Shown here: one piece after another, positions 1-64,000 of the stretch | Numbering within the stretch: the first letter of the stretch is position 1 | Layout of the letters: each line of letters starts with the position of its first letter | NCBI GenBank assembly: GCA_050613775.1 | Contig: JBODTK010000136.1 | Location: 124,001-188,000 of the forward strand | DNA: 64,000 nucleotides | From: Neocallimastix sp. 'constans' | Lineage: Eukaryota | Direction of reading: 5' to 3' | The notes under the pieces: generated by a model | Database searches by the model: none | Told to the model about the DNA's origin: nothing | Seen by the model: only the letters and a program-made list of their open reading frames with translations | Translations under genes and position numbers: made by a program

Positions 1-1083
1 AATTATAGAAAATTAATAACGGACGAAAATGAAAGGTTTAAATTAATTTTAGAAGCTCATAATATTGGCCACGAAGGATATTACAAAACATATCAAAGAC
101 TTAAGAAAAACTTTTATTGGAATCATATGATTAAAGATATCAAAAGAATTGTTAGTAATTGTGAAAAATGCCAATTAAATCGTCCTCAACCATATCCAGA
201 ACCAACCGAAAACCATCCAACTAAAGTGGAGGGTCCCTTTGTGCATTTAGGATTAGATATTATAGGACCGTTACCAAAAACAAGAAATAATAATCAATAT
301 ATTATAGTAACTGTTGATTACTTTACCAAATGGGTTGAAGCCGAACCCACTGAAAACATAACTTCCTCTGATATAATTAAATTTTTAATAAACGTTTTTG
401 CAAGACATGGTGTACCTCAAGTTATTACTACTGATAATGGAGTCCAATTCACTTCTGATATGACTAAAATCTTTCTTGATCTTTATGATGTATATGTTAA
501 ATTTGTAGCTACTTACCACCCTGAATCAAATGGCCTTACTGAAAATCGAAATAAAGAAATTGGAAAATTACTCCGTTTATTAGGAAGGAAAAATCAAGAT
601 TGGGATGAAGTTTTACCTTCTGCTTTATGGGCACTTCGAACTACCAAAAATACAGCTACTGGACATTCTAGTTTTGAATTAGTATATGGAAGAGAAGACC
701 AACAGCCTTATGATATAGCCATAAGAACAATTGAAAATGCAGGTAAATCATATGATGAAATCTTAATGGAAAAATTTGTTCGTCATTATCAATGGACTAG
801 AGAAGCATGCGAAAATGTGAAGAATGCTAACAAGTATTGGGCAACAAGACGAGAAGAACAAATAAGTATGAAAAAAGGAAAAGAATTAAAGGCTGGTGAT
901 CTTGTTCTTGTTAGAAACTTTAGCCGCACTAAGCTAGAACCATATTACAATGGACCATTTAAAATTTTAAAAATTCAATTCAACACGGCAACCCTAATCG
1001 ATCAGAAGACTGGAAAGCAACTCGATAGGAATGTTCACTTTAAAAATTTAGTAAAGTTTAACTCCGCTTACAGAGAAGCTTGA
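1..1083 (+). CDS. pol: Gypsy Pol, partial: integrase (HHCC zinc finger, DDE core, GPF motif)
   Basis: AHNIGH..CEKC, LGLDIIGP, TDNGVQF, PESNGLTENRN, YNGPFKI. Confidence 0.95.
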   Translation, partial: NYRKLITDENERFKLILEAHNIGHEGYYKTYQRLKKNFYWNHMIKDIKRIVSNCEKCQLNRPQPYPEPTENHPTKVEGPFVHLGLDIIGPLPKTRNNNQYIIVTVDYFTKWVEAEPTENITSSDIIKFLINVFARHGVPQVITTDNGVQFTSDMTKIFLDLYDVYVKFVATYHPESNGLTENRNKEIGKLLRLLGRKNQDWDEVLPSALWALRTTKNTATGHSSFELVYGREDQQPYDIAIRTIENAGKSYDEILMEKFVRHYQWTREACENVKNANKYWATRREEQISMKKGKELKAGDLVLVRNFSRTKLEPYYNGPFKILKIQFNTATLIDQKTGKQLDRNVHFKNLVKFNSAYREA

Positions 1084-1101
1084 GTCTTCGTCGGGGCATC
1101 T

Positions 1102-1597
1102 TGATAAGAATGTACTAAATAATGCATTCTTAATTAAATCTACGATTTATTTCTAATACATTATGTGTACATTATTATTTTTGTACTTTAATAAATTTTT
1201 AAATCCAAAGATCAAAAATTAAATCAAAAATTATATTAAACTTTATATTTTTATATTAAATCTTATATTAATAGTAATATTTTTATATATTTAAAACTTA
1301 TATTAGCAATATTAATAATAAATCTTATTTTTTTTATATTAATAATGAAAATTTATATTAATAATATTTTTATATATTGATAATTAAAAATTTATATATT
1401 ATATTTTAACTTTTTATTATAAAATTTTATATCGAAATGTTTTATTTTATATTGAAAAATATTTTATTTTATTAAAAACCTTTATATTAGAATAGTATTT
1501 TTATTTTTATTTGAATATTTTAACAGATTGTAATAAAAATTATAGCCAATTAAATAAATTCTTATTAGTAATATTTTAGATATTTTTAAATAAATAA

Positions 1598-1653
<56 letters not shown>

Positions 1654-1952
1654 TTTTATTAATATTATAAATGTATTTTATTTATATTGTTATAATTAAA
1701 TTTTATATAATTAATTATAAAAATCAATTTAAATTTAATAGTTTTTAAAAAAAAAAAATAAATAAAATGTAATTTAGTGGCAAGAACAACTTTTATGCCT
1801 TGAAAAAAAGTATAAATAGTTGTAAATTTTGCTACTAATTTTTAAATATCATCAAATAAAATCAAATAAATTTATAAATAAAAATAATAAATAAATAAAT
1901 AAAATTTGTGTTTCCTTACTTTATTTTTATTTAATTCTCTAAAACCTTAACA
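1102..1952 (+). repeat. 3' LTR of element A (851 bp)
   Basis: TG...CA termini; homologous to 1956-2824 and 9143-10009 (inverted) and 28462-29317 (direct). Confidence 0.95.
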
Positions 1953-1955
1953 TTG

Positions 1956-2297
1956 TGTTAAGGTTTTAGAGAATTAAATAAAAATAAAGTAAGAAACACA
2001 AATTTTATTTATTTATTTATTATTTTTATTTATAAATTTATTTGATTTTATTTTATTTTATTTTATTTGATTTGATTTTATTTTATTTTTTTGATATTTA
2101 AAAATTAGTAGCAAAATTTACAACTATTTATACTTTTTTTCCAAGGCATAAAAGTTGTTCTTGCCACTAAATTACATTTTATTATTATTTTTCTTTTTAT
2201 ATATAAAAACTATTAAATTTAAATTGATTTTTATAATCAATTATATAAAATTTAATTATAACAATATAAATAAAATACATTTATAATATTAATAAAA

Positions 2298-2336
<39 letters not shown>

Positions 2337-2824
2337 CTATCTAAAATATTACTAATAAGAATTTATTTAATTGGCTAAAATTTTTATTACACTCTGTTAA
2401 AATATTCAAATAAAAATAAAAATACTATTCTAATATAAAGGTTTTTAATAAAATAAAATATTTTTCAATATAAAATAAAACATTTCGATATAAAATTTTA
2501 TAATAAAAGTTAAAATATAATATATAAATTTTTAATTATCAATATATAAAAATATTATTAATACAAATTTTCATTATTAATATAAAAATAAAAAAAATAA
2601 GATTTATTATTAATATTGTTAATATAAGTTTTAAATATATAAAAATATTACTATTAATATAAGATTTAATATAAAAATTATAAAGTTTAATATAATTTTT
2701 GATCTAATTTTTAATCTTTGAATTTAAAAATTTATTAAAGTACAAAAATAATAATGTACACATAATGTATTAGAAATAAATCGTAGATTTAATTAAGAAT
2801 GCATTATTTAGTACATTCTTATCA
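1956..2824 (-). repeat. 3' LTR of element B
   Basis: Matches 9143-10009 by eye except for poly-T length. Confidence 0.95.
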
Positions 2825-2842
2825 AGATGCCCCGACGAAGAC

Positions 2843-5800
2843 TCAAGCTTCTCTGTAAGCGGAGTTAAACTTTACTAAATTTTTAAAATGAACATTCCTA
2901 TCGAGTTGTTTCCCAGTTTTCTGATCGATTAAGGTTGCCGTGTTGAATTGAATTTTTAAAATTTTAAATGGTCCATTGTAATATGGTTCTAGCTTAGTGC
3001 GGCTAAAGTTTCTAACAAGAACAAGATCACCAGCTTTTAATTCTTTTCCTTTTTTCATACTTATTTGTTCTTCTCGTCTTGTTGCCCAATACTTGTTAGC
3101 ATTCTTCACATTTTCGCATGCTTCTCTAGTCCATTGATAATGACGAACAAATTTTTCCATTAAAATTTCATCATACGATTTACCTGCATTTTCAATTGTT
3201 CTTATGGCTATATCATAAGGCTGTTGGTCTTCTCTTCCATATACTAATTCAAAACTAGAATGTCCGGTAGCTGTGTTTTTGGTAGTTCGAAGTGCCCATA
3301 AAGCAGAAGGTAAAACTTCATCCCAATCTTGATTTTTCCTTCCTAATAAACGAAGTAATTTTCCAATTTCTTTATTTCGGTTTTCAGTGAGACCATTGGA
3401 TTCAGGGTGATAGGTAGCTATGAATTTTACATAAACATCATAAAGATCAAGAAAGATTTTAGTCATATCAGAAGTGAATTGGACTCCATTATCTGTAGTA
3501 ATAACTTGAGGCACACCATGTCTTGCAAAAACGTTTATTAAAAATTTAATTATATCAGAGGAAGTTATGTTTTCAGTGGGTTCGGCTTCAACCCATTTGG
3601 TAAAGTAATCAACAGTTACTATAATATATTGATTATTATTTCTTGTTTTTGGTAACGGTCCTATAATATCTAATCCTAAATGCACAAAGGGACCCTCCAC
3701 TTTAGTTGGATGGTTTTCGGTTGGTTCTGGATATGGTTGAGGACGATTTAACTGGCATTTTTCACAATTACTAACAATTCTTTTGATATCTTTAATCATA
3801 TGATTCCAATAAAAGTTTTTCTTAAGTCTTTGATATGTTTTGTAATATCCTTCGTGGCCAATATTATGAGCTTCTAAAATTAATTTAAACCTTTCATTTT
3901 CGTCCGTTATTAATTTTCTATAATTTCCATTGTCGATAAAATAATCTTCACCATCAATAACAGTAAACTTTTCATTAATAAATTCCTTTATAACTTTAGA
4001 TAATAATTCTTCATTATTTCCATTAGTAATTTTTGTTAATAATATCTTTCTCTCTTCCTTACTTTTCATTCTTGAAAGAGCATCAGCTAACACATTCTTT
4101 TTGCCTGATTCATATTTTATATTAATTCCGAGCATACTAGCGGTTAGACACCATCTTGTTTGCCTTGCATTCAAAGGTTCTTTATTCTTAAATAAACCAA
4201 CTAATGGTTTATGATCTGTGTAAATAGTTGTAGGTAATGGATTTCCTTCAATATAAGATTTAAATTTAGTCATACAGTAAAACAAAGCGGTTCCTTCTAA
4301 ATCGGTAATACCATAATTCTTTTCAGCTTTCTTTAAACTTCTACTTATAAAGTGTATTGGATGCTCCTTACCGGTTTCTTCTTCTTTTTGTAAAAGAACT
4401 CCACCAATTCCATTATACGAAGCATCAGTTCTAATGATAAAAGGTTTGTCAAATGACGGAAATTTTAGAATAGGTGCATTGATTAATTTTTCTTTTAGGA
4501 GTTCAAAGCTTTCTTGTTGTTCTTTATTCCATTCATATTTGGTATTCTTTTTCAATAATTTACATAAAGGTGAGGTAATTTGAGCATATTTAGGAATAAA
4601 ATCACGATAATATCCCACTGCTCCTAAAAATGATCTTAATTCATGAAGTGATGAAGGGGCTTCCCACTTCTTAATAGCTGTTATCTTACTTTCCATGGGA
4701 CTTAATCCTTTAGTAGTAAGTTTGTGACCTAATACATCAACTTCAGTTTGAAGAAAATGGCACTTTTCAATATTAATTTTTAACTTGTTTTCTTTAAATA
4801 CTTCTAATACTTGTTTAATATGAATTAAATGTTCTTCGATACTTTTTGAATAGATCAAAACATCATCAATAAATACATAAACAAATTCACCAATAAAAGG
4901 GAATAAAATTTTATTCATTTCTCTTTGGAAGGTTGAGGGAGCTCCAGTAAGTCCAAAAGGCATAACCTTAAATTGATAATTTCCAAACTTAGTAGTGAAA
5001 GTGGTTACTTCAACGCTTTCTTCATCCATTAAGATTTGGTGAAAACCAGAAAATAAATCAAGAGTTGTAAATATTTTAGCTCCTCCGAGACTATCAAAAA
5101 TTTCATCTATATATGGAACTGAATAAGAATCTTTTTCTGTCATATCATTGACTTTTCGGTAGTCAATGCACAAGCGCCACTTTCCATTGTGTTTTAGAAT
5201 GAGTACTACTGGAGATGACCATTCTGAACAGGATGGTTCTATCAATCCTTTCTTAATAAGCTTTGTAAGTTCTTCTTTTAAGATATCTGATTTTAATTTA
5301 GTTAACCTATAACTTCTTAATTTTACTGGCTTTGCATTTGCTTTCAAACGGATCTTATGTGGTGAAAGTTTAGAAGGAGTTAGTTCTTCTGTTGAAGTGG
5401 CAACTATGTCAATCATTTCTTTGAGAATTTTAATAATTTGTTCTTTATAATCTTTATTTAAGGTACTTAAAAATTCATCACTCTCAATAAATTCCATTGG
5501 AGTTAATTCCTTTATAATTTCCTTTTCATTATTCGTTTCTTCAACTTTTCTAATAGTGCAGATTATACTTTCTTCATCATAATATTGATTATTTATTTTA
5601 GCTATTTCTTCGTATTCACTTTCTGACAAAAGTTTACATAGACTGTTTAAGGTTGGATGAATAAATAAACAATGATCGATTTGAGTTTTAAAGTTTATTA
5701 ACATATCATAAAATGAGTCTTCTTTCTCAATAATTCTAAAGTCCGCATTAAATTCATAATTATTAATTTTTACTGGTAATCGAACAATAATTCCTTCCGA

Positions 5801-6853
5801 GTATTCTTCATCTTGTGTTGCTAGTTGGATTCTTCCACGACTTTTTCCAACTGTTTCATATTCACCAGGTAATTTATCAAAATACTGCTTAGTAACGATG
5901 CTTAGGTTACTACAAGAATCAATTAAAAGTTTTCCTAGTACTCCGTCAACACTTGCATCAACCATTGCTAAGTCTTCTTCGGCTACTTCATTACTTTTAC
6001 TTATGTAGCTATGGTCATAGTTATTTACTAATAAAGTTCGTGCTATTACATTGTCTACAGTTCCAATTATTTTAGACTTTTCTAACTTTAAACCTTGAGT
6101 TAATTGTGAACGAATTTTAGGACATGCATTCAAGAGTTGACCTATCGTAATACTGGATTTAAGATTATTTAAATCATCCATAATATTGTAAGGTTCTTTA
6201 TTATTCATCATTTTGATATTCCTTTTTACTAATTGAGTATTTCCATTATTAGTTTCCTTAGTTTTTGTTGAAATTAATTTTTCCAAAGTATTAGTTTTAT
6301 TTTGTTGATTATCTTTATTCATTTCTAGATCTTCTATTTCATTATCGATTACAAGTATATCTTCAGATTCAACTTTTTCCTTTCCTTTTGATGAATAATT
6401 GTTGTTTTCTTCTTTACTTTCTCTTACTCTTGTCATATTTCTTAATTCCTTTTCTTTTTGTTTTTCTTTGTTAATATTTGGTTGAGTTAAAATTGAAGGA
6501 AGTATTTGATTTTTATAAACTTTATTTGGTTTATTATGCAGCTCATTTTCTTTCTTCTTTCTTAAAGCAGGAGTTGCAAAAGGACGTGGATTATCTTTTA
6601 AACTTTTATGTACTTTCTTGGAATTATTTTCTTCTTTTTCGCTGTTATTATCATTCATTTTTCTTTTTACAGCATTTATAATGATATCATCCTCACTTTC
6701 AGTTGTGTCACTAAAATCAGATTCTTCAGATTCTTCGTTAAAGGAATTATTATCAATTGGAGTATTCTTAGTAAAAGTATTATTTTGTAAATTATTTAAT
6801 GAAGCTATTGTTTTGTCATTGGGAGTGCTTCTGCTCCCATTTAGAAGTTTAAA
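2843..6853 (-). CDS. pol: Element B Pol (protease, RT, RNase H, integrase), reached by -1 frameshift from gag
   Basis: LIDSCS protease, FIDD RT, RTDAS RNase H, HHCC/DDE integrase; frame open from slippery site 6847-6853 to the ORF-track Met at 6658. Confidence 0.95.
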   Translation of the reverse strand, partial: FKLLNGSRSTPNDKTIASLNNLQNNTFTKNTPIDNNSFNEESEESDFSDTTESEDDIIINAVKRKMNDNNSEKEENNSKKVHKSLKDNPRPFATPALRKKKENELHNKPNKVYKNQILPSILTQPNINKEKQKEKELRNMTRVRESKEENNNYSSKGKEKVESEDILVIDNEIEDLEMNKDNQQNKTNTLEKLISTKTKETNNGNTQLVKRNIKMMNNKEPYNIMDDLNNLKSSITIGQLLNACPKIRSQLTQGLKLEKSKIIGTVDNVIARTLLVNNYDHSYISKSNEVAEEDLAMVDASVDGVLGKLLIDSCSNLSIVTKQYFDKLPGEYETVGKSRGRIQLATQDEEYSEGIIVRLPVKINNYEFNADFRIIEKEDSFYDMLINFKTQIDHCLFIHPTLNSLCKLLSESEYEEIAKINNQYYDEESIICTIRKVEETNNEKEIIKELTPMEFIESDEFLSTLNKDYKEQIIKILKEMIDIVATSTEELTPSKLSPHKIRLKANAKPVKLRSYRLTKLKSDILKEELTKLIKKGLIEPSCSEWSSPVVLILKHNGKWRLCIDYRKVNDMTEKDSYSVPYIDEIFDSLGGAKIFTTLDLFSGFHQILMDEESVEVTTFTTKFGNYQFKVMPFGLTGAPSTFQREMNKILFPFIGEFVYVFIDDVLIYSKSIEEHLIHIKQVLEVFKENKLKINIEKCHFLQTEVDVLGHKLTTKGLSPMESKITAIKKWEAPSSLHELRSFLGAVGYYRDFIPKYAQITSPLCKLLKKNTKYEWNKEQQESFELLKEKLINAPILKFPSFDKPFIIRTDASYNGIGGVLLQKEEETGKEHPIHFISRSLKKAEKNYGITDLEGTALFYCMTKFKSYIEGNPLPTTIYTDHKPLVGLFKNKEPLNARQTRWCLTASMLGINIKYESGKKNVLADALSRMKSKEERKILLTKITNGNNEELLSKVIKEFINEKFTVIDGEDYFIDNGNYRKLITDENERFKLILEAHNIGHEGYYKTYQRLKKNFYWNHMIKDIKRIVSNCEKCQLNRPQPYPEPTENHPTKVEGPFVHLGLDIIGPLPKTRNNNQYIIVTVDYFTKWVEAEPTENITSSDIIKFLINVFARHGVPQVITTDNGVQFTSDMTKIFLDLYDVYVKFIATYHPESNGLTENRNKEIGKLLRLLGRKNQDWDEVLPSALWALRTTKNTATGHSSFELVYGREDQQPYDIAIRTIENAGKSYDEILMEKFVRHYQWTREACENVKNANKYWATRREEQISMKKGKELKAGDLVLVRNFSRTKLEPYYNGPFKILKIQFNTATLIDQKTGKQLDRNVHFKNLVKFNSAYREA

Positions 6854-7746
6854 GACTTTTTGGAATATATTTCTTTTTTATTTTTTTCCATAATCTTATT
6901 TAATTGAGGGCAATAGTATGAGTAATGACCTTCTTCCTTACAGAAGAAGCAAGTTTTAACGGATAAATTTCTCATTTTCTGGGTTGATTCTTCTATAATA
7001 TCTTGAGGTTTCGGTTTATTATTTGTTTGATTTGTTTGGAAAGTTTCGTTTCTTCTTTTAGGATAAAGTCTTGAAGTAGTACTGTTTTGATTATTTTGAT
7101 TATGTTGGGAATTATTAACATTATAGGTATTAATATTATTGTTCCTTACAGAAAGTCTATCTACTTTCTCGGCAATTTTGAAAGCTTTATCCATACTTAT
7201 ATCATCTTTAAGGGATAATTTCTTCCAGGCTTCATAATTATTTTGAATAGAATCAATATAATCTAGTACACCAATTCGCTTTCTTCTCTTTTTATCAAGT
7301 TTAGTGTACAAAGTTCTATATCTTACATTAAAGTCTTTAATCTTTTCGTTTCTTTTAATTCGCATTGCACGAAGTTCTTTAAGAAGTAAATTTTGGTCTT
7401 CTTTAATACCGTAAAAATTTTCAAGACTTGAAATAATTTTTTCAAGAGAAGGAAATTTATCATCATCAACATTTTCTTCTTCATCATCTTCTTCTTCATC
7501 TGATGAATCATCACTTTCATCATCACTATCTTCTCCCAAATCTTCAATAACGCGTTGTACTTCACCAGAGCTGGTAAGTAAACAAGCATTAAATATTGTT
7601 TCCGGATCTGTGATACCTTGTATCTTGATCCAAAGTTTTAATTCAGTAGCCCAGGACTTTATATCTAAATTGTCCTTGCTAAGCTTCACTATGTCTCGTA
7701 ATTCTTTCTTTAATTCTTTAAAACTTAAAGTACTTTTAGTAGACAT
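6841..7746 (-). CDS. gag: Element B Gag with CCHC zinc knuckle
   Basis: CFFCKEEGHYSYYC; directly upstream of pol; homologous to G gag. Confidence 0.93.
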   Translation of the reverse strand: MSTKSTLSFKELKKELRDIVKLSKDNLDIKSWATELKLWIKIQGITDPETIFNACLLTSSGEVQRVIEDLGEDSDDESDDSSDEEEDDEEENVDDDKFPSLEKIISSLENFYGIKEDQNLLLKELRAMRIKRNEKIKDFNVRYRTLYTKLDKKRRKRIGVLDYIDSIQNNYEAWKKLSLKDDISMDKAFKIAEKVDRLSVRNNNINTYNVNNSQHNQNNQNSTTSRLYPKRRNETFQTNQTNNKPKPQDIIEESTQKMRNLSVKTCFFCKEEGHYSYYCPQLNKIMEKNKKEIYSKKSLNF

Positions 7747-7928
7747 TTCGTTTTTAGTTAATAATTTTTTTATTGTAAATTAACGAGGTTATTAAATACG
7801 AATAAATTTGAAAGTCCAACTTTAAAAATATAATTTAACAAGTAATTTAATATCGAATCAAATTTTAAAACAATATATCTTAGTAATTTTTGAAAATAAT
7901 AATTTTATTTGCTTTCTTTAGTAAGTAT

Positions 7929-8116
7929 AAGCTCGAAATCCTTATCGACAACTTAGTAGAAATTATAAAGCACGAGGTTCTTTTCGACTACTTTTTTAAG
8001 AATAATTTTAAGTTCGAAATCTTTATCGACAACTTAATAGAATAATTTTAAGTTCGAAATCTTTATCGACAACTTAATAGAATATTTTTCAAGCTCGAAA
8101 TCTTTATCGACCACTT
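7929..8116 (-). repeat. Five ~40 bp tandem hairpin repeats in the B 5' leader
   Basis: Unit core AAGTTCGAAATCTTTATCGACAACTT (plus strand) with variants. Confidence 0.85.
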
Positions 8117-8696
8117 GAATTTTGTAATTTAGTATATTTGTAGTAATAAATTTAGAAGCAAAGTTTTATTTATTATTTTCACCTTTCAAAAATTTTTCTT
8201 TTTAAACGATAAATATTGTATTGTTATAGCTAATAAAATTATTAATTAATTATAATTATTAAATACAAAAAAATAATCTTTATTGTCGTACAATCTGATA
8301 GTACACACTGTCTGACGTGCAGCTTACCTAATGGTGTCATGCCACGCGTGTGCCACGATTACTATATTCAATATAAAATATAGCAGTTCAGAGCCCACTA
8401 GCCCAATTACTATGTAGGATAAACTTAATCCGATAATCTATGTACGGAATAAAAAAATTTTAAAAGTATTCAATAATATTTTTATTAACTAATAAAAATT
8501 AACTAAAAACACAATATTTTCAAAGTAAATTAAGATTCTTTTACAGGAATTATTAAACAAATAAAGTATCAGTAATAAAAAAAAATAAAAAAAATTTAAA
8601 TGGCGAAGTTAGCCAAAGTCTGATACTTTATATAATAAAGTGCCTTATAACTAGCACAAAGAAAAGTAAAAAAAAATATATATAAAAAAAAACAAT

Positions 8697-8913
8697 CTTA
8701 CGCCTTCGGTGACGTAAGCTCCTTATTCGCCAGTGCTTGGAAAGTACCCGCACCTTCGTGTGTTGAAACGTTGAAGGCTGAACTATTATTACCGGGTCGG
8801 TAACCAAATACCTTCGTCTACTTTCCAATTAATCTCCAAATTAACTACTATTCAATAACCTACTATGAATAGAGTTAATTTGTTGCTATCTGAGAATACA
8901 CTGTGTATGAGCT
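8697..8913 (-). ncRNA. Putative structured cis-RNA in the B leader (homolog in D)
   Basis: Motifs TCATAYACAGTGT, GCACTGG and CTTAYR-TCACCGAAGG-YRTAAG shared with 22089-22324, with compensatory changes. Confidence 0.7.
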
Positions 8914-9118
8914 CTATCCGCTCCTTGTTATAATTTTACAAAATTTGTTTTTTTTTTTGAATCTTAATTTTACTTATTTAAAAAAAATTTTTTTTTATAT
9001 ATATATCAAACAAGCGCCATAGGTTAATCAAAGGATTAACGACTTACTTGTTTATCAATATAAAATAAAAAAAAATTAAAAAAAAAATCTATGTTATTTA
9101 CTATTATTTCTATTTAAT

Positions 9119-9136
9119 TCCCCGATATCGCCACCA
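9119..9136 (-). promoter_or_regulatory. Primer-binding site of B (tRNA 3'-end type, tRNA identity not determined)
   Basis: TGGTGGCGATATCGGGGA on the minus strand, 6 nt after the 5' LTR. Confidence 0.8.
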
Positions 9137-9142
9137 TATAAA

Positions 9143-9484
9143 TGTTAAGGTTTTAGAGAATTAAATAAAAATAAAGTAAGAAACACAAATTTTATTTATT
9201 TATTTATTATTTTTATTTATAAATTTATTTGATTTTATTTTATTTTATTTTATTTGATTTGATTTTATTTTATTTTTTTGATATTTAAAAATTAGTAGCA
9301 AAATTTACAACTATTTATACTTTTTTTCCAAGGCATAAAAGTTGTTCTTGCCACTAAATTACATTTTATTATTATTTTTCTTTTTATATATAAAAACTAT
9401 TAAATTTAAATTGATTTTTATAATCAATTATATAAAATTTAATTATAACAATATAAATAAAATACATTTATAATATTAATAAAA

Positions 9485-9521
<37 letters not shown>

Positions 9522-10009
9522 CTATCTAAAATATTACTAATAAGAATTTATTTAATTGGCTAAAATTTTTATTACACTCTGTTAAAATATTCAAATAAAA
9601 ATAAAAATACTATTCTAATATAAAGGTTTTTAATAAAATAAAATATTTTTCAATATAAAATAAAACATTTCGATATAAAATTTTATAATAAAAGTTAAAA
9701 TATAATATATAAATTTTTAATTATCAATATATAAAAATATTATTAATACAAATTTTCATTATTAATATAAAAATAAAAAAAATAAGATTTATTATTAATA
9801 TTGTTAATATAAGTTTTAAATATATAAAAATATTACTATTAATATAAGATTTAATATAAAAATTATAAAGTTTAATATAATTTTTGATCTAATTTTTAAT
9901 CTTTGAATTTAAAAATTTATTAAAGTACAAAAATAATAATGTACACATAATGTATTAGAAATAAATCGTAGATTTAATTAAGAATGCATTATTTAGTACA
10001 TTCTTATCA
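9143..10009 (-). repeat. 5' LTR of element B
   Basis: Direct repeat of 1956-2824. Confidence 0.95.
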
Positions 10010-10475
10010 ATTGTGATACGGTACCACCATAAATACCATAATTTAATGAAACTTAGGTTAGGAATTATTTGATAAAATCTTATTGGTTAATAATAATTTA
10101 GTAATATTATATATAGTTAGTAAATAATAATAATTTAAAGAATGGTTCTTTTATTAATATTAATTTAGTTTATTAATAATTTAACCTATAAACATGTTTA
10201 TTAGTATAGTTTAGTGTAGTTTTATATTTAGTTTACATTAATAATATGAGAGATTTTAGTAATTAATTATATTTTATTGAATGATTTAATTATATTTTAA
10301 CTAATTAACAACTATTTATATTGATGATGTATTTTTATTGATGAATGATAATAAATAAATAAAATAAATAAACTAAATATTAAAGTGTGAATATTATTAT
10401 TGTGTGTATTATTCTATATAATATTAGAATATATTATTTTGTCAATTATTCCCTACTGTTATCGTCCAAATAAAA

Positions 10476-13237
10476 ATGAAATAATTGATAAAATTGTTAA
10501 TTCATTACCATCTAATGTTCAAAAAGAAGTTAAAGAAATGTTTCAAAAATTTATTAATATATTAGCTTTAAAAACCGACGAATTGGGAAAATCAAAGTTA
10601 TTCCCACATAAAATAAATTTATTACCTGGGTCAAGACCCATAAAACAAAGAGCCTATCGATTAACCAAAAATCAAACAATAGCTTTAAAGAAAATATTGA
10701 AGAAACTAATTAGAGACTGGCTTATCGAACCATCCTCTTCCCAATGGTCTTCACCTATTGTTTTAGTCCCAAAAAAGAATAAAGATTGGAGGTTATGTGT
10801 AGATTATCGGAAATTAAATGATTTAACTATAAAAGATTCGTATTCTTTACCTCTTATTGACGATATTCTATCATTAGCTGGTGATAACATAAAAATTCTA
10901 TCCACTATTGATTTGTACTCTGGGTATCACCAGATTCCCATGGATACAGCCGATAAGGATAAAACCGCTTTTACAACTATGTTTGGCAACTACAACTTCC
11001 GTGTAATGCCTTTTGGACTTTGCAATGCCCCCGCCACTTTTCAAAGAGAGATGAATCGTATCTTCTTCGATTTAATAGGAGACTGCATGTTCGTGTATAT
11101 TGATGATCTAATTATATTTTCAAAGTCTTTAGATGAACATATTTGTCACTTACATAAGGTATTTACAATTTTACAAGAAAATGAATTAAAAATAAATTTA
11201 GAAAAATGTTCTTTCTTTAAAACTGAAGTCAAAATCTTAGGGCATTTGCTTTCGACAAAAGGATTATCTCCTTTAAATGACAAGGTAAAGGTTATATCAC
11301 AATGGCTACCTCCGAAGAATTTGAAACAGGTAAGGTCGTTTTTAGGAGCAGTTTCGTATTATAGAAAATTTATTAAAAATTTCGCCATGATTGCAAAGCC
11401 TTTATATCAACTATTGAAGAAAGACGCACCTTTTTGTTGGACTGAAGATTGCACTAATTCATTTCATTTATTAAAGAATAAGCTAATTGAAGCACCTATT
11501 TTAACAGCTCCTAATTATTCAAAACCGTTTATTATTAGAACTGACGCTTCTCGTGATGGTCTAGGAGGTGTATTGTTACAAAAGAACCAAGATGGTATAG
11601 AAGTCCCAATTTACTTTGAAAGTCGTACCTTATCCAACTCAGAACTTAACTATAGCATAACAGATCTTGAAGGAAAAGCAGTTTATCACTGTGTTCAAAA
11701 GTTTAAACCATATATTTCTGGAAGCCCGTTTAATACAATGGTTTATACTGATCATAAACCACTTGTATATATATTTGCTAAGAGAGAACCAACCAACAGC
11801 CGTCACTTGAAATGGATTACTGAACTCAGTATTTTAAATGTTCAAGTAGCATATGAAGAAGGCAAAAATAATTTTGTTGCTGATGCACTATCAAGAATGG
11901 TAGCAGTTAATAATGATGATAATAATAATATTAATAATAATGATTTAATTATGAATAATATTTCTTCTTACAAACCTGCTTCGGATCAACCTGTAGAAAC
12001 TATTAATATAATTACTACTAATAATAATTTACCTTCTAATGTTGTTGCGGATTCAGACTCTGATACTATTAACACATATATGAGAGAATTTATTAAAAAG
12101 AAAATTATTAATATAAATGGTATTGAGTATTATAAACAAGGTGGTAAGCTCAGAAGGATTATTAAAGATAAAACTGAACAAATAAAACTTATTAATGCAG
12201 CACATAACATAGGACATGAAGGAATTTATAAGACTTATTATCGTTTAATGAGAGACTATTACTGGATGAACATGAAACAAGATATAACTAACTTCATTAA
12301 ATGTTGTCATAAGTGTCAAACTTGTCGACGACAACCACTTAACCACTACACTGAAAATATTGCGACACCACCAGGATATCCATTCTCCAGAGTTGGATTA
12401 GATCTGGTTGGGCCCCTTCCTCTCACCAAAAACGGAAATAAATATATAATTGTACTTGTAGACTATTTTACAAAGTGGACTGAAGCTGAGCCACTTAAAT
12501 CTACTGAATCCGAAGACGTTATTAGGTTTTTAAAGTCGGTATTCTCGCGTCATGGAATTCCTGAAGTTTTGGTTACGGATAATGGTCCACAATTCGTATC
12601 GGATAGGACAAAAGCATTTTTGGATTTGCATGATGTATATGTGCAATACATTGCAACATATCATCCTGCCTCAAACGGGGAGGTGGAAAACCGCAACCGT
12701 GAGATCTGTAAATACCTTAGACTACTGGGTGAGAACGATAAACAATGGGATGAAACACTATATAGCGCGTTATGGGCACTAAGAACGAGCAAAAGCGAAG
12801 TTACGAAACACAGTAGTTTCGAATTATTGTATGGCCGTAGAGATCTTCAGCCTTTTGAATTATCTTTGAATATAGACCGGAGAAACGAATTCGAAAACGA
12901 AGAAGAATATATATTAAGGAAGTTCATTACCCATGATAGATGGATCCGGGAAGCTATTAGAAACATTGAGACCGCGAATAAACTTTGGATGGACAGAAGA
13001 AAACAAATTAGACGTTTAAAGAGCAATTATAAACCTGGTGACTTGGTACTAGTGAAGGTGTTTAACAGAAGAAAACTCGACCCATTCTTTACAGGTCCTT
13101 TGAAGATTATAAAACAAGAATTAAACACTGTATCCGTTTGTGACCCAATTACAGGAGAAGTTGCTGATAGAAACATCCATTTGAAGAACATTATTCCATA
13201 CTTCACGGAAATAAATATAGAAGATGATGAAGAATAA
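10476..13237 (+). CDS. pol: Element C Pol remnant (RT, RNase H, integrase), 5'-truncated and fused to LTR sequence
   Basis: YIDD, RTDAS, HHCC, DDE, FTGPLKI; the first ~25 codons of the ORF-track call are LTR sequence. Confidence 0.9.
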
Positions 13238-13396
13238 AATATATAACGTATAAATATATATATATATTTTATAAATCATTATTAATTAGTTATTAAAAAA
13301 AATAAAATTTATTAAAAAAAAAAAAAAAAAAATTTATGAAAGTAACTAAATTTTGGTGACTTCAAGGGACGAAGTCTAATTTCAGTGGGGGCATTT

Positions 13397-13902
13397 TGAT
13401 ACGGTACCACCATAAATACCATAATTTAATGAAACTTAGGTTAGGAATTATTTGATAAAATCTTATTGGTTAATAATAATTTAGTAATATTATATATAGT
13501 TAGTAAATAATAATAATTTAAAGAATGGTTCTTTTATTAATATTAATTTAGTTTATTAATAATTTAACCTATAAACATGTTTATTAGTATAGTTTAGTGT
13601 AGTTTTATATTTAGTTTACATTAATAATATGAGAGATTTTAGTAATTAATTATATTTTATTGAATGATTTAATTATATTTTAACTAATTAACAACTATTT
13701 ATATTGATGATGTATTTTTATTGATGAATGATAATAAATAAATAAAATAAATAAACTAAATATTAAAGTGTGAATATTATTATTGTGTGTATTATTCTAT
13801 ATAATATTAGAATATATTATTTTGTCAATTATTCCCTACTGTTATCGTCCAAATAAAATAAAATAAATATTGATATTGATGTTTAATAAAAATATCGTAT
13901 CA
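13397..13902 (+). repeat. 3' LTR of element C (506 bp)
   Basis: Repeats 10014-10475 plus 44 bp; 7-bp terminal inverted repeat; preceded by GTGGGGGCATTT. Confidence 0.93.
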
Positions 13903-14646
13903 ATTGTGTTACGGTACAATTAAATAAAGAAAAATTAAACTATTTAAAGAAAATATTTGTTGAAATTATAACTGAATTGAAATCTCAATTTCAGTTATTC
14001 ACATTTCAATATACATTTAATTAATAATTAATATAAATTCTTATTTAGTATTTAAAGAATTATCTTAGGCCTAATAATTCTGAAAATATTAATAAATAAG
14101 ATTTATATTAATAATTTCAATTATTTACATATGACGTCACATGTATTTATTTATATTATGTTTATATATATGTTTATATCATATATATTAATTACTATTT
14201 TTAATTATTCAAATTAATTATACAAATTAAATTTATTTAATTATATTAAATATTTTAAACATATCGATATTGTTATTATTTTAATATTTTATTAATATTC
14301 ATTTTACTATATTATTATTATCTTATAATTAAATACTATTATTATGTAACTTACAAAGTATAAAAGAAAGATGTAAAAATCTATCTTTTATGTTCTTTGT
14401 AAGGTTATTGTATTTACAATAATTATATACTAATAATTCAATAAATAAATATTTTCATAAATCCTTCAAAGAAATTATTATTTAAAATATTCTTAGATAT
14501 TAAGTGTTTAAATAACTTAACTATTTATCTTATATTATTTTTATATTATTATTAATTAATTATTGTTGGATTATTAATATATAATTCAACATATTAACCT
14601 AGTAACGTTATTAATCATAAAACTATTTTATATCTTAATTTTAACA

Positions 14647-14656
14647 ATAACCTTAC
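14647..14656 (+). promoter_or_regulatory. Self-priming PBS of E
   Basis: ATAACCTTAC directly after the LTR is complementary to GTAAGGTTAT at 14399-14408, downstream of TATAAAAG 14359-14366. Confidence 0.75.
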
Positions 14657-14680
14657 CCTAGTTTTGGTTACTACTTTAAT

Positions 14681-15757
14681 ATGTCTTTTTACAATAATGT
14701 AAGGGCTGACATTGCTCCAATGTCAGAAGTTAATAAATTAAGGTCTGACGCCCAAGTTACTGTATCCGAATTGGCTTCTTCTGTTAATGATAGTTTTTTA
14801 TTAAAAGAAGATTTTAATGAATATAACAAGGACTTACAAAAAAAACTTTATACACTTTACAAAGATAATAAAAATATTATTAATCAATTATCTAATTTAA
14901 CAAAAATTTTAGATGAAAAGTTAAATATAAATATTGCTACAAATGATATTCCTTCTACTAGTCGAACACAAGAGGATAATGTATCTACCATTACTAGACG
15001 TGATGATGACAATGATGTTATTATGAGGAATGCTTTTTCAAACCGTTTACAACAAGTTCCTGAACCTGGATTTTTCTCTGGAGATACTAAAGAAACTGAT
15101 CTATTCTGTCAACTTTGTGAAGATACCTTTAAAACATATCCAAATTCAGAAGCTACAGAAGATATCAAAATTAACTTTATTAAATCCCGTTTAAGAGATG
15201 GCGCTCGTAATTGGTATCTAGCTACGTACAAGGATACTAACCCAAAAACTCTTCCTGAATTGACTACTGAATTAAGAAAAGCATTTTCCAATGTTGCAAG
15301 CAAAAAATTAGCTAAGATTCAATTAATAAAATTTAAACATAACTATGGGAAAATAAATGATTATATTGAACAATTTAGAACTCTTTCGAATGGTCTTGGA
15401 TTCAGTGAAGAAGCCTTAGTTTTAATTTTCTATAATGGGTTACATTCAAAATTCCAAGAAGTAATTGAAGAAATGGAAGAATTCCCTGTTGATCTTGGTA
15501 CTATTTATACTAAATGTATTTTACTTGAAAATACATTAAAAACAAAAAATCAAATAAAATCAAATAATGGTAATTCAAAACTTTCTAGAAGCAGTAATAA
15601 TAAACATTCAAAACACGCTAGTACCCATATTAATCATGATAAAAATTATAATTCTAATAACAATTATAATAACAAAAGTAATTATAATAATAATTACAAT
15701 AATAACAATTATAATAGTAATAAAACTAGTAGCAATAATAATAAAACAAAAAACTAA
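14681..15757 (+). CDS. gag: Element E Gag (Ty3/Tf-type capsid)
   Basis: PEPGFFSG, LRDGARNWY, DYIEQFR, FYNGL motifs; ends at A AAA AAC TAA. Confidence 0.9.
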   Translation: MSFYNNVRADIAPMSEVNKLRSDAQVTVSELASSVNDSFLLKEDFNEYNKDLQKKLYTLYKDNKNIINQLSNLTKILDEKLNINIATNDIPSTSRTQEDNVSTITRRDDDNDVIMRNAFSNRLQQVPEPGFFSGDTKETDLFCQLCEDTFKTYPNSEATEDIKINFIKSRLRDGARNWYLATYKDTNPKTLPELTTELRKAFSNVASKKLAKIQLIKFKHNYGKINDYIEQFRTLSNGLGFSEEALVLIFYNGLHSKFQEVIEEMEEFPVDLGTIYTKCILLENTLKTKNQIKSNNGNSKLSRSSNNKHSKHASTHINHDKNYNSNNNYNNKSNYNNNYNNNNYNSNKTSSNNNKTKN

Positions 15758-15841
15758 ACAATGGACTTCAACAGAAGTCCAATATAATAAAAAACACAAG
15801 AATTCTTCATTATAATTTTCCTACATTTAATAATGTAGTAA

Positions 15842-18800
15842 ATAAAAAAATTACCTTCAACTTTCCTTTTATTTGATACATATATTCCAACATCATTTTC
15901 AAATAATATAAAAAATATTAAAAATGATAATAATAAATTAAAAACTGAATCTATGTTAGATTCAGGCTCCTTCTGTAATTTTATTACAGAAGATTTAGTA
16001 AAAACTTTAAACTTGAAAAAATATAATTTAAAATCAAAAATTTTAGTCAAAGGAATTTCTGGTGATACAACCCAGATAAAGAATTATGTTTGGCTAAAAT
16101 TTCAAATTAAAATTAATGAAAATAAAAAAGTTTATTTTAAAAATTTTAAAGAAAAATTTTTAATTTCGAATTGTATTCCAACAAAATTACTTTTTGGAAA
16201 TCAATTTATGAGGAAGTTTCATATTCATTACGATTATAATAAAAACTTCCTATATTCTTATTTAGATTCTCACTTTTATAACAAAATTAATAAAAATGCT
16301 AATAAAAATCCACAATATTATTCTCGGTTTAATTCAGTGATAAAAAGATTTTTAAAAAATTATTTTTTAAAACATAAATTCATAAAAAAATTTAATTATA
16401 CAAAAAATTCAAAAAATTTCAAAAATTTTAATCAAAATAAATTAAATTTTAAACTTAATAAATATAAAAAATTTCTTCATAAAAAATTTAATTTTTTAAC
16501 CAATAAAATATTTTTTAAATTAAAAAACAATCACCAAAATAAAAAATATAAAATTAATAATAAATTTAACTATAATTATTTAATTTATTCATTTTTAACA
16601 AATAAAGAAAATTATGAAGAAGATATTGAAGATATAAAAATCGAAAATATTCCGCTTCAATATCGAGATTTGGCTGTTGTATTTAGTAAGAAAGAAGCAG
16701 ATAAACTACCGCCACATCGTTAAACTGACTGTAAAATAGTTTTAGAAAAGGATGCTTCTCTTCATTATGGACCTATCTACCCATTATCTGAAGAAGAAAA
16801 TAAAGTTTTAAAAGAATATATAGAAGAAAATTTAAAGAAGGGATTTATTAGACCTTCTGAATCTCCAGCTGGTTATCCTGTCTTATTTCAAAAAAAGAAA
16901 GATGGTTCTTTAAGATTGTGTGTGGATTACAAAAAGTTAAACGCTGTTACCATTAGAAATTCATATCCTCTTCCACTTATTAATGATATCATTGAAAAGG
17001 TTAAAAGTGCAAAATATTTCACAAAATTAGATCTAAGATCTGCCTATAACCTAATTCGTATAAAAGAGGGGGATGAATATAAAACAGCTTTTCGAACTAA
17101 ATATGGTCATTACGAATATCTCGTAATGCCTTTTGGGTTGAAAAATGCCCCAGCCACTTTCCAATCATTTATTAATTCTGTACTCAGACCTTATTTGGAA
17201 AAAAGTGTTATTTTATATTTGGATGATATTTTAATTTATTCTGAGGATTTGGAAGAACATCACAAACAAGTAAGAAGTGTATTACAAACTTTAATTAATA
17301 ATAATTTATACGCAAAATTAGAAAAATGTGAATTCGATAAAGAAAAAGTTGAATTCCTAGGTTACATTTTATCTGGTGATGGTGTATCTACTGACCCAAA
17401 GAAAATTAAATCTATAGAAGAGTGGCCAACTCCGAAAAATATTAAAGAAGTACAACGATTTTTAGGCTTATGTAATTACTATAGGAGATTTGTAAAAAAT
17501 TTTGCAAAAATAGCTAAGCCTCTCCATAATTTAACAAGAAAAAATACAAAATTTATTTGGGATACAAATTGTGAAAATTCATTTAAAATATTAAAAAGTA
17601 AATTAACTACTTCTCCAGTACTGCATCACCCAGATGTAACTAAACCATTCATAGTAGAATGTGATGCAAGTAACTATGCTATAGGTGCTGTTTTATCTCA
17701 GAAAGATGAAAATAATAAATTACATCCTGTTGCTTACTTTTCAAGAAGTTTACAAGGCTCCGAAATAAATTATACCATTACAGAAAAAGAGTTATTAGCT
17801 ATTAGAGATTCTTTCTTAACTTGGCGACATCTTTTACTTGGTGCAAAACATAAAATTACTGTCTATACTGACCATAGAAATTTAATCTATACTTTAGGAG
17901 GAAAAGTTGGTAATCAAAGACAGCATAGATGGCACTTATTCTTTCAGGAATATGATTTCCAACTTATATATAGACAAGGAACTAAAAATGGGAAACCAGA
18001 TAGTCTTTCAAGAAGACCTGACTATATGAAGAATAACGAAGATATTAAACCAGAAAATATATTAGATATTAAAAATGTAAAAGAAGTTCCCTGTTTTATA
18101 GGAATTATGAGTAATTTACTAGAAAAAATTATTGATGCTATTAAAGAAGATGCTACTGCTGAAGATATTAAATTATACTTTAGTGAAAACAATATTAAAA
18201 ATAATTATGCTTATAAACCATTTAGGAAAATGGAAAGATTTAAAATAAAAGATAATATTATATTATATAACAATTTAATTTATATTCCTGAATCACTTAG
18301 ATTAGAAATTTTAGAAAAATATCATGAAAAACCCACTTCTGGACATCTTGGTATAAGAAGAACTTTAGAATTAATTACAAGAAACTTTTGGTGGCCAAAA
18401 ATACATGAAGATGTTACAAGTTATGTTAATTCTTGTGAATGTTGTGCAAGAAACAAGGTTAATAGACATAGAAAATATGGTCTTTTACAACCTTTAGATA
18501 CTCCTGATAGACCTTGGAAGTCTATCGAAATTGATTTTCTATGTGGTCTTCCTTATTCTAAAGGATACACCGTTATTATGGTAGTTGTTGATCGTTTCTC
18601 TAAGATGATTCATTTAATTCCGTTTAAACAAATACCTGATGCCAAACAAACTGCCAAAGCTTTCATTACAAATATATTTAAACTACACGGATTGCCTTGT
18701 GATATGTATACAGATAGAGGATCTCAATTTACAAGTGCTCTTTGGAAAGAAGTAATGGAATATTTAAACATTAAATCAAAAATCGCTACAACTGACCATC

Positions 18801-19585
18801 ATGAAACAGTTGGTCAAGTTGAAAGGTGTAATTCTTTTATTGAACAATATTTAAGAGCTTACTCAAGATCATATTATCATGATGATTGGATTGAATGGAT
18901 TCACCTTGCTGAATTTGTTTATAATAACTCCATTAATGAATCTACAAAAGAAACACCCTTCTTTATTAATTATGGTTTTCATCCATCTATGGATGAATTT
19001 TTCTTATTACCTGATATTGATACTAATAATAAAATTATTAAGGACTTAAGCATGAACTTTAATCATATTAAAGATGTTTTATTAAGGTCAAAAGAACTAT
19101 ATAAAATACACGCAGATAAAAAGAGAATGCCACCTCCAATATTTAAAGAAAATGATTTAGTTTGGATACAAGCTCCTCCATCACTAAATATCGAAGATAG
19201 TTCAAAGTTAGCTCCTTGTAAATATGGACCATATAAAGTAATAGATGTTCTGAATAATCATAATTATAAAATAGATATTAAAAGGTCACCTTTTCCAAAA
19301 CATCATCCTATATTCCATGTTTCGGAGTTAGAACCTTTTATTCCAACACCTCAAAAGTTTTTAAAAAGAAGAACTCATGATGAATCTGTTAATGATATAA
19401 TTGAAATCTCAGGATTTAGAACTAATTATAAAAAGAATCAATATGAATACAGAATCAGGTATAAATATAGAACTGCTTACAATTGGGTTCCTTCAGACGA
19501 AGTTGAAAATAACCCCCGAAATCAAAATATTTATTTACAATATTTACAAAATGGAAGAAAACCTATTTCAATAGCTTATAACTAA
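15842..19585 (+). pseudogene. pol: Element E Pol (PR-RT-RH-IN-chromodomain) with in-frame stop at 16721-16723
   Basis: LDSGS, YLDD, ECDAS, HHCC, YGPY, C-terminal YEYRIRYK..NWVP chromo-like; ORFs 15953 and 16916 share a frame separated by one TAA. Confidence 0.88.
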
Positions 19586-21683
19586 AATGATAATAATAAT
19601 ATTATTATAAAAAAAAAAAAAAAAAAAAAAAAATTGGAAATTTTATTTTTTATTATTATTAATTCGTTTTTAAATTTTATTTTATTATTATCAATTTTTC
19701 AGTCAAATTTCAATTTCAAAATTTCGAAATTTTCAAAATTTTCAAAATTCAAAAACATAGCTATGTTACACTTACAACTATCAATTTATAATCAAATTTT
19801 ATTCATAAATTCATTAATTATTATAATTTTCAATTTTTTTAAAGTTAATGCATAAAATTAAAAAGTTAATTGAAATTAAAATTTCAAAATTTCAATTTCA
19901 AAAATTTTTAATCAAAAACATTTAAAAATGGTACCATCATATTCTTAAACATCAATTTTTATAACAAAATTTTAATTTTATTAAATTTTAGAAATTTCAA
20001 AATTTCAATGAAATGGTCACTTATAAAGGGTTTCCTTTTAAAATTTAAAAGGACTCAAGTGGCCTTCCTCCTTTATAAATTAAAAAAATTTTAATTTAAG
20101 AAATTTCAAAAAATTTTTAACAAAAAATTTAGTCCTCCTTATCGTTACACAAAAATCGTCTTGAATCCGATTTTTATAGGAGGGCATTGTTGAAATTATA
20201 ACTGAATTGAAATCTCAATTTCAGTTATTCACATTTCAATATACATTTAATTAATAATTAATATAAATTCTTATTTAGTATTTAAAGAATTATCTTAGGC
20301 CTAATAATTCTGAAAATATTAATAAATAAGATTTATATTAATAATTTCAATTATTTACATATGACGTCACATGTATTTATTTATATTATGTTTATATATA
20401 TGTTTATATCATATATATTAATTACTATTTTTAATTATTCAAATTAATTATACAAATTAAATTTATTTAATTATATTAAATATTTTAAACATATCGATAT
20501 TGTTATTATTTTAATATTTTATTAATATTCATTTTACTATATTATTATTATCTTATAATTAAATACTATTATTATGTAACTTACAAAGTATAAAAGAAAG
20601 ATGTAAAAATCTATCTTTTATGTTCTTTGTAAGGTTATTGTATTTACAATAATTATATACTAATAATTCAATAAATAAATATTTTCATAAATCCTTCAAA
20701 GAAATTATTATTTAAAATATTCTTAGATATTAAGTGTTTAAATAACTTAACTATTTATCTTATATTATTTTTATATTATTATTAATTAATTATTGTTGGA
20801 TTATTAATATATAATTCAACATATTAACCTAGTAACGTTATTAATCATAAAACTATTTTATATCTTAATTTTAACAATATTAAAGTAAAAAATATCATTA
20901 ACAATTATAAATAAATAATAAAAAATTGAATATTAAAATATTAGTTATAGAATATTATAAAGTTAAATAAAAATAATTAGATGTATTAAAAAATCATGTA
21001 TTAATTATATTATTTAATATTGTAAAATTTTTATATTATATTTTAATAATTTAGAAAATTTAAGCTTATTATATTTTTATTACTATATTTTTATTATTAA
21101 ATTTTTATTATTAAATTTTTATTATTAATTTTTTTATTTTTATTTTTAATCCAATCAAATAAATATTTTATTAGTATAAAAAAGAACAAAGTAACACAAT
21201 ACTTTTGTTCTCTCCCTTTTTTTCTTACGACTTTATTATTATATTATTTTTTTAATATTTTCTAAAAGTTAAATAATAAATTAAATAGTTTAAAATAAAT
21301 TAAAATTTATTAAATAGTTTTTTCTAAATTTAATGTTTTAAAAGTGTTTAATTAATAGTTTTTTGTGTTTAGTGTATAATATTAAGATAAGTATAGTATA
21401 AAATTAGTTTAGTAATAGATTAGTTGTATTAAACATTTTATAGAAATAGTAATAGATTTAGAGAAATTGTTTAGTTTAGATTAGAATAGTTTAGATTAAG
21501 ATATTAGTTTAAGTTATTTTAACTTAGTTTAGATTCTTTTAGATTAGGATAGTTTAGACTAAAATTAGAGTAGTTTATTAATTAATTTAGGTTTAGAATT
21601 AGAGAATAATATTTTAAATTTTTCCTTATTATTAGAATATATTATTTTATTAATAAAATCTTCAGATCTTGTACCATAAAATT

Positions 21684-21700
21684 TGGCGAGCTATGCAGGA
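21684..21700 (+). promoter_or_regulatory. Primer-binding site of D, tRNA-Arg-like
   Basis: TGGCGAGCTATGCAGGA 7 nt after the LTR; resembles the TGGCGAGCC-type tRNA-Arg PBS. Confidence 0.75.
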
Positions 21701-21758
21701 CCTGAAGAGATAAAATAATATGAAAATAATAATTTGAGAAAATTTTAATAATTAATAA

Positions 21759-21805
<47 letters not shown>

Positions 21806-21905
21806 AATTTAATCAATAAATAAATAATAAATAAATAATTAAATAAATAATAAGATAAATAAAATAAATAAATAAATAAATAAAATAATAATAATAAATA
21901 AATAA

Positions 21906-21960
<55 letters not shown>

Positions 21961-22004
21961 TTATTCTAAAATATTATTAATAGTAGTTATAAAAAATTAA
22001 TAAT

Positions 22005-22043
<39 letters not shown>

Positions 22044-22088
22044 TTATTTTTACTTTTTTGAGAATATTAAAATCAAAAAGTATAATAA

Positions 22089-22324
22089 TTCATATACAGT
22101 GTTTAAACCGTAAGAAAATTAATTAATAATAAGTTAGGGTGATTCCAATTTATTATTAATTAAGGTTTTTAATCGATCTCGTGAGTGCGTGAATACGTCC
22201 CAAAGTAATAATTATACTCCCCACGGCACTTTCCGTAGTTTATCAACTATCCGAGTGTTGTCAGGGTTTTTGGACAAGATCGAGCACTGGAACAATAATG
22301 AACTTATATCACCGAAGGTATAAG
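22089..22324 (+). ncRNA. Putative structured cis-RNA in the D leader (homolog in B)
   Basis: Same motifs and pairings as 8697-8913 on the minus strand. Confidence 0.7.
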
Positions 22325-22699
22325 GTTTTCTTTTTTAGAATTATTATATTAATATAAAATAAAGTCGCGTCAACAATAAATAAATCGAAATATTCAGCAA
22401 AAATTTTTTCAGTTTATTAGCAATTAAAATTTCAATTCAGTAATAGTTTAATTTTTCAATATTTAGTTATTTCAAAATTTAGTTTAATTAAGATATAAAT
22501 TTTTTTTTTAATCATTCATCCATCCATCAACTTAATAAAAATATACAATTAAAAGAATATATTAATTCATCAATTTAATAAATAAAACAATTAATAATAA
22601 TAAAAATAATAAAAATAAATTTATATAAGACATTTATCTCCTCATTCATCCATCAATTCATCAATTAAATTTTAAAAGCATTAGATTTTTTTTATCAAA

Positions 22700-23695
22700 A
22701 TGAAAATTTTAGAATTGGAAAGGCTATTACCCAGACTTAACGAAAGCGCAAGGGATGTCGATTCATGGATCGATGAATTTTCAAGAATAATGGCACTGGC
22801 AGATATCACCAATCCAAGAAGCATTCTTACCTGGGCAATGGAGTGTGTAGAAGGAAAGTTGAGGGGCACTTTACAAGAACTACATACAATAGATGAGGAA
22901 GGTAATGAACATTTTCCATCAATGAGAGAAATAAAAGAAGCAATTGAAAATTCATTAGAAGTAACTCCACAAGAGAAATGTAAAAGACTACAACGAATGA
23001 AAATTCAAAGAGGAGAAAGCATAAAAAACTTTAATTGGAGATATAGGAAAATTTATAACAGTCTACCAAAATTGTACCAAACATTTATAACAATAGAAGA
23101 TTATGCTGATTCGATTATCTACCGTCCTTATGCTAGATCACAAGTAATAACACAACGATGTATAGATCTTGAAGATGCTTTTGAAGAAGCAGAGTTAGCT
23201 GAAAGAGCTGAAGAAGGAGGAAATCTTAGAAATGAAACCGTGATGATGACAGTATTTAATTCTCAACCATTCTATTACCGAAGTAACACTCATCCATTTA
23301 AGCAATTCAATTCTCCAAGTTATAATTATAATTATAATGGAAGACAATTTTACATTAAGAAAACTCCTCGAAATTATACAAATTATAATGAAAATAGAGA
23401 ATTTACAACTAATAATTTTAATACTAAATTCAATTCTAAAAATGAAATTATGCAAAGTAATAATTTAGAAAATACCACACAAAATATTAAAGATAGTAAA
23501 ATAAGAAATAACTTGGTAAATAATGAAATCAAACAAGCCAGAAATACATTTAATTCTGAGAAATCCCATATTATTTGTTACCGTTGTGGACAACAAGGAC
23601 ACATTTATAAACTATGTCCTTATTCCTTTAAAGAATTTGCTAAACTAAGAAATCAAAATAATACAATAAATTCAAACAATCATTTAAACTTCTAA
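22700..23695 (+). CDS. gag: Element D Gag with CCHC knuckle
   Basis: CYRCGQQGHIYKLC; ends HLNF over T TTA AAC. Confidence 0.93.
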   Translation: MKILELERLLPRLNESARDVDSWIDEFSRIMALADITNPRSILTWAMECVEGKLRGTLQELHTIDEEGNEHFPSMREIKEAIENSLEVTPQEKCKRLQRMKIQRGESIKNFNWRYRKIYNSLPKLYQTFITIEDYADSIIYRPYARSQVITQRCIDLEDAFEEAELAERAEEGGNLRNETVMMTVFNSQPFYYRSNTHPFKQFNSPSYNYNYNGRQFYIKKTPRNYTNYNENREFTTNNFNTKFNSKNEIMQSNNLENTTQNIKDSKIRNNLVNNEIKQARNTFNSEKSHIICYRCGQQGHIYKLCPYSFKEFAKLRNQNNTINSNNHLNF

Positions 23696-26600
23696 ACGGG
23701 AGAAGGGAAACTCCCAGTAATCAAACCAATGATGAAATAGTAGCTACTGCAGTTAGAAGAAAAGGAAAACAAGTTTTTGAAAAACCATATTCAAGAGATA
23801 AAAGAAAACAAAATGAAAATAAAGTAAATGATAATATTTCTAATTCTAATAATATCATACAAGAAGATAATGAAGATATAGAAATTGAAACCAACGAAAT
23901 AAATACAATATCTAACACTCCTATAAATGAAACCGAAAGACTTGAGGAGATTGATGTGTCAGTTATTGCGCAACCCTCAATCAACAAAGCTAAACGAAAT
24001 TCAAAGAAACAAAAAGAAAAAGAAATATTAGAAAGCACTAAGAATCTCGAGGTTAGTTCTAATAAAGAATCTAGAGTTAAACTTCCAAGTGTAGAATTAG
24101 AAGAGAAGAAAGTTAAAACCAACAATCCCAATAAACAAATAACCATTATGGAAGGTCAATCAAAATATGATATTTGTAAAGACATAAGTACTAGGTTTGC
24201 TAATATTACATTACCTCAATTATTGGATGTTAGTCCTAAACTCCGTGCTGATATTGTAAAGGCCTTAAAATTAAAAACTACAGAAACAATTAAAGAGACT
24301 CCTGAAGAAGTTGTATTATCTGCTATACGTAGGGAAGATGTTGCTACAGTTGAATGTTTAATTAATGGAGTCCAAGGTATTGCATTTTTAGACACAGGCG
24401 CAAGCATTAATATTATTACTAGACAATTTTTAAACAAGTTAGGAGATGTAAAACCAATTGGATTTGTTAAAAATAATATTGTTCAATTATTATCTAAAGA
24501 GAATGTTAATACTGAAATCTACTTGCTAAAAGTTCAACTTGGAGATTTAGCTATTCATGATATATTCCGAGTTATAGATAATCACCAAAACCTATTTGAT
24601 GTTTTAATTAGCTATAAAACACTTAAAGAAAATAATTTATTTATTAATCCTATTAATAATAATTTGTGCATAATGAAAGAAAATAACAAATGGATGTGTG
24701 TCAAAAATCTTTGCAAAGAAGAGAAAGGAAATGTTATTAGTGATGATGAAGATGCTGAATCAATAATTATATATGATAAAACAAATTCTGATATTAATAA
24801 TAATTCCTATCTTTATTGCTTTGTTAATGAAATTGATAATATTAATGATAACTTAACAATAACTCAAAATAAAATAGAAGACTCTAAAACAATAACTAAA
24901 GAAGTAGATATCATTAATGAAAATGGTGTTTTTGAAAAAGATCAACTCCTGCAAAATATACTTAAAGGAATTCCAAAAAAGCTAAGAAATGAAGTAAAAA
25001 AGTTATTTGATGAATATAATACTATTCTTGCCACAAAAATTGATGAGTTAAAACCAACTAAATTGTTACCTCATAGTATTCAACTCGAGCCTAACGCTAA
25101 ACCGATTAAACAGAGATGTTATCGACTTTCTAAAGTTCAAGCATTAGCTCTTAAAAAGGAATTAGAAAAACTTATAAAAAATAAACTAATTGAACCATCA
25201 CACTCCCCTTGGTCTTCTCCCGTTATTTTAGTGCCTAAGAAAAATAAACAGTGGAGAATATGTATAGATTTTCGAAAACTAAACAATCTTACTATTAAAG
25301 ATGCATATTCGTTACCGCTTATAGATGAAATTTTATTTTCTATCGGGAAAAAAGTTAAAGTTTTTACTACGATTGATTTATTTTCGGGATTTCATCAGAT
25401 CCCTATGAACAAAGAAGATATTCCTAAAACTAGCTTTGCTACAATGTATGGTAACTATCAATTCTTAGTTATGCCCTTTGGTTTATGCAATGCCCCAGGT
25501 ACTTTTCAAAGGGAAATGAATAGAATATTCTTTCCTCTTATTGGAGTATGCATGTTTGTTTATATCGATGATCTAGTTATATTTTCACCCTCCTTTGAAC
25601 AACATATTATAGATATTAAGAAAGTGTTTGATATTATCAAAGAAAATGGATTAAAAATTAACTTAGAAAAATGTCATTTTTTTAAAATAAAAGTCGAATT
25701 GTTAGGACATACTTTATCAATTAATGGTATTTCCCCTATTCAAGCTAAAGTTCAAGTCATATTAGAATGGATACCACCAAAAAATGTTACACAATTACAA
25801 TCTTTCCTTGGTGCAGTGGGTTATTACCGTAAATTTATTCTTAACTTCGCTAATATAGCAAAACCATTATTTAAACTTGTTAAAAAAGGTGTAAAGTTTG
25901 TCTGGGGTAAAGAACAAGAAGAAAGCTTTAATGAGTTGAAACTAAAATTAGCATCTGCTCCTATTCTTGTTATGCCTGACTTTGAAAAACAATTTATAAT
26001 CAGAACGGATGCCTCTTTCGATGGTATTGGAGGTGTTTTACTTCAGAAAGATGAGAATGGTATTGAAAAGCCAATTCACTTCGTAAGTCGCTCTTTAAAA
26101 CCGGCGGAAAAGAATTATTCAATAACTGATCTTGAAGGAACTGCCGCGACTTACTGCGTTCAAAAATTTAAATCTTATATTTCTGGAAATAAATATGAAA
26201 CTCTTTTATTCACCGATCATAAACCTTTAGTTGGACTTTTCAAAAATAAAGAAACTAACAATTCTAGACAAACTCGATGGGTATTACTTCTATCAATGCT
26301 AAAAGTTAAAGTCTTATATGAACCTGGAAAGAAAAATGTCATCGCTGATGCACTTTCTAGATTATCAACAAAAGAAAATACAATATTAACAACTGTTACT
26401 GAAGAGATAAATGAAAATAATCCGTATAACTTACTTACAAAATTTAAAGATAAATTTACAATAATTAATAACGAAGAATATTATAAAGACCATGGAAAAC
26501 TTAGAAAAGTTATAAAAAATCAAAACGAAAAAATTGATTTAATACTAAAAGCTCACAAAGTTGGTCACGAAGGAGTATTTAAAACTTACAATAGACTTAA

Positions 26601-27594
26601 ACGTGACTACTATTGGATCAACATGATACTTGACGTTAAATACATTGTCAGAACTTGTGATAGGTGTCAACACTTTAGATCGCAATCTTTTAATAACCAA
26701 ACAGAAGATATTGCTACTCAACCTGGTTTACCATTTACGAAAGTTGGCTTGGATATAGTAGGTCCACTTCCTACTTCAAGAAAAGGAAATAAATATATAA
26801 TAGTTTTAGTAGATTACTTAACAAAGTGGGTTGAAGCAGAACCAACCCAAAATATTGATTCAGATGATGTAATAGAATTTTTATCCAAGATTTTTGCTCG
26901 ATTCGGAATACCAGAAATATTAGTAACTGATAACGGTCCACAGTTCTGTTCTGATAAAACAAAAGCATTCTTAGACTTATATGGTGTTTATGTTAACTTC
27001 GTTGTTACTTATCATCCAGAATCTAATGGTCAAGTAGAAAATCGAAACAAAGAGATAGGCAAATACCTTAGATTACTTTGTAATAAAAATACATCAATAT
27101 GGGATGAAATGCTACCTAGTGCTTTATGGGCCTTGCGTACTTGTAAAAATGAAACAACTAAATTTTCAAGTTTTGAATTGTTATATGGCCGACGTGACCT
27201 TCAGCCGTTTGAATTACAATTAAACTTAGATAAAAAGGAAAATTATGAAAGTGATGATGAATTTTTAATTAGAAGATTTACAAAACATTATAAATGGATC
27301 AAGGAAGCCATAAATAATATTCAAACAGCAAACAAAATCTGGGAAGATAGAAGAAAACAAGTAAAAAGACTTAAAGCTAATTATAAACCAGGAGATCTAG
27401 TATTAATTAAATATATTAATAGAAGAAAACTTGATCCATACTTCTTAGGTCCTATGAAAATTGTTAAAAAACAATTCAATACTGTAACGTTATGTGATCC
27501 ATTAACAAACGAAATTGCTGAAAGAAATGTCCACTTAAAGAATATTATACCTTATAGACTATGCGAAATTGAGACTTCAAGGGACGAAGTCTGA
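23683..27594 (+). CDS. pol: Element D Pol (PR-RT-RH-IN), -1 frame
   Basis: FLDTGA, YIDD, RTDAS, HHCC, DDE; frame open from the slippery site. Confidence 0.95.
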   Translation, partial: FKLLNGRRETPSNQTNDEIVATAVRRKGKQVFEKPYSRDKRKQNENKVNDNISNSNNIIQEDNEDIEIETNEINTISNTPINETERLEEIDVSVIAQPSINKAKRNSKKQKEKEILESTKNLEVSSNKESRVKLPSVELEEKKVKTNNPNKQITIMEGQSKYDICKDISTRFANITLPQLLDVSPKLRADIVKALKLKTTETIKETPEEVVLSAIRREDVATVECLINGVQGIAFLDTGASINIITRQFLNKLGDVKPIGFVKNNIVQLLSKENVNTEIYLLKVQLGDLAIHDIFRVIDNHQNLFDVLISYKTLKENNLFINPINNNLCIMKENNKWMCVKNLCKEEKGNVISDDEDAESIIIYDKTNSDINNNSYLYCFVNEIDNINDNLTITQNKIEDSKTITKEVDIINENGVFEKDQLLQNILKGIPKKLRNEVKKLFDEYNTILATKIDELKPTKLLPHSIQLEPNAKPIKQRCYRLSKVQALALKKELEKLIKNKLIEPSHSPWSSPVILVPKKNKQWRICIDFRKLNNLTIKDAYSLPLIDEILFSIGKKVKVFTTIDLFSGFHQIPMNKEDIPKTSFATMYGNYQFLVMPFGLCNAPGTFQREMNRIFFPLIGVCMFVYIDDLVIFSPSFEQHIIDIKKVFDIIKENGLKINLEKCHFFKIKVELLGHTLSINGISPIQAKVQVILEWIPPKNVTQLQSFLGAVGYYRKFILNFANIAKPLFKLVKKGVKFVWGKEQEESFNELKLKLASAPILVMPDFEKQFIIRTDASFDGIGGVLLQKDENGIEKPIHFVSRSLKPAEKNYSITDLEGTAATYCVQKFKSYISGNKYETLLFTDHKPLVGLFKNKETNNSRQTRWVLLLSMLKVKVLYEPGKKNVIADALSRLSTKENTILTTVTEEINENNPYNLLTKFKDKFTIINNEEYYKDHGKLRKVIKNQNEKIDLILKAHKVGHEGVFKTYNRLKRDYYWINMILDVKYIVRTCDRCQHFRSQSFNNQTEDIATQPGLPFTKVGLDIVGPLPTSRKGNKYIIVLVDYLTKWVEAEPTQNIDSDDVIEFLSKIFARFGIPEILVTDNGPQFCSDKTKAFLDLYGVYVNFVVTYHPESNGQVENRNKEIGKYLRLLCNKNTSIWDEMLPSALWALRTCKNETTKFSSFELLYGRRDLQPFELQLNLDKKENYESDDEFLIRRFTKHYKWIKEAINNIQTANKIWEDRRKQVKRLKANYKPGDLVLIKYINRRKLDPYFLGPMKIVKKQFNTVTLCDPLTNEIAERNVHLKNIIPYRLCEIETSRDEV

Positions 27595-27611
27595 ACTTAG
27601 GGGTGGCATCA

Positions 27612-28457
27612 TGTTACGGTACAATTAAATAAAGAAAAATTAAACTATTTAAAGAAAATATTAAAGTAAAAAATATCATTAACAATTATAAATAAATAAT
27701 AAAAAATTGAATATTAAAATATTAGTTATAGAATATTATAAAGTTAAATAAAAATAATTAGATGTATTAAAAAATCATGTATTAATTATATTATTTAATA
27801 TTGTAAAATTTTTATATTATATTTTAATAATTTAGAAAATTTAAGCTTATTATATTTTTATTACTATATTTTTATTATTAAATTTTTATTATTAAATTTT
27901 TATTATTAATTTTTTTATTTTTATTTTTAATCCAATCAAATAAATATTTTATTAGTATAAAAAAGAACAAAGTAACACAATACTTTTGTTCTCTCCCTTT
28001 TTTTCTTACGACTTTATTATTATATTATTTTTTTAATATTTTCTAAAAGTTAAATAATAAATTAAATAGTTTAAAATAAATTAAAATTTATTAAATAGTT
28101 TTTTCTAAATTTAATGTTTTAAAAGTGTTTAATTAATAGTTTTTTGTGTTTAGTGTATAATATTAAGATAAGTATAGTATAAAATTAGTTTAGTAATAGA
28201 TTAGTTGTATTAAACATTTTATAGAAATAGTAATAGATTTAGAGAAATTGTTTAGTTTAGATTAGAATAGTTTAGATTAAGATATTAGTTTAAGTTATTT
28301 TAACTTAGTTTAGATTCTTTTAGATTAGGATAGTTTAGACTAAAATTAGAGTAGTTTATTAATTAATTTAGGTTTAGAATTAGAGAATAATATTTTAAAT
28401 TTTTCCTTATTATTAGAATATATTATTTTATTAATAAAATCTTCAGATCTTGTACCA
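27612..28457 (+). repeat. 3' LTR of element D
   Basis: TGTTAC...GTACCA; uninterrupted copy with a single ATATT at the E target site. Confidence 0.95.
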
Positions 28458-28461
28458 ACTG

Positions 28462-28946
28462 TGATAAGAATGTACTAAATAATGCATTCTTAATTAAATC
28501 TACGATTTATTTCTAATACATTATGTGTACATTATTATTTTTGTACTTTAATAAATTTTTAAATCCAAAGATCAAAAATTAAATCAAAAATTATATTAAA
28601 CTTTATATTTTTATATTAAATCTTATATTAATAGTAATATTTTTATATATTTAAAACTTATATTAGCAATATTAATAATAAATCTTATTTTTTTATTTTT
28701 ATATTAATAATGAAAATTTGTATTAATAATATTTTTATATATTGATGATTAAAAATTTATATATTATATTTTAACTTTTATTATAAAATTTTATATCGAA
28801 ATGTTTTATTTTATATTGAAAAATATTTTATTTTATTAAAAACCTTTATATTAGAATAGTATTTTTATTTTTATTTGAATATTTTAACAGATTGTAATAA
28901 AATTTATAGCCAATTAAATAAATTCTTATTAGTAATATTTTAGATA

Positions 28947-29003
<57 letters not shown>

Positions 29004-29317
29004 TTTTATTAATATTATAAATGTATTTTATTTATATTGTTATAATTAAATTTTATATAATTGATTATAAAATTCAATTTAAATTTAATAGTTTTTATAA
29101 AAAAAAAAAAAAATAAATAAAATGTAATTTAGTGGCAAGAACAACTTTTATGCCTTGAAAAAAAGTATAAATAGTTGTAAATTTTGTTACCAATTTTTAA
29201 AAAATCATCAAATAAAATCAAATAAATTTAATAAAATAAATAAATAAAATAAATAAATAAATAAATAAAATTTGTGTTTCTTACTTTATTTTTATTTAAT
29301 TCTCTAAAACCTTAACA
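28462..29317 (+). mobile_element. Solo LTR of the A/B family
   Basis: Homologous to 1102-1952; flanked by ACTG (28458-28461, 29318-29321); no PBS follows. Confidence 0.9.
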
Positions 29318-29340
29318 ACTGAAGATTTCGTTACATTAAC

Positions 29341-29497
29341 AATAATTTTATTTATTCGTCAAACAGAGTGTTTGGAATAAAAGATTCATTAATATTACAA
29401 AAATTTTTATTTATTCGTCAAACAGAGTGTTTGGAATAAAGGATTAATTAATATTATAACAATATTATTTTTTTTTTTTTGTTAAACAGAGTGTTTG
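29341..29497 (+). repeat. Three ~59 bp tandem hairpin repeats in the G leader
   Basis: Core TTTATTCGTCAAACAGAGTGTTTGGAATAAA twice plus one degenerate copy. Confidence 0.85.
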
Positions 29498-29674
29498 AAA
29501 AAAAAAAAAATAAATTATACTATTTACAATTAATATATTTAATATATATATATAAATTTTTTTTTTACGAATACTTGGTAGTTTTGTTACTTTTCTTTAA
29601 TCAAACTACTTAAAATAAAATATTAATAAATAAATTAAATTCAAATTAGTTAAATACTAAAAATTCTGGTAAAA

Positions 29675-30592
29675 ATGAGTAACATTCATTTCAGAGAACT
29701 AAAGAAAAAATTAAAGGATATCGAAAAATTGTCTAAGGACAATTTAGATATCAAGACCTGGTGTTCTGATCTTGAACTTTGGGTAGAACTTGGTGAAGTG
29801 ACAGATGAAAGAAAAATTTTCTTGGCTTGCGTTTTAACTTCAACAGGAGAACCGAGACAAATTATTCAAGAACTCGGAAATCAAATTAATACCAATGATA
29901 GTTCAATTGACAATGATGAAGAAGATAGCTCTTCAGGCTCGGAATCTTCATCTGAAAAGTATTATCCTTCCTTACAAGAGATAACTAATGCATTAGAAGA
30001 ATTTTATGGCACTAAAGAAGACCAAAATAATTTATTAAGGGAATTACGGTCTTTAAAAATAAAAAGAAATGAAAGGGTAAAGGATTTTAATGTCAAATTT
30101 AAAACCTTATACTTAAAACTAGATAAAAAGAGAAAAAGACATGTCAGTGTATTAGATTATGTTGATGCTTTAGAAAACAACCAAGAAGCTTGGAAACGAG
30201 TAGCATTGGAAGATGATTTAACTCTCTCAAAAGCTTATCAAATCGCTGAAAAGGTAGATCGTTTGCAAAATAGGTCAACTCAAGGAAGTACCCAACCAAG
30301 GCAAAATTTTACAACTAATAATTCTTTTTCTAATAACTATTCTCGTTCTAATCTTAGAAGTAGTAATACTAACAATTATAATAACCAAAAAAGTTTTGAT
30401 AAATTAAGAATTGAAAGGTCTAAAGAAGGAAAAGAAATGGAGGATTTAACAAGAAAAATGAAAAATCTAACTATCAAAGCATGTTATTTCTGTAAAGAAC
30501 AAGGCCATTTTCAGAGTAACTGTCCCAAACTTCGTAAAATTATACAGAAAAACCGGGAAGAATTAATTCAAGATGATCATTTAAATCAGTAA
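29675..30592 (+). CDS. gag: Element G Gag with CCHC knuckle
   Basis: CYFCKEQGHFQSNC; clear homology to B gag. Confidence 0.93.
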   Translation: MSNIHFRELKKKLKDIEKLSKDNLDIKTWCSDLELWVELGEVTDERKIFLACVLTSTGEPRQIIQELGNQINTNDSSIDNDEEDSSSGSESSSEKYYPSLQEITNALEEFYGTKEDQNNLLRELRSLKIKRNERVKDFNVKFKTLYLKLDKKRKRHVSVLDYVDALENNQEAWKRVALEDDLTLSKAYQIAEKVDRLQNRSTQGSTQPRQNFTTNNSFSNNYSRSNLRSSNTNNYNNQKSFDKLRIERSKEGKEMEDLTRKMKNLTIKACYFCKEQGHFQSNCPKLRKIIQKNREELIQDDHLNQ

Positions 30593-33500
30593 GAGGGAGT
30601 AGAAGCTCTCCCATTGTCAATAAAACAGCTTCATTAAAATACCATCAAGAATCAATTGATAAAGAGTTTAGTAATATTAAAGAAATATTAGATTCAGAAA
30701 ATTTTAAAAATTCCAACCATTTAATAGCGGCTATGACTAGGAATTCAAAGAGAAAAAGTGACCAAGTGGATAGCATTACACATGAAAGTGGAAGGAAGAG
30801 AAGTCATAGAAGCTTAAAGGACAATCCTATTACTATTTTAACTCCTACCTTAAGGAAGAAACAAGAAGAAGAAATGACTAGTAAAACTCCACAAGAAAAG
30901 TATAAAAATCAAGTCAGCCCTTCTATACTTACTGAGCCTAGGATTGAAAAAGAAAAGATGAAAGAAAAAGCAATTCGTGATAAAGAACGAGCAGAGACAA
31001 ATCAAATCTTAGATTCCGATTTCACTAAAGAAAATGTTACTGAAGGAAATAAGAGTGACCAAAATCTTGGAAACCATATCTCCTTGACAAGACTTATTAA
31101 TGATCAACTTCCTAAAGACAACATTCCGGAAAACAAAAATATAAGAATATCCAGAAAAATACAAATGCAAATAAATAAAGAACCTTATGATGTAATTGAA
31201 GATTTAAATAAGACTCAATGTAATATTACGTTTGGACAACTTCTGGATGTATCACCTAAAATACGTACGCAAGTGTCTCATGGTCTTAGATTAGAAAGGA
31301 ATCAAACTAAGGTTACTGGTGTAGTGGATAACTTATCTGCAACCACTGTTATGGTAAATAACATAGAACATACTTATAAAAGTCGAAGTCGTGAAGCACA
31401 AGAAGATGATGTGGCTATGGTAGATATTACGGTAGATGGTGTTAAAGGAAAAGCATTAGTTGATTCTTGTAGTAATTTAAGCATAATTACTAAACAGTTT
31501 CTAGATAAACTTCCTAATAAATATGAACCTATTGGAATTAGTTGTGGTAGGATTCGACTAGCTACCAGGAATGATGATTATTCTGAAAGCTATATTCTAA
31601 AAATTCCTATACAAATTAATAAATTCAAAATGATTGTTGACTGTAGATTAGTTGAAAAAGAAGATCCATTTTATGATGTTCTTATTAATCTGAAAACTCA
31701 AATTGATCACCAATTATTTATTCATCCTATACTATATAGCCTATGCCAGTTTACTCCTACTGGGTTGATTAATGTTATCACACCCATTAATAATGATATA
31801 GAAGAAGAAGAAAAATTGGTATGTGTAGTAAGAGCTATTAATTCTAATAGTGAACTAGAAAAGAAGAACTTAGAAAAGTTAGAAGGTTTACCTCCTATAG
31901 AATACATTCATCACGAAAAGTTTAAAAATACTCTTAATAAAAATTATGTTGATGAAATTATTCTTCTACTTGAAGATAATATTGAAATAATTGCTACATC
32001 TACTGAAGAACTTACTCCTTCTAAATTATCTCCGCACAAAATTATATTAAAAGCCGGAGTAAGACCTATTAAACAAAGATTCTACCGTTTAACCAAATTA
32101 AAATCTGACATTTTAAAAGAAGAACTAACCAAATTGATTGAAAAGAAACTTATTGAACCTTCGTACTCTGAATGGTCTTCACCAGTAGTCCTTGTACCGA
32201 AGCCTAACGGTAAATGGAGATTGTGTATAGACTATCGCAAGGTTAATGATGTCACTGAAAAAGACTCCTATACCTTACCAAATATAGATGAAATTTTTGA
32301 TAGCCTCGATGGTGCTAAAATATTTACTACACTTGACCTTTATTCTGGCTATCACCAAATCTTAATGGACGAAGAAAGCGTTGAGATAACTAGCTTTACA
32401 ACCAAGTTTGGAAACTATCAGTTCAAAGTTATGCCTTTTGGATTAACTGGAGCACCTGCTACATTCCAAAGGGAAATGAACAAGATCCTATTTCCACTTA
32501 TCGGAAAGTGTGTGTATAACTTTATTGATGATATTTTAATTTATTCTGGTACCATCGAAGAACATCTAGAGCATATTAAAGAAGTTCTTAAGATTTTTAA
32601 AAAGTATCATTTAAAAATTAATATTGAAAAATGTAAATTTATGCAAACTGAAGTAGAAGTACTTGGCCATAAATTAACTACAGAGGGTTTAAGTCCCATG
32701 GATAGTAAAGTTGAAGCTATTAGAAACTGGAAATCTCCTACTAATGTTCATGAGCTCAGATCTTTTCTGGGAGCAGTTGGTTACTATCGTAATTTTGTTA
32801 ATAAATATTCACAAATTTCAGCACCTTTATGCAAACTTTTAAAGAAAGGGGAAAAATATATTTGGAATAAAGAACAAGAAGAAAGCTTTAAATCACTTAA
32901 AGAGGGTTTAATTAATGCACCTATATTAAAGTTTCCGCAATTTGACAAAGAATTTATAATAAGAACTGATGCCTCTTACGATGGAATAGGCGGAGTACTC
33001 CTGCAAAAAGATGAAGAAACAAAGATTGAGCATCCGGTTCACTATATTAGTAGAACCTTAACTAAATCGGAGAAGAATTATGGAATTACTGATTTAGAAG
33101 GTGCTACACTATATTATCGTTTAACTAAATTGAAACCTTACATTATAGGTAATCCCATTAAAACCATCATATATACGGACCATAAACCATTAATAGGTTT
33201 ATTTAAAAATAAAGAACCACATAATGCAAGACAAACTCGTTGGTGTCTAACTGCAAGTATGCTAGGAGTTGAGATAAGGTATGAAAGTGGCAAGAAAAAT
33301 GTCGTTGCTGATGCTCTCTCCAGAATGAAAAATGAAAGTAATAAAGTTGTTTTAGCTACCAATATTAATTCTGAAATTGATGAAACCCTGTTATCTAAAG
33401 TAATCAAGGAATTTCTTGAAGAAAAATTTACTGTTATTGATGGAGTTGAATATTTTATCGATGGAAATAATTATCGTAAATTAATAACCAATACTGAAGA

Positions 33501-34545
33501 AAAATTAAAACTTATTTTTGCAGCACATAACGTAGGTCATGAAGGATACTACAAGACATATCAAAGGTTAAAAAGATGTTATTATTGGAATAATATGATC
33601 AGCGATGTCAAGAGGGTAGTTAGTAAATGTGAGAAATGTCAACTGAACCGCCCTCAACCATATCCTAATCCAACTGAAGGAATTCCAACCCAAGTTGAAG
33701 GACCATTTGTACATATGGGTCTGGATATCATAGGTCCGTTGGTTCAAACGAGAAATAAAAATCAATATTTAATAGTAATGGTAGACTATTTCACTAAGTG
33801 GGTGGAAGCCGAACCTACAGAAACTATCACTGCAATGGATGTAATAAAATTTCTTATTAATGTATTTTCGAGGCATGGGATTCCACAGGTGATTACTACT
33901 GATAATGGAGTACAATTTACTGCGGACATGACTAAAATATTTCTTGATCTTTATGATGTCTATGTTAAGTTTACCTCAACCTATCATCCTGAGAGCAATG
34001 GCTTAGTAGAAAACAGAAATAAGGAGATAGGCAAATTATTGAGATTGCTAGGAACTAAATATAAGGATTGGGATGAAATCCTCCCTTCCGCTTTATGGGC
34101 TTTACGTACTACTAAAAACAATGTAACAAAATATTCTAGCTTTGAACTTGTGTATGGTCGTGAAGATCAGCAACCCTTTGATATTGCAGCTCGTCCAACG
34201 AAAGATACCAAAGGAAAAACATCAGATGAAATAATACTTGAAAAATTTATTAATCATTATAGATGGACATTAGAAGCTGCCGAAAATGTCAAAAATGCCA
34301 ACAAATATTGGGCAATTCGTAGACAAGAGAAAAATAGTATGAACAAAGGAAAAAGCATTAATCCTGGAGATTTGGTTCTGGTAAGAAATCTATCTAGAAC
34401 TAAGTTGGAGCCTTACTTTGTAGGTCCCTTGAAGGTTATAAAGAAACAATTTAATACAGTTACTTTAGCAGATCCTAATTCAGGCGTACAATTGAACAGA
34501 AATGTTCATTTAAAGAATATAGTAAAGTATAACTCAGCTTCATGA
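30580..34545 (+). CDS. pol: Element G Pol (PR-RT-RH-IN), -1 frame
   Basis: LVDSCS, FIDD, RTDAS, HHCC, DDE; open from T TTA AAT at 30580. Confidence 0.95.
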   Translation, partial: FKSVRGSRSSPIVNKTASLKYHQESIDKEFSNIKEILDSENFKNSNHLIAAMTRNSKRKSDQVDSITHESGRKRSHRSLKDNPITILTPTLRKKQEEEMTSKTPQEKYKNQVSPSILTEPRIEKEKMKEKAIRDKERAETNQILDSDFTKENVTEGNKSDQNLGNHISLTRLINDQLPKDNIPENKNIRISRKIQMQINKEPYDVIEDLNKTQCNITFGQLLDVSPKIRTQVSHGLRLERNQTKVTGVVDNLSATTVMVNNIEHTYKSRSREAQEDDVAMVDITVDGVKGKALVDSCSNLSIITKQFLDKLPNKYEPIGISCGRIRLATRNDDYSESYILKIPIQINKFKMIVDCRLVEKEDPFYDVLINLKTQIDHQLFIHPILYSLCQFTPTGLINVITPINNDIEEEEKLVCVVRAINSNSELEKKNLEKLEGLPPIEYIHHEKFKNTLNKNYVDEIILLLEDNIEIIATSTEELTPSKLSPHKIILKAGVRPIKQRFYRLTKLKSDILKEELTKLIEKKLIEPSYSEWSSPVVLVPKPNGKWRLCIDYRKVNDVTEKDSYTLPNIDEIFDSLDGAKIFTTLDLYSGYHQILMDEESVEITSFTTKFGNYQFKVMPFGLTGAPATFQREMNKILFPLIGKCVYNFIDDILIYSGTIEEHLEHIKEVLKIFKKYHLKINIEKCKFMQTEVEVLGHKLTTEGLSPMDSKVEAIRNWKSPTNVHELRSFLGAVGYYRNFVNKYSQISAPLCKLLKKGEKYIWNKEQEESFKSLKEGLINAPILKFPQFDKEFIIRTDASYDGIGGVLLQKDEETKIEHPVHYISRTLTKSEKNYGITDLEGATLYYRLTKLKPYIIGNPIKTIIYTDHKPLIGLFKNKEPHNARQTRWCLTASMLGVEIRYESGKKNVVADALSRMKNESNKVVLATNINSEIDETLLSKVIKEFLEEKFTVIDGVEYFIDGNNYRKLITNTEEKLKLIFAAHNVGHEGYYKTYQRLKRCYYWNNMISDVKRVVSKCEKCQLNRPQPYPNPTEGIPTQVEGPFVHMGLDIIGPLVQTRNKNQYLIVMVDYFTKWVEAEPTETITAMDVIKFLINVFSRHGIPQVITTDNGVQFTADMTKIFLDLYDVYVKFTSTYHPESNGLVENRNKEIGKLLRLLGTKYKDWDEILPSALWALRTTKNNVTKYSSFELVYGREDQQPFDIAARPTKDTKGKTSDEIILEKFINHYRWTLEAAENVKNANKYWAIRRQEKNSMNKGKSINPGDLVLVRNLSRTKLEPYFVGPLKVIKKQFNTVTLADPNSGVQLNRNVHLKNIVKYNSAS

Positions 34546-34571
34546 TAGCTTGAGTCTTCGTCGGGGCATCT

Positions 34572-35315
34572 TGGTAAAGAATGATTATAAATTACTTATT
34601 TTGTTATGTTTAGACATAACTTAACCATAATTAAGTTTATATTCTTTACTAATGGAACTTTCTTATATTCTTCCCTGAATTAAATTAAAAATTTTATTAT
34701 ATAGTATTATAAATTAATTAAAATTATTATAATATTAATTAAAATTTTTATAAAAATATTTTTTATAAAATCATTACTGAATCTTAATTAAATTAATATT
34801 AAAATACATATAAACTCTTCAAAAATTTATATTAACAAATTCTTTATTGAATCTATATTAAAATTATTTTATATTTTTATTATATTTTTATCAAATTAAT
34901 TATTATTAACTTTCAATAACATTATATATTAATATTAATTTTTATTAAACTTAAAATAAATTATCATTAAATAATTTATTATCTTTTACCAAATTCAATT
35001 AATATTTTTGTAAACTTTTAATTAAAAATTTTATTAAAAACTTTTTAATTATTTACTCCAGATATTATTTAATTAAAATCTTTATAATATCTTTTTAAAT
35101 AATAATTTTTTTTATTCCTTTATGGAATTTATATTAAACATATTATTAATAATTTTATTTAACATTTAATTAAGAATGAATTAATAATTCTTTTAATTAA
35201 ATACTTAAATTCTTTTTCATTTCCAAGATATTAAACTTTAAAAATGAAATCGAATATAAATATCTGAAGAAAATAACTTCTTCTAAAAAAAAAAAAAAAT
35301 AAAATAACACAAAAC

Positions 35316-35359
<44 letters not shown>

Positions 35360-35600
35360 TAATAATAATAATAAAATAAAAATAGTAATAATATTAGTAA
35401 TAATATAAGTAATAGTATTAATATTAATATTAGGAATAGTAATAATTTAGCTAATAAAATTTAATTAGTTTAATAAATAATGTAATTACTTTAAAAATTA
35501 AATAAATAAATAAATTATAAAATTGTTATTGTGTAAATAAATATTTTAAATCTTTATCTTTTGTGTGTAAAAATTTTGTTTTTCCCAATGAACCATAACA
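34572..35600 (+). repeat. 3' LTR of element G (right boundary 35600 or 35616)
   Basis: Left boundary by analogy with the A/B PPT; ...CATAACA fits the clade TA-N-CA terminus. Confidence 0.65.
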
Positions 35601-35616
35601 TGAAGATTTCGTTACA

Positions 35617-36459
35617 ATACCATATAATAAAAGCATCAAAGGTATCCGCCTTTGATTTTAGGAATATAACCCATCCATAACGAGAATAATCATCTAAAAT
35701 GGAGAGAAAATATTTGTTACCATATATAGATGGTTCTGATGAACTCACAAGATCCATGTGAATTAATTCAAAGGTGCCTTTAGTTTTATTTTCAGACCTA
35801 GGATATTGAAAATTTTTAAGTTTTGCTCTTGAGCAAATAGGACACTTTTGTTTAATGGGTATATCCTTTAGTTTCTCTTTAATAAGGTCAATATTAAAAT
35901 GACCCATTCTTCTGTGCCATAATTCAAGATTATTATTTGATGCATTCTCTAAATTATAGCAAACAATAGATTTTTTATTAAAATTTAAATTTTTTAATGT
36001 TGTATATAATTTGTATGTTTTAGAATCATTTGAAAATATTGTACAAATTTTATTCTTTACTTTATTATACAATGTAACACAATTTTTATTATTGCATTTA
36101 TAAAAAATTATTTTATAATTTTTATTTATAAGTTGATCAATTGAGATGAGATTTCTTTTGAATTCTGGAATATATAAAACATTATTAAGTTTGATTTTTG
36201 TATTGTTAACGTATCCAATGTATTGTCCAATAGATTTCGCTATGACGTATTCCCCCGTAGCAAAGTAAATTAATCTATGTATCCTTTTGACGTTAGTAAG
36301 TATGTTTACATCATTTGTCATATGATACGATGCACCAGAATCCAGTGTCCAACATTGTACGCTATTGTTATTGAAATCTTCATCTATGTTATTTTGTATA
36401 TTGTCAACAGTATAGTATTGATAACTGTGTTGCAATATACCTTGCTTATCTAAAAATTT
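35617..36459 (-). CDS. pol: Copia Pol N-terminal part (protease, GAG-pre-integrase, start of integrase core), truncated
   Basis: WTLDSGASYHM, LWHRRMGH, CPIC, LIHMDL, DDYSRYGWV; homology stops at IIWY. Confidence 0.9.
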
Positions 36460-37532
36460 ATATGTTTGTTTTTGTTGAATTTTTGATCCCTTTGTTTACC
36501 TTTGCAATTATTCAATACTATAGCTAAGTTATTTTGATTCTCCTCATTATTATTGTAATCAGCTGTAAATGCCTCTGAATAAGAGTCATCATATCCCTTA
36601 TCTTCTGCATTATTAGCTTGATATCTTCTTCTTTTGTTGTATCTTTTGTTGTGATTAGGAGATTGATGTTCATTTTTATTTATATATTTGCCTTTACTTT
36701 TCCTTGTTATTTGTTTTTCAGGACAATATTTTGCGATATGTCCTCTTTTATTACATTTATAACAAATAACATTATTTGTTCTGTTGAAACTATTATATTT
36801 TTTAAAGTTATTATTTTTATTATAGCTGTATAGAGCCATACCTTGTGTTTTCTTGATTTCTTTATCTTTCAATTGTTTTAATCTTGGTACGGACTTTATC
36901 ATATGGGAGCAACACTTATCCCAGTCATCTTGATATTCCATCATATTTGATTTAGATTGAATATCATCAGGTAAAGCAGACCATAAATAATCAAATTTTT
37001 CATCTGAGGATGGTTCCGCATTCAATTCCCTTAACTTATTGAATTTATTTATCATATTTGAAAGAAATAAGTTGAAATCTTCATTTCTATCGTATTTCAT
37101 TTCATCTAATTCATTTTTTATTTCGGTCTTTAATGCATTATTACTTTTCTTAAAACTAATTTTAATATTATTCCAAATATCATAAGAAGACTTTTCCTCG
37201 AAGCCAACCTTCATAAGTAATTCATCAGATATATTCTCACTGATAAGCCATTTTGCTTTACAGTCTTCTTTAATCATGTCTTTTGTTATTTTCTTTTTGT
37301 AATATTTATCACTGGTTCCAATTACCTTAATCAGTCCTTCCTCGTACTCGGAATCAGTTTTATTAATCTTTGGTAGCATATCTTTCTCAATGCATTCCTC
37401 AAGACCATTTATGATAAATAATAGTTTCATCTTAATTGCCCAAACTTCATAGTAGTCACAATCAATTTCCAACTTCTTGAATGTGCCATTTGAGTTGTTT
37501 GTTATGAACTTATCAATTTTGAAGTTTGACAT
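36450..37532 (-). CDS. gag: Copia Gag with CCHC knuckle (likely start MSNFKID)
   Basis: YEVWAIKMK, ALP, CYKCNKRGHIAKYC; the ORF-track start at 37640 is a TTG. Confidence 0.85.
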   Translation of the reverse strand: MSNFKIDKFITNNSNGTFKKLEIDCDYYEVWAIKMKLLFIINGLEECIEKDMLPKINKTDSEYEEGLIKVIGTSDKYYKKKITKDMIKEDCKAKWLISENISDELLMKVGFEEKSSYDIWNNIKISFKKSNNALKTEIKNELDEMKYDRNEDFNLFLSNMINKFNKLRELNAEPSSDEKFDYLWSALPDDIQSKSNMMEYQDDWDKCCSHMIKSVPRLKQLKDKEIKKTQGMALYSYNKNNNFKKYNSFNRTNNVICYKCNKRGHIAKYCPEKQITRKSKGKYINKNEHQSPNHNKRYNKRRRYQANNAEDKGYDDSYSEAFTADYNNNEENQNNLAIVLNNCKGKQRDQKFNKNKHINF

Positions 37533-37641
37533 TTTAAATTGAAATTTCAAAAAATAATTAAAACTTGTAATTCTTAAAAAATAATTAAATATACTAATTT
37601 TGTTATTTTGAATATATTGTAAAATATTTTTAAAGCTCAAA

Positions 37642-37656
37642 ATGAGACTCTTAATC
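37642..37656 (-). promoter_or_regulatory. Copia PBS complementary to the tRNA-Lys(CUU) anticodon arm
   Basis: Plus-strand ATGAGACTCTTAATC abuts the LTR. Confidence 0.75.
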
Positions 37657-37994
37657 TATTAGAATTCACACTTCAAATTTCGTAATTTCAAATTTTATTT
37701 ATTATTTTATTAATAATTTTATTTATTTATTTATAATTATAGTTAACTACTTTTTAATAATTATTTTTAATATTCTTTTTTATATATATTTTTACTACAT
37801 AAATTTTAATTATGTCACAATTATATTTTATGTGTTATTACATAAATGTTTTATGTACGTCATACATGCGCCATATTACAATTTATATAATAGTTGATAT
37901 CTTAATAATTTATAATATTTATACATAAAATTTATATATGTTATTTTGTTTAATAACAAGAATAATATTCATATATTAAACTTTATTTCTAACA
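37657..37994 (-). repeat. Putative Copia 5' LTR (338 bp)
   Basis: Inverted termini TGTTAGAA...TTCTAATA on the minus strand; partner LTR not in the window. Confidence 0.65.
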
Positions 37995-38974
37995 TTTAAT
38001 GTTTATTTTAAATAGAATATATGCTGTTAATATATATTAATAAACTTTATTTATTTAATAAATATTATTAAATAAAGTTTATTCATAGTTTAAATAAAAA
38101 TAATAATAAAAATTATTATTTAAAAATATTATTTAAAAATATATATATATTTTATAAGATATAATATCATTTAGTAATTACACTACATTGATTTATATAA
38201 GATTTTATTCAATATATAAAAAAAAATAATATTGTAGTAGGTACATTTTTATCTTTGTAAACATAAACAATAAAATAATAATAATAATAATAATTATAAT
38301 AAATTAATATAAATAAATGATATTTATATATTATACTGAATATATCAAATATTAACAATTTTAAGTGATTTTTGATTATTTTTTTATACACATAATTATA
38401 TTCATAACTTTATCACTAGAATTTTAAAATTTAAAATTTATAAATACTTTCAATAATTATATGAATTTGATGTCATATAAAATATATATAATAAATGAAT
38501 AGAGTTTGTAAAATTTTAAAAGTTATGATTTTAAATATTTTTTTGTAATTTTTTCATAAACCAGGAATATAATCTAAATTTAAAAAGATCAATAACAGTA
38601 TCACTATCATTATGAAACGTTGTAACTTAAAAATCAAAAACTTTTGCTGAAATTTAAATATTATCATCATATTAATCTTCTTAATAATAATCATCTATAA
38701 CTGAATTTTAATATTCTATTTTAAGAAAGGATAAGTAGTTCTCCTTAATTATTTTATTTTTATTATTTTTACATTATTTCTTTTCTTGTTTTAACATATT
38801 TTTAAATTGCTTCTGACATTGTTTTCTTCTTTGAAGAAGATTATAAAATAAAAATGTTTTAGTATATTCTTTTCTAAAATTATCAAAAACAAGTTTACTT
38901 TTACAATATTTTCATTCATTTAATATTCTACTAAATTACAATCTTACTGACAATTATGTAATTGCCAAGGAGCT

Positions 38975-39230
38975 CGGGGAGTGGGGCATTTCGCCAGGTT
39001 GCATTTCGCCATTTTTGAAACCATATGGCATTTAAAAAAATGTGACATTTCGCCAAATTGCAATTCGCCAAGTCAAGTTGAAAATTATTAAATAAATAAA
39101 TAAATAAATAAAATTAAATATTATTACTATTGAATAAAAACAATTTTAAAGAAAATTATTTTGAATTAATATTTATTTATATTAATACTCCACTTTTCGA
39201 AATGCAACTTGGCGAAATGCAACTCTCCCG
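38975..39230. mobile_element. MITE-like non-autonomous DNA transposon
   Basis: ~33 bp imperfect TIRs built from GCATTTCGCCA repeats; no clear TSD. Confidence 0.6.
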
Positions 39231-40405
39231 CTAGTACGAAACTCTATAGGTTAGGTTATATTGACCTCACATCAAAGAGAAATTACGAACTGGAGATGCA
39301 CTCGGAGAAGTAGTACTAGTAAAATTCTCAGCAATAATATGCATGTCAGAACACCAATGCTGTAAGGTCGTCCAGTAGGGACAATTCCACCTTTATAAAA
39401 AGGAAGTGTAACTACCTCAATATTCCTACTGCTCCTGCAGATGGGTACACACCAAATATTAATAAAAAAATAAAAAAATAAAAATAAAAATAAAAAAAAA
39501 AATTTATTCATTTAAACTATTTTCATTATTATAGTTTTAATAATTACCTAATACAATTTTATTAAAATTATAATAATTTTAACTTTAATTACTATTATAT
39601 TTCATTTTTTATTTTTGAAATAATAATAATTATTTCATCAAAATATTTTATAGTATTTTCTATGCTTTTTTTATTTAACTTTATTTTTTTATTTTTTTTA
39701 TTATTAGTAATATCTTTTTTATATATATATATATATATAAATTGTAGTTTATTTATTCATTTTTATCATTATTAGTTAATAATTTTTATATATAATAATT
39801 ATTTGTATTAAAAAAAAAAAAAAAAAAAATTTATAAATTAAAAAAAATATATATATTAAGGAAAATACTATTAAATATTTTAATGAAACAATTGCTATTG
39901 TTTCAAAAATAAAAAATGAAATATAATAATAATTATGTGAAAATACATACATTTGATTATGTTTACATTCAAATAATTAAGTTATACAATAATTATGTAT
40001 TTGTATGTTAAAAGTATAAATAAATTTATTTTTTTTAAGAATAGAGACTTGTTTATTTAATAAGTTTTTTTTTTTTTTTTTTTTTTACAAAAAGTTAATA
40101 AATAAAGTATAGTATATTTATTTTAATAATATTAATAAAGCTTTATTAAACTCAATATTGTTTTATCATTTAATTTGAATAATAAAGTGATTTCATAATT
40201 TGATAGATAAAGCGTCACAAGTCTTTTAAAATTTAACACAAATCAGTCGAATATAACTAACGAGGAGGTCAGTGTATCATCCACTACTTCATCTTTAATT
40301 AAACAAAAATGAAATTTAAAATAAATTAAAATTGTTAAATGATAGAGATCTTCTTGATAAATTTACATATGAAGTTACCAAAAAGAATTTTGTAACATTA
40401 GAGCA

Positions 40406-40538
40406 TTGTATATTAATTAAACAATATAGCTTTGTATATTTAATTAACAACATAGCTTTGATATATTTAATTAACAACATAGCTTTGATATTTTTAATTA
40501 ACAACATAGCTTTGATATATTCAATTAACAATATAGCT
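40406..40538. repeat. Minisatellite, 5 x 26-27 bp
   Basis: Unit TTGATATATTTAATTAACAACATAGCT. Confidence 0.9.
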
Positions 40539-40564
40539 GGTATGTTTATATATTAGCAATATTG

Positions 40565-41215
40565 TAACTTGGGTGAATTTCATGAGGATAATTCTCAGAC
40601 AATACGGTATTGTAGATTGGATAACTACAAACCATACTCCAAAAATTAAATAGACAAAAGAACTAGAAGAAGAGGGATTCAATTATCTTTCGTGCCGATA
40701 TGAGTCACATAAGAGATATGATAAAGAAGTCACTGAAATGAACTTGGATTGATGAAAATTTAAGATTCAAAGTTAGATGTATTATAAGACCTAAAAAATT
40801 GTCCTATGTACAAAATATTTTTTTAACTGGATATGTTATGTATAAAATAAATCTAAGCAAATCGAGAGGAGATAAGATTGACAGAAGAAATAATCTTATA
40901 GACGAAATAAATAAATATTCTATAATAAAAGACACAACATATCTGAATTCATCAGAAATTGCGAATTCAATTTTAATGAATTAGAAATATTAGAAATTAA
41001 AACATTGATGAAGAGAAAATAGAAATTATATATATATATAGGAAATCTTACATGTTCCAAGGACTAAATATATTAAACTGGGAGGATTGCACAAAATATA
41101 CGGTCAAGATAATGGTAAAAGTCAAAGACGTGAGAAAAGAAGACAAAGTAAAGGAACTAATTTGTCAAGTGTGTTTAGTACAGAAGTCAACCATACCATT
41201 GAGCAATTATAAGAA
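40565..41215 (+). pseudogene. Degenerate Copia-type gag relic
   Basis: Broken frames give ILRQYGIVDWI, FNELEILE, DEEKIEIIY, NWEDCTKY, ICQVC in the same order as the Copia gag at 36450-37532. Confidence 0.5.
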
Positions 41216-42777
41216 AGCAAAATAAATAATAATCACATAGAAAATAAGAAAATAAATTTTAGTTAATAATATAATAATAATATAATACTATATTTTATTA
41301 AAAACTTAAAATTTAATTTATGGAGTATTAATATATATTATATATGAAATTTTTATTATAATGAATTTTTTATAATTTTTAAAATATTAAATCAATATTT
41401 GATTAATATAAATAATAAATACTTCATCAGAAATTTTGTTATGTTTATAAATATTTTTATGAATTGGAAAAAAATTATTTAATCAATGATCATGTATACT
41501 TGTATTATGTTATTAATTTAAATTATAATAATGATAGTAATAAAGATAATAATAATATTATTATTAATGAATATTATAATGAAAATATTATACATGCATT
41601 TTATACAATTAATATGAATTAAAATCAATATTTGAAAATTAATTATAAATATGTAAATAAATTTAAAAAGTGAAATAAAATATGAAAATAAATCAAATAA
41701 AACTATAATAAATTAAAATATAACAATACAGGTTTTTATTACATAATATATATAATATTAATATAATAATGTACAAATATTAATGTGTAAATATAAATAA
41801 TATTATCACTGAAAAAAAAAAAAAAGACGTTAATTGAAGTATTGATGTTTAATGGAAAATGAAATAAGTTTCATCAGAAAATCAATCCAATAAAAAATTC
41901 AAAATTTTTTATATTAATATAATAATTTACATATATATTTTTTATTTTAATTTTAATTTTTATTTTTTAGACTCGAAAACTTTATTTTTTAATATTTAAA
42001 TAAAAATTCATGGAAAAAAAAAAAAAAAATTACATTTTATATTACAGTTTAATAATATCAAGGAGGAATTTATAATTATAAAATATTTATATATTTATTT
42101 AATAAAAATTCTAATTTTAAAGAATAAAGAAAGGATAATAATATCAATGTCAATGATTTATTGATATACTAAGTTTTAGTGAATGAATAATACTTTTAAT
42201 ACTATTATTCATATATAATATTTTAAATAATATATTTTAAAATATAATTCAATTTAAAATAAAATTTTATTTTTATTTAGCATAAATTTTATTTTTATTA
42301 GATATAAATTTTATTTATTAATTTTATATAGGTATATTCAAGTATTTTATTATTATAAACTTCAAAAAATAAAATTATAAAGATCTAATTAATTATTATT
42401 AATTATTATAGTAAATAAGAAGTGCTAATATATGTATCATCATATAATAATAATTATATATATATTTAGAACAAGGATAAAACTTCTTATTTTATTAATT
42501 AATTTTTAATTATTGTATAAATTTTTTATTTTTTTTTTTTTTTTTAATTATTTTATAATATTGAAGGATTAAAATGATTAAGAATTATTAATATATATTT
42601 TTTTTATTATTATCAATATTTTTATGTTATTATTTAAATTGATATATATATATATTTTTTATTTATTTATATTAAATTCGAAATGTTTTAATTTTATGTT
42701 AGTATATGATAAAGATTTTTTTTTTTTTAAAAAAAAAGAGAAACAAATTAAATATAATAATAGAGAAAAAAATAAGC

Positions 42778-42815
<38 letters not shown>

Positions 42816-43977
42816 TAATAATAAATAATAATAATATTAAATATTATATAAAACCAAATTTAATATTAAACAAATTAAATTATATATATAAAATATAATA
42901 ATTTATGATATTATTATTTTATAATTGAAAATAATAATATTATAATTTAAATAAGTTTTCATATTTTATAAATTCAAATAGATAATATATTTATAAAATT
43001 TCATTATTTATTTATATGAAATAATTTTAATTATAAAACTGAATTACAATTATGCAAAAAATAAAGGATTAAAAAATAAAAAAGAAATTATATTCAGTTT
43101 CAGCGGTAATAATATTATAGTAGTAATAAAAATTATTAAATTCATTTCAATGTTTGATAATCTTCGATAGAATTATTGATTAAATAAAATAAGATTAAAA
43201 TAATTATATGTCTAACTAAAAAACTATAGAAATTAAATATAAGCAAGACTAGAAATAAAATAAGTAATATAAAAACTTTATATTTTCATATATTTGATAA
43301 ACTATTAAAATTAATAGTTCATTTATATAATTTATAATAATATTATAAATATTTTATAAAATATTAAAATTACTAGTTCAGTAATATAATTTATAATTGT
43401 ATTATATATATTAAGTATATTCATAAAAAATTGAAATATTATCAAAAATAAATTTATTGATACAATTCTTTTTATTTATTTATTTATTTATTTTTTTCTT
43501 AAAGAAAACAAAATAAAAAGAGACTTTATATCTTTTTTTATTATTGGGAAAATATGAAATAATTACAACAATAAATTTATAACTGACACTATATAAAAAT
43601 ACTAATAGATATTAATATTTATAATAGAATATATATAATAATTAATATATATTATTTGAATATTGACAGTGTGTACAGTGTAAAATACTTTATTTATATT
43701 ACTATATATTTAGAAAATCATATAATATTATTAAATTTATAGGAAAATAAAAATAAATTAAAAAACAGAAACAAAAACAAAAACAAAATATATAATAAAA
43801 AATATTATATGTAATATAATATAATAAAATATAAAATAATAAAAAATTTTATTGTATACTATAAAATAAAACGAAAAACAAAAAACAAAAAACAAAGATA
43901 TATTAATAGAAATAAAAAATAAAAAATAAAAAAGAAAAATAAAATAAAGTAAATAGATAAATAAATAGATAGATAGA

Positions 43978-44020
<43 letters not shown>

Positions 44021-44211
44021 TAATAAAAATAATAATAATAATAAAAATAATAAAAATAATAATAAAAAAAATAATAAAAATAATAATAAAAATAATAATA
44101 TAAAAATATTAATAAAAAATAATAATAAAAATAATAATAAAATAAATAATTAAATAGATTTTAGTATATATTTAAATAAAATAAAATTTATGTATATATT
44201 TTAGTTTGACA

Positions 44212-47200
44212 ATGAATAATATGAATAATAATTATAGGAATGAAATTGAAAATTCCTTTGCTGCTAATTTTTGGGTAAATTATTATATATATATATAGTT
44301 TATTAATAATATATATATATTTTAATAAAACTAATATGTTTTATTTAATATAAATATATATTTTATATATATATATTTATGTTTTTGGATTTGTAAACTT
44401 TTATAGGGTAAAGGTGATAAAGGTTTAGAAGTATTATTAAATCATATGAGAAAAACAAAGGAGGCTTGTGATAATTTAAATAAAGTATTAAAAGGACGGG
44501 CAGAGATTGAGGAAAACTATGGTAAACAACTAGTAGAATTATCAAAAAATTTAATAGATCAAGATGAAATCATATCAATGAGAGATTCAATGGAAACTCT
44601 TAGGTTGGAAATAGAGGCAACAGGTCAATCAAGGATTGATTTAGCCTTGGATGTCAAAGATCAAATAAATTCATTATTAAATGAATTTTCTTCAAATCAA
44701 GAGAAGATCATTAATAACTATAAAACTGTTATGGAGCGTCATTTAAATCTTAAAAATTCACATACCCAAGAAGTTTTGAAAGTAAATGAAAAATATCAAA
44801 AAAAATGTGAAGCTGCATTAAGTATTTCAAATAAATTGAATACTTGTTCGGAGGAGGAGGTTGGTTACTATAAAAATTTATTGAAGCAAACAATGATTGA
44901 GGCTAAGGAAATTGATAAAGAGTATATTATGGCTGTTAATCGTTTACATCAAATTTATCGAAAATGGCAACAAGAATGGACTAGAAAATGTGAAAGTTTC
45001 CAAAAATTTGAAGAAGAAAGAATTCGTTTTTTATTTGATCAAATGTGGAATTATGCTAATATGTTCTCTACAGTCTGTGTTGCAGATGATGAAGGTTGTG
45101 AAAAGTTACGTGTTCAATTAGAAAAATGCGACAGTAAAAAGGATATTATTTATTATATTAAAGAACATAAAACTGGCTCAGTAATTACTGAAGCACCTAA
45201 ATATATTAATTATTATTCAAATATTCAGTATTTAGAAGATGCTCTTGATTTAAATATTGTATCAGAAAAACCTCAATTTACAATTCCTCATTCAGTAAGA
45301 AGTGATTCAATAGGAAAAGTACCTCAACAGCAATATATGCAATCTCAACAACATCCACAACAGCATTCACAACAATATTCACAACTACATTCACAACAGC
45401 ATCCACAACAATTACAACAACATTCACAACAAAATTCGCAACAATTACAACAACATCTACAACAACAGCAATTACAATCAAAACAATTTCCACAATCAAA
45501 TCGCCAATCTAGTTTTCCTAATCAATATGAAAATGGAATCGGTAAAGTTCCTATGAACAACCAATTATCTATGAATCAAAATTATATAAATGGCCCAATA
45601 AGTACTAATCAAGCACAACAATTACAGGGTCAAAATCACCCAAATGGTCTTCCAGTAACAGTAAATCAATCTCAAGGCGGTGATTTTCAAAGAGCTTTGG
45701 AAGTAGGAGGGGAAAATAGTGAAGAAAAAATGAGGAAGGCCAGTGTTTCATCATTAAAAAAGAAGTTTGGAAAGAAACGTACATCACTTTATATTACTAA
45801 TAAAACACCAGGAAATTCTGATGATGAAACTGAAGGTGAAAAAAAAGGAAAAAAATTAAATACTATTGCTAATTCAAATATAACTAATAACATTAATAAT
45901 GTTGATAATAGTAATAATAATAATTTAGAAAATGAAAATGAATCTAAAATTACAAAAGAAGAAGTTAATGAAGATTCTAATAGTATAGTGAGTGTAGTTC
46001 CTCAAATACCAGCTGTGGAAGAGGAAGAAAAAAGAATGAGTAATATTATGAATAATTCATTATTATTAGAAGATATAAATTCAGAATCATATATAAAAAC
46101 TCCTATACCAAATGATGGACAACAACCATCTCATGCATTGCCACCAGCTCCGGTGATGATGGATACTTCAATTATTATACCACCTTCTGCAATATTGAAT
46201 AATGAATTAAATGATGATCAAAATAAAAATTTATTTGATAAAAATATGAAATCTTTGGATTCCAATAAAGAAGAAGTTGGTTCAAATAAAAATTTATTAG
46301 ATGATGATAAAGAAAATAATAATATAGAGAATCCTCAAGGAGTTGAAATTAGTAGTAATGCTGAAAATATTATGGTTCTAGAAAATAATTTGAATGAGTG
46401 TAGTAATGAAAATAAAAAAATTAATATCGAAGGACAATCTAAACCAGAAATAATGAATGATCAAATAATTGATAATGTTTTATTAACAACCAAAGTTAAT
46501 AATACTGAAGAAATTAGAAAAAATGAAATTAAAGAAGGTATTAATAAAGAACAATTATTAATAGGTGAAATTAAAAATGTTGAAGAAAGTATTAATGAAG
46601 AGCAATCATTAACAGGTGAAATTAAAAATGTTAAAGAAAGTATAAATGAAGAACTACCATTAATGGCTGAAGTTGAAAATGTTAAAGAAAGTATAAATGA
46701 AGAACTACCATTAATGGCTGAAGTTGAAAATGTTAAAGAAGGTATAAATGAGAAAAAACCATTAATGACTAAAATTAAAAATGTTGAAGAAGGTATGAAT
46801 GAGGAACAATCATTAGTGGCTGATATTAAAAATACTGAAGATATGGAACAAAAATATAATAAAGATAATGGTTCATTAAATTCGAAGGTTCAAAATATTA
46901 ATGAAAACATAAAATCAACCATTTTTAATGAATTAGATATTAAGTCAATTCCAACCTTTAATGAATTAGGTTTTAGAGATAGTTTTGGTAATTATTCGAC
47001 AACAAGCACAGATGATTTTGAATCAATAAATATAATAGAAGAAAGTTCCATAGAAATTCCAGTTAATTCTTCATATAATCATTATAATTATAACCGAGAT
47101 AGTTATAATTCTCAAAATTATGAAAATAATTTTGTTGTTATTGATGATAATGATGCACTATCTGCCAACACTCCAGTTTCATCCCATATTAATATGAGTA

Positions 47201-47477
47201 ATTTAATAGATCCAGAAAACATTGAATTTGATGGTAATATTCCAAAATTGGATGCTAATGATAATGATGAAACATATGAAGTAATGGAAAATTATCCAAT
47301 TCCACATTCTAAATCACCACAACTTCAATTATCATTTAATGATAATGATAATACTAATACTAATAATACTAATACTAATAATACTAATAATACTAATACT
47401 AATAATAATAATAATAATAACACTAATAATACTAATACTACTACTAATAATAATAATAATACTAATACTAATAATAC

Positions 47478-47573
<96 letters not shown>

Positions 47574-49206
47574 TAATAATAATAATAATATTGATAATAA
47601 TGATAACGATGATTTACCACAAGAATTTGTATCTATTAAGCGAGAAGCTAGTACTAGGACTATCGATGAAACTCTTGTACCATTGAGAAATACAAGTAAT
47701 GAAATATATAAAGAAATGGATATTAGAAGAGAAGAAATTAGAAAGTCAAGTTATGGAGGAAGTCCTAAAAGTTATGAAGAGATACAATCTCAGAAAAGAA
47801 ATAACTATAAGAAGGGAGGTATATCAGTTAATAGAATGGAAAGAAGAGAGAGCCTTTACGGAGTTACTAAAGAACCTTATGAACAATCACAAGGTAAGAC
47901 TCCACCAAATCCTAAGAGAATTTCATCTATTAAGTATATTTCATCAAAGAATAATGAAACAAATGTAGCAGAGGCTGGTATTGCTACTGTTAATAATAAG
48001 ATGATAGGAGGTATCCCAGTTCAAAAACCGTCGTTAAATAATAATTATTTAGTTCAAACTATGACAACATCAAATTCAATTAGTAGTTCAAATCCATCAT
48101 ATATTAATAATCATTTGAATATGCTACGGAATCAAGTGGTACAAAATCAAGAAATCCAAATAAATAATAAATCTTCATCGTTTTACGGAATGGATAATCA
48201 AAATCAAATACAAACACATTCACAAATTCAAAATCAAAGTAAGAACCAAGTTTCTTATGATATAGGAAATCGTATTACTAATGTAAATAATCAAATGCAA
48301 ATGCAAAGTAATTTAAATAAATACCCTTCATCAATTTCTTCTAATAATTCAAATTCAACTTCAAAAATATCAAAAGTAAGTGCTATAAATTCAACAGGTA
48401 TGACAAATAATTATAATTATAATAATAATGATCGTCGTCCTTCACAGTCTTCTTTAAGTTCTAATAAATCTTCAAATCGTACACCAAAATTCAGTGAAAA
48501 TCCAAGTAGTTCACCAGCTTCAGTATATTCTAATCCCAGAAATCAATACCATCAATATATGAATGGAGCTGGTTCTTCAGTAAATAATAGTGGAGTTAAT
48601 GATTTAATTATTGGATCCCCTCATTCGTTTTATAATGAGCAACAAATAATGAATAAACAACAACAATATCTAAAACCAGTACAAACTCAACAAATTTCTC
48701 AACAAATGAAGCAAACTTTACAAATCCAATTAATGCCTGAATATCAAGGTCAACCAACAACTCCTTCTCAAGAATACATTGAAATTAATAATATTCCAAA
48801 ATCACCAGCTGTTGAATTAAATAGCACTTATAATCCTTATGATTTAAGAATTAAAAAGCCAGTACTATTTAGTGGTAAATAAATTATTTATTATACATCA
48901 AATATTTAATTGACATGTATATATATAATTTTTTTTTATTTTTTTATTTTAATTTTTTATTTATTTACTTATTTACTTATTATTATTATTATTGTTTAAA
49001 TTAATTTTATAGTTAAAACATTATATGATTATGAAGCTGCGTCATTTGAAGAAGTATCGTTTAAAGCTAATTACGTTTTACCAATTTTAGCTGTACAAGA
49101 AGATGGATGGTGGGAAACTGAAATTAATGAAATGAAAGCAAATGGTACTATCGGTCGTAGAAGAGGTCTTATTCCATCAAATTTTGTTGAAGTTATTAAT
49201 GAATAA
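44212..49206 (+). CDS. F-BAR plus C-terminal SH3 protein, Hof1/Cdc15/Imp2 family; join(44212..44274,44407..48874,49013..49206), ~1574 aa
   Basis: SFAANFW|GKGDKGLEVL F-BAR start, EEERI motif, SH3 exon TLYDY..EVSF..DGWW..GLIPSNFV; GT-AG introns in matching phase. Confidence 0.9.
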
Positions 49207-50026
49207 TATGAATAATAATATATATATATAAATATAAAATTTAAATTTGATAAGTAAAAATCTTAAAAAATAGGAAACAAACAAACAATATATATATATA
49301 TATATATAATATTATACATTAATAAAGAAATTATTTTTATTCATGATATTTATTGAATATATAATAAATTAATAATTTCTATAATACTACAAAATAATCA
49401 TATTTTTTAAAATATATATATATTTTTTTTTATATTATAGTATTGTCTATTTAATAATAATTAAAATAAATATTTATATTTTTTTTTCTATATAATAACA
49501 ATAAATTACAATAATAGTAATAATAAAAATTATAATAAAATACTAAATACTATTTCTTGAAAACCAAATTATATTTATTCTTTTTTTTTTTTTTTTTTTT
49601 TTTAAATTGTAATTATAATTATAATTGGTAAATTATATAATACATAATTATAATAATGCTTTTATTTTTTTGTTTAAGAATAAAATTTTTATTCAAAATA
49701 TATAAATTATTATTATTATTATTATCAATTATATGTTAAGTTTAGTACTATTTAAATAATTTATATTTACTTATTTTGTTAAATATTTTTAATTTAATTT
49801 CATTAGTCTTCTATATCATCTATTATTATTTCAATTTCTTCACTATCTAATAAATATTTACATTTTGGACATTTTTTTTTTTCCTGCTTTATTGAATTTT
49901 AAAGATGCGCAAAATGGTGTGTATATGATAAATTTATATTATTTTATTTTAATTTGTTATTTGGTTAAAAAAATAATTATATGTTATTTGATAATTATTT
50001 GTTTAATTTTTTTCAATTTAATTCCA

Positions 50027-50183
50027 CTAATCCTCTATATCCTCTATTATTATTTCAGCTTCTTCACTATCTAATAAATGTTTACATTTTGGACATTTTT
50101 TTTCTGCTTTATTGAATTTTAAAGATGCGCAAAATGTATGTATATGATAATCACATTTTTGGTTTGAACAACGTTCAAGCTAA

Positions 50184-50223
<40 letters not shown>

Positions 50224-51324
50224 TGAAATATGTTAAATAATAAAATAATTAAGTATAATTATATATATTTATATTTATTAAAGGTATTACATCTGAAAAT
50301 ATATAATTAGAACAAATTGGACATTCTATTAATTCGTCCTCATCTAAAACATTTCTCTTTATATATTCTGATAATTCTGCTAGAGATCGAATATCCAAAG
50401 AATACTTTCCTCTTCTATAGTATGAATAAAAATTTATTGTGTTGGTTAATTACCTTGAATTAATTAATTCAAATTAAAAATTTAACAAAATTATTTATGG
50501 ATATACCTTTCTACTATCCATCTATCACTTTGAAAGCGTTTTAACAATAATTCTATTTCCTTTTTTGTTAAAGATTTTAGTTTACTAATTTCTTGTATAG
50601 CTTTTGTTGATGATAATTGATATTTATCTTCATAATTATCCATTATTAATTCTAACTATAAATATAGATTGAATAAAATATATATTGGATATAATTATAA
50701 TTTTTAAAATATTAAATATAATATTAATTTTAAATAATATATATATATTATAATAATTACAAGCTTTTTAAATATTATTATTTCATTTTGAGAATATTGA
50801 GTTGATAGCTGCGTAAAATCATCATTTATTAAATTTACCTTTAAATAAATAAATAAATAACCATTAATGCATATGTAAATATTAGAGTATACAATAATGA
50901 AGAAGTATATTATTACATATTCAAAAATTTTACCCATATATAAAATATTTCACCGTTTGATTTTGATTGAATCTTTTTTATATCAAAATCAATTTTTACA
51001 AGAGTATTATGAATTTCTTTCATAAAATTTTCAAAAGAACTTTCAGAATAAATTACTAATAATTTAAAGTTTACATATTCATAATTGAATGTTAAAATGT
51101 TAATGAAATTTCCAAAATATAGTTAGAATATTTTATGAATAATTTTATAAAAAATATATACATATATTTATCAAATTTAATATATTTTTTAGAAAAATAC
51201 CTTCACATACTTCACATATTTTACTATAGAGTATCTTTGTTTCTTCAATAGTTAATACCTTCTTAGACATAAAGGCTTGAATAAATAAACTCGATAGATA
51301 ATCACTATTTTGTATTGAATTCAT
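50027..51324 (-). CDS. NSE1: SMC5/6 complex subunit Nse1; exons 51324-51201, 51055-50934, 50838-50761, 50655-50507, 50414-50291, 50179-50027 (249 aa)
   Basis: Five GT-AG introns give an open frame: FIQAFMSKKVLT, VN..DDFTQLSTQYSQNEI..FKKL, LTKKEIELLLKRF..DRW, C4HC3 RING-like C-terminus. Confidence 0.88.
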
Positions 51325-51798
51325 TTGTACTTAAATTCATTGATAATTTGAAATATTTTTTAATTTTTTTTTAAAAAAAACAGTATAAATATTTAAAATA
51401 AAATTCTTTCTTTCAATTTAAATATATATATATATATATATAAAATATAATATAACATTTAAAAATTTAAAAATTTAAAAAATGATATATCGAATAAAAA
51501 TATAAAAAAATTATTATATAAAAATAAAAAAATTTTAATTAATCAATAAATTAAAATTGTTAAATTTATATTGGAAAAAATTTACATACTTTTTCAATAT
51601 ATCCTAACCACACCTATAAATTATAAAATTAGCATTTTAAAGTTTTGAAATATTGTGATTTCTATTATAATAATTATTTTAAAAACTATACTTCATAAAA
51701 AAAAAGAAAAATCATTAAAATCAAAAAAAAATTAATATATTATTTATTAAAGTTTTATAAAATTGATATAGAAGTTGCACAAAAATACAAAATTTTTC

Positions 51799-51864
51799 CC
51801 AATCATGAAGACTAATTCAAAAAAATTTAAAAAAAAGACCAATCGTAGTTTTTAAAATCACGTG
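51799..51864. promoter_or_regulatory. Candidate promoter elements between divergent NSE1 and RPL21
   Basis: CCAAT at 51799 and 51839, CACGTG at 51859 in a very AT-rich background. Confidence 0.4.
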
Positions 51865-52016
51865 TAATATAAAAAAACCCATCTATAGTATAAAATCAAC
51901 TTTGACTTTAGATCCGTATTTAAATGGTCTCTCTAATTATATATAGGAAATTTTTAACTTCCTGTACTGTATAATTTATTGTATACCAACACATTTTTAT
52001 TGAATAATAAACAGCA

Positions 52017-52499
52017 ATGCCACATTCATTCGGTATTAGAGCTAGAACTCGTCACTTATTTGCCAGAGAATTCCGTACCAACGGTCCAGTTAAGTTATCT
52101 ACTTACTTAAAGACCTACCGTGTTGGTGATATCGTTGATATTAAGGCCAATGGTGCTATCCAAAAGGGTATGCCACATAAGTTCTATCATGGTAAGACTG
52201 GTGTTATCTACAACGTCACTAAGACCTCTGTTGGTATCATTGTTAACAAGCAAGTTGGTAACAGATTCATAGAAAAGAGAATCAATGTCCGTATTGAACA
52301 CATTAAGCACTCTAAGTGCCGTCTTGACTTCCTTAACCGTGTCAAGAAGAATGCCGAATTAAAGGCTGCTGCTAAGGCTGCTGGTACACGTGTTAATGTT
52401 TGTCGTCAACCAGAACAACCACGTGAAGCTCGTTTCGTTTCTACTAAGGGTAATACTCCAAAGACTGTCGCCCCAGTTCCATACGAAGCTCTTGTTTAA
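52017..52499 (+). CDS. RPL21: 60S ribosomal protein L21 (eL21)
   Basis: GDIVDIKANGAIQKGMPHKFYHGKTG, KRINVRIEH; 160 aa; strongly biased codons. Confidence 0.98.
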   Translation: MPHSFGIRARTRHLFAREFRTNGPVKLSTYLKTYRVGDIVDIKANGAIQKGMPHKFYHGKTGVIYNVTKTSVGIIVNKQVGNRFIEKRINVRIEHIKHSKCRLDFLNRVKKNAELKAAAKAAGTRVNVCRQPEQPREARFVSTKGNTPKTVAPVPYEALV

Positions 52500-52640
52500 G
52501 TTAAATTGACGAAGAATATGCTTGTTGGAAAAGTTCTCTTGAACATTTTTTTTATTATTAAGTAAAAAAACATTGTAAAAGAGTAAACTAGATCAATAAA
52601 ATATTTTAAACAATAAAACTATAAATTATACGAAAATTAA

Positions 52641-52975
52641 ATATAAAAAATATTAGATTAATATTTATTAATCTAATATTTTTTATATATTAAAATATTT
52701 TAGATCGTTTTATGTATGAATATATATTTATACATAAAACGATCTAAAAAATTTTTTAAACTTATTTTTAACAATTATAGAGAAAATTAATGAATTAATA
52801 TTCATTAATTTTCTCTATAATTATATATATAATGAGTTAATATATTTATCAGTAAAAAAATAAATAATTCCTGTAATTGTATTATCTAATTTCATTGAAA
52901 TTAGATAATACAATTACAGGAATTAAATTATATATATTTCACAATTTCAATGAAATTGTGAAATATATATAATTT
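52641..52975. repeat. Cluster of five distinct near-perfect palindromes
   Basis: 52641-52688, 52698-52749, 52773-52822, 52865-52925, 52925-52975. Confidence 0.9.
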
Positions 52976-53950
52976 TAAGAATATCTAGATTTGAAAATAT
53001 ATAATTAAAACAATTTAAAAGAAAAATTTGTCAAAAATATCAGCATTTTTGTTAACAGTAATAATGGATATAAGAAATAATTTTTTATCAATATATATTT
53101 ATTGAATTAATGATGGATGGGTGCCTGAATTATAATATATTTTTTTTAAAAATTAAAGGGTTAGATCAGGAAAATTATGGAAAATAAGTGTCCATTAATT
53201 ATTACAATTTAAATTAAAATATAAAATTATAACAATATTATTATTTTATTATGAATTATAAATTATTAAAATGTTTTATAAAAAAAATTTCGCTTATATT
53301 TATGAGAATAAACATATAATTATTTTTATAAATAGTATAATTTATATTAAAAATTTTAAAAAACAGTATTATGTTCAAAATAGTAGAGATATTGATGTGA
53401 AAATCTTGTTAAATTACAGTTGTATAGCTTAAAGAACAATACACTTTAATAAGTTATACTCAGTAATTTAATAGTTTATTATTTTTTATTTATAAAAGTT
53501 AATAATAAATAAGTATAATTTTTGATGGTTATGTACATATTTAAATAAATATAAATTTCATGAAATATCAAAAATTTGTATGAAATCTCTAATTTTTAGT
53601 AATTATTATTTTTGTCTTATAGTTTTTGTAATAAGTATTAAATAGCGTAATGCCTGTTGAAAAATTCTGTAATGAAGGAATTTTAAATATTCATTTTATG
53701 AAAAAATGATTAAAAGATAAAGTAATACGTTCTGTATTAGTATTATTTTATTATTTATTATTTATTTTTTATTTTATTATAAAAAAAAATAAACAAAAAT
53801 TTAATTATTAATTTATTATTTTGTAATTAAATTTTTTTTTTATGAAATATAAGATTAATCAATTTCGGATTAAATCTAAGACATGTAATTTATAATTATA
53901 CTATTATATATTGATTATATTGATAATGAAACTGATCCACCTTTTTGAAC

Positions 53951-56900
53951 TTCAAGTACAAGTTCAAGTACAAGTTCAAGTACAAGTTCAAGATCAAGTA
54001 TAAGTTTAAGTTCAAATTCAAGTTCAAGTACAAGTTCAAGTTCAATTTCAAATTTATGTTTAAATTCAGTTTCAAGCTCAGATTCAAATTCAAATTTCAG
54101 TTCAATCAATTATAATAATTCCAATAATATTAATAACACTCATATTAATAATAATACAGTTAAAGAATTTTCTCTATGTGTCAGTTGGAATACTAATGGA
54201 TGGAACTTTGATAAAAAAGACAGTGTTGAATTCTTTATTTCAATGTACAAACCACTTTTCTTATGCTTTCAGGAAACAGGAAATGGTTCAGGTTCTAGCA
54301 GTAAATATCCATGTCGAGTATCATTAAAAAACTACAAACATTTCTTCAAAAAAGCTAATAATGAAATTCCCGGTAAAAGAGGTCTTTATATTGGGTTTCA
54401 TAATTCTTGTCAAGCCTCTCTTGAAAACAACACTTATGAGTATATTATTTCCTTGTATACTTATAATTTTTGGAATTTCACTAAATGTTCTATTGGTAAT
54501 GTGTACGTACCTCATAGTGGCCATAGCCTTCATGCTAGAGCTGCTAGAATTGAAATATTGTCTTGGTTAAATAGTCACTCTTCTCATCCTTCAATGTTGG
54601 TTGGTGATTTTAATTTACCTACTGAGAAATTAAGTAATTTGCTCTCTAAATTTAGTAATTGGAAAATTCTTCCCTTATGGGGTTCCCCAATTTCATGGAG
54701 TAGAGGTAATAGAGAATCTGATATAGATCATGCGATTGTCAATGATCATATGTTAGATTTACTTTCATATGGTACTTTTATTGACTTTCCCCCCATTTCG
54801 GATCATAAACCTTTATTAATAAAAGGTAAATGTTTTTCATCAGTTAATTCAGATAATTCTTTCTCTCTGCCTAAAAAGACAGTTAAATGGGATAGATTAA
54901 AATGTATAAATGAAAAAGAATCAATTTTTGACAACAACTATTTTAGTGTATTAGAGGAAGTGATTCCAGATCCTAATATTAGTATTGATGATATTTCAAA
55001 GAAATTTATTTCAACTTCATTCAATATTGCTAAGGAACTTAATATCACGTCAATTTCAGAAGTTCGAAAATCTTTTTTTCATATGTCGCAGAAAATATTT
55101 AATTTGCAAAAACTCAAAATGAAATTATATAAATCCATTAAAAGAAGAGGTTCTTATCATAATTTAGATGAATTTGAAGAATTAATTGATAAATATAATA
55201 GAATGTGCAAAATTATTCATCATATGTGTAATATTTATAGGAAAACTGAATACCAACATTGGATTAATACAGGATGTGAATATATGAAATCTCATAACCC
55301 TAAAAAAGCTTGGAAATGGCTTAAAACAACAGCAAAAGTAGATAAATTTAAAAATATGTCAAATTCTCCAGTAAAGGACAAAAATGGTAAACTAGCTACT
55401 TCTACTAAAGAACAGTTAGAAGTATGGCACAATCACTATAAAAAACTTGCTTCAAGCCATTCTGATATCAATAGTGCATTAATCGAATGGTCTAATAAAT
55501 TTTCCAATGGAACAATTAGGTATACGAGACACAATGAATGGGATATAAATCAAGACATCAGTATAGAAGAAATTAGAGAAGCAATTTTGGCTACTCCAAA
55601 TTTTAAAGCTTCAGGCCCGGATGGAATTCCTATTGAATTTTATAAAGCTTTAATTCCTCCGGATGACGAAAATTCAGTAAATAATTCTTCTTCTGGTTTA
55701 AATTGTTTACAGAAGATATACTCAAGAATTTGGAATGGAGAATTTCCTAGCTCATGGAATGAAGCAAGTATTATATCTATTCCTAAAAAAGGAGATGATC
55801 TATCTGATTGTGACAATTATCGAGGTATCTCTCTGATTAACAATGGTATTAAACTCATTTCGAAAATAGTCTCCAAAAGAATTTCAGAATATGGACTTAA
55901 AAATAATTTTATTAGGCCAGAGCAATTTGGATTTCGTACTAAAGAAGAATGTGTTAGTTTATTTATTTCAATTCGAGAAATTTGTCAAAGGCGTAAAAAT
56001 GATAATAAAGAAACTTACCTAGCTTTTCTAGATTTAAAAAAGGCATATGATTCTGTTCCAATAGGTAATATTTTATATAAATTAGATGCTTTAGGTATTA
56101 GAGGTAAATGTTATCAATTTATAAAAAATCTATATTTGACATCCAAAGCTAGTGTTAAAATTGATGATCAATATTCGGAATCTTTTAATATTATGAAAGG
56201 AGTTAGACAAGGTTGTCCACTATCACCAATTCTTTTCAATCTTTTTATTAATGACATTTTTAATGATGTTTCAGAACTTGGAATTCCTTTAGGCGAATCT
56301 AGATGTTGTGGTGGACTCTTTGCAGATGATATTGTTCTATGCGCACCGTCAAGAACTAAGTTGAAAAAAATGCTTAAGAAGGTAAATGAATGGGCTAAAT
56401 TTAATATGATGAATTTTGGAATTAATAAGTGTGCAACGATGGTGATTCGACCAGACACACCTCTTTTTCAAAATAAAAGAGATCCTACTTTTTATCTTGC
56501 TGGTCAACCAATTCCAATAACTAAATGTTATACCTATTTAGGTATACCATTTGATAAAAGCTTATCGTTGAAACCTATTATTAAATTACTTAACTCTAAA
56601 GTAACTAAAGCTCTCTTTTCTGTTAGTAAAATTCTTTCAAATTCCAAAATTCCTATTCCATTTAAGAAGATTATAATTAACTCTTATGTACTTAGTAAAG
56701 TCTCTTACTTTGCACCTTTACTTGGTTCGAATAAAACGAGAACAAATAATACTCAGAAATTAATTAATAAAGGATTAAGATGGATTGCAGGTATACAAAA
56801 AGCCAAATCATTTATTAATGTATATTCTATTTCAAAAGATTTACATATTCCTCCATTGTCAGCTAAGTGTGCTTTGTCTCAGGTCAAATGTTTTGATAAA

Positions 56901-58065
56901 TGGAAAAATTCAAATTGTATTATTTCCTATTTAGTTAATAATATTCCAAAATCTAGAAAATATACATGGACAAAAGAAAGTAGAACTCTTAAACGTAAAC
57001 TAGAGAAAAGAGGTAATAACGATAATAAAATCAAGGATTTTTATTGGAAAAGAGATATGAAAATCAATTCTATTAAAGCTGAGTTTTATGACAAAAACAA
57101 ATTCGAAGAAACATCAAAATTTATAAAACTTTGTTATGACTATCCTGATCTTTCATATGGTTTCTATTGGCTATTGAGAGCACGAAGCGGATATAGATTA
57201 GATGCTAGAATTGCTAAAGCTGCAAAAATAGTGGACCAAATGTGTCCTAATTTTTGTCCCTGTTGTAAAAGTAATAAACAATGGATAAGTCATTGGTTAA
57301 TTGATTGTCCCTTTTTCAATCATACTCGTAGTAAAGTTAATGATAAAATTTTATTTTTATATAATGCTTTTTACCGTGGCAACCTAACAAATGATATTGT
57401 TAATAGTAATAATGATAATAGTAATAGTAATAATAGTAATAGTTATAATAGTAATAATAATATTAGTAATAGTATTTTTAGTAATGTTAGTAATAGTATT
57501 GAAAATAATGTGTATATTGATTCTAGTGTGTGTGAAAAAGTGTTTAATTTCCTTCTTGGAGGTCGAAGTATTAATAACAGTACAAGGGAATGGAAGGATC
57601 TATTTAAGTGCCAGATGAAATCAGGTGCTTATTCTGATACTCCGTTCTTAGTGGTTACTGCGGCACTTCTCCAATCGATTATACCTATTGCTATTGGCCA
57701 GCAATGGTCTTTGTTCAATAGGTTCAAATCGAATCGTACTACTACTACCAAGAGCGTCAATGCTGAAGAAACAGTAAGACAGGCCAGCAGGGCTAGCGCA
57801 ACCAATGAAGATCATAATTTTGTATCTTAAAATTATGATTAACATTGCGAAGTCAAAGTTAATTATTATACTTCAGTATAATAATGCCCTTGTGAAGTCT
57901 TACAAATATTAATTAAATGAAACTAGAATATATTATACCATTATTTTATTTTTATTTTGTGTTTTATTTTTTGTTTATTTTTTTATCTTTTTTTTTTTTT
58001 TTATTATTTTATTACATGTATTTTATCAAATATTTAATTAATAAAGATGAAACAAGTTTGCTGCC

Positions 58066-58112
<47 letters not shown>
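53951..58112 (+). mobile_element. Non-LTR retrotransposon (RTE/RTEX-like LINE), 5'-truncated
   Basis: Poly(A) tail to 58112; 12-bp TSD ACCTTTTTGAAC (53939-53950, 58113-58124). Confidence 0.93.
54243..57830 (+). CDS. LINE protein: AP endonuclease, reverse transcriptase, C-terminal CCHC; frame extends upstream through VSWNTNG
   Basis: FQET, GDFN, SDHKP, NYRGISL, GVRQGCPLSP, FADD, CPCC..HWLIDC. Confidence 0.93.
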   Translation: MYKPLFLCFQETGNGSGSSSKYPCRVSLKNYKHFFKKANNEIPGKRGLYIGFHNSCQASLENNTYEYIISLYTYNFWNFTKCSIGNVYVPHSGHSLHARAARIEILSWLNSHSSHPSMLVGDFNLPTEKLSNLLSKFSNWKILPLWGSPISWSRGNRESDIDHAIVNDHMLDLLSYGTFIDFPPISDHKPLLIKGKCFSSVNSDNSFSLPKKTVKWDRLKCINEKESIFDNNYFSVLEEVIPDPNISIDDISKKFISTSFNIAKELNITSISEVRKSFFHMSQKIFNLQKLKMKLYKSIKRRGSYHNLDEFEELIDKYNRMCKIIHHMCNIYRKTEYQHWINTGCEYMKSHNPKKAWKWLKTTAKVDKFKNMSNSPVKDKNGKLATSTKEQLEVWHNHYKKLASSHSDINSALIEWSNKFSNGTIRYTRHNEWDINQDISIEEIREAILATPNFKASGPDGIPIEFYKALIPPDDENSVNNSSSGLNCLQKIYSRIWNGEFPSSWNEASIISIPKKGDDLSDCDNYRGISLINNGIKLISKIVSKRISEYGLKNNFIRPEQFGFRTKEECVSLFISIREICQRRKNDNKETYLAFLDLKKAYDSVPIGNILYKLDALGIRGKCYQFIKNLYLTSKASVKIDDQYSESFNIMKGVRQGCPLSPILFNLFINDIFNDVSELGIPLGESRCCGGLFADDIVLCAPSRTKLKKMLKKVNEWAKFNMMNFGINKCATMVIRPDTPLFQNKRDPTFYLAGQPIPITKCYTYLGIPFDKSLSLKPIIKLLNSKVTKALFSVSKILSNSKIPIPFKKIIINSYVLSKVSYFAPLLGSNKTRTNNTQKLINKGLRWIAGIQKAKSFINVYSISKDLHIPPLSAKCALSQVKCFDKWKNSNCIISYLVNNIPKSRKYTWTKESRTLKRKLEKRGNNDNKIKDFYWKRDMKINSIKAEFYDKNKFEETSKFIKLCYDYPDLSYGFYWLLRARSGYRLDARIAKAAKIVDQMCPNFCPCCKSNKQWISHWLIDCPFFNHTRSKVNDKILFLYNAFYRGNLTNDIVNSNNDNSNSNNSNSYNSNNNISNSIFSNVSNSIENNVYIDSSVCEKVFNFLLGGRSINNSTREWKDLFKCQMKSGAYSDTPFLVVTAALLQSIIPIAIGQQWSLFNRFKSNRTTTTKSVNAEETVRQASRASATNEDHNFVS

Positions 58113-58118
<6 letters not shown>

Positions 58119-58711
58119 TTGAACATTTTTCATTGAAAGGAAATTTCTTGGTTTTTTAGCGCTAATAGCGATAACTTCCGCGTAGGAAACCCTGATAGAA
58201 AATAATGGCACGTCTTTTTTTTTTTTTTTTATTTTTATAATATCATTGATATGGATAATAAATATAATAGTGATTGTATAAAAACTTTTTATCTTATTTA
58301 CATTTTCCTTATAGAACAAGATGTTATAAATATAATAGTTATAATTTCTTAAATAAGGAAAATAGAAAATTTAATTTAAAATATTTATAAAGAATATCCC
58401 AATGATGTGAACTGTTTTTCCAAGTCCATGGAGGGTTGATGGAAAAGGAATAATCTATATCAGGTGTACTAATTACAGCTTTCTGTGATTCTGATGATAA
58501 TCGATGGTTATCCTTTCTAAAGTGGCTTCTAGTACGAAGAGTGTAAATTGGAATACTGGAAGACTGTAGAAAGTGAATCTGATGCTATATATTGTTTTAA
58601 CCTGGATATGTAGTAACATTAGTGTTGTATAATTAATAATATCATGTTGTTTCTACATTTTATCATTGTAATGAATCTATTATCTTTTACTTAATCATTA
58701 TTTTGTATATC

Positions 58712-61700
58712 TCATTTTAATAAAACCTCGGTTTGCACTTCATTTTATGGTATTTCTGATCATAAACCTATTATACTTTCTTGCAACAAAGTTCTCTCCG
58801 ATGGCTTTATAAGGCCTGCTAAAGTTTCTAAATGGTCTACACATATTTGTAAAACAAAAATACAGATATTTTATCACATAATTATTTTTCAATCTTAGCA
58901 AATGACCTCGATTCTCATTACAATTCGCTCACGGCTGATGAAATGGTAGAAAAATTTATCAATACAGCAAATAATATCGGGAAGGATATTAAGGCTTTCA
59001 TTCCAACAAATTTAAAGGGCTCTGCTTTTCACTGTCCTTATTACATTAAAAAACTGTCTCATGAAAAACATATTGCATTTCGAAATATTAAGCCTTACTT
59101 TAACTGTGAAAATGTTGAAAATTACCTTGAACAATTTAATAAATATGAAAAACTTTGCAAATTAATCAAGAAAACAAAGAGCAAATTTCGTTCTGCTAGA
59201 TTTAAAGCTAATATAGTAAAAATCGGTAATTATTTTTTGAATAAAGATTTCAAAAATGGATGGAGATGTTTAAAAAAAATGGCTAAACCATCGTATTCAT
59301 CTACCTCCCCTACTTGCATAAAATCTAAATTTGGTCAAGATATTATCTCTCCTACTAAACAATTAGATAGATGGGCTGAATATTATAAAGATCTAGCTTC
59401 TGATCCCTCAGGTCACAGCCTTAATCGTAACTTCTGGATTCATGCTTTAAGGAATATTAGTCTTAGATCCTCTACCTGGAATATCAACGATCCTATTACG
59501 ATTGACGATATTAAAAAAACTATTTCATCTATGAAAAACAACAAAGCACCCGGCCCCGATGGTATCCCGATTGAATTCTACAAAGCTCTGTTTTGCAATG
59601 AAGAATTACTAGAAACACATCCTGCTGCTGGAAAGTGTCTTAAATTGATTTTTAATAAAATATGGAATGGGTCTTTTCCTAAAAAATGGAACTCAGCTTC
59701 TATTGTATCAATCACTAAGAAAGGTGACCTATCAGATTGTAGTAATTATCGAGGTATTTCTCTCATTAATGTTAGACTGAAAATCATTTCAAAAATTATA
59801 ACAGATAGAATATCTACTTACGCACTCTCACACAATTTCATTAGACCTGAACAATTTGGTTTTCGCAACCGTGAAGAATGCATTAGTTTATTCATTTCAA
59901 TTAGAGAAATTTGCCAAAGAAGAAAATTTCAAGGAAAATTCACATATTTAGCCTTTTTAGATCTTAAAAAAGCTTATGATTCAGTTCCTATTTTTAACAT
60001 TCTTACTAAATTATATCGTTATGGAGTACGCGGTAAATGTTTTGATTTTCTATGTAATTTATATACTTCATCTAAAGCTCGTGCTCGATTTGCTTCAATG
60101 TTATCAAATGAATTTCCTATTAAAAGAGGTGTTCGTCAAGGTTGTCCATTATCTCCGATCTTATTCAATTTATTCATCAATGATATATTAAATGACTGTG
60201 AAAAGTATGGAGTTAATATTGGAAGAAAAAAGTGTTGTGGTGGACTCTTTGCTGATGATGTTGTTCTCATTGCTCCAAGTGCAAAAAATTTAGAAAAATT
60301 ACTAAAAAAGGTACATAGATTGGCTAATTTAAATGAAATGACTTTTGGTATTGAAAAATGTGCAACTATGGTTATAAAACCAATGAACTTCCAATCTCCT
60401 CCGAACTATAGTGACCCAACCTTCTATTCAGGAATGAATGCTATTCCTAAAGTTTCTAGTTATATTTATCTTGGTATTCCTTTTTCTGATGATCTCTTAC
60501 TAGAACACATTATATCTCACATGCATTTTAAAGTTAGAAAATCCCTTCTTTCATTTACACATTTCTTCTCAAATAAACTTATCCCTATTGCATACAAGAA
60601 AAAAGTTCTTCAATCCTTTGTTATTAGTAAAGTAATTTATTATTCTCCTTTACTTGGTTCAAACAAATCTAGAACGGCCAGAATTCAAATATTAATTAAT
60701 ACAGGTCTATTTTGGTGTATCGGCTCCTTCTCTAAAAATGGTAAAACAAGTTCAGAAGACAATGACTATATTAGACATAATTTTACTATGAGTACTTATG
60801 CTTTATCTCGAGATCTAAGCATTCCTCCTATTGCTGGTGTCTGCGCAGCCTTACAGATTAAATCTTTTGCAAAATGGAGTTAATCAAACTGTATTATAAA
60901 GGATCTAATTAAATCTATTCCAAAAATGCATCATTATTCCTGGACTAAAGAATCAAGAACACTGTATAAAAAAATCAAAAAATATAAATGTGAAAAATAT
61001 GACGATATTTTAGAACGTTATTGGAAATCAGTTTCCAAATTTCAAGGTATTAAAGGTCAAAATTACGATTGTAATAAGTTCTCAAACAATAAAGCTATAA
61101 TTATGCTTAGCTTAAAATATCCCCAATTCAACTTAGGGTTTTCGTGGATTATACGTTTACGCTGTGGTTATAAATACAATACTACTATTGCTATTAGAAT
61201 GGGTAGAGTTTCAGAAGATTGTCCCAAGTCTTGCCCCTGTTGTGGAGAAGATAAACAATCTTTTGAACATTGGATTTTTAAATGTGATGCTCTTGCATCT
61301 TTTAGATGGAATTCTTTAAATTTCATCGACAATTTCTATGTTTTATTCCTTAGGAAGATTAGAGCGTTTAATCCTCTTTCTTCCTATGACTCTATTTCTA
61401 ATTTTGAAGATTATATCAATAATTATATATATTTGTTCCTTCTTGGTGGGACTTTAGTTTTAAATGAGCTACATTTCGATAGTGGGGAACAGAGACAATT
61501 AAATGAACTACTTTTCAAAGGTTCATCTGAGTCACCTGTTCCAAAAATTGTGGGCTTGGCGGAATTCTTAACAAGTGCAATACCTATCATAAGTAGTTCG
61601 TTTGAGCTATTATTTGATAGGTATTGCAAAATACCAAACTTATCCAAGAACGTCGACGTCGTACTGATAAGGCATAATGATAATACAGGATCGTCATCTA

Positions 61701-62024
61701 TTTCTACGAAGGATGAATCTTGCCCTAGTAGTTCAATAAATGATGAATCCGGGGAGAGTTTAGTGGACACCACACTATCTATTTTAAAGATGTTACTTCT
61801 AGGTTTTATTTCTTTTTTATTTGTTAGGAAGGGAAAAATTCCCGCATAGTACAACTTGCCGAAATACATAGTATTTTCGAACTTTTTTATTTTTTTATTT
61901 TTTAATTTTTTTATTTTTAATTTCAAATGTACTTTTCACCTACATGTATTTTTTAAAATAAAATTAATAAAGTTTTGGAAGTGTATTCTCTTCCCTGTCT
62001 AAAAAAAAAAAAAAAAAAAAAAAA
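58712..62024 (+). mobile_element. Second LINE, 5'-truncated and disrupted
   Basis: 15-bp TSD ATTATTTTGTATATC (58697-58711, 62025-62039), poly(A); frameshift near 58860 and in-frame stop at 60881-60883. Confidence 0.92.
58713..61849 (+). pseudogene. LINE RT ORF split into 58943-60883 and 60926-61849
   Basis: SDHKP end of APE, GPDG, FADD, CPCC..HWIFKC. Confidence 0.9.
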
Positions 62025-62144
62025 ATTATTTTGTATATCATGTAGCTATTGTAAAATGGAAATGTAGGAGATTGATTCACTCCAAAGTTTGTATTTAAGA
62101 CATTATATAATGGAGGGGAATCTTTTTATAATCTTTCCTTAATT

Positions 62145-62900
62145 CCTTCTTACTCTAATATTTTAGAATATGAAAATTTCATAAACAGGTTTTTTATATT
62201 CTTTCTTGGTGGAATTTCAGCTTTAGATGAGCTACAATTCGATACTGGGGAATAGAGACATTTAAGTGAACAACTCTTAAAAAGTTCACAAGGGTCTACT
62301 GTTCCGTATATTGTGGGGTTTGCGGAATATCTTGCTAATTCAATATCAATTATCAGTAGTTCTCTTGAGTAACTTTTAGAGAGGTTTAGCAAAAACACTT
62401 TCATTATCAAGAGTACCGATGTCGTACCGATATGGCAAAGGAATAGTGCAGTTAGAAGTCCTGTTAATTCTCATCAATACACATTTACTAACAGCACAGT
62501 TCCGAACACAGAACTTATAATAAGTAATTCAATTTTTGATGATCTTTCTAGTGGTTCAGGGAAGAGTTTAGTGGATACTACACTATCTATTTCTAAGATG
62601 TTACTTCTTTGTTTTATTATTTTAGATTTAACTGGTGATCATGCTACTACCCATAGTATACATAACACCGAAATTTTTTTTTTCTTACTTTTGAACTTAT
62701 TTTTATTCTTTGTTATTTTTTTTTTATGATTAATTAAAAAAAAATTTTTTTTATTTATTTATTTAATCTTTTACATACTTTTTTTTTTTAACTTTAAATT
62801 ATAAAATGTATTTTTTTATAAAATGTAATACATAAAAATATTTTAATCTATTTAATAAAGCACATGAAGTGTATTCTCTTCCTAGTTTAGAAAAAAAAAA
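62145..62900 (+). mobile_element. Degenerate 3' fragment of a LINE related to the second LINE
   Basis: Homologous to 61380-62000, including AAGTGTATTCTCTTCC before poly(A). Confidence 0.8.
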
Positions 62901-62918
62901 GATTAATAAAGAATAATG

Positions 62919-63672
62919 GAGCGCCAACGCTGAAAATTCAGTAAGACAGGCTAGCAGGGCCAATACCTCAAAGGAGAAGAACATAATTTCTTTTAGATAG
63001 TCAATTCAAACCCCAATCCATAAGAAGTTAGGTTCGTTGCTTAGGAACTTTTTTCTGAATTAATTTATACACTTTATTTTGAATATTACTTTTTATTTCA
63101 CGTTTTTACTTATCTTGCTTTTCTTGATCTTAAAAAAGTCTATGATTTAGTACCTATCTTTAATATTTTGACCAAATTATATAACTTAGGAATTAGAGGT
63201 AAATGTCAGCTATTTTTAAGGAACTTTATCTATCCTCTAAAGCTCGTGCTTTTTTTAATGTTATATCTCAGAAGAATTTTCGATTAATCGTGGTGTTAGA
63301 CAAGGATGCCCTCTCTCTCCTATTTTATTTAATTTGTTCATTAATGATATACTGGATAATTGTGATAAGTATGGTGTAAATTTTGATTCTCAATATTGTT
63401 GGAGCGGACTTTTTGCCGATGATATTGCTTTAGCTGCTCCATCTAAACAAGCTCTTAAGAAAATTTTGAATAAAGTTCATAAATGGGCAATTAAAAATAA
63501 AATGACTTTTGGGATTAATAAGTGTGCTACTCTTGTTGTAAAACCGCTTAACTTTGTTAAAACGATAAATTTCGAAGATCCATCTTTCTTTATTGGTAGT
63601 AACAAATTACCTAAAACTGATAACTATACCTATTTTGGTATTCCTTTTGATGAATCTTTATCATTGATATGA
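62919..63672 (+). mobile_element. Scrambled LINE fragments (3' end of first-LINE type, then degenerate RT)
   Basis: 62919-62990 resembles 57752-57820; YLAFLDLKK, GVRQGCPLSP, FADD with frameshifts. Confidence 0.8.
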
Positions 63673-63782
63673 ATAAATATATTATTAATAATATTTTAAT
63701 ATTTTGAAAAATTTTTTTATTTTTCATTATATTCCATTCAACATTATATCCATTATATCTCTATATATATTGGATATAGCCA

Positions 63783-63842
63783 AATAATAATAATAAAATA
63801 ATAATAATAATAATAATAATAAAATAATAATAATAATAATAA

Positions 63843-63873
<31 letters not shown>

Positions 63874-64000
63874 TAATAATAATAATAATAATAAAATAAT
63901 AATAATAATAATAATAAAATAATAATAATAATAATAAAATAATAATAATAATAATAATAAAATAATAATAATAATAATAATAAAATAATAATAATAATAA
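63783..64000. repeat. (AAT)n microsatellite
   Basis: Interrupted AAT repeats to the window end. Confidence 0.95.

What the first reader, a model, noticed from the sequence alone, without database searches (positions are those of the whole stretch)
1102..29335. Multi-family Gypsy train joined LTR end to LTR end through shared 4-bp target duplications
Seen: five consecutive junctions have no host DNA between elements: A-CA|TTG|TG-B (1952/1956), B-CA|ATTG|TG-C (10009/10014), C-CA|ATTG|TG-D (13902/13907), D-CA|ACTG|TG-soloLTR (28457/28462), soloLTR-CA|ACTG (29317). B and C each have ATTG on both sides, the solo LTR has ACTG on both sides, and D has ATTG/ACTG. Three dissimilar LTR families and both orientations take part, so unequal LTR recombination cannot explain it. 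All share TG-N-TA...TA-N-CA termini, and the coding members have a chromodomain-less integrase tail (GP[FLM]K..RN[VI]H[FL]KN). The unrelated chromovirus E instead inserted inside an LTR with a 5-bp TSD. Inference: this clade repeatedly integrates at one site or at pre-existing LTR termini, building non-destructive tandem arrays. Double insertions are known in Drosophila; a cross-family LTR-end-targeting system in this fungal group is not known to me.
Basis: partly seen in the sequence, partly recalled or inferred. Interest (0 to 1): 0.9.

Follow-up and report, generated by a model that had tools for sequence, protein, structure and literature searches.

The report
Retrotransposon train stacked inside another repeat
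In a gut-fungus genome, five retrotransposon copies from three related families sit end to end with only 3-4 shared bases between them, likely because this lineage keeps inserting 16-24 bases inside the end of a different repeated element, an aiming rule we did not find described for LTR retrotransposons.

Summary
The train is real in the assembly: A|B|C|D|solo abut through TTG, ATTG, ATTG, ACTG, and the solo ends in ACTG; the B, C, D and E LTR pairs carry no substitution; nested E has a 5-bp duplication. A/B, C, D and G form one chromodomain-less Ty3/Gypsy clade of anaerobic gut fungi. The train and element G both end 18 and 16 bp inside the same 16-bp TG...CA terminus of another element, H. 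A relative of H sits apparently un-hit in L006; a C end in run X5 and a D-like end in L087 abut H-type sequence at about 20 and 20-24 bp. The spacer ATTG is the reverse complement of that H's positions 15-18. Best reading (0.55): position-specific integration just inside H's end, repeated at the same four bases. Flush LTR-end recognition is a rival (0.2). No genome was held, the window's own junctions were not bridged by any listed contig, and some C flanks do not match H. New variant of site-specific LTR integration; interest 0.68.

The parts
1..1952 (+). Element A (A/B family), cut by the window edge: integrase end 1-1083, 3' LTR 1102-1952
1953..1955 (.). A|B spacer TTG (ATTG if A's last base is counted)
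1956..10009 (-). Element B, full length: 5' LTR 9143-10009, tRNA-type PBS, gag 6841-7779, pol 2843-6877, 3' LTR 1956-2824; LTRs without substitution
10010..10013 (.). B|C spacer ATTG
10014..13902 (+). Element C: 5' LTR cut at 10475 by an internal deletion (PBS, gag, protease lost), RT-RH-IN frame to 13237, 3' LTR 13397-13902
13903..13906 (.). C|D spacer ATTG
13907..28457 (+). Element D: 5' LTR 13907-21676 (interrupted by E), PBS, gag 22685-23695, pol 23662-27594, 3' LTR 27612-28457; 846-bp LTRs identical
13958..20876 (+). Element E, unrelated Tf-like Gypsy nested in D's 5' LTR, 689-bp identical LTRs, 5-bp duplication ATATT; not part of the train rule
28458..28461 (.). D|solo spacer ACTG
28462..29317 (+). 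Solo LTR of the A/B family, ACTG on both sides
29318..29335 (-). H2: terminal 18 bp of repeat H (TG start on the minus strand at 29335); its positions 15-18 are the duplicated ACTG; inferred to be inserted in G's leader
29336..35600 (+). Element G (same clade): leader without 5' LTR or PBS in the window, gag 29654-30592, pol 30577-34545, 3' LTR 34572-35600
35601..35616 (-). H1: terminal 16 bp of repeat H, identical to H2, flush with G's 3' end
35617..37655 (-). Copia element (gag, protease, start of integrase) broken at 35617 by H1; outermost host of the nest

Best explanation
Five copies from three families of one chromodomain-less Ty3/Gypsy clade abut through 3-4 shared bases, likely because the clade's integrase is positioned about 16-24 bp inside the TG-end of a different, dispersed repeat (H) and hits the same four bases again and again. 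Shown: the junctions, the clade, two copies of H's terminus in the window each next to a clade LTR end (18 and 16 bp in). Inferred: H is an LTR-like mobile element; the nest is Copia > H1 > G > H2 > train; each insertion duplicates four bases of H (positions 15-18 in the train), so the next one lands between intact neighbours; a protein bound to H (host factor or an integrase bound to H's end) acts as a ruler, while the CA-N4-TG junction left by each insertion may fix the register. The ATTG/ACTG difference needs one later base change or a crossover inside D between two such trains.
For: Window: identical 16-mer at 29320 and 35601 only (2 matches, 0.08 expected), identity stops exactly at the CA; it does not fit the Copia frame of 20 aligned relatives. 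L006: a 13/16 relative begins exactly where a clade integrase frame breaks (chance about 2e-4) and continues CA-ATTA-TG; three different host flanks, so H is dispersed. Run X5: the first 9 letters behind a C end equal the reverse complement of L006-H positions 12-20 (0 of 127,982 window 9-mers match). L087: a D-like 3' LTR is flush with a 12-mer equal to L006-H positions 21-32 (absent from the window). ATTG is the reverse complement of L006-H positions 15-18. A repeated target explains why a sister C'-type end joins a D start in the same 4-bp register in X6 (record 11, 46 letters, 1 mismatch, no gap) and why the consensus of 5 contigs before the D start in X14 resembles it (8 of last 10 and 10 of first 11 letters). 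One X6 C flank matches H 18-28 at 9 of 11 (null 0.0013; post hoc). Nearest solved integrase is PFV, whose 4-bp duplication is recalled.
Against: Few cases: two in the window, one 9-letter match taken from a consensus of two contigs, one in a short-read contig whose end may be misjoined (L087 repeats the 12-mer at 6191 without the H start). The second C flank in X5 and a variant C flank in X6 do not match H, so targeting is not absolute or H is diverse. The H sequence used comes from another sample (13/16 identity); the window's own H interior was never seen, and H was not shown to have a second end, a duplication or coding capacity. Registers spread over 16-24 bp, yet four of five train insertions share one register, which a ruler alone does not explain. 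D's flanks differ although its 846-bp LTRs are identical. E-like sequence also joined the D LTR at the window's position in an X5 contig with 3 other letters (record 6), unexplained. No tether protein was identified.
Confidence: 0.55

Rival explanations
1. The clade's integrase recognises resident LTR ends or TA-N-CA/N4/TG-N-TA junctions of its own clade and inserts flush next to them (first reader; like IR-targeting of IS30/IS911). H is hit only because its positions 13-24 mimic such a junction.
For: All members share TG-N-TA...TA-N-CA ends; four inner junctions are symmetric around the spacer; L006-H carries CA-ATTA-TG at 15-22; C/C'-D junctions recur in X6 and X14; explains the constant register.
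Against: The founder site on the right (ACTG-AAGAT) and G's site are not clade ends; hits in H fall at 16, 18, 20 and 20-24, not only at the mimic; founder duplications should then vary, yet the spacer in X6 record 11 is within one letter of the window's.
Confidence: 0.2
2. An ordinary short sequence preference (A-Y-T-G-like, as in Drosophila double insertions) plus a local hot spot and later recombination or duplication built one array; H is incidental.
For: Double insertion at one site is documented (PMC5932611, passages read); D's unequal flanks suggest a crossover; higher depth of X6 record 11 (194 against 37-51) could be segmental copies rather than separate insertions.
Against: A 4-bp word cannot single out one site in a fungal genome five times; H-type sequence borders clade ends in four places from three data sets; seen duplications at H differ (ACTG, TAAT, TGAA and TGTA inferred).
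Confidence: 0.12
3. Ty3/Tj1/DGLT-A-type tethering by RNA polymerase III factors: a tRNA gene or Pol III promoter left of the window, or inside H, anchors the train, which grows leftwards.
For: Position-specific insertion with a few bp of spread is what Ty3, Tj1 and DGLT-A do (PMC4600332, PMC5006619, passages read); damage rises to the right (solo, D with E, deleted C; B intact, A intact as far as seen), as expected if the newest copies are on the left.
Against: No tRNA or Rfam RNA in the window or in L006 and L087, which hold H-type interior; both orientations occur, whereas 17 Tj1 inserts reported there shared one orientation at Pol III genes.
Confidence: 0.08
4. Assembly artefact that chains repeats.
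For: No listed contig bridges a window junction with 31 letters on both sides (most rows not shown); A and B form an inverted repeat.
Against: Target duplications are coherent across junctions, A and B differ mostly at silent sites, and like junctions occur in independent runs.
Confidence: 0.05

Closest known systems
Double-insertion tandems of Drosophila TEs (McGurk and Barbash 2018, PMC5932611 / 10.1101/158386; passages read)
   Same: Neighbouring elements separated by one copy of the target duplication; an inverted Rover LTR dimer with a 6-nt motif is described
   Different: There mostly dimers of one family; here five members of three families, both orientations, at a fixed position inside another repeat
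Ty3, Tj1 and DGLT-A position-specific integration at Pol III genes (PMC4600332, PMC5006619; passages read)
   Same: Gypsy-type elements (DGLT-A defined there as lacking a chromodomain) placed within a few bp of a landmark
   Different: Landmark here is the end of a mobile repeat; no Pol III gene found; duplication 4 bp against 5 bp for Tj1; both orientations
IR-targeting of IS30 and IS911 (PMC9333248; passages read)
   Same: DDE enzyme inserts next to element ends and makes end-to-end junctions with short spacers
   Different: Bacterial copy-out/paste-in ISs that target the outside of their own ends, IS30 with fixed IRL-IRR orientation; here LTR retrotransposons, several families, site inside a foreign end
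Plant tandem LTR retrotransposons (PMC11899658; passages read) and nested plant LTR elements (PMC6911290; abstract read)
   Same: Gypsy elements in arrays or inside other elements
   Different: Plant tandems share LTRs and lack inner duplications; nested plant insertions are said to avoid LTRs
Non-LTR elements aimed at other repeats (R1/R2 in rDNA; Tx1L in Tx1D, recalled, not checked)
   Same: A multicopy target gives a renewable, harmless landing site and tandem arrays
   Different: Those use target-primed reverse transcription with an endonuclease, not an integrase

Membership tests
Ty3/Gypsy LTR retrotransposon | LTRs with TG...CA, gag then PR-RT-RH-IN order | tested here: met
   (B, D, G; C deleted; A cut by the edge)
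Ty3/Gypsy LTR retrotransposon | PBS and PPT | tested here: met
   TGG-type PBS after B and D 5' LTRs, G-rich tract before all 3' LTRs; G and C lack the PBS in the window
Chromovirus | C-terminal chromodomain on integrase | tested here: not met
   A/B, C, D, G end 8-16 residues after the GP..HxKN tail; for E, an 80-residue extension gave no Pfam match, so E's label is unproven
One clade (A/B, C, D, G) | Monophyly against E and outside Gypsy elements | tested here: met
   Quick IQ-TREE, 71 RT-RH rows (every third relative kept), SH-aLRT 99 for 45 clade rows, E outside; careful search did not finish
Double-insertion tandem | Each element has its own two ends and the target duplication lies in the junction | tested here: met
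   B, C, solo have equal flanks; D differs by one base; A's left flank is outside the window
Shared-LTR (recombination) tandem | Neighbours share one LTR | tested here: not met
Pol III-targeted Gypsy (Ty3/Tj1/DGLT-A type) | tRNA, 5S or U6 gene within about 35 bp of the insertion | tested here: inconclusive
   None at the right end or in H-type interiors; the left end of the train is outside the window
IS30/IS911-type end targeting | Insertion next to the outside of the element's own ends, genome-wide enrichment | not testable with these tools
   No genome held; read tables show 12 of 36 and 24 of 2576 loose-end rows
Ylt1-like fungal non-chromoviral Gypsy | RT groups with Ylt1 | not tested
   No Ylt1 sequence was in hand; PMC3248453 (passages read) names the group and has no Neocallimastigomycota
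H as an LTR element | Two TG...CA ends, target duplication, dispersed copies | tested here: inconclusive
   One TG end seen at three unrelated host sites; second end, duplication and interior not seen in the window

The most novel reading that the evidence does not exclude
A whole Gypsy clade of anaerobic gut fungi uses the end of another mobile element as its landing signal: its intasome is tethered by a protein sitting on H's terminal 16 bp (about one integrase footprint) and inserts just beyond it, so H carries a portable safe harbour on which several families stack without breaking each other, a eukaryotic counterpart of IS end targeting.
Probability: 0.3. Interest if true: 0.9.

Novelty: new variant of a known kind. 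Interest (0 to 1): 0.68.

Why it matters
Known position-specific LTR integrases aim at Pol III genes, promoters or heterochromatin. One that aims within a few bases inside the end of another mobile element would be a new targeting landmark, would explain how large repeat blocks grow in gut-fungal genomes without hitting genes, and would offer a short, portable integration site for fungi that still lack good genetic tools. It is directly testable in existing long-read assemblies.

Tried and rejected
No own genome, so no genome-wide flank count. Exact-pattern scans: A-end in viral contigs gave 4 chance phage matches; A-start in genome contigs 0; C-D junction pattern in viral contigs 9 matches, judged chance from GC 31-54% without further reading; H start in viral contigs 0. 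The single metagenome scan went to the integrase: 6 of 80 loci were clade members, 5 more came from MAG contigs; only 1 of these 11 shows a true outer LTR flank (L087). Laying 8 kb on four runs was swamped by AT-rich noise; depth cannot give copy numbers. Absence of dispersed flanks at the D start (only the PPT contig at 13907, against 6 and 7 long unlike flanks at the E start) is not significant because E has about 16 times the summed depth. Rejected: spacers as left-over cDNA ends (bases next to PBS and PPT are different); the 16-mer as native Copia sequence, as G's PBS or LTR end (G's end aligns with the A-family end at 35600), or as a tRNA piece; fold-back chimera for A|B. An aberrant 16-bp duplication made by G is not excluded but would have to stop exactly at the CA. 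Dating along the train failed: all LTR pairs lack substitutions. The residue after DNG in the integrase (P in C, D; V in B, G; P 46, V 19, T 7, R 6, S 2, A 1, unmatched 28 of 109) does not track the shared site. Earlier scan notes: five look-ups, nothing. No structure or complex prediction was run.
Full report
Setting. The window is 23.6% GC. The D integrase region finds 109 listed protein clusters at 41-100% identity from gut-type sources, two named from Orpsp1, before plant and animal elements at about 30-40%; runs holding the DNA are faeces or gut metagenomes and coded isolates. The host is therefore taken as an anaerobic gut fungus (inference). No whole genome is held.

The observation. 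Self-comparison and direct reading give A (1-1952, +), B (1956-10009, -), C (10014-13902, +), D (13907-28457, +) and a solo LTR of the A/B family (28462-29317, +), separated by TTG, ATTG, ATTG and ACTG, with ACTG after the solo. B's LTRs differ by no substitution (the end gap there was a coordinate slip), D's 846-bp and E's 689-bp LTRs are identical, C's are identical over the 462 bp that survive its internal deletion. E lies in D's 5' LTR with ATATT on both sides. Termini are TG-N-TA...TA-N-CA. A and B differ at 24 of 1083 coding bases, 22 in third positions, so the inverted pair is no fold-back. A quick tree of 71 RT-RH rows puts B, C, D, G and 41 relatives on one branch (SH-aLRT 99) with E outside; the careful search did not finish and two thirds of the relatives were left out. 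The nearest solved integrase is PFV, then Ty3. The tail motif is in 97 of 109 relatives. Pfam did not find a chromodomain in E.

A 16-mer, TG...CA, occurs at 29320-29335 and 35601-35616 and nowhere else in the window at up to 2 mismatches (0.08 expected). The solo LTR ends 18 bp and element G (same clade, 3' LTR 34572-35600) 16 bp inside it. The right copy breaks a Copia integrase frame and does not fit the residues of the 20 relatives that could be aligned, of 32 found. The left copy is followed by G's leader, which lacks a 5' LTR and PBS in the window. In L006, an independent metagenome contig, a 13/16 relative starts exactly where a clade integrase frame breaks and continues CA-ATTA-TG; 3 such matches were found in 95,826 positions of the 11 fungal loci, the other two in coding DNA, so the position, not the match, carries the weight (about 2e-4). 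I call this repeat H and infer the nest Copia > H1 > G > H2 > train, with the other halves left of the window.

Independent hits at H. (i) Run X5: two contigs leave the C end at 13902; the first 9 letters of their consensus equal the reverse complement of L006-H 12-20 (0 of 127,982 window 9-mers). I attribute these letters to the deeper contig, which has exactly 9 loose letters; this is inferred from a consensus. The other contig does not match H from letter 10 on. (ii) L087, a fungal contig in a MAG: a D-like 3' LTR is flush with a 12-mer equal to L006-H 21-32; the 12-mer recurs at 6191 without the H start, which is unexplained. (iii) Run X6: the consensus of two C flanks matches H 18-28 at 9 of 11 letters (null 0.0013; post hoc, suggestive only); a further variant C end at 13890 was not counted. 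The train spacer ATTG is the reverse complement of L006-H 15-18. Registers are thus 16, 18, 20 and 20-24 bp from H's end.

Junctions in other data. X6 record 11 lies over 13888-13933 with 1 other letter and no gap, but its 27 upstream letters match the window's C at only 12 of 27: a sister C'-type end joined to a D start in the same 4-bp register, at depth 194 against 37-51 for unique flanks (depth is no copy number). X6 record 10 covers a C-type end, four bases and 12 bases of a D-like start (5 other letters in 53) and then departs. In X14 the consensus of 5 contigs before the D start matches the window's junction at 8 of the last 10 letters and the C' sequence at 10 of the first 11; its last letter does not fit and agreement is only 0.56. 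E starts show 6 and 7 long unlike flanks (agreement 0.57-0.59). Only 12 of 36 loose-end rows and 16 of 189 pieces were shown, and 24 of 2576 and 32 of 26,596; no listed piece bridges one of the window's own junctions with 31 letters on both sides. X5 record 6 joins the D LTR to E-like sequence at the window's position with 3 other letters, which I cannot explain.

Mechanism. Shown: stacking through shared bases, one clade, H terminus next to two clade ends in the window. Inferred: the intasome is placed at a near-fixed distance inside H's end, cuts with a 4-bp stagger, and each repaired insertion leaves the same four bases for the next; a 1-bp shift explains A|B and a 2-bp shift G. The symmetric CA-N4-TG junction may then fix the register. 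Polarity is open: growth from H's terminus makes the solo the newest and ATTG ancestral (as in L006); growth from H's unseen interior makes A the newest and fits damage rising to the right (solo, D with E, deleted C; about 1 in 10 by chance). D's unequal flanks need one base change while 846-bp LTRs stayed identical, or a crossover between two trains. No tRNA or Rfam RNA was found in the window, L006 or L087. The tether is unknown.

Literature. Ten searches found no description of multi-family LTR trains at a site inside another element's end; the library lacks most subscription journals. Passages read: PMC5932611 and its preprint (double insertion), PMC11899658 (shared-LTR tandems), PMC9333248 (IS30 IR-targeting), PMC4600332 and PMC5006619 (Pol III targeting), PMC3248453, PMC13728883 (calls these fungi's LTR elements largely uncharacterised, citing Navaratna et al. 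2024), PMC12341934 (no relevant text); abstract only: PMC6911290. Navaratna et al. 2024 was not held and may describe the clade; no supplements were opened, and Supplemental Table S2 of PMC5932611 lists LTR-LTR junctions that I did not see. PFV's 4-bp duplication, the 16-18-bp integrase footprint and Tx1L are recalled.

Verdict. Observation confirmed; interpretation partly supported and redirected to a site inside repeat H. New variant of site-specific LTR integration, best explanation 0.55, interest 0.68.

Noticed in passing
window 13361-13379 and 27571-27593; L004, L087, L088 before the PPT: A short inverted repeat (GACTTC...GAAGTC type) just upstream of the PPT is kept across C, D and relatives and is read as the TSRDEV tail where the integrase frame runs through it; likely a cis signal for plus-strand priming.
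   Followed up: no
window 9136-9142, 21677-21683; L001, L087, L088: The gap between the LTR end and the TGG of the PBS is 5-9 nt in this clade (2 in L003), longer than the usual 2, so the cDNA U5 end may need longer 3' processing; three different PBS sequences occur in the clade.
   Followed up: partly
window 14647-14660: E has no TGG PBS; 10 nt after its 5' LTR are complementary to LTR position 442, as in self-priming Tf1-like elements.
   Followed up: partly
run X5 record 6 on window 13928-13978: D LTR joined to an E-like start at the same base as in the window but with 3 other letters and higher depth; possibly an E hot spot in the D LTR or duplicated copies.
   Followed up: no
L003 920-1440: A clade LTR is followed by PBS, then at once a second PPT and a TG start, then gag-pol; possibly a mini-element or a collapsed assembly.
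   Followed up: no
L087-L091: Gut-fungal retrotransposon contigs are binned into bacterial and archaeal MAGs of the genome collection (contamination).
   Followed up: no
window 29337-29500: G's leader holds three imperfect tandem copies of about 72 bp.
   Followed up: no
window 38976-39240: GC-richer stretch with short internal and inverted repeats, possibly the end of a DNA transposon.
   Followed up: no
window 44407-48882; 53949-57830; 58853-63700: An F-BAR protein gene with a 51-bp coding repeat, and a cluster of related LINE (endonuclease-RT) copies, follow the retrotransposon nest.
   Followed up: no

Follow-up and report, generated by a model that had tools for sequence, protein, structure and literature searches.

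LTR-retrotransposon leader structures are generally thought to be element-specific. Small ribozymes combine invariant single-stranded residues with short helices and a variable arm (the hammerhead carries a CUGANGA core on a three-way junction), and Idefix is said to possess a switch by which it is either translated or left untranslated. The sharing of one RNA between translation and packaging has been framed as a major question (in the accessible text of PMC3735527). As the accessible parts of the respective reports describe them, IRES sequences in some errantiviruses are a precedent for translational control from the leader (PMC3383448), the palindrome through which Ty3 dimerises is 6 nt long and GC-rich (PMC11381356), structured ENE motifs recur in many plant and fungal LTR elements and set a precedent for a shared RNA (PMC12501189), and ribozymes are common in non-LTR elements (HDV-like ones in R2, L1Tc and RTE) as well as in Penelope-like elements and retrozymes, which carry hammerheads (PMC6765202). 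The retroelement-leader RNA motif described here is real, folded and conserved across several Ty3/Gypsy lineages.

The window (the whole stretch of DNA analysed, 64 kb long and 23.6% GC) carries nested LTR elements and LINEs, together with a host L21e gene whose closest named matches are chytrid proteins (79%). Two of its elements, B and D, contain the motif. Element B, on the minus strand, comprises a 5' LTR at 9144–10010 (matching a solo LTR at 28462–29317), a likely tRNA primer-binding site at 9121–9136 that starts with TGG 7 nt past the LTR boundary, a gag-like open reading frame (ORF) of 301 amino acids at 6841–7746, and pol (reverse transcriptase (RT), RNase H and integrase) at 2843–6658. 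Element D, on the plus strand, comprises an 801-nt 5' LTR at 20876–21676, a likely primer-binding site at 21684–21699 that differs in sequence from that of B, a gag-like ORF of 331 amino acids at 22700–23695, and pol (protease, RT, RNase H and integrase) at 23956–27594; its 5' LTR is 100% identical to the 3' LTR at 27657–28457, so its insertion was probably recent. The two elements are 26–29% identical in Gag, 46% in pol and 59% in RT, and among named organisms B's Gag has relatives in Neocallimastix, Anaeromyces and an Orpsp1 genome, which makes the host very likely an anaerobic gut fungus. By start-codon listing, gag and pol are separate ORFs in B, D and a further element, E (gag–pol junctions at 6658–6841, 23695–23956 and 30592–30733, respectively). 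Directly ahead of E's leader lies a B-type LTR (28460–29318, 92% identical to B's) with no primer site following; the pols of E and B share only 66% identity, and E's 3' flank lacks a match to the B-type LTR, which is either a solo insertion or part of a chimera. Positions 1–3925 form a large inverted repeat (arms 94% identical) that comprises the 3' half of B together with its LTR; close to the middle of the repeat lies a fragment of B's primer-site region. The arrangement reflects either a rearrangement or an assembly artefact.

A preliminary description, made from the letters of the window, had proposed a conserved unit of 220–240 nt; four copies (B, D and two homologs from other contigs, L007 and L124) instead delimit a two-part core of ~55 nt around an exchangeable insert. 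The core consists of two covarying helices (P2 and P5), A-rich linkers and an ACCGAA loop, its 5' half measuring 15 nt and its 3' half 38–41 nt, and is 75–91% identical among the four copies, in which P2 carries an insert of 120–181 nt that is mostly unalignable. In B, the whole structured RNA occupies 8697–8923 of the minus strand, running from a local 5' hairpin, P1 (8909–8923; 4 bp with a 7-nt loop), through the conserved linker AUAYA and the 5' strand of P2 (8898–8908), the 161-nt variable insert with its long AU hairpin and branched domain (8737–8897), and the 3' strand of P2 with the conserved A-rich linker (8719–8736), to the terminal hairpin P5 (8697–8718; 8 bp, loop ACCGAA). In D, the corresponding RNA lies at 22088–22324 of the plus strand and divides into the core's 5' half (the linker together with the 5' strand of P2, 22088–22102), a 181-nt variable insert whose long hairpin has structure-keeping variants (22103–22283), and the 3' half (P2 3' strand, linker and P5, 22284–22324). 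The core is upstream of gag and in the same orientation in all four elements; it is downstream of the primer-binding site in B and D, the two elements whose available sequence includes that site, and there it falls outside the LTR, starting ~220 nt into the leader of B and ~410 nt into that of D.

Every word named for the B and D copies in the preliminary description was found at its place and in the order given, and the leaders outside the motif are indeed dissimilar (B and D give no blastn match at E < 1 × 10−3). Exact copies of the two longest words, TCACCGAAGG and TCATAYACAGTGT, occur in the 64-kb window at the B and D sites only, and with 2–3 mismatches their counts there equal chance. 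Local alignment of the B and D motif regions scored 47, against a maximum of 32 among 1,000 composition-preserving shuffles. The inserts behave differently from the core: alignment exceeded shuffles in one of six pairs (B with L007, at the long hairpin), and the B and D inserts aligned no better than shuffles (P = 0.56). The word GTAATAAT of the branched domain is present in both B and D, as had been noted, but is limited to them; since neither L007 nor L124 contains it and the inserts of B and D align like shuffled sequence, the branched domain is variable and not part of what is conserved.

The homologs were recovered with a search pattern built from the 3' half of the core alone, which gave at least 120 matches in a metagenome scan, while a stricter pattern applied to contigs of prokaryote genomes gave 5 loci, for 125 matches together. 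Among the 125 matches listed, 115 of which had at least 250 nt of upstream sequence, L007 and L124 alone possess the 5' half, and the other 123 lack it. Because the 5' half was not built into the pattern, its presence in these two is an out-of-sample test of the core, and in both, P2 is fully paired (6 of 6) via a U-A to A-U change. The pattern was too loose for the metagenomes, where one homolog (L007) stood among the 120 loci listed; the five loci on genome contigs comprised one new homolog (L124), an identical copy of D on a contig that begins within the insert (L126) and three chance matches. Both L007 and L124 precede a Retrotrans_gag/Ty3_capsid ORF (in L124, within a single gag-pol frame). 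The Gags of these two share 69% identity and match neither Gag B nor Gag D at E < 0.01. The motif is thus shared by B and D, as first reported, without being restricted to those two families, L007 and L124 adding a third Gypsy lineage. Weak matches to a model of the 3' core (L048, L012, L037 and L125) were rejected as pattern-selected and lacking the 5' half.

Gypsy-like contigs, some of them near-identical to window elements, are binned in four prokaryote genomes (G001, G002, G148 and G211; L124, L126 and L140–L153), and L124 and L126 are most likely misplaced fungal contigs; the core could also serve as a marker of fungal retroelement contigs misplaced in prokaryote bins. Screening for RT turned up Gypsy-like contigs in 3 of 314 genomes in one set and in none of 401 in another. 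Patterns run on a viral collection matched 3, 0 and 6 loci, every one of them put down to chance, and an RT query gave none; a phage collection searched by blastn contained no match. A model of the 3' core recovered the two known copies alone in the window (next best E = 0.68) and no new match among 151 + 9 prokaryote genomes. The motif was absent from eight Gypsy-like contigs, a weakly sampled absence because only the outer element of L152 has an apparently whole leader from primer site to AUG; that element and element C of the window, both with short leaders, gave no model match. The motif is therefore not universal among Gypsy elements. Words of the B leader were more widespread, with half or more present in 20 of 24 sequencing runs among the matches listed, representing 17 studies. 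Contigs were compared from four runs for B and four for D, which together amount to six distinct runs. The B motif is covered with 0–1 differing nucleotides by long contigs in X7, X9 and X12, and in X14 at its 3' end only; loose contig ends at 8733–8738 reveal further families with the same 3' core and a different insert.

The window copies are predicted to be unusually stable, none of 200 shuffles matching either of them (z = −4.32 for B, at about −66 kcal/mol, and z = −3.54 for D); z is −2.29 for L124 and −0.85 for the whole of L007, whose stability is not unusual. Sense-strand folds surpassed antisense folds by 6.6–11.9 kcal/mol in all four copies. The proposed pairing of CAGTGT with GCACTGG was borne out: P2 (CAGTGT/GCACTG) emerged from separate predictions for B, D, L007 and L124 (its pairs having probabilities of 0.71–0.99), and 24 of 24 of its cells are paired, with one pair changed on both sides. 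The terminal hairpin was likewise predicted independently in all four (0.8–1.0, except for the lowest three pairs in L007), with 31 of 32 cells paired and three pairs changed on both sides, and so stands as a covarying helix; the 10-nt loop first assigned to it does not, since P5 is an 8-bp stem with the 6-nt loop ACCGAA. Slid controls for both helices were 26–46% paired. These covariation counts come from four related sequences and are suggestive, and the shuffle controls overstate significance because the full sequences number four, of which three have similar cores (82–91%).

The end pair of P2 is U-G, U-A or C-G among copies and variants, D-family variants including a change from U-G to C-G at this position and one from A-U to G-C in the long hairpin (both sides assigned to the same contig by equal depth); in one D-family variant, two P5 pairs become U-U. 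Among the D-family rows listed, 5 of 57 core positions are variable and 33 of 181 insert positions. The 5' YUC strand has two competing pairings. Local pairing in P1 is predicted at 0.5–1.0 in B, L007 and L124 and at about 0 in D, and pairing with the 3' linker in an outer helix at 0–0.34. The outer helix of the preliminary description (AGCTC/GAGCT in B) is uncertain: 11 of its 12 cells are paired, but its predicted probability is low, in B it runs into the terminal stem, and one of its pairs is mismatched in L007. The local hairpin GAGC/GCTC folds in its place in B, L007 and L124, which is why the B copy was extended to 8923.

Several other structural and functional candidates were considered and rejected. 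A pseudoknot between the ACCGAA loop and the insert gave P values of 0.06–0.94, and pseudoknots inside the B and D inserts involve sequence that differs in L007 and L124. A tRNA D-loop mimic in the long hairpin was seen in B and L007 alone (L124 has no such loop; ARAGORN found 0 genes), an antisense UUCG reading was disfavoured by the better folding of the sense strand, and resemblances to pistol, twister-sister, U6 and IRE were not kept across the four copies. Splicing control was rejected, with no joints in the B contigs and one 73-nt skip in one D contig of a DNA run. Rfam 15 gave no match at the gathering threshold across the 64-kb window (the lowest E-values being 0.86 near B and 7.5 near D) and none at E ≤ 5 in L007 and L124. 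Together with the covarying pairs that the homologs add, this upholds the earlier view of a selected, folded RNA outside known families.

The leaders that carry the motif are long (0.7–1.4 kb) and poor in AUG codons. Downstream of the motif, B has 1 AUG where 11.0 are expected (950 nt), L124 has 0 where 6.3 are expected (812 nt), and the four leaders together have 1 in 2,315 nt. Upstream, motif-free stretches are also poor (0 in 301 nt in L007; two AUGs each in B and D, one of each at the primer-binding site), as is a 357-nt fragment of the E leader without the motif (0 AUG); one of four non-coding controls was AUG-low too (12 versus 20.3 expected, P = 0.008). An AUG lies within the D core.

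The same leaders hold other features. A second GC-rich foldable block in the B leader (8285–8435, minus strand; z = −1.98; no Rfam match) has variants in contigs from other runs and parts shared with other families, and may be a second RNA motif of the leader. Ahead of gag, B also carries four to five imperfect tandem units of ~40 nt (~7925–8120, minus strand), and the E leader contains three short-hairpin copies (29359–29498) whose letters loosely resemble the core minus its insert and which the 3'-core model left unscored. Further GC-rich islands without an Rfam match occur in L007 (1205–1290, minus strand) and in the downstream leader of L124, and these two share a short block ~80–100 nt past the motif. 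Long poly(A) tracts, whose lengths may depend on assembly, lie upstream of the motif in the window (21750–22040) and at the starts of L007 and L124, and also at the start of L150.

What might such a core do? We tentatively favour, from sequence and predicted structure, a role as a platform on which a host factor docks and decides between translation and packaging of the full-length RNA, a reading to which we would give somewhat less than an even chance. The linkers and the ACCGAA loop would pack into a binding surface whose partner would be host-encoded or small, because the core is 75–91% identical while Gags are at most 29% identical between lineages. Ribosomes would enter at the structure, or pass across it, and then scan a nearly AUG-free leader to gag, and the YUC strand, with its two competing pairings, could toggle the RNA between translated and packaged states. 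Long AUG-poor leaders suggest ribosome scanning, and a structure of the stability predicted for B in the scanning path would need entry, bypass or opening, hence our preference for this form of control. Against it are the AUG depletion, which is not motif-specific, the AUG within the D core and the variable distance to gag. The last of these, a fivefold range of 185–957 nt from loop to gag AUG among the four elements, also disfavours a classical IRES with a fixed distance to the start codon.

A packaging or dimerisation signal, in which unpaired purines would be candidate contacts for the Gag zinc knuckle and genomes would pair via a palindrome, is possible and would be the next reading to consider, though we think it rather unlikely. 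Its location downstream of the primer-binding site matches the positions of Ty1 and Ty3 cis-signals, at least as given in the accessible part of PMC4974528, and a GAGCUC palindrome occurs within P1 of B, L007 and L124, mostly in the stem. D lacks GAGCUC, however, and the ACCGAA loop is not self-complementary, so that a palindromic dimerisation loop is not conserved among the four copies; short-leader elements also do without the motif. Coevolution with a specific Gag would, moreover, hardly predict a near-invariant core across Gags of such low identity. Conservation of the core far exceeds that of Gag or the primer site, which points instead to a host partner, a small ligand or catalysis; the persistence of the core across hardly alignable capsids suggests either a common partner or an activity of the RNA itself.

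The motif could define an RNA class of its own, catalytic or ligand-sensing, with a ~55-nt core and an exchangeable insert, that has spread between Ty3/Gypsy lineages of anaerobic gut fungi and splits the full-length RNA into translated and packaged pools; we regard this as unlikely, but if true it would place a ribozyme or riboswitch within the leader of autonomous LTR retrotransposons. The catalytic version taken by itself, a new small ribozyme class (self-cleaving, or branching or ligating) that tolerates an insert and would yield an RNA pool that is translatable and not reverse-transcribable, appears less probable still. Its layout of invariant single-stranded residues, short covarying helices and one freely variable arm is ribozyme-like. 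No counterpart was seen in Rfam or among the core motifs of hammerhead, hairpin and HDV-like ribozymes: the hammerhead core CUGANGA is absent from both strands of all four copies, as is the hairpin-ribozyme loop B strand AGAAACA from all four, and the HDV-like L3 consensus has one sense match in L007, one antisense match in D and none in B or L124, with a helix order that on inspection does not fit a nested double pseudoknot. A cut at this position would presumably part R-U5-PBS from the genome, and single contigs from X7 (an RNA run) and X12 (possibly an RNA run) span the B motif from end to end without a break, and beyond it their downstream spacing stays within 4 nt of that in the window, a weak argument against cleavage because contigs hide ends and DNA may be present. 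Constitutive self-cleavage in the leader RNA is thus weakly disfavoured; partial cleavage would be compatible with such contigs.

Nuclear export or stabilisation of the unspliced genomic RNA, in the manner of retroviral transport elements or ENEs, would likewise explain conservation across lineages through a host partner. It seems to us an improbable role, as ENEs have U-rich internal loops and, in Evade, a 3' UTR location (in the accessible text of PMC12501189), whereas the gut-fungal core is A-rich and in the 5' leader.

We consider it very unlikely that the motif acts as a metabolite-sensing, riboswitch-like control tying element expression to the state of the fungus, even with one strand capable of two competing pairings, conserved junction residues and words in common with the glycine aptamer: the glycine-aptamer strand CUYUCAGG is absent from all four copies, Rfam is silent, no expression platform is evident, and the compared B contigs contain no splice joints. 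Passive carriage, either of a piece of host non-coding RNA or of a DNA-level element without a role for the retrotransposon RNA, is scarcely credible given four copies in the same orientation upstream of gag and covariation and G-U pairs that point to an RNA structure kept in place.

Among described systems, the glycine riboswitch aptamer (RF00504) shares with the motif CUCUGG and CACCGAAGG in the same order; a true glycine aptamer (L093) was caught by the same 3'-half pattern and scored 49.5 bits, and L007 gave no such hit. In the core, however, covariation places these two words in other helices, and the partner strand is absent. Like the 5' cis-acting structures of Ty1 and Ty3, the core lies near the 5' end of the RNA and past the primer-binding site, but those structures are element-specific and partly inside GAG, to judge from the available portions of PMC4974528 and PMC11381356, whereas the gut-fungal core is common to lineages with unrelated Gags and has no palindrome common to all copies. 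The errantivirus leader IRES is another case in which a Gypsy-type leader has been proposed to control gag translation (PMC3383448, in its accessible part), a likeness drawn from description and to be set against the variable spacing to gag seen here. With ENEs the core has in common that it is a compact RNA motif present in several LTR retrotransposon lineages (many plant and fungal elements for ENEs), but ENEs, as the accessible text of PMC12501189 has it, are U-rich and bind the poly(A) tail from the 3' UTR. Retroelement ribozymes, as far as PMC6765202 is accessible, share a small conserved core, a variable arm and a place near the RNA 5' end; the gut-fungal core differs in that it forms part of the genomic RNA in autonomous LTR elements, where cleavage would cost the RNA its primer site.

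A literature search covering titles and abstract openings of freely accessible papers returned no description of the motif. It is, then, a previously unlisted RNA of a known broad kind, the structured retroelement leader. For that kind, the core provides a small, defined and testable handle on how one RNA is split between translation and packaging, with four natural variants carrying different inserts that can be used for probing and cleavage assays. Its unusual trait relative to the known systems is a small core with an exchangeable insert that is common to lineages.

Follow-up and report, generated by a model that had tools for sequence, protein, structure and literature searches.

Base-precise targeting by the integrases of LTR retrotransposons is known mainly from Pol III start sites. 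Some non-LTR elements, such as the Tx1-type elements and Zepp, target another transposon and rely on cuts made by a sequence-specific endonuclease. Anaerobic gut fungi have repeat-rich genomes, and for some fungi tools for gene insertion are scarce. Same-site double insertion has been described in Drosophila, the cases given by McGurk and Barbash (10.1101/158386) including tandems of the P element, jockey, hobo and R1.

Results

Base-precise stacking of elements at a shared tip is real in the window, i.e. in the whole 64-kb stretch of DNA analysed here, which comes from an AT-rich genome, likely that of a gut fungus (Table 1). Five gypsy elements of three related families (S1, S2, E, F and a solo S LTR) adjoin at one spot, in both orientations, with the spacer series TTG, ATTG, ATTG, ACTG, ACTG; the spacers are of 4 bp at three of the four inner junctions and at the right end, and of 3 bp at S1/S2. 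The five stacked elements keep one 4-bp register, one of them with an offset of +1, and G, which is of a fourth family, lies at +2. Three inner junctions read CA-A[CT]TG-TG. As expected for same-site double insertion, one target duplication stands between neighbouring intact ends, the pair flanking F being off at 1 base. LTR pairs in the stack differ by 0–1 substitutions, the internal part of F is 99.75% identical to locus L151 over 4012 bp, and 24 of 1101 coding bases distinguish S1 from S2. The deletion in E took the end of the 5′ LTR, the primer site, gag and protease. The mismatched duplication of F (ATTG left, ACTG right), found despite identical LTRs, may also reflect recombination or the mis-joining of two loci.

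Table 1. Features of the stack, of G and of their surroundings, in window coordinates
Feature	Positions	Strand	Remarks
S1, S-family gypsy, 3′ part	1..1952	+	integrase ORF 1-1083, PPT, 3′ LTR 1102-1952; continues past window edge
Spacer TTG, 3 bp	1953..1955	+	ATTG if the last A of S1 is counted; one-base offset
S2, full-length S element	1956..10009	-	LTRs identical at all 867 matched bases; primer-site motif 6 nt past 5′ LTR
Spacer ATTG, 4 bp	10010..10013	+	
E, gypsy element	10014..13902	+	internal deletion at 10-bp microhomology
Spacer ATTG, 4 bp	13903..13906	+	
F, full-length gypsy	13907..28457	+	LTRs identical at all 846 matched bases; mismatched flanks
B, gypsy of another clade	13958..20876	+	nested 51 bp inside 5′ LTR of F; 5-bp duplication ATATT; outside stack register
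Spacer ACTG, 4 bp	28458..28461	+	
Solo S LTR	28462..29317	+	ACTG on both sides
H tip 1	29318..29335	+	duplicated ACTG, then 14 bp with CA at the end; foreign to G, S and Copia
G without 5′ LTR and upstream leader	29336..35600	+	59-bp leader repeats, gag, pol, PPT, 3′ LTR
G gag	ATG 29675, ORF to 30592	+	
G pol	30577-34545	+	
G 3′ LTR	34572-35600	+	after PPT
H tip 2	35601..35616	+	16-mer; G entered 2 bases right of register at tip 1
Copia gag and pol up to integrase core	35617..37655	-	broken exactly at 16-mer

The pol genes of S, G, E and F have the order RT, RNase H, integrase that is characteristic of Ty3/gypsy elements, together with TG...CA LTRs, a PPT, a short duplication and, apart from E, a primer site after the 5′ LTR. 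The primer-site motifs presumably have Ala-like and Arg-like tRNA identity. All four families fall in one 48-row clade of a quick tree (SH-aLRT 99), with B in another, and the 5-bp duplication of B is at a site unrelated to that of the stack. The integrases of S, G, E and F stop 3–13 residues past the SH3 fold and carry no chromodomain, the tail found in chromoviruses. The four families group apart from B, in a tree that includes no named reference chromovirus. A Ylt1-like, non-chromoviral clade of fungal gypsy elements is among the groups named in PMC3248453.

An earlier note on this DNA had drawn attention to a 16-mer at 29320-29335 and 35601-35616; two exact copies are indeed present there, and a third is absent from both strands of the 64-kb window, the expectation of a second copy being 5.6e-5 under an order-3 Markov model. 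Copy 1 is preceded by the end of the solo S LTR (29317) plus AC and followed by the leader of G without a TGG primer site, and copy 2 stands directly after the end of the G LTR (35600), with minus-strand Copia, broken in the integrase core, on its 3′ side. The AC in front of copy 1 belongs to a 4-bp ACTG that recurs at 28458-28461, on the left of the solo S LTR; since ACTG flanks this LTR on both sides, it is the target-site duplication of the solo S LTR. Between copy 1 and the gag ATG of G there are 339 bp, compared with a leader of 1396 bp in S2. Both tips terminate in GTTACA, exactly where the G leader and Copia start, i.e. in the CA end at a sharp insertion boundary that is typical of LTR elements.

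Contigs from public sequencing runs bear on the origin of the 16-mer. In run X10 (one contig) the G LTR ends in CATAACA (35600) and a primer-site-like motif follows; the consensus of two contigs in run X4 agrees in part. Across 35601 bin depth falls from 3395 to 0 in X10 and from 779 to 0 in X4, contig depth not being equivalent to copy number. The native leader of G extends left of 29335 with another repeat unit and no 16-mer (a joint of depth 286 in X10, a loose end in X4; these loose-end findings come from the rows listed, 63 and 211 further loose-end rows lying beyond them). Of 32 Copia homologs, 30 showed the motif and continue beyond WY, where the Copia of the window breaks. Because the G LTR stops before the 16-mer, the G leader continues without it and Copia homology breaks at 35617, the 16-mer is, on sequence comparison, part of a third sequence, H, which is foreign to G, S and Copia. 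H is probably the LTR of another family. The second model of the earlier note, in which elements of the array clade hit two copies of such a family, thus stands as regards the CATAACA end of the G LTR and the primer-site-like motif after it; its claim to need no mutations was slightly too strong, the duplication of F being mismatched. The intact H LTRs with the 18-mer at their end that it also predicts did not turn up in the collection scans.

One X10 contig (402 nt, depth 387) comprises an S-LTR end, ACTG, the 16-mer and then DNA unlike the window. It fits 29292-29345 with two other letters and one gap, whose places within the fit are not given, and the TGG primer motif is absent from the 30 loose letters printed for it; for these reasons it may not represent an LTR-leader junction. 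An unbranched contig of such depth is as compatible with one composite that was amplified as with many separate insertions. An X4 contig has an S end, ACTG and then another LTR-like start, with no H tip. Among the contigs listed for four public runs none spans the junction of the G LTR and the 16-mer (junction 2), which is not read as absence.

H was not recovered by any collection scan, nothing of it left of ACTG lying in the window, and matches were at chance level. The 16-mer scan gave 26 loci in viral_contigs and at least 118 in metagenome_contigs; the 144 loci listed, examined by context and by blastn against the window, yielded no gut-fungal locus and three weak rows. Of these, L017 matched best (28 of 30 bases); it sits in a 572-aa phage ORF and was discounted as a chance match. 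No relative came from related-locus scans of viral_contigs. Members of the clade do occur in prokaryote genomes that include stray fungal contigs (13 loci). The H tip is absent from those genomes, where 12 pattern matches in five genomes, all with 1–2 mismatches, compare with seven control matches; the motif downstream of the tip was found in 0 of 5 genomes. Among further genomes, 2 of 301 and 2 of 401 gave matches, two of these four reading as prokaryote coding DNA and the other two lying on long prokaryote contigs. Two other identities were considered for the 16-mer. The start of a 3′ LTR of H on the minus strand is disfavoured, as the letters past the tip in the 402-nt contig are not a polypurine tract on that strand, and a copy of a tRNA primer site was rejected, as the 16-mer has no TGG start and matches none of the S, F or G motifs.

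Discussion

On balance, we think it probable, though by no means assured, that the two 16-mers are right ends of the repeat H and that integrases from a single gypsy clade of gut fungi are held at a fixed place 14–18 bp inside these ends, so building the stack. Each insertion would copy the 4-bp site and leave the positioning signal intact; with that signal left of the stack, inside H, the newest element would be leftmost, and the order of insertion would have been solo S, then F, E, S2 and S1. This order accounts for the 3-bp spacer of S1 without a mutation, and for all the ATTG spacers by a single C-to-T change in the left copy of the F duplication. The wobble of 1–2 bp points to tethering at a distance, by a protein bound to H, in preference to reading of the four bases. 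For insertion spread uniformly over an LTR of 500–1000 bp, the chance of a hit within 2 bp of any one site is 0.5–1%. Against landing inside the end of H counts the number of H tips available, which is two.

Less probable, but the most serious competitor, is a target other than H, namely the edges of the clade's own LTRs in general. S would have entered an H tip once, the composite of H and solo S would have multiplied, and later elements would have landed beside S ends, with F, E, S2 and S1 to the left of S and G two bases off the right of an S that is now lost or upstream. The unbranched 402-nt contig, with its common downstream sequence, and the X4 contig lacking the H tip are both as expected from such a history, as is the symmetric context of the three inner junctions, which every insertion would rebuild. 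However, no S LTR stands beside G at junction 2 in the window and one must be assumed, and the symmetric context is lacking at B and in the 14 bp right of ACTG. Further, a multiplied composite LTR would acquire many unlike 3′ flanks, which, judging from how contigs are built, would tend to break a contig at the end of the 16-mer.

It is also conceivable, although improbable, that the same targeting had a simpler history, with a single H; neither this nor an amplified composite of H and S is among the models of the earlier note. The tips would then be the 5′ and 3′ LTR ends of one H inserted in Copia, the stack having formed in the 5′ tip and G having entered the 3′ tip before a microhomology deletion joined the 5′ tip to the middle of the G leader. 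E, in the same stack, has a deletion of this kind, at a 10-bp microhomology near an LTR end, and the fit of the 402-nt contig to the window extends 10 bases past the 16-mer, ending at 29345, which may be microhomology with the G leader. These 10 bases are, however, AT-rich and may contain the two differences and the gap of the fit, and insertion alone gives a break exactly at the CA end, with no further assumptions.

Very unlikely, in our view, is a Ty3-like arrangement, in which a Pol III gene or promoter within H, just left of the stack, would have TFIIIB holding the integrases at its start site. The narrow window, both orientations and the stacking resemble those of Ty3 and other tRNA-gene-targeting gypsy elements as presented in PMC5911963, and the SH3 part that touches TBP in Ty3 (10.1101/2021.07.27.453949) is present here. 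By contrast, the window contains no tRNA gene or credible RNA family (Rfam gave two matches on it, both far below threshold), though the predicted gene would lie outside. According to the same Ty3 account, its integrase has ~100 more residues, including a Brf1-binding chromodomain, where those of S, G, E and F end 3–13 residues past SH3. The duplication is of 4 bp here and of 5 bp in Ty3 (PMC5014426), and ordinary 5′ flanks of tRNA genes would yield no 16-mer with a sharp common end.

The first model of the earlier note, by which the G LTR itself ends with the 16-mer, would account for the position of the latter after the G LTR at junction 2 and before the G leader at junction 1, but is refuted by the public contigs, where the G LTR ends at 35600 before the primer-site-like motif, cover over the 16-mer is 0 (X10, X4) and the native leader runs on left of 29335. 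Chance or an assembly artefact is hardly credible either: the mismatched flanks of F may reflect a mis-join through its 846-bp identical LTR and junction 2 is unbridged in four runs, but the probability by chance is about 6e-5, 16 bases are too short for a mis-join, the junction of S, ACTG and the 16-mer is present in contigs of a public run, and the differences between S1 and S2 exclude a read fold-back as the source of the inverted pair.

More tentatively, landing inside the end of H may extend to the whole chromodomain-less gut-fungal gypsy clade, for which the terminal 18-bp region of another mobile element would be a base-precise safe harbour, with integrases tethered there and families competing and stacking at one bond. 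If true, this would constitute a new targeting rule, in which a clade lands at one bond in the end of another repeat without the chromodomain of Ty3, i.e. a transposon-on-transposon counterpart of the tRNA-gene targeting of Ty3. Thousands of copies could accumulate in this way in repeat-rich gut-fungal genomes without striking genes, and a native site-specific integrase would help in fungi short of gene insertion tools. Even were clade LTR edges the target, integrases that home on the edges of LTRs already in place would be out of the ordinary.

On the favoured reading, one mobile element would serve another as a fixed landing site, as is the case with the Tx1-type elements and Zepp; the elements here differ from these in using a DDE integrase. 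Arrays of LTR-sharing elements likewise place LTR elements in series at one locus; these have common LTRs and no inner duplications, whereas the elements of the present stack have separate LTRs and are set off by 4-bp spacers. The nested LTR retrotransposons of plants are also LTR elements within LTR elements at non-random positions, but in the nests described in PMC6911290 no region is hit less often than the LTRs, and the sites of similar pairs lie at least 50 bp apart, whereas the sites here agree within 2 bp. As in the Drosophila double insertions given in 10.1101/158386, one copy of the target duplication lies between neighbours and the site survives and is reused; those cases are mostly one-family dimers, by contrast with the present stack, to which three families contribute five LTR elements in either orientation, while a fourth family occupies the same register in another target copy. 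The domain order, the 2–3 bp window and insertion in either orientation are shared with Ty3 and the gypsy elements targeting Pol III starts, as far as these are described in PMC5911963 and 10.1101/2021.07.27.453949. Unlike Ty3 as described there, no Pol III gene is seen in the window, the integrases have no C-terminal chromodomain and the duplication is of 4 bp; and, unlike the Ty3 targets of those accounts, the sequence common to both sites is located within other transposons and ends in CA, as mobile elements do.

Results

The window (GC content 23.6%) contains the 16-mer exactly at both positions claimed in the earlier note, 29320-29335 and 35601-35616, and nowhere else within it, the chance expectation for a second exact copy being 5.6e-5. 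The right boundaries of both copies, the presumed tips of an unseen repeat, H, are sharp. They accompany a stack of gypsy elements of the S, E and F families and a G element to its right, with B, an element of another clade, lying 51 bp inside the 5' LTR of F with a 5-bp duplication.

Features of the stack, left to right, and neighbouring genes
Feature	Position	Strand	Remark
S1	LTR end at 1952	+	leftmost
TTG spacer			between S1 and S2
S2	1956-10009	-	
ATTG spacer			between S2 and E
E	10014-13902	+	
ATTG spacer			between E and F
F	13907-28457	+	
ACTG spacer			between F and solo S LTR
Solo S LTR	28462-29317		
ACTG, then AAGATTTCGTTACA			right of solo S LTR
G leader remnant, then G gag and pol			right of AAGATTTCGTTACA
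G 3' LTR	34572-35600		
16-mer copy 2, then Copia		- (Copia)	right of G 3' LTR
F-BAR and L21e genes	44407-48882 and 52011-52499		

The LTR pairs of S2 (867 matches), F (846) and B (690) show no substitutions and that of E a single one, at its deletion joint, which makes the stack young. The LTRs of the three S copies diverge by 1.4-2.9%, and these copies are therefore separate insertions, not local duplicates. The deletion in E (10455-10490) has fused its LTR with pol at a 10-bp microhomology, leaving an RT-RNase H-integrase frame of 948 codons open. An exact 20-mer with a short inverted repeat is common to E (13358-13377) and F (27573-27592), where it lies shortly before the PPT; a similar motif occurs in the related loci L152 and L154. 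Elsewhere, 38960-39235 is a GC-richer, MITE-like segment bounded by inverted ends, in which CATTTCGCCA-like motifs recur, and 53949-63672 holds at least two LINE-like RT copies, one of them in an intact 1293-codon endonuclease-RT ORF.

At the second junction, contigs from four public sequencing runs were compared over 35448-36100. Among the rows listed, one X10 contig departs from the window at 35601 and reaches TGGTGGAGATATCGGGG after six more bases, the layout of the S2 primer site, and two X4 contigs depart there too, with a mixed consensus (agreement 0.68) that concurs partly with X10. Between bins 35580-35601 and 35602-35623 depth falls from 3395 to 0 in X10, from 1215 to 25 in X14 and from 779 to 0 in X4, and is zero in both in X20; the fit of an X14 record begins at 35617, preceded by 14 unfit letters. 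At the first junction (29272-29760) the rows listed include an X10 joint (depth 286) that links 29504 back to 29335 and an X4 loose end ahead of 29335, from which the normal G leader carries one more repeat unit before 29335. The integrase motif is seen in 30 of 32 Copia homologs, which extend beyond WY, where the window switches to the 16-mer. Taken together, these contig departures, the G leader continuation and the Copia homologs show that the 16-mer belongs to neither the G LTR end, the G leader nor Copia.

X10 record 1 (402 nt, depth 387) matches 29292-29345 with two other letters and one gap somewhere within, and its next 255 or more letters do not resemble the window. Its depth, though not a copy number, makes the sequence likely repeated (in the same run the depth of the G gag contig is 245 and that of the thinnest Copia contigs 36-39). 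An X4 contig has an S end, ACTG, then TGATAAAGAAT, an LTR-like start; with the X10 record, this means that S ends with ACTG recur beyond this locus. X10 may stem from a strain related to that of the window. Summed X10 contig depth over the S LTR end (29272-29322) is about 211,000 versus 245 on the G gag contig; judged from this sum, which gives no copy number, the abundance of S LTRs seems to be extreme.

In a quick RT-RNase H tree (60 rows; two loci left out for no alignment), S, G, E and F fall within one 48-row clade (SH-aLRT 99) and B in a separate 5-row clade (support 100). The nearest named G pol homologs are Orpinomyces models (50-56% identity), unnamed metagenome proteins reaching 99%, and most of the runs in which the stretch occurs are faecal metagenomes; the host is thus probably an anaerobic gut fungus. 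AT-rich contigs of these retrotransposons lie inside five prokaryote genomes (L145-L156 in G001-G005), one matching F at 99.75% identity over 4012 bp; this is bin contamination by fungal repeats. Primer-site motifs, which follow a 2-9 nt spacer, are of at least three kinds among clade members (L146, L150, L154), a diversity that suggests primer switching within the clade. Tandem repeats lie in the leader shortly before gag in S2 (40 bp, 7928-8116) and G (59 bp, 29337-29505); the S2 unit includes nine bases of the 16-mer, likely by chance.

Discussion

Five insertions share one register within one base and a sixth lies at +2 in the second copy of the same tip, a distribution that cannot be random; base-precise stacking at a shared tip is upheld. 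Reuse of a duplicated target site is already known (10.1101/158386). In the favoured reading the positioning signal would lie in H, left of the register, the tip-adjacent ACTG likely being H's own because the X10 record shares it. ATTG would have arisen a single time, at the left copy of F, and then been passed on leftward, with the 3-bp spacer of S1 a +1 insertion requiring no mutation; the opposite insertion order is also compatible with the window taken alone. The positional wobble suggests a tether as positioning agent, and the mismatched flanks of F may reflect repair error or recombination between two stacks.

The leading rival has the clade targeting edges of its own LTRs, an H-plus-S composite having multiplied. 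A second variant, in which a single H supplied both tips as its two LTRs and was joined to G through deletion, would involve an event resembling the deletion in E. The end of H looks like those of clade LTRs, e.g. that of E; it may also be that of a DNA transposon. No TGG motif follows the tip in the letters listed for X10 record 1, but the window does contain an element without such a motif, B. B (13958-20876; gag, protease and RT in three separate ORFs) has no tRNA-type primer motif, and a 13-base stretch at the end of its 5' LTR is complementary to 14399-14411 within that LTR, an arrangement for self-priming like that of Tf1. The earlier note's first model, that the 16-mer is G's own LTR end, is refuted, as contigs leave the window at 35601 and the native G leader continues upstream of 29335. 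The earlier note's other model, an LTR family H hit twice, is supported in its tested half, i.e. a G LTR followed by primer-site-like sequence and a 16-mer foreign to G and Copia; H itself was not recovered in scans of contig collections and prokaryote genomes.

A literature search, with most subscription journals outside it, found no study of how gut-fungal LTR elements choose their targets, nor any of an LTR element directed to a single position in the end of a different repeat. The S, G, E and F integrases align with Ty3 Gag-Pol as far as residue 1445 of 1547 (the profile also included B) and end 3-13 residues further on. According to 10.1101/2021.07.27.453949, Ty3 has its TBP-touching SH3 fold at that alignment end and a Brf1-binding chromodomain behind it; stopping soon after the SH3 region, the clade's integrases, by contrast with that of Ty3 as described there, are thus without the chromodomain region, the main Ty3 targeting module.
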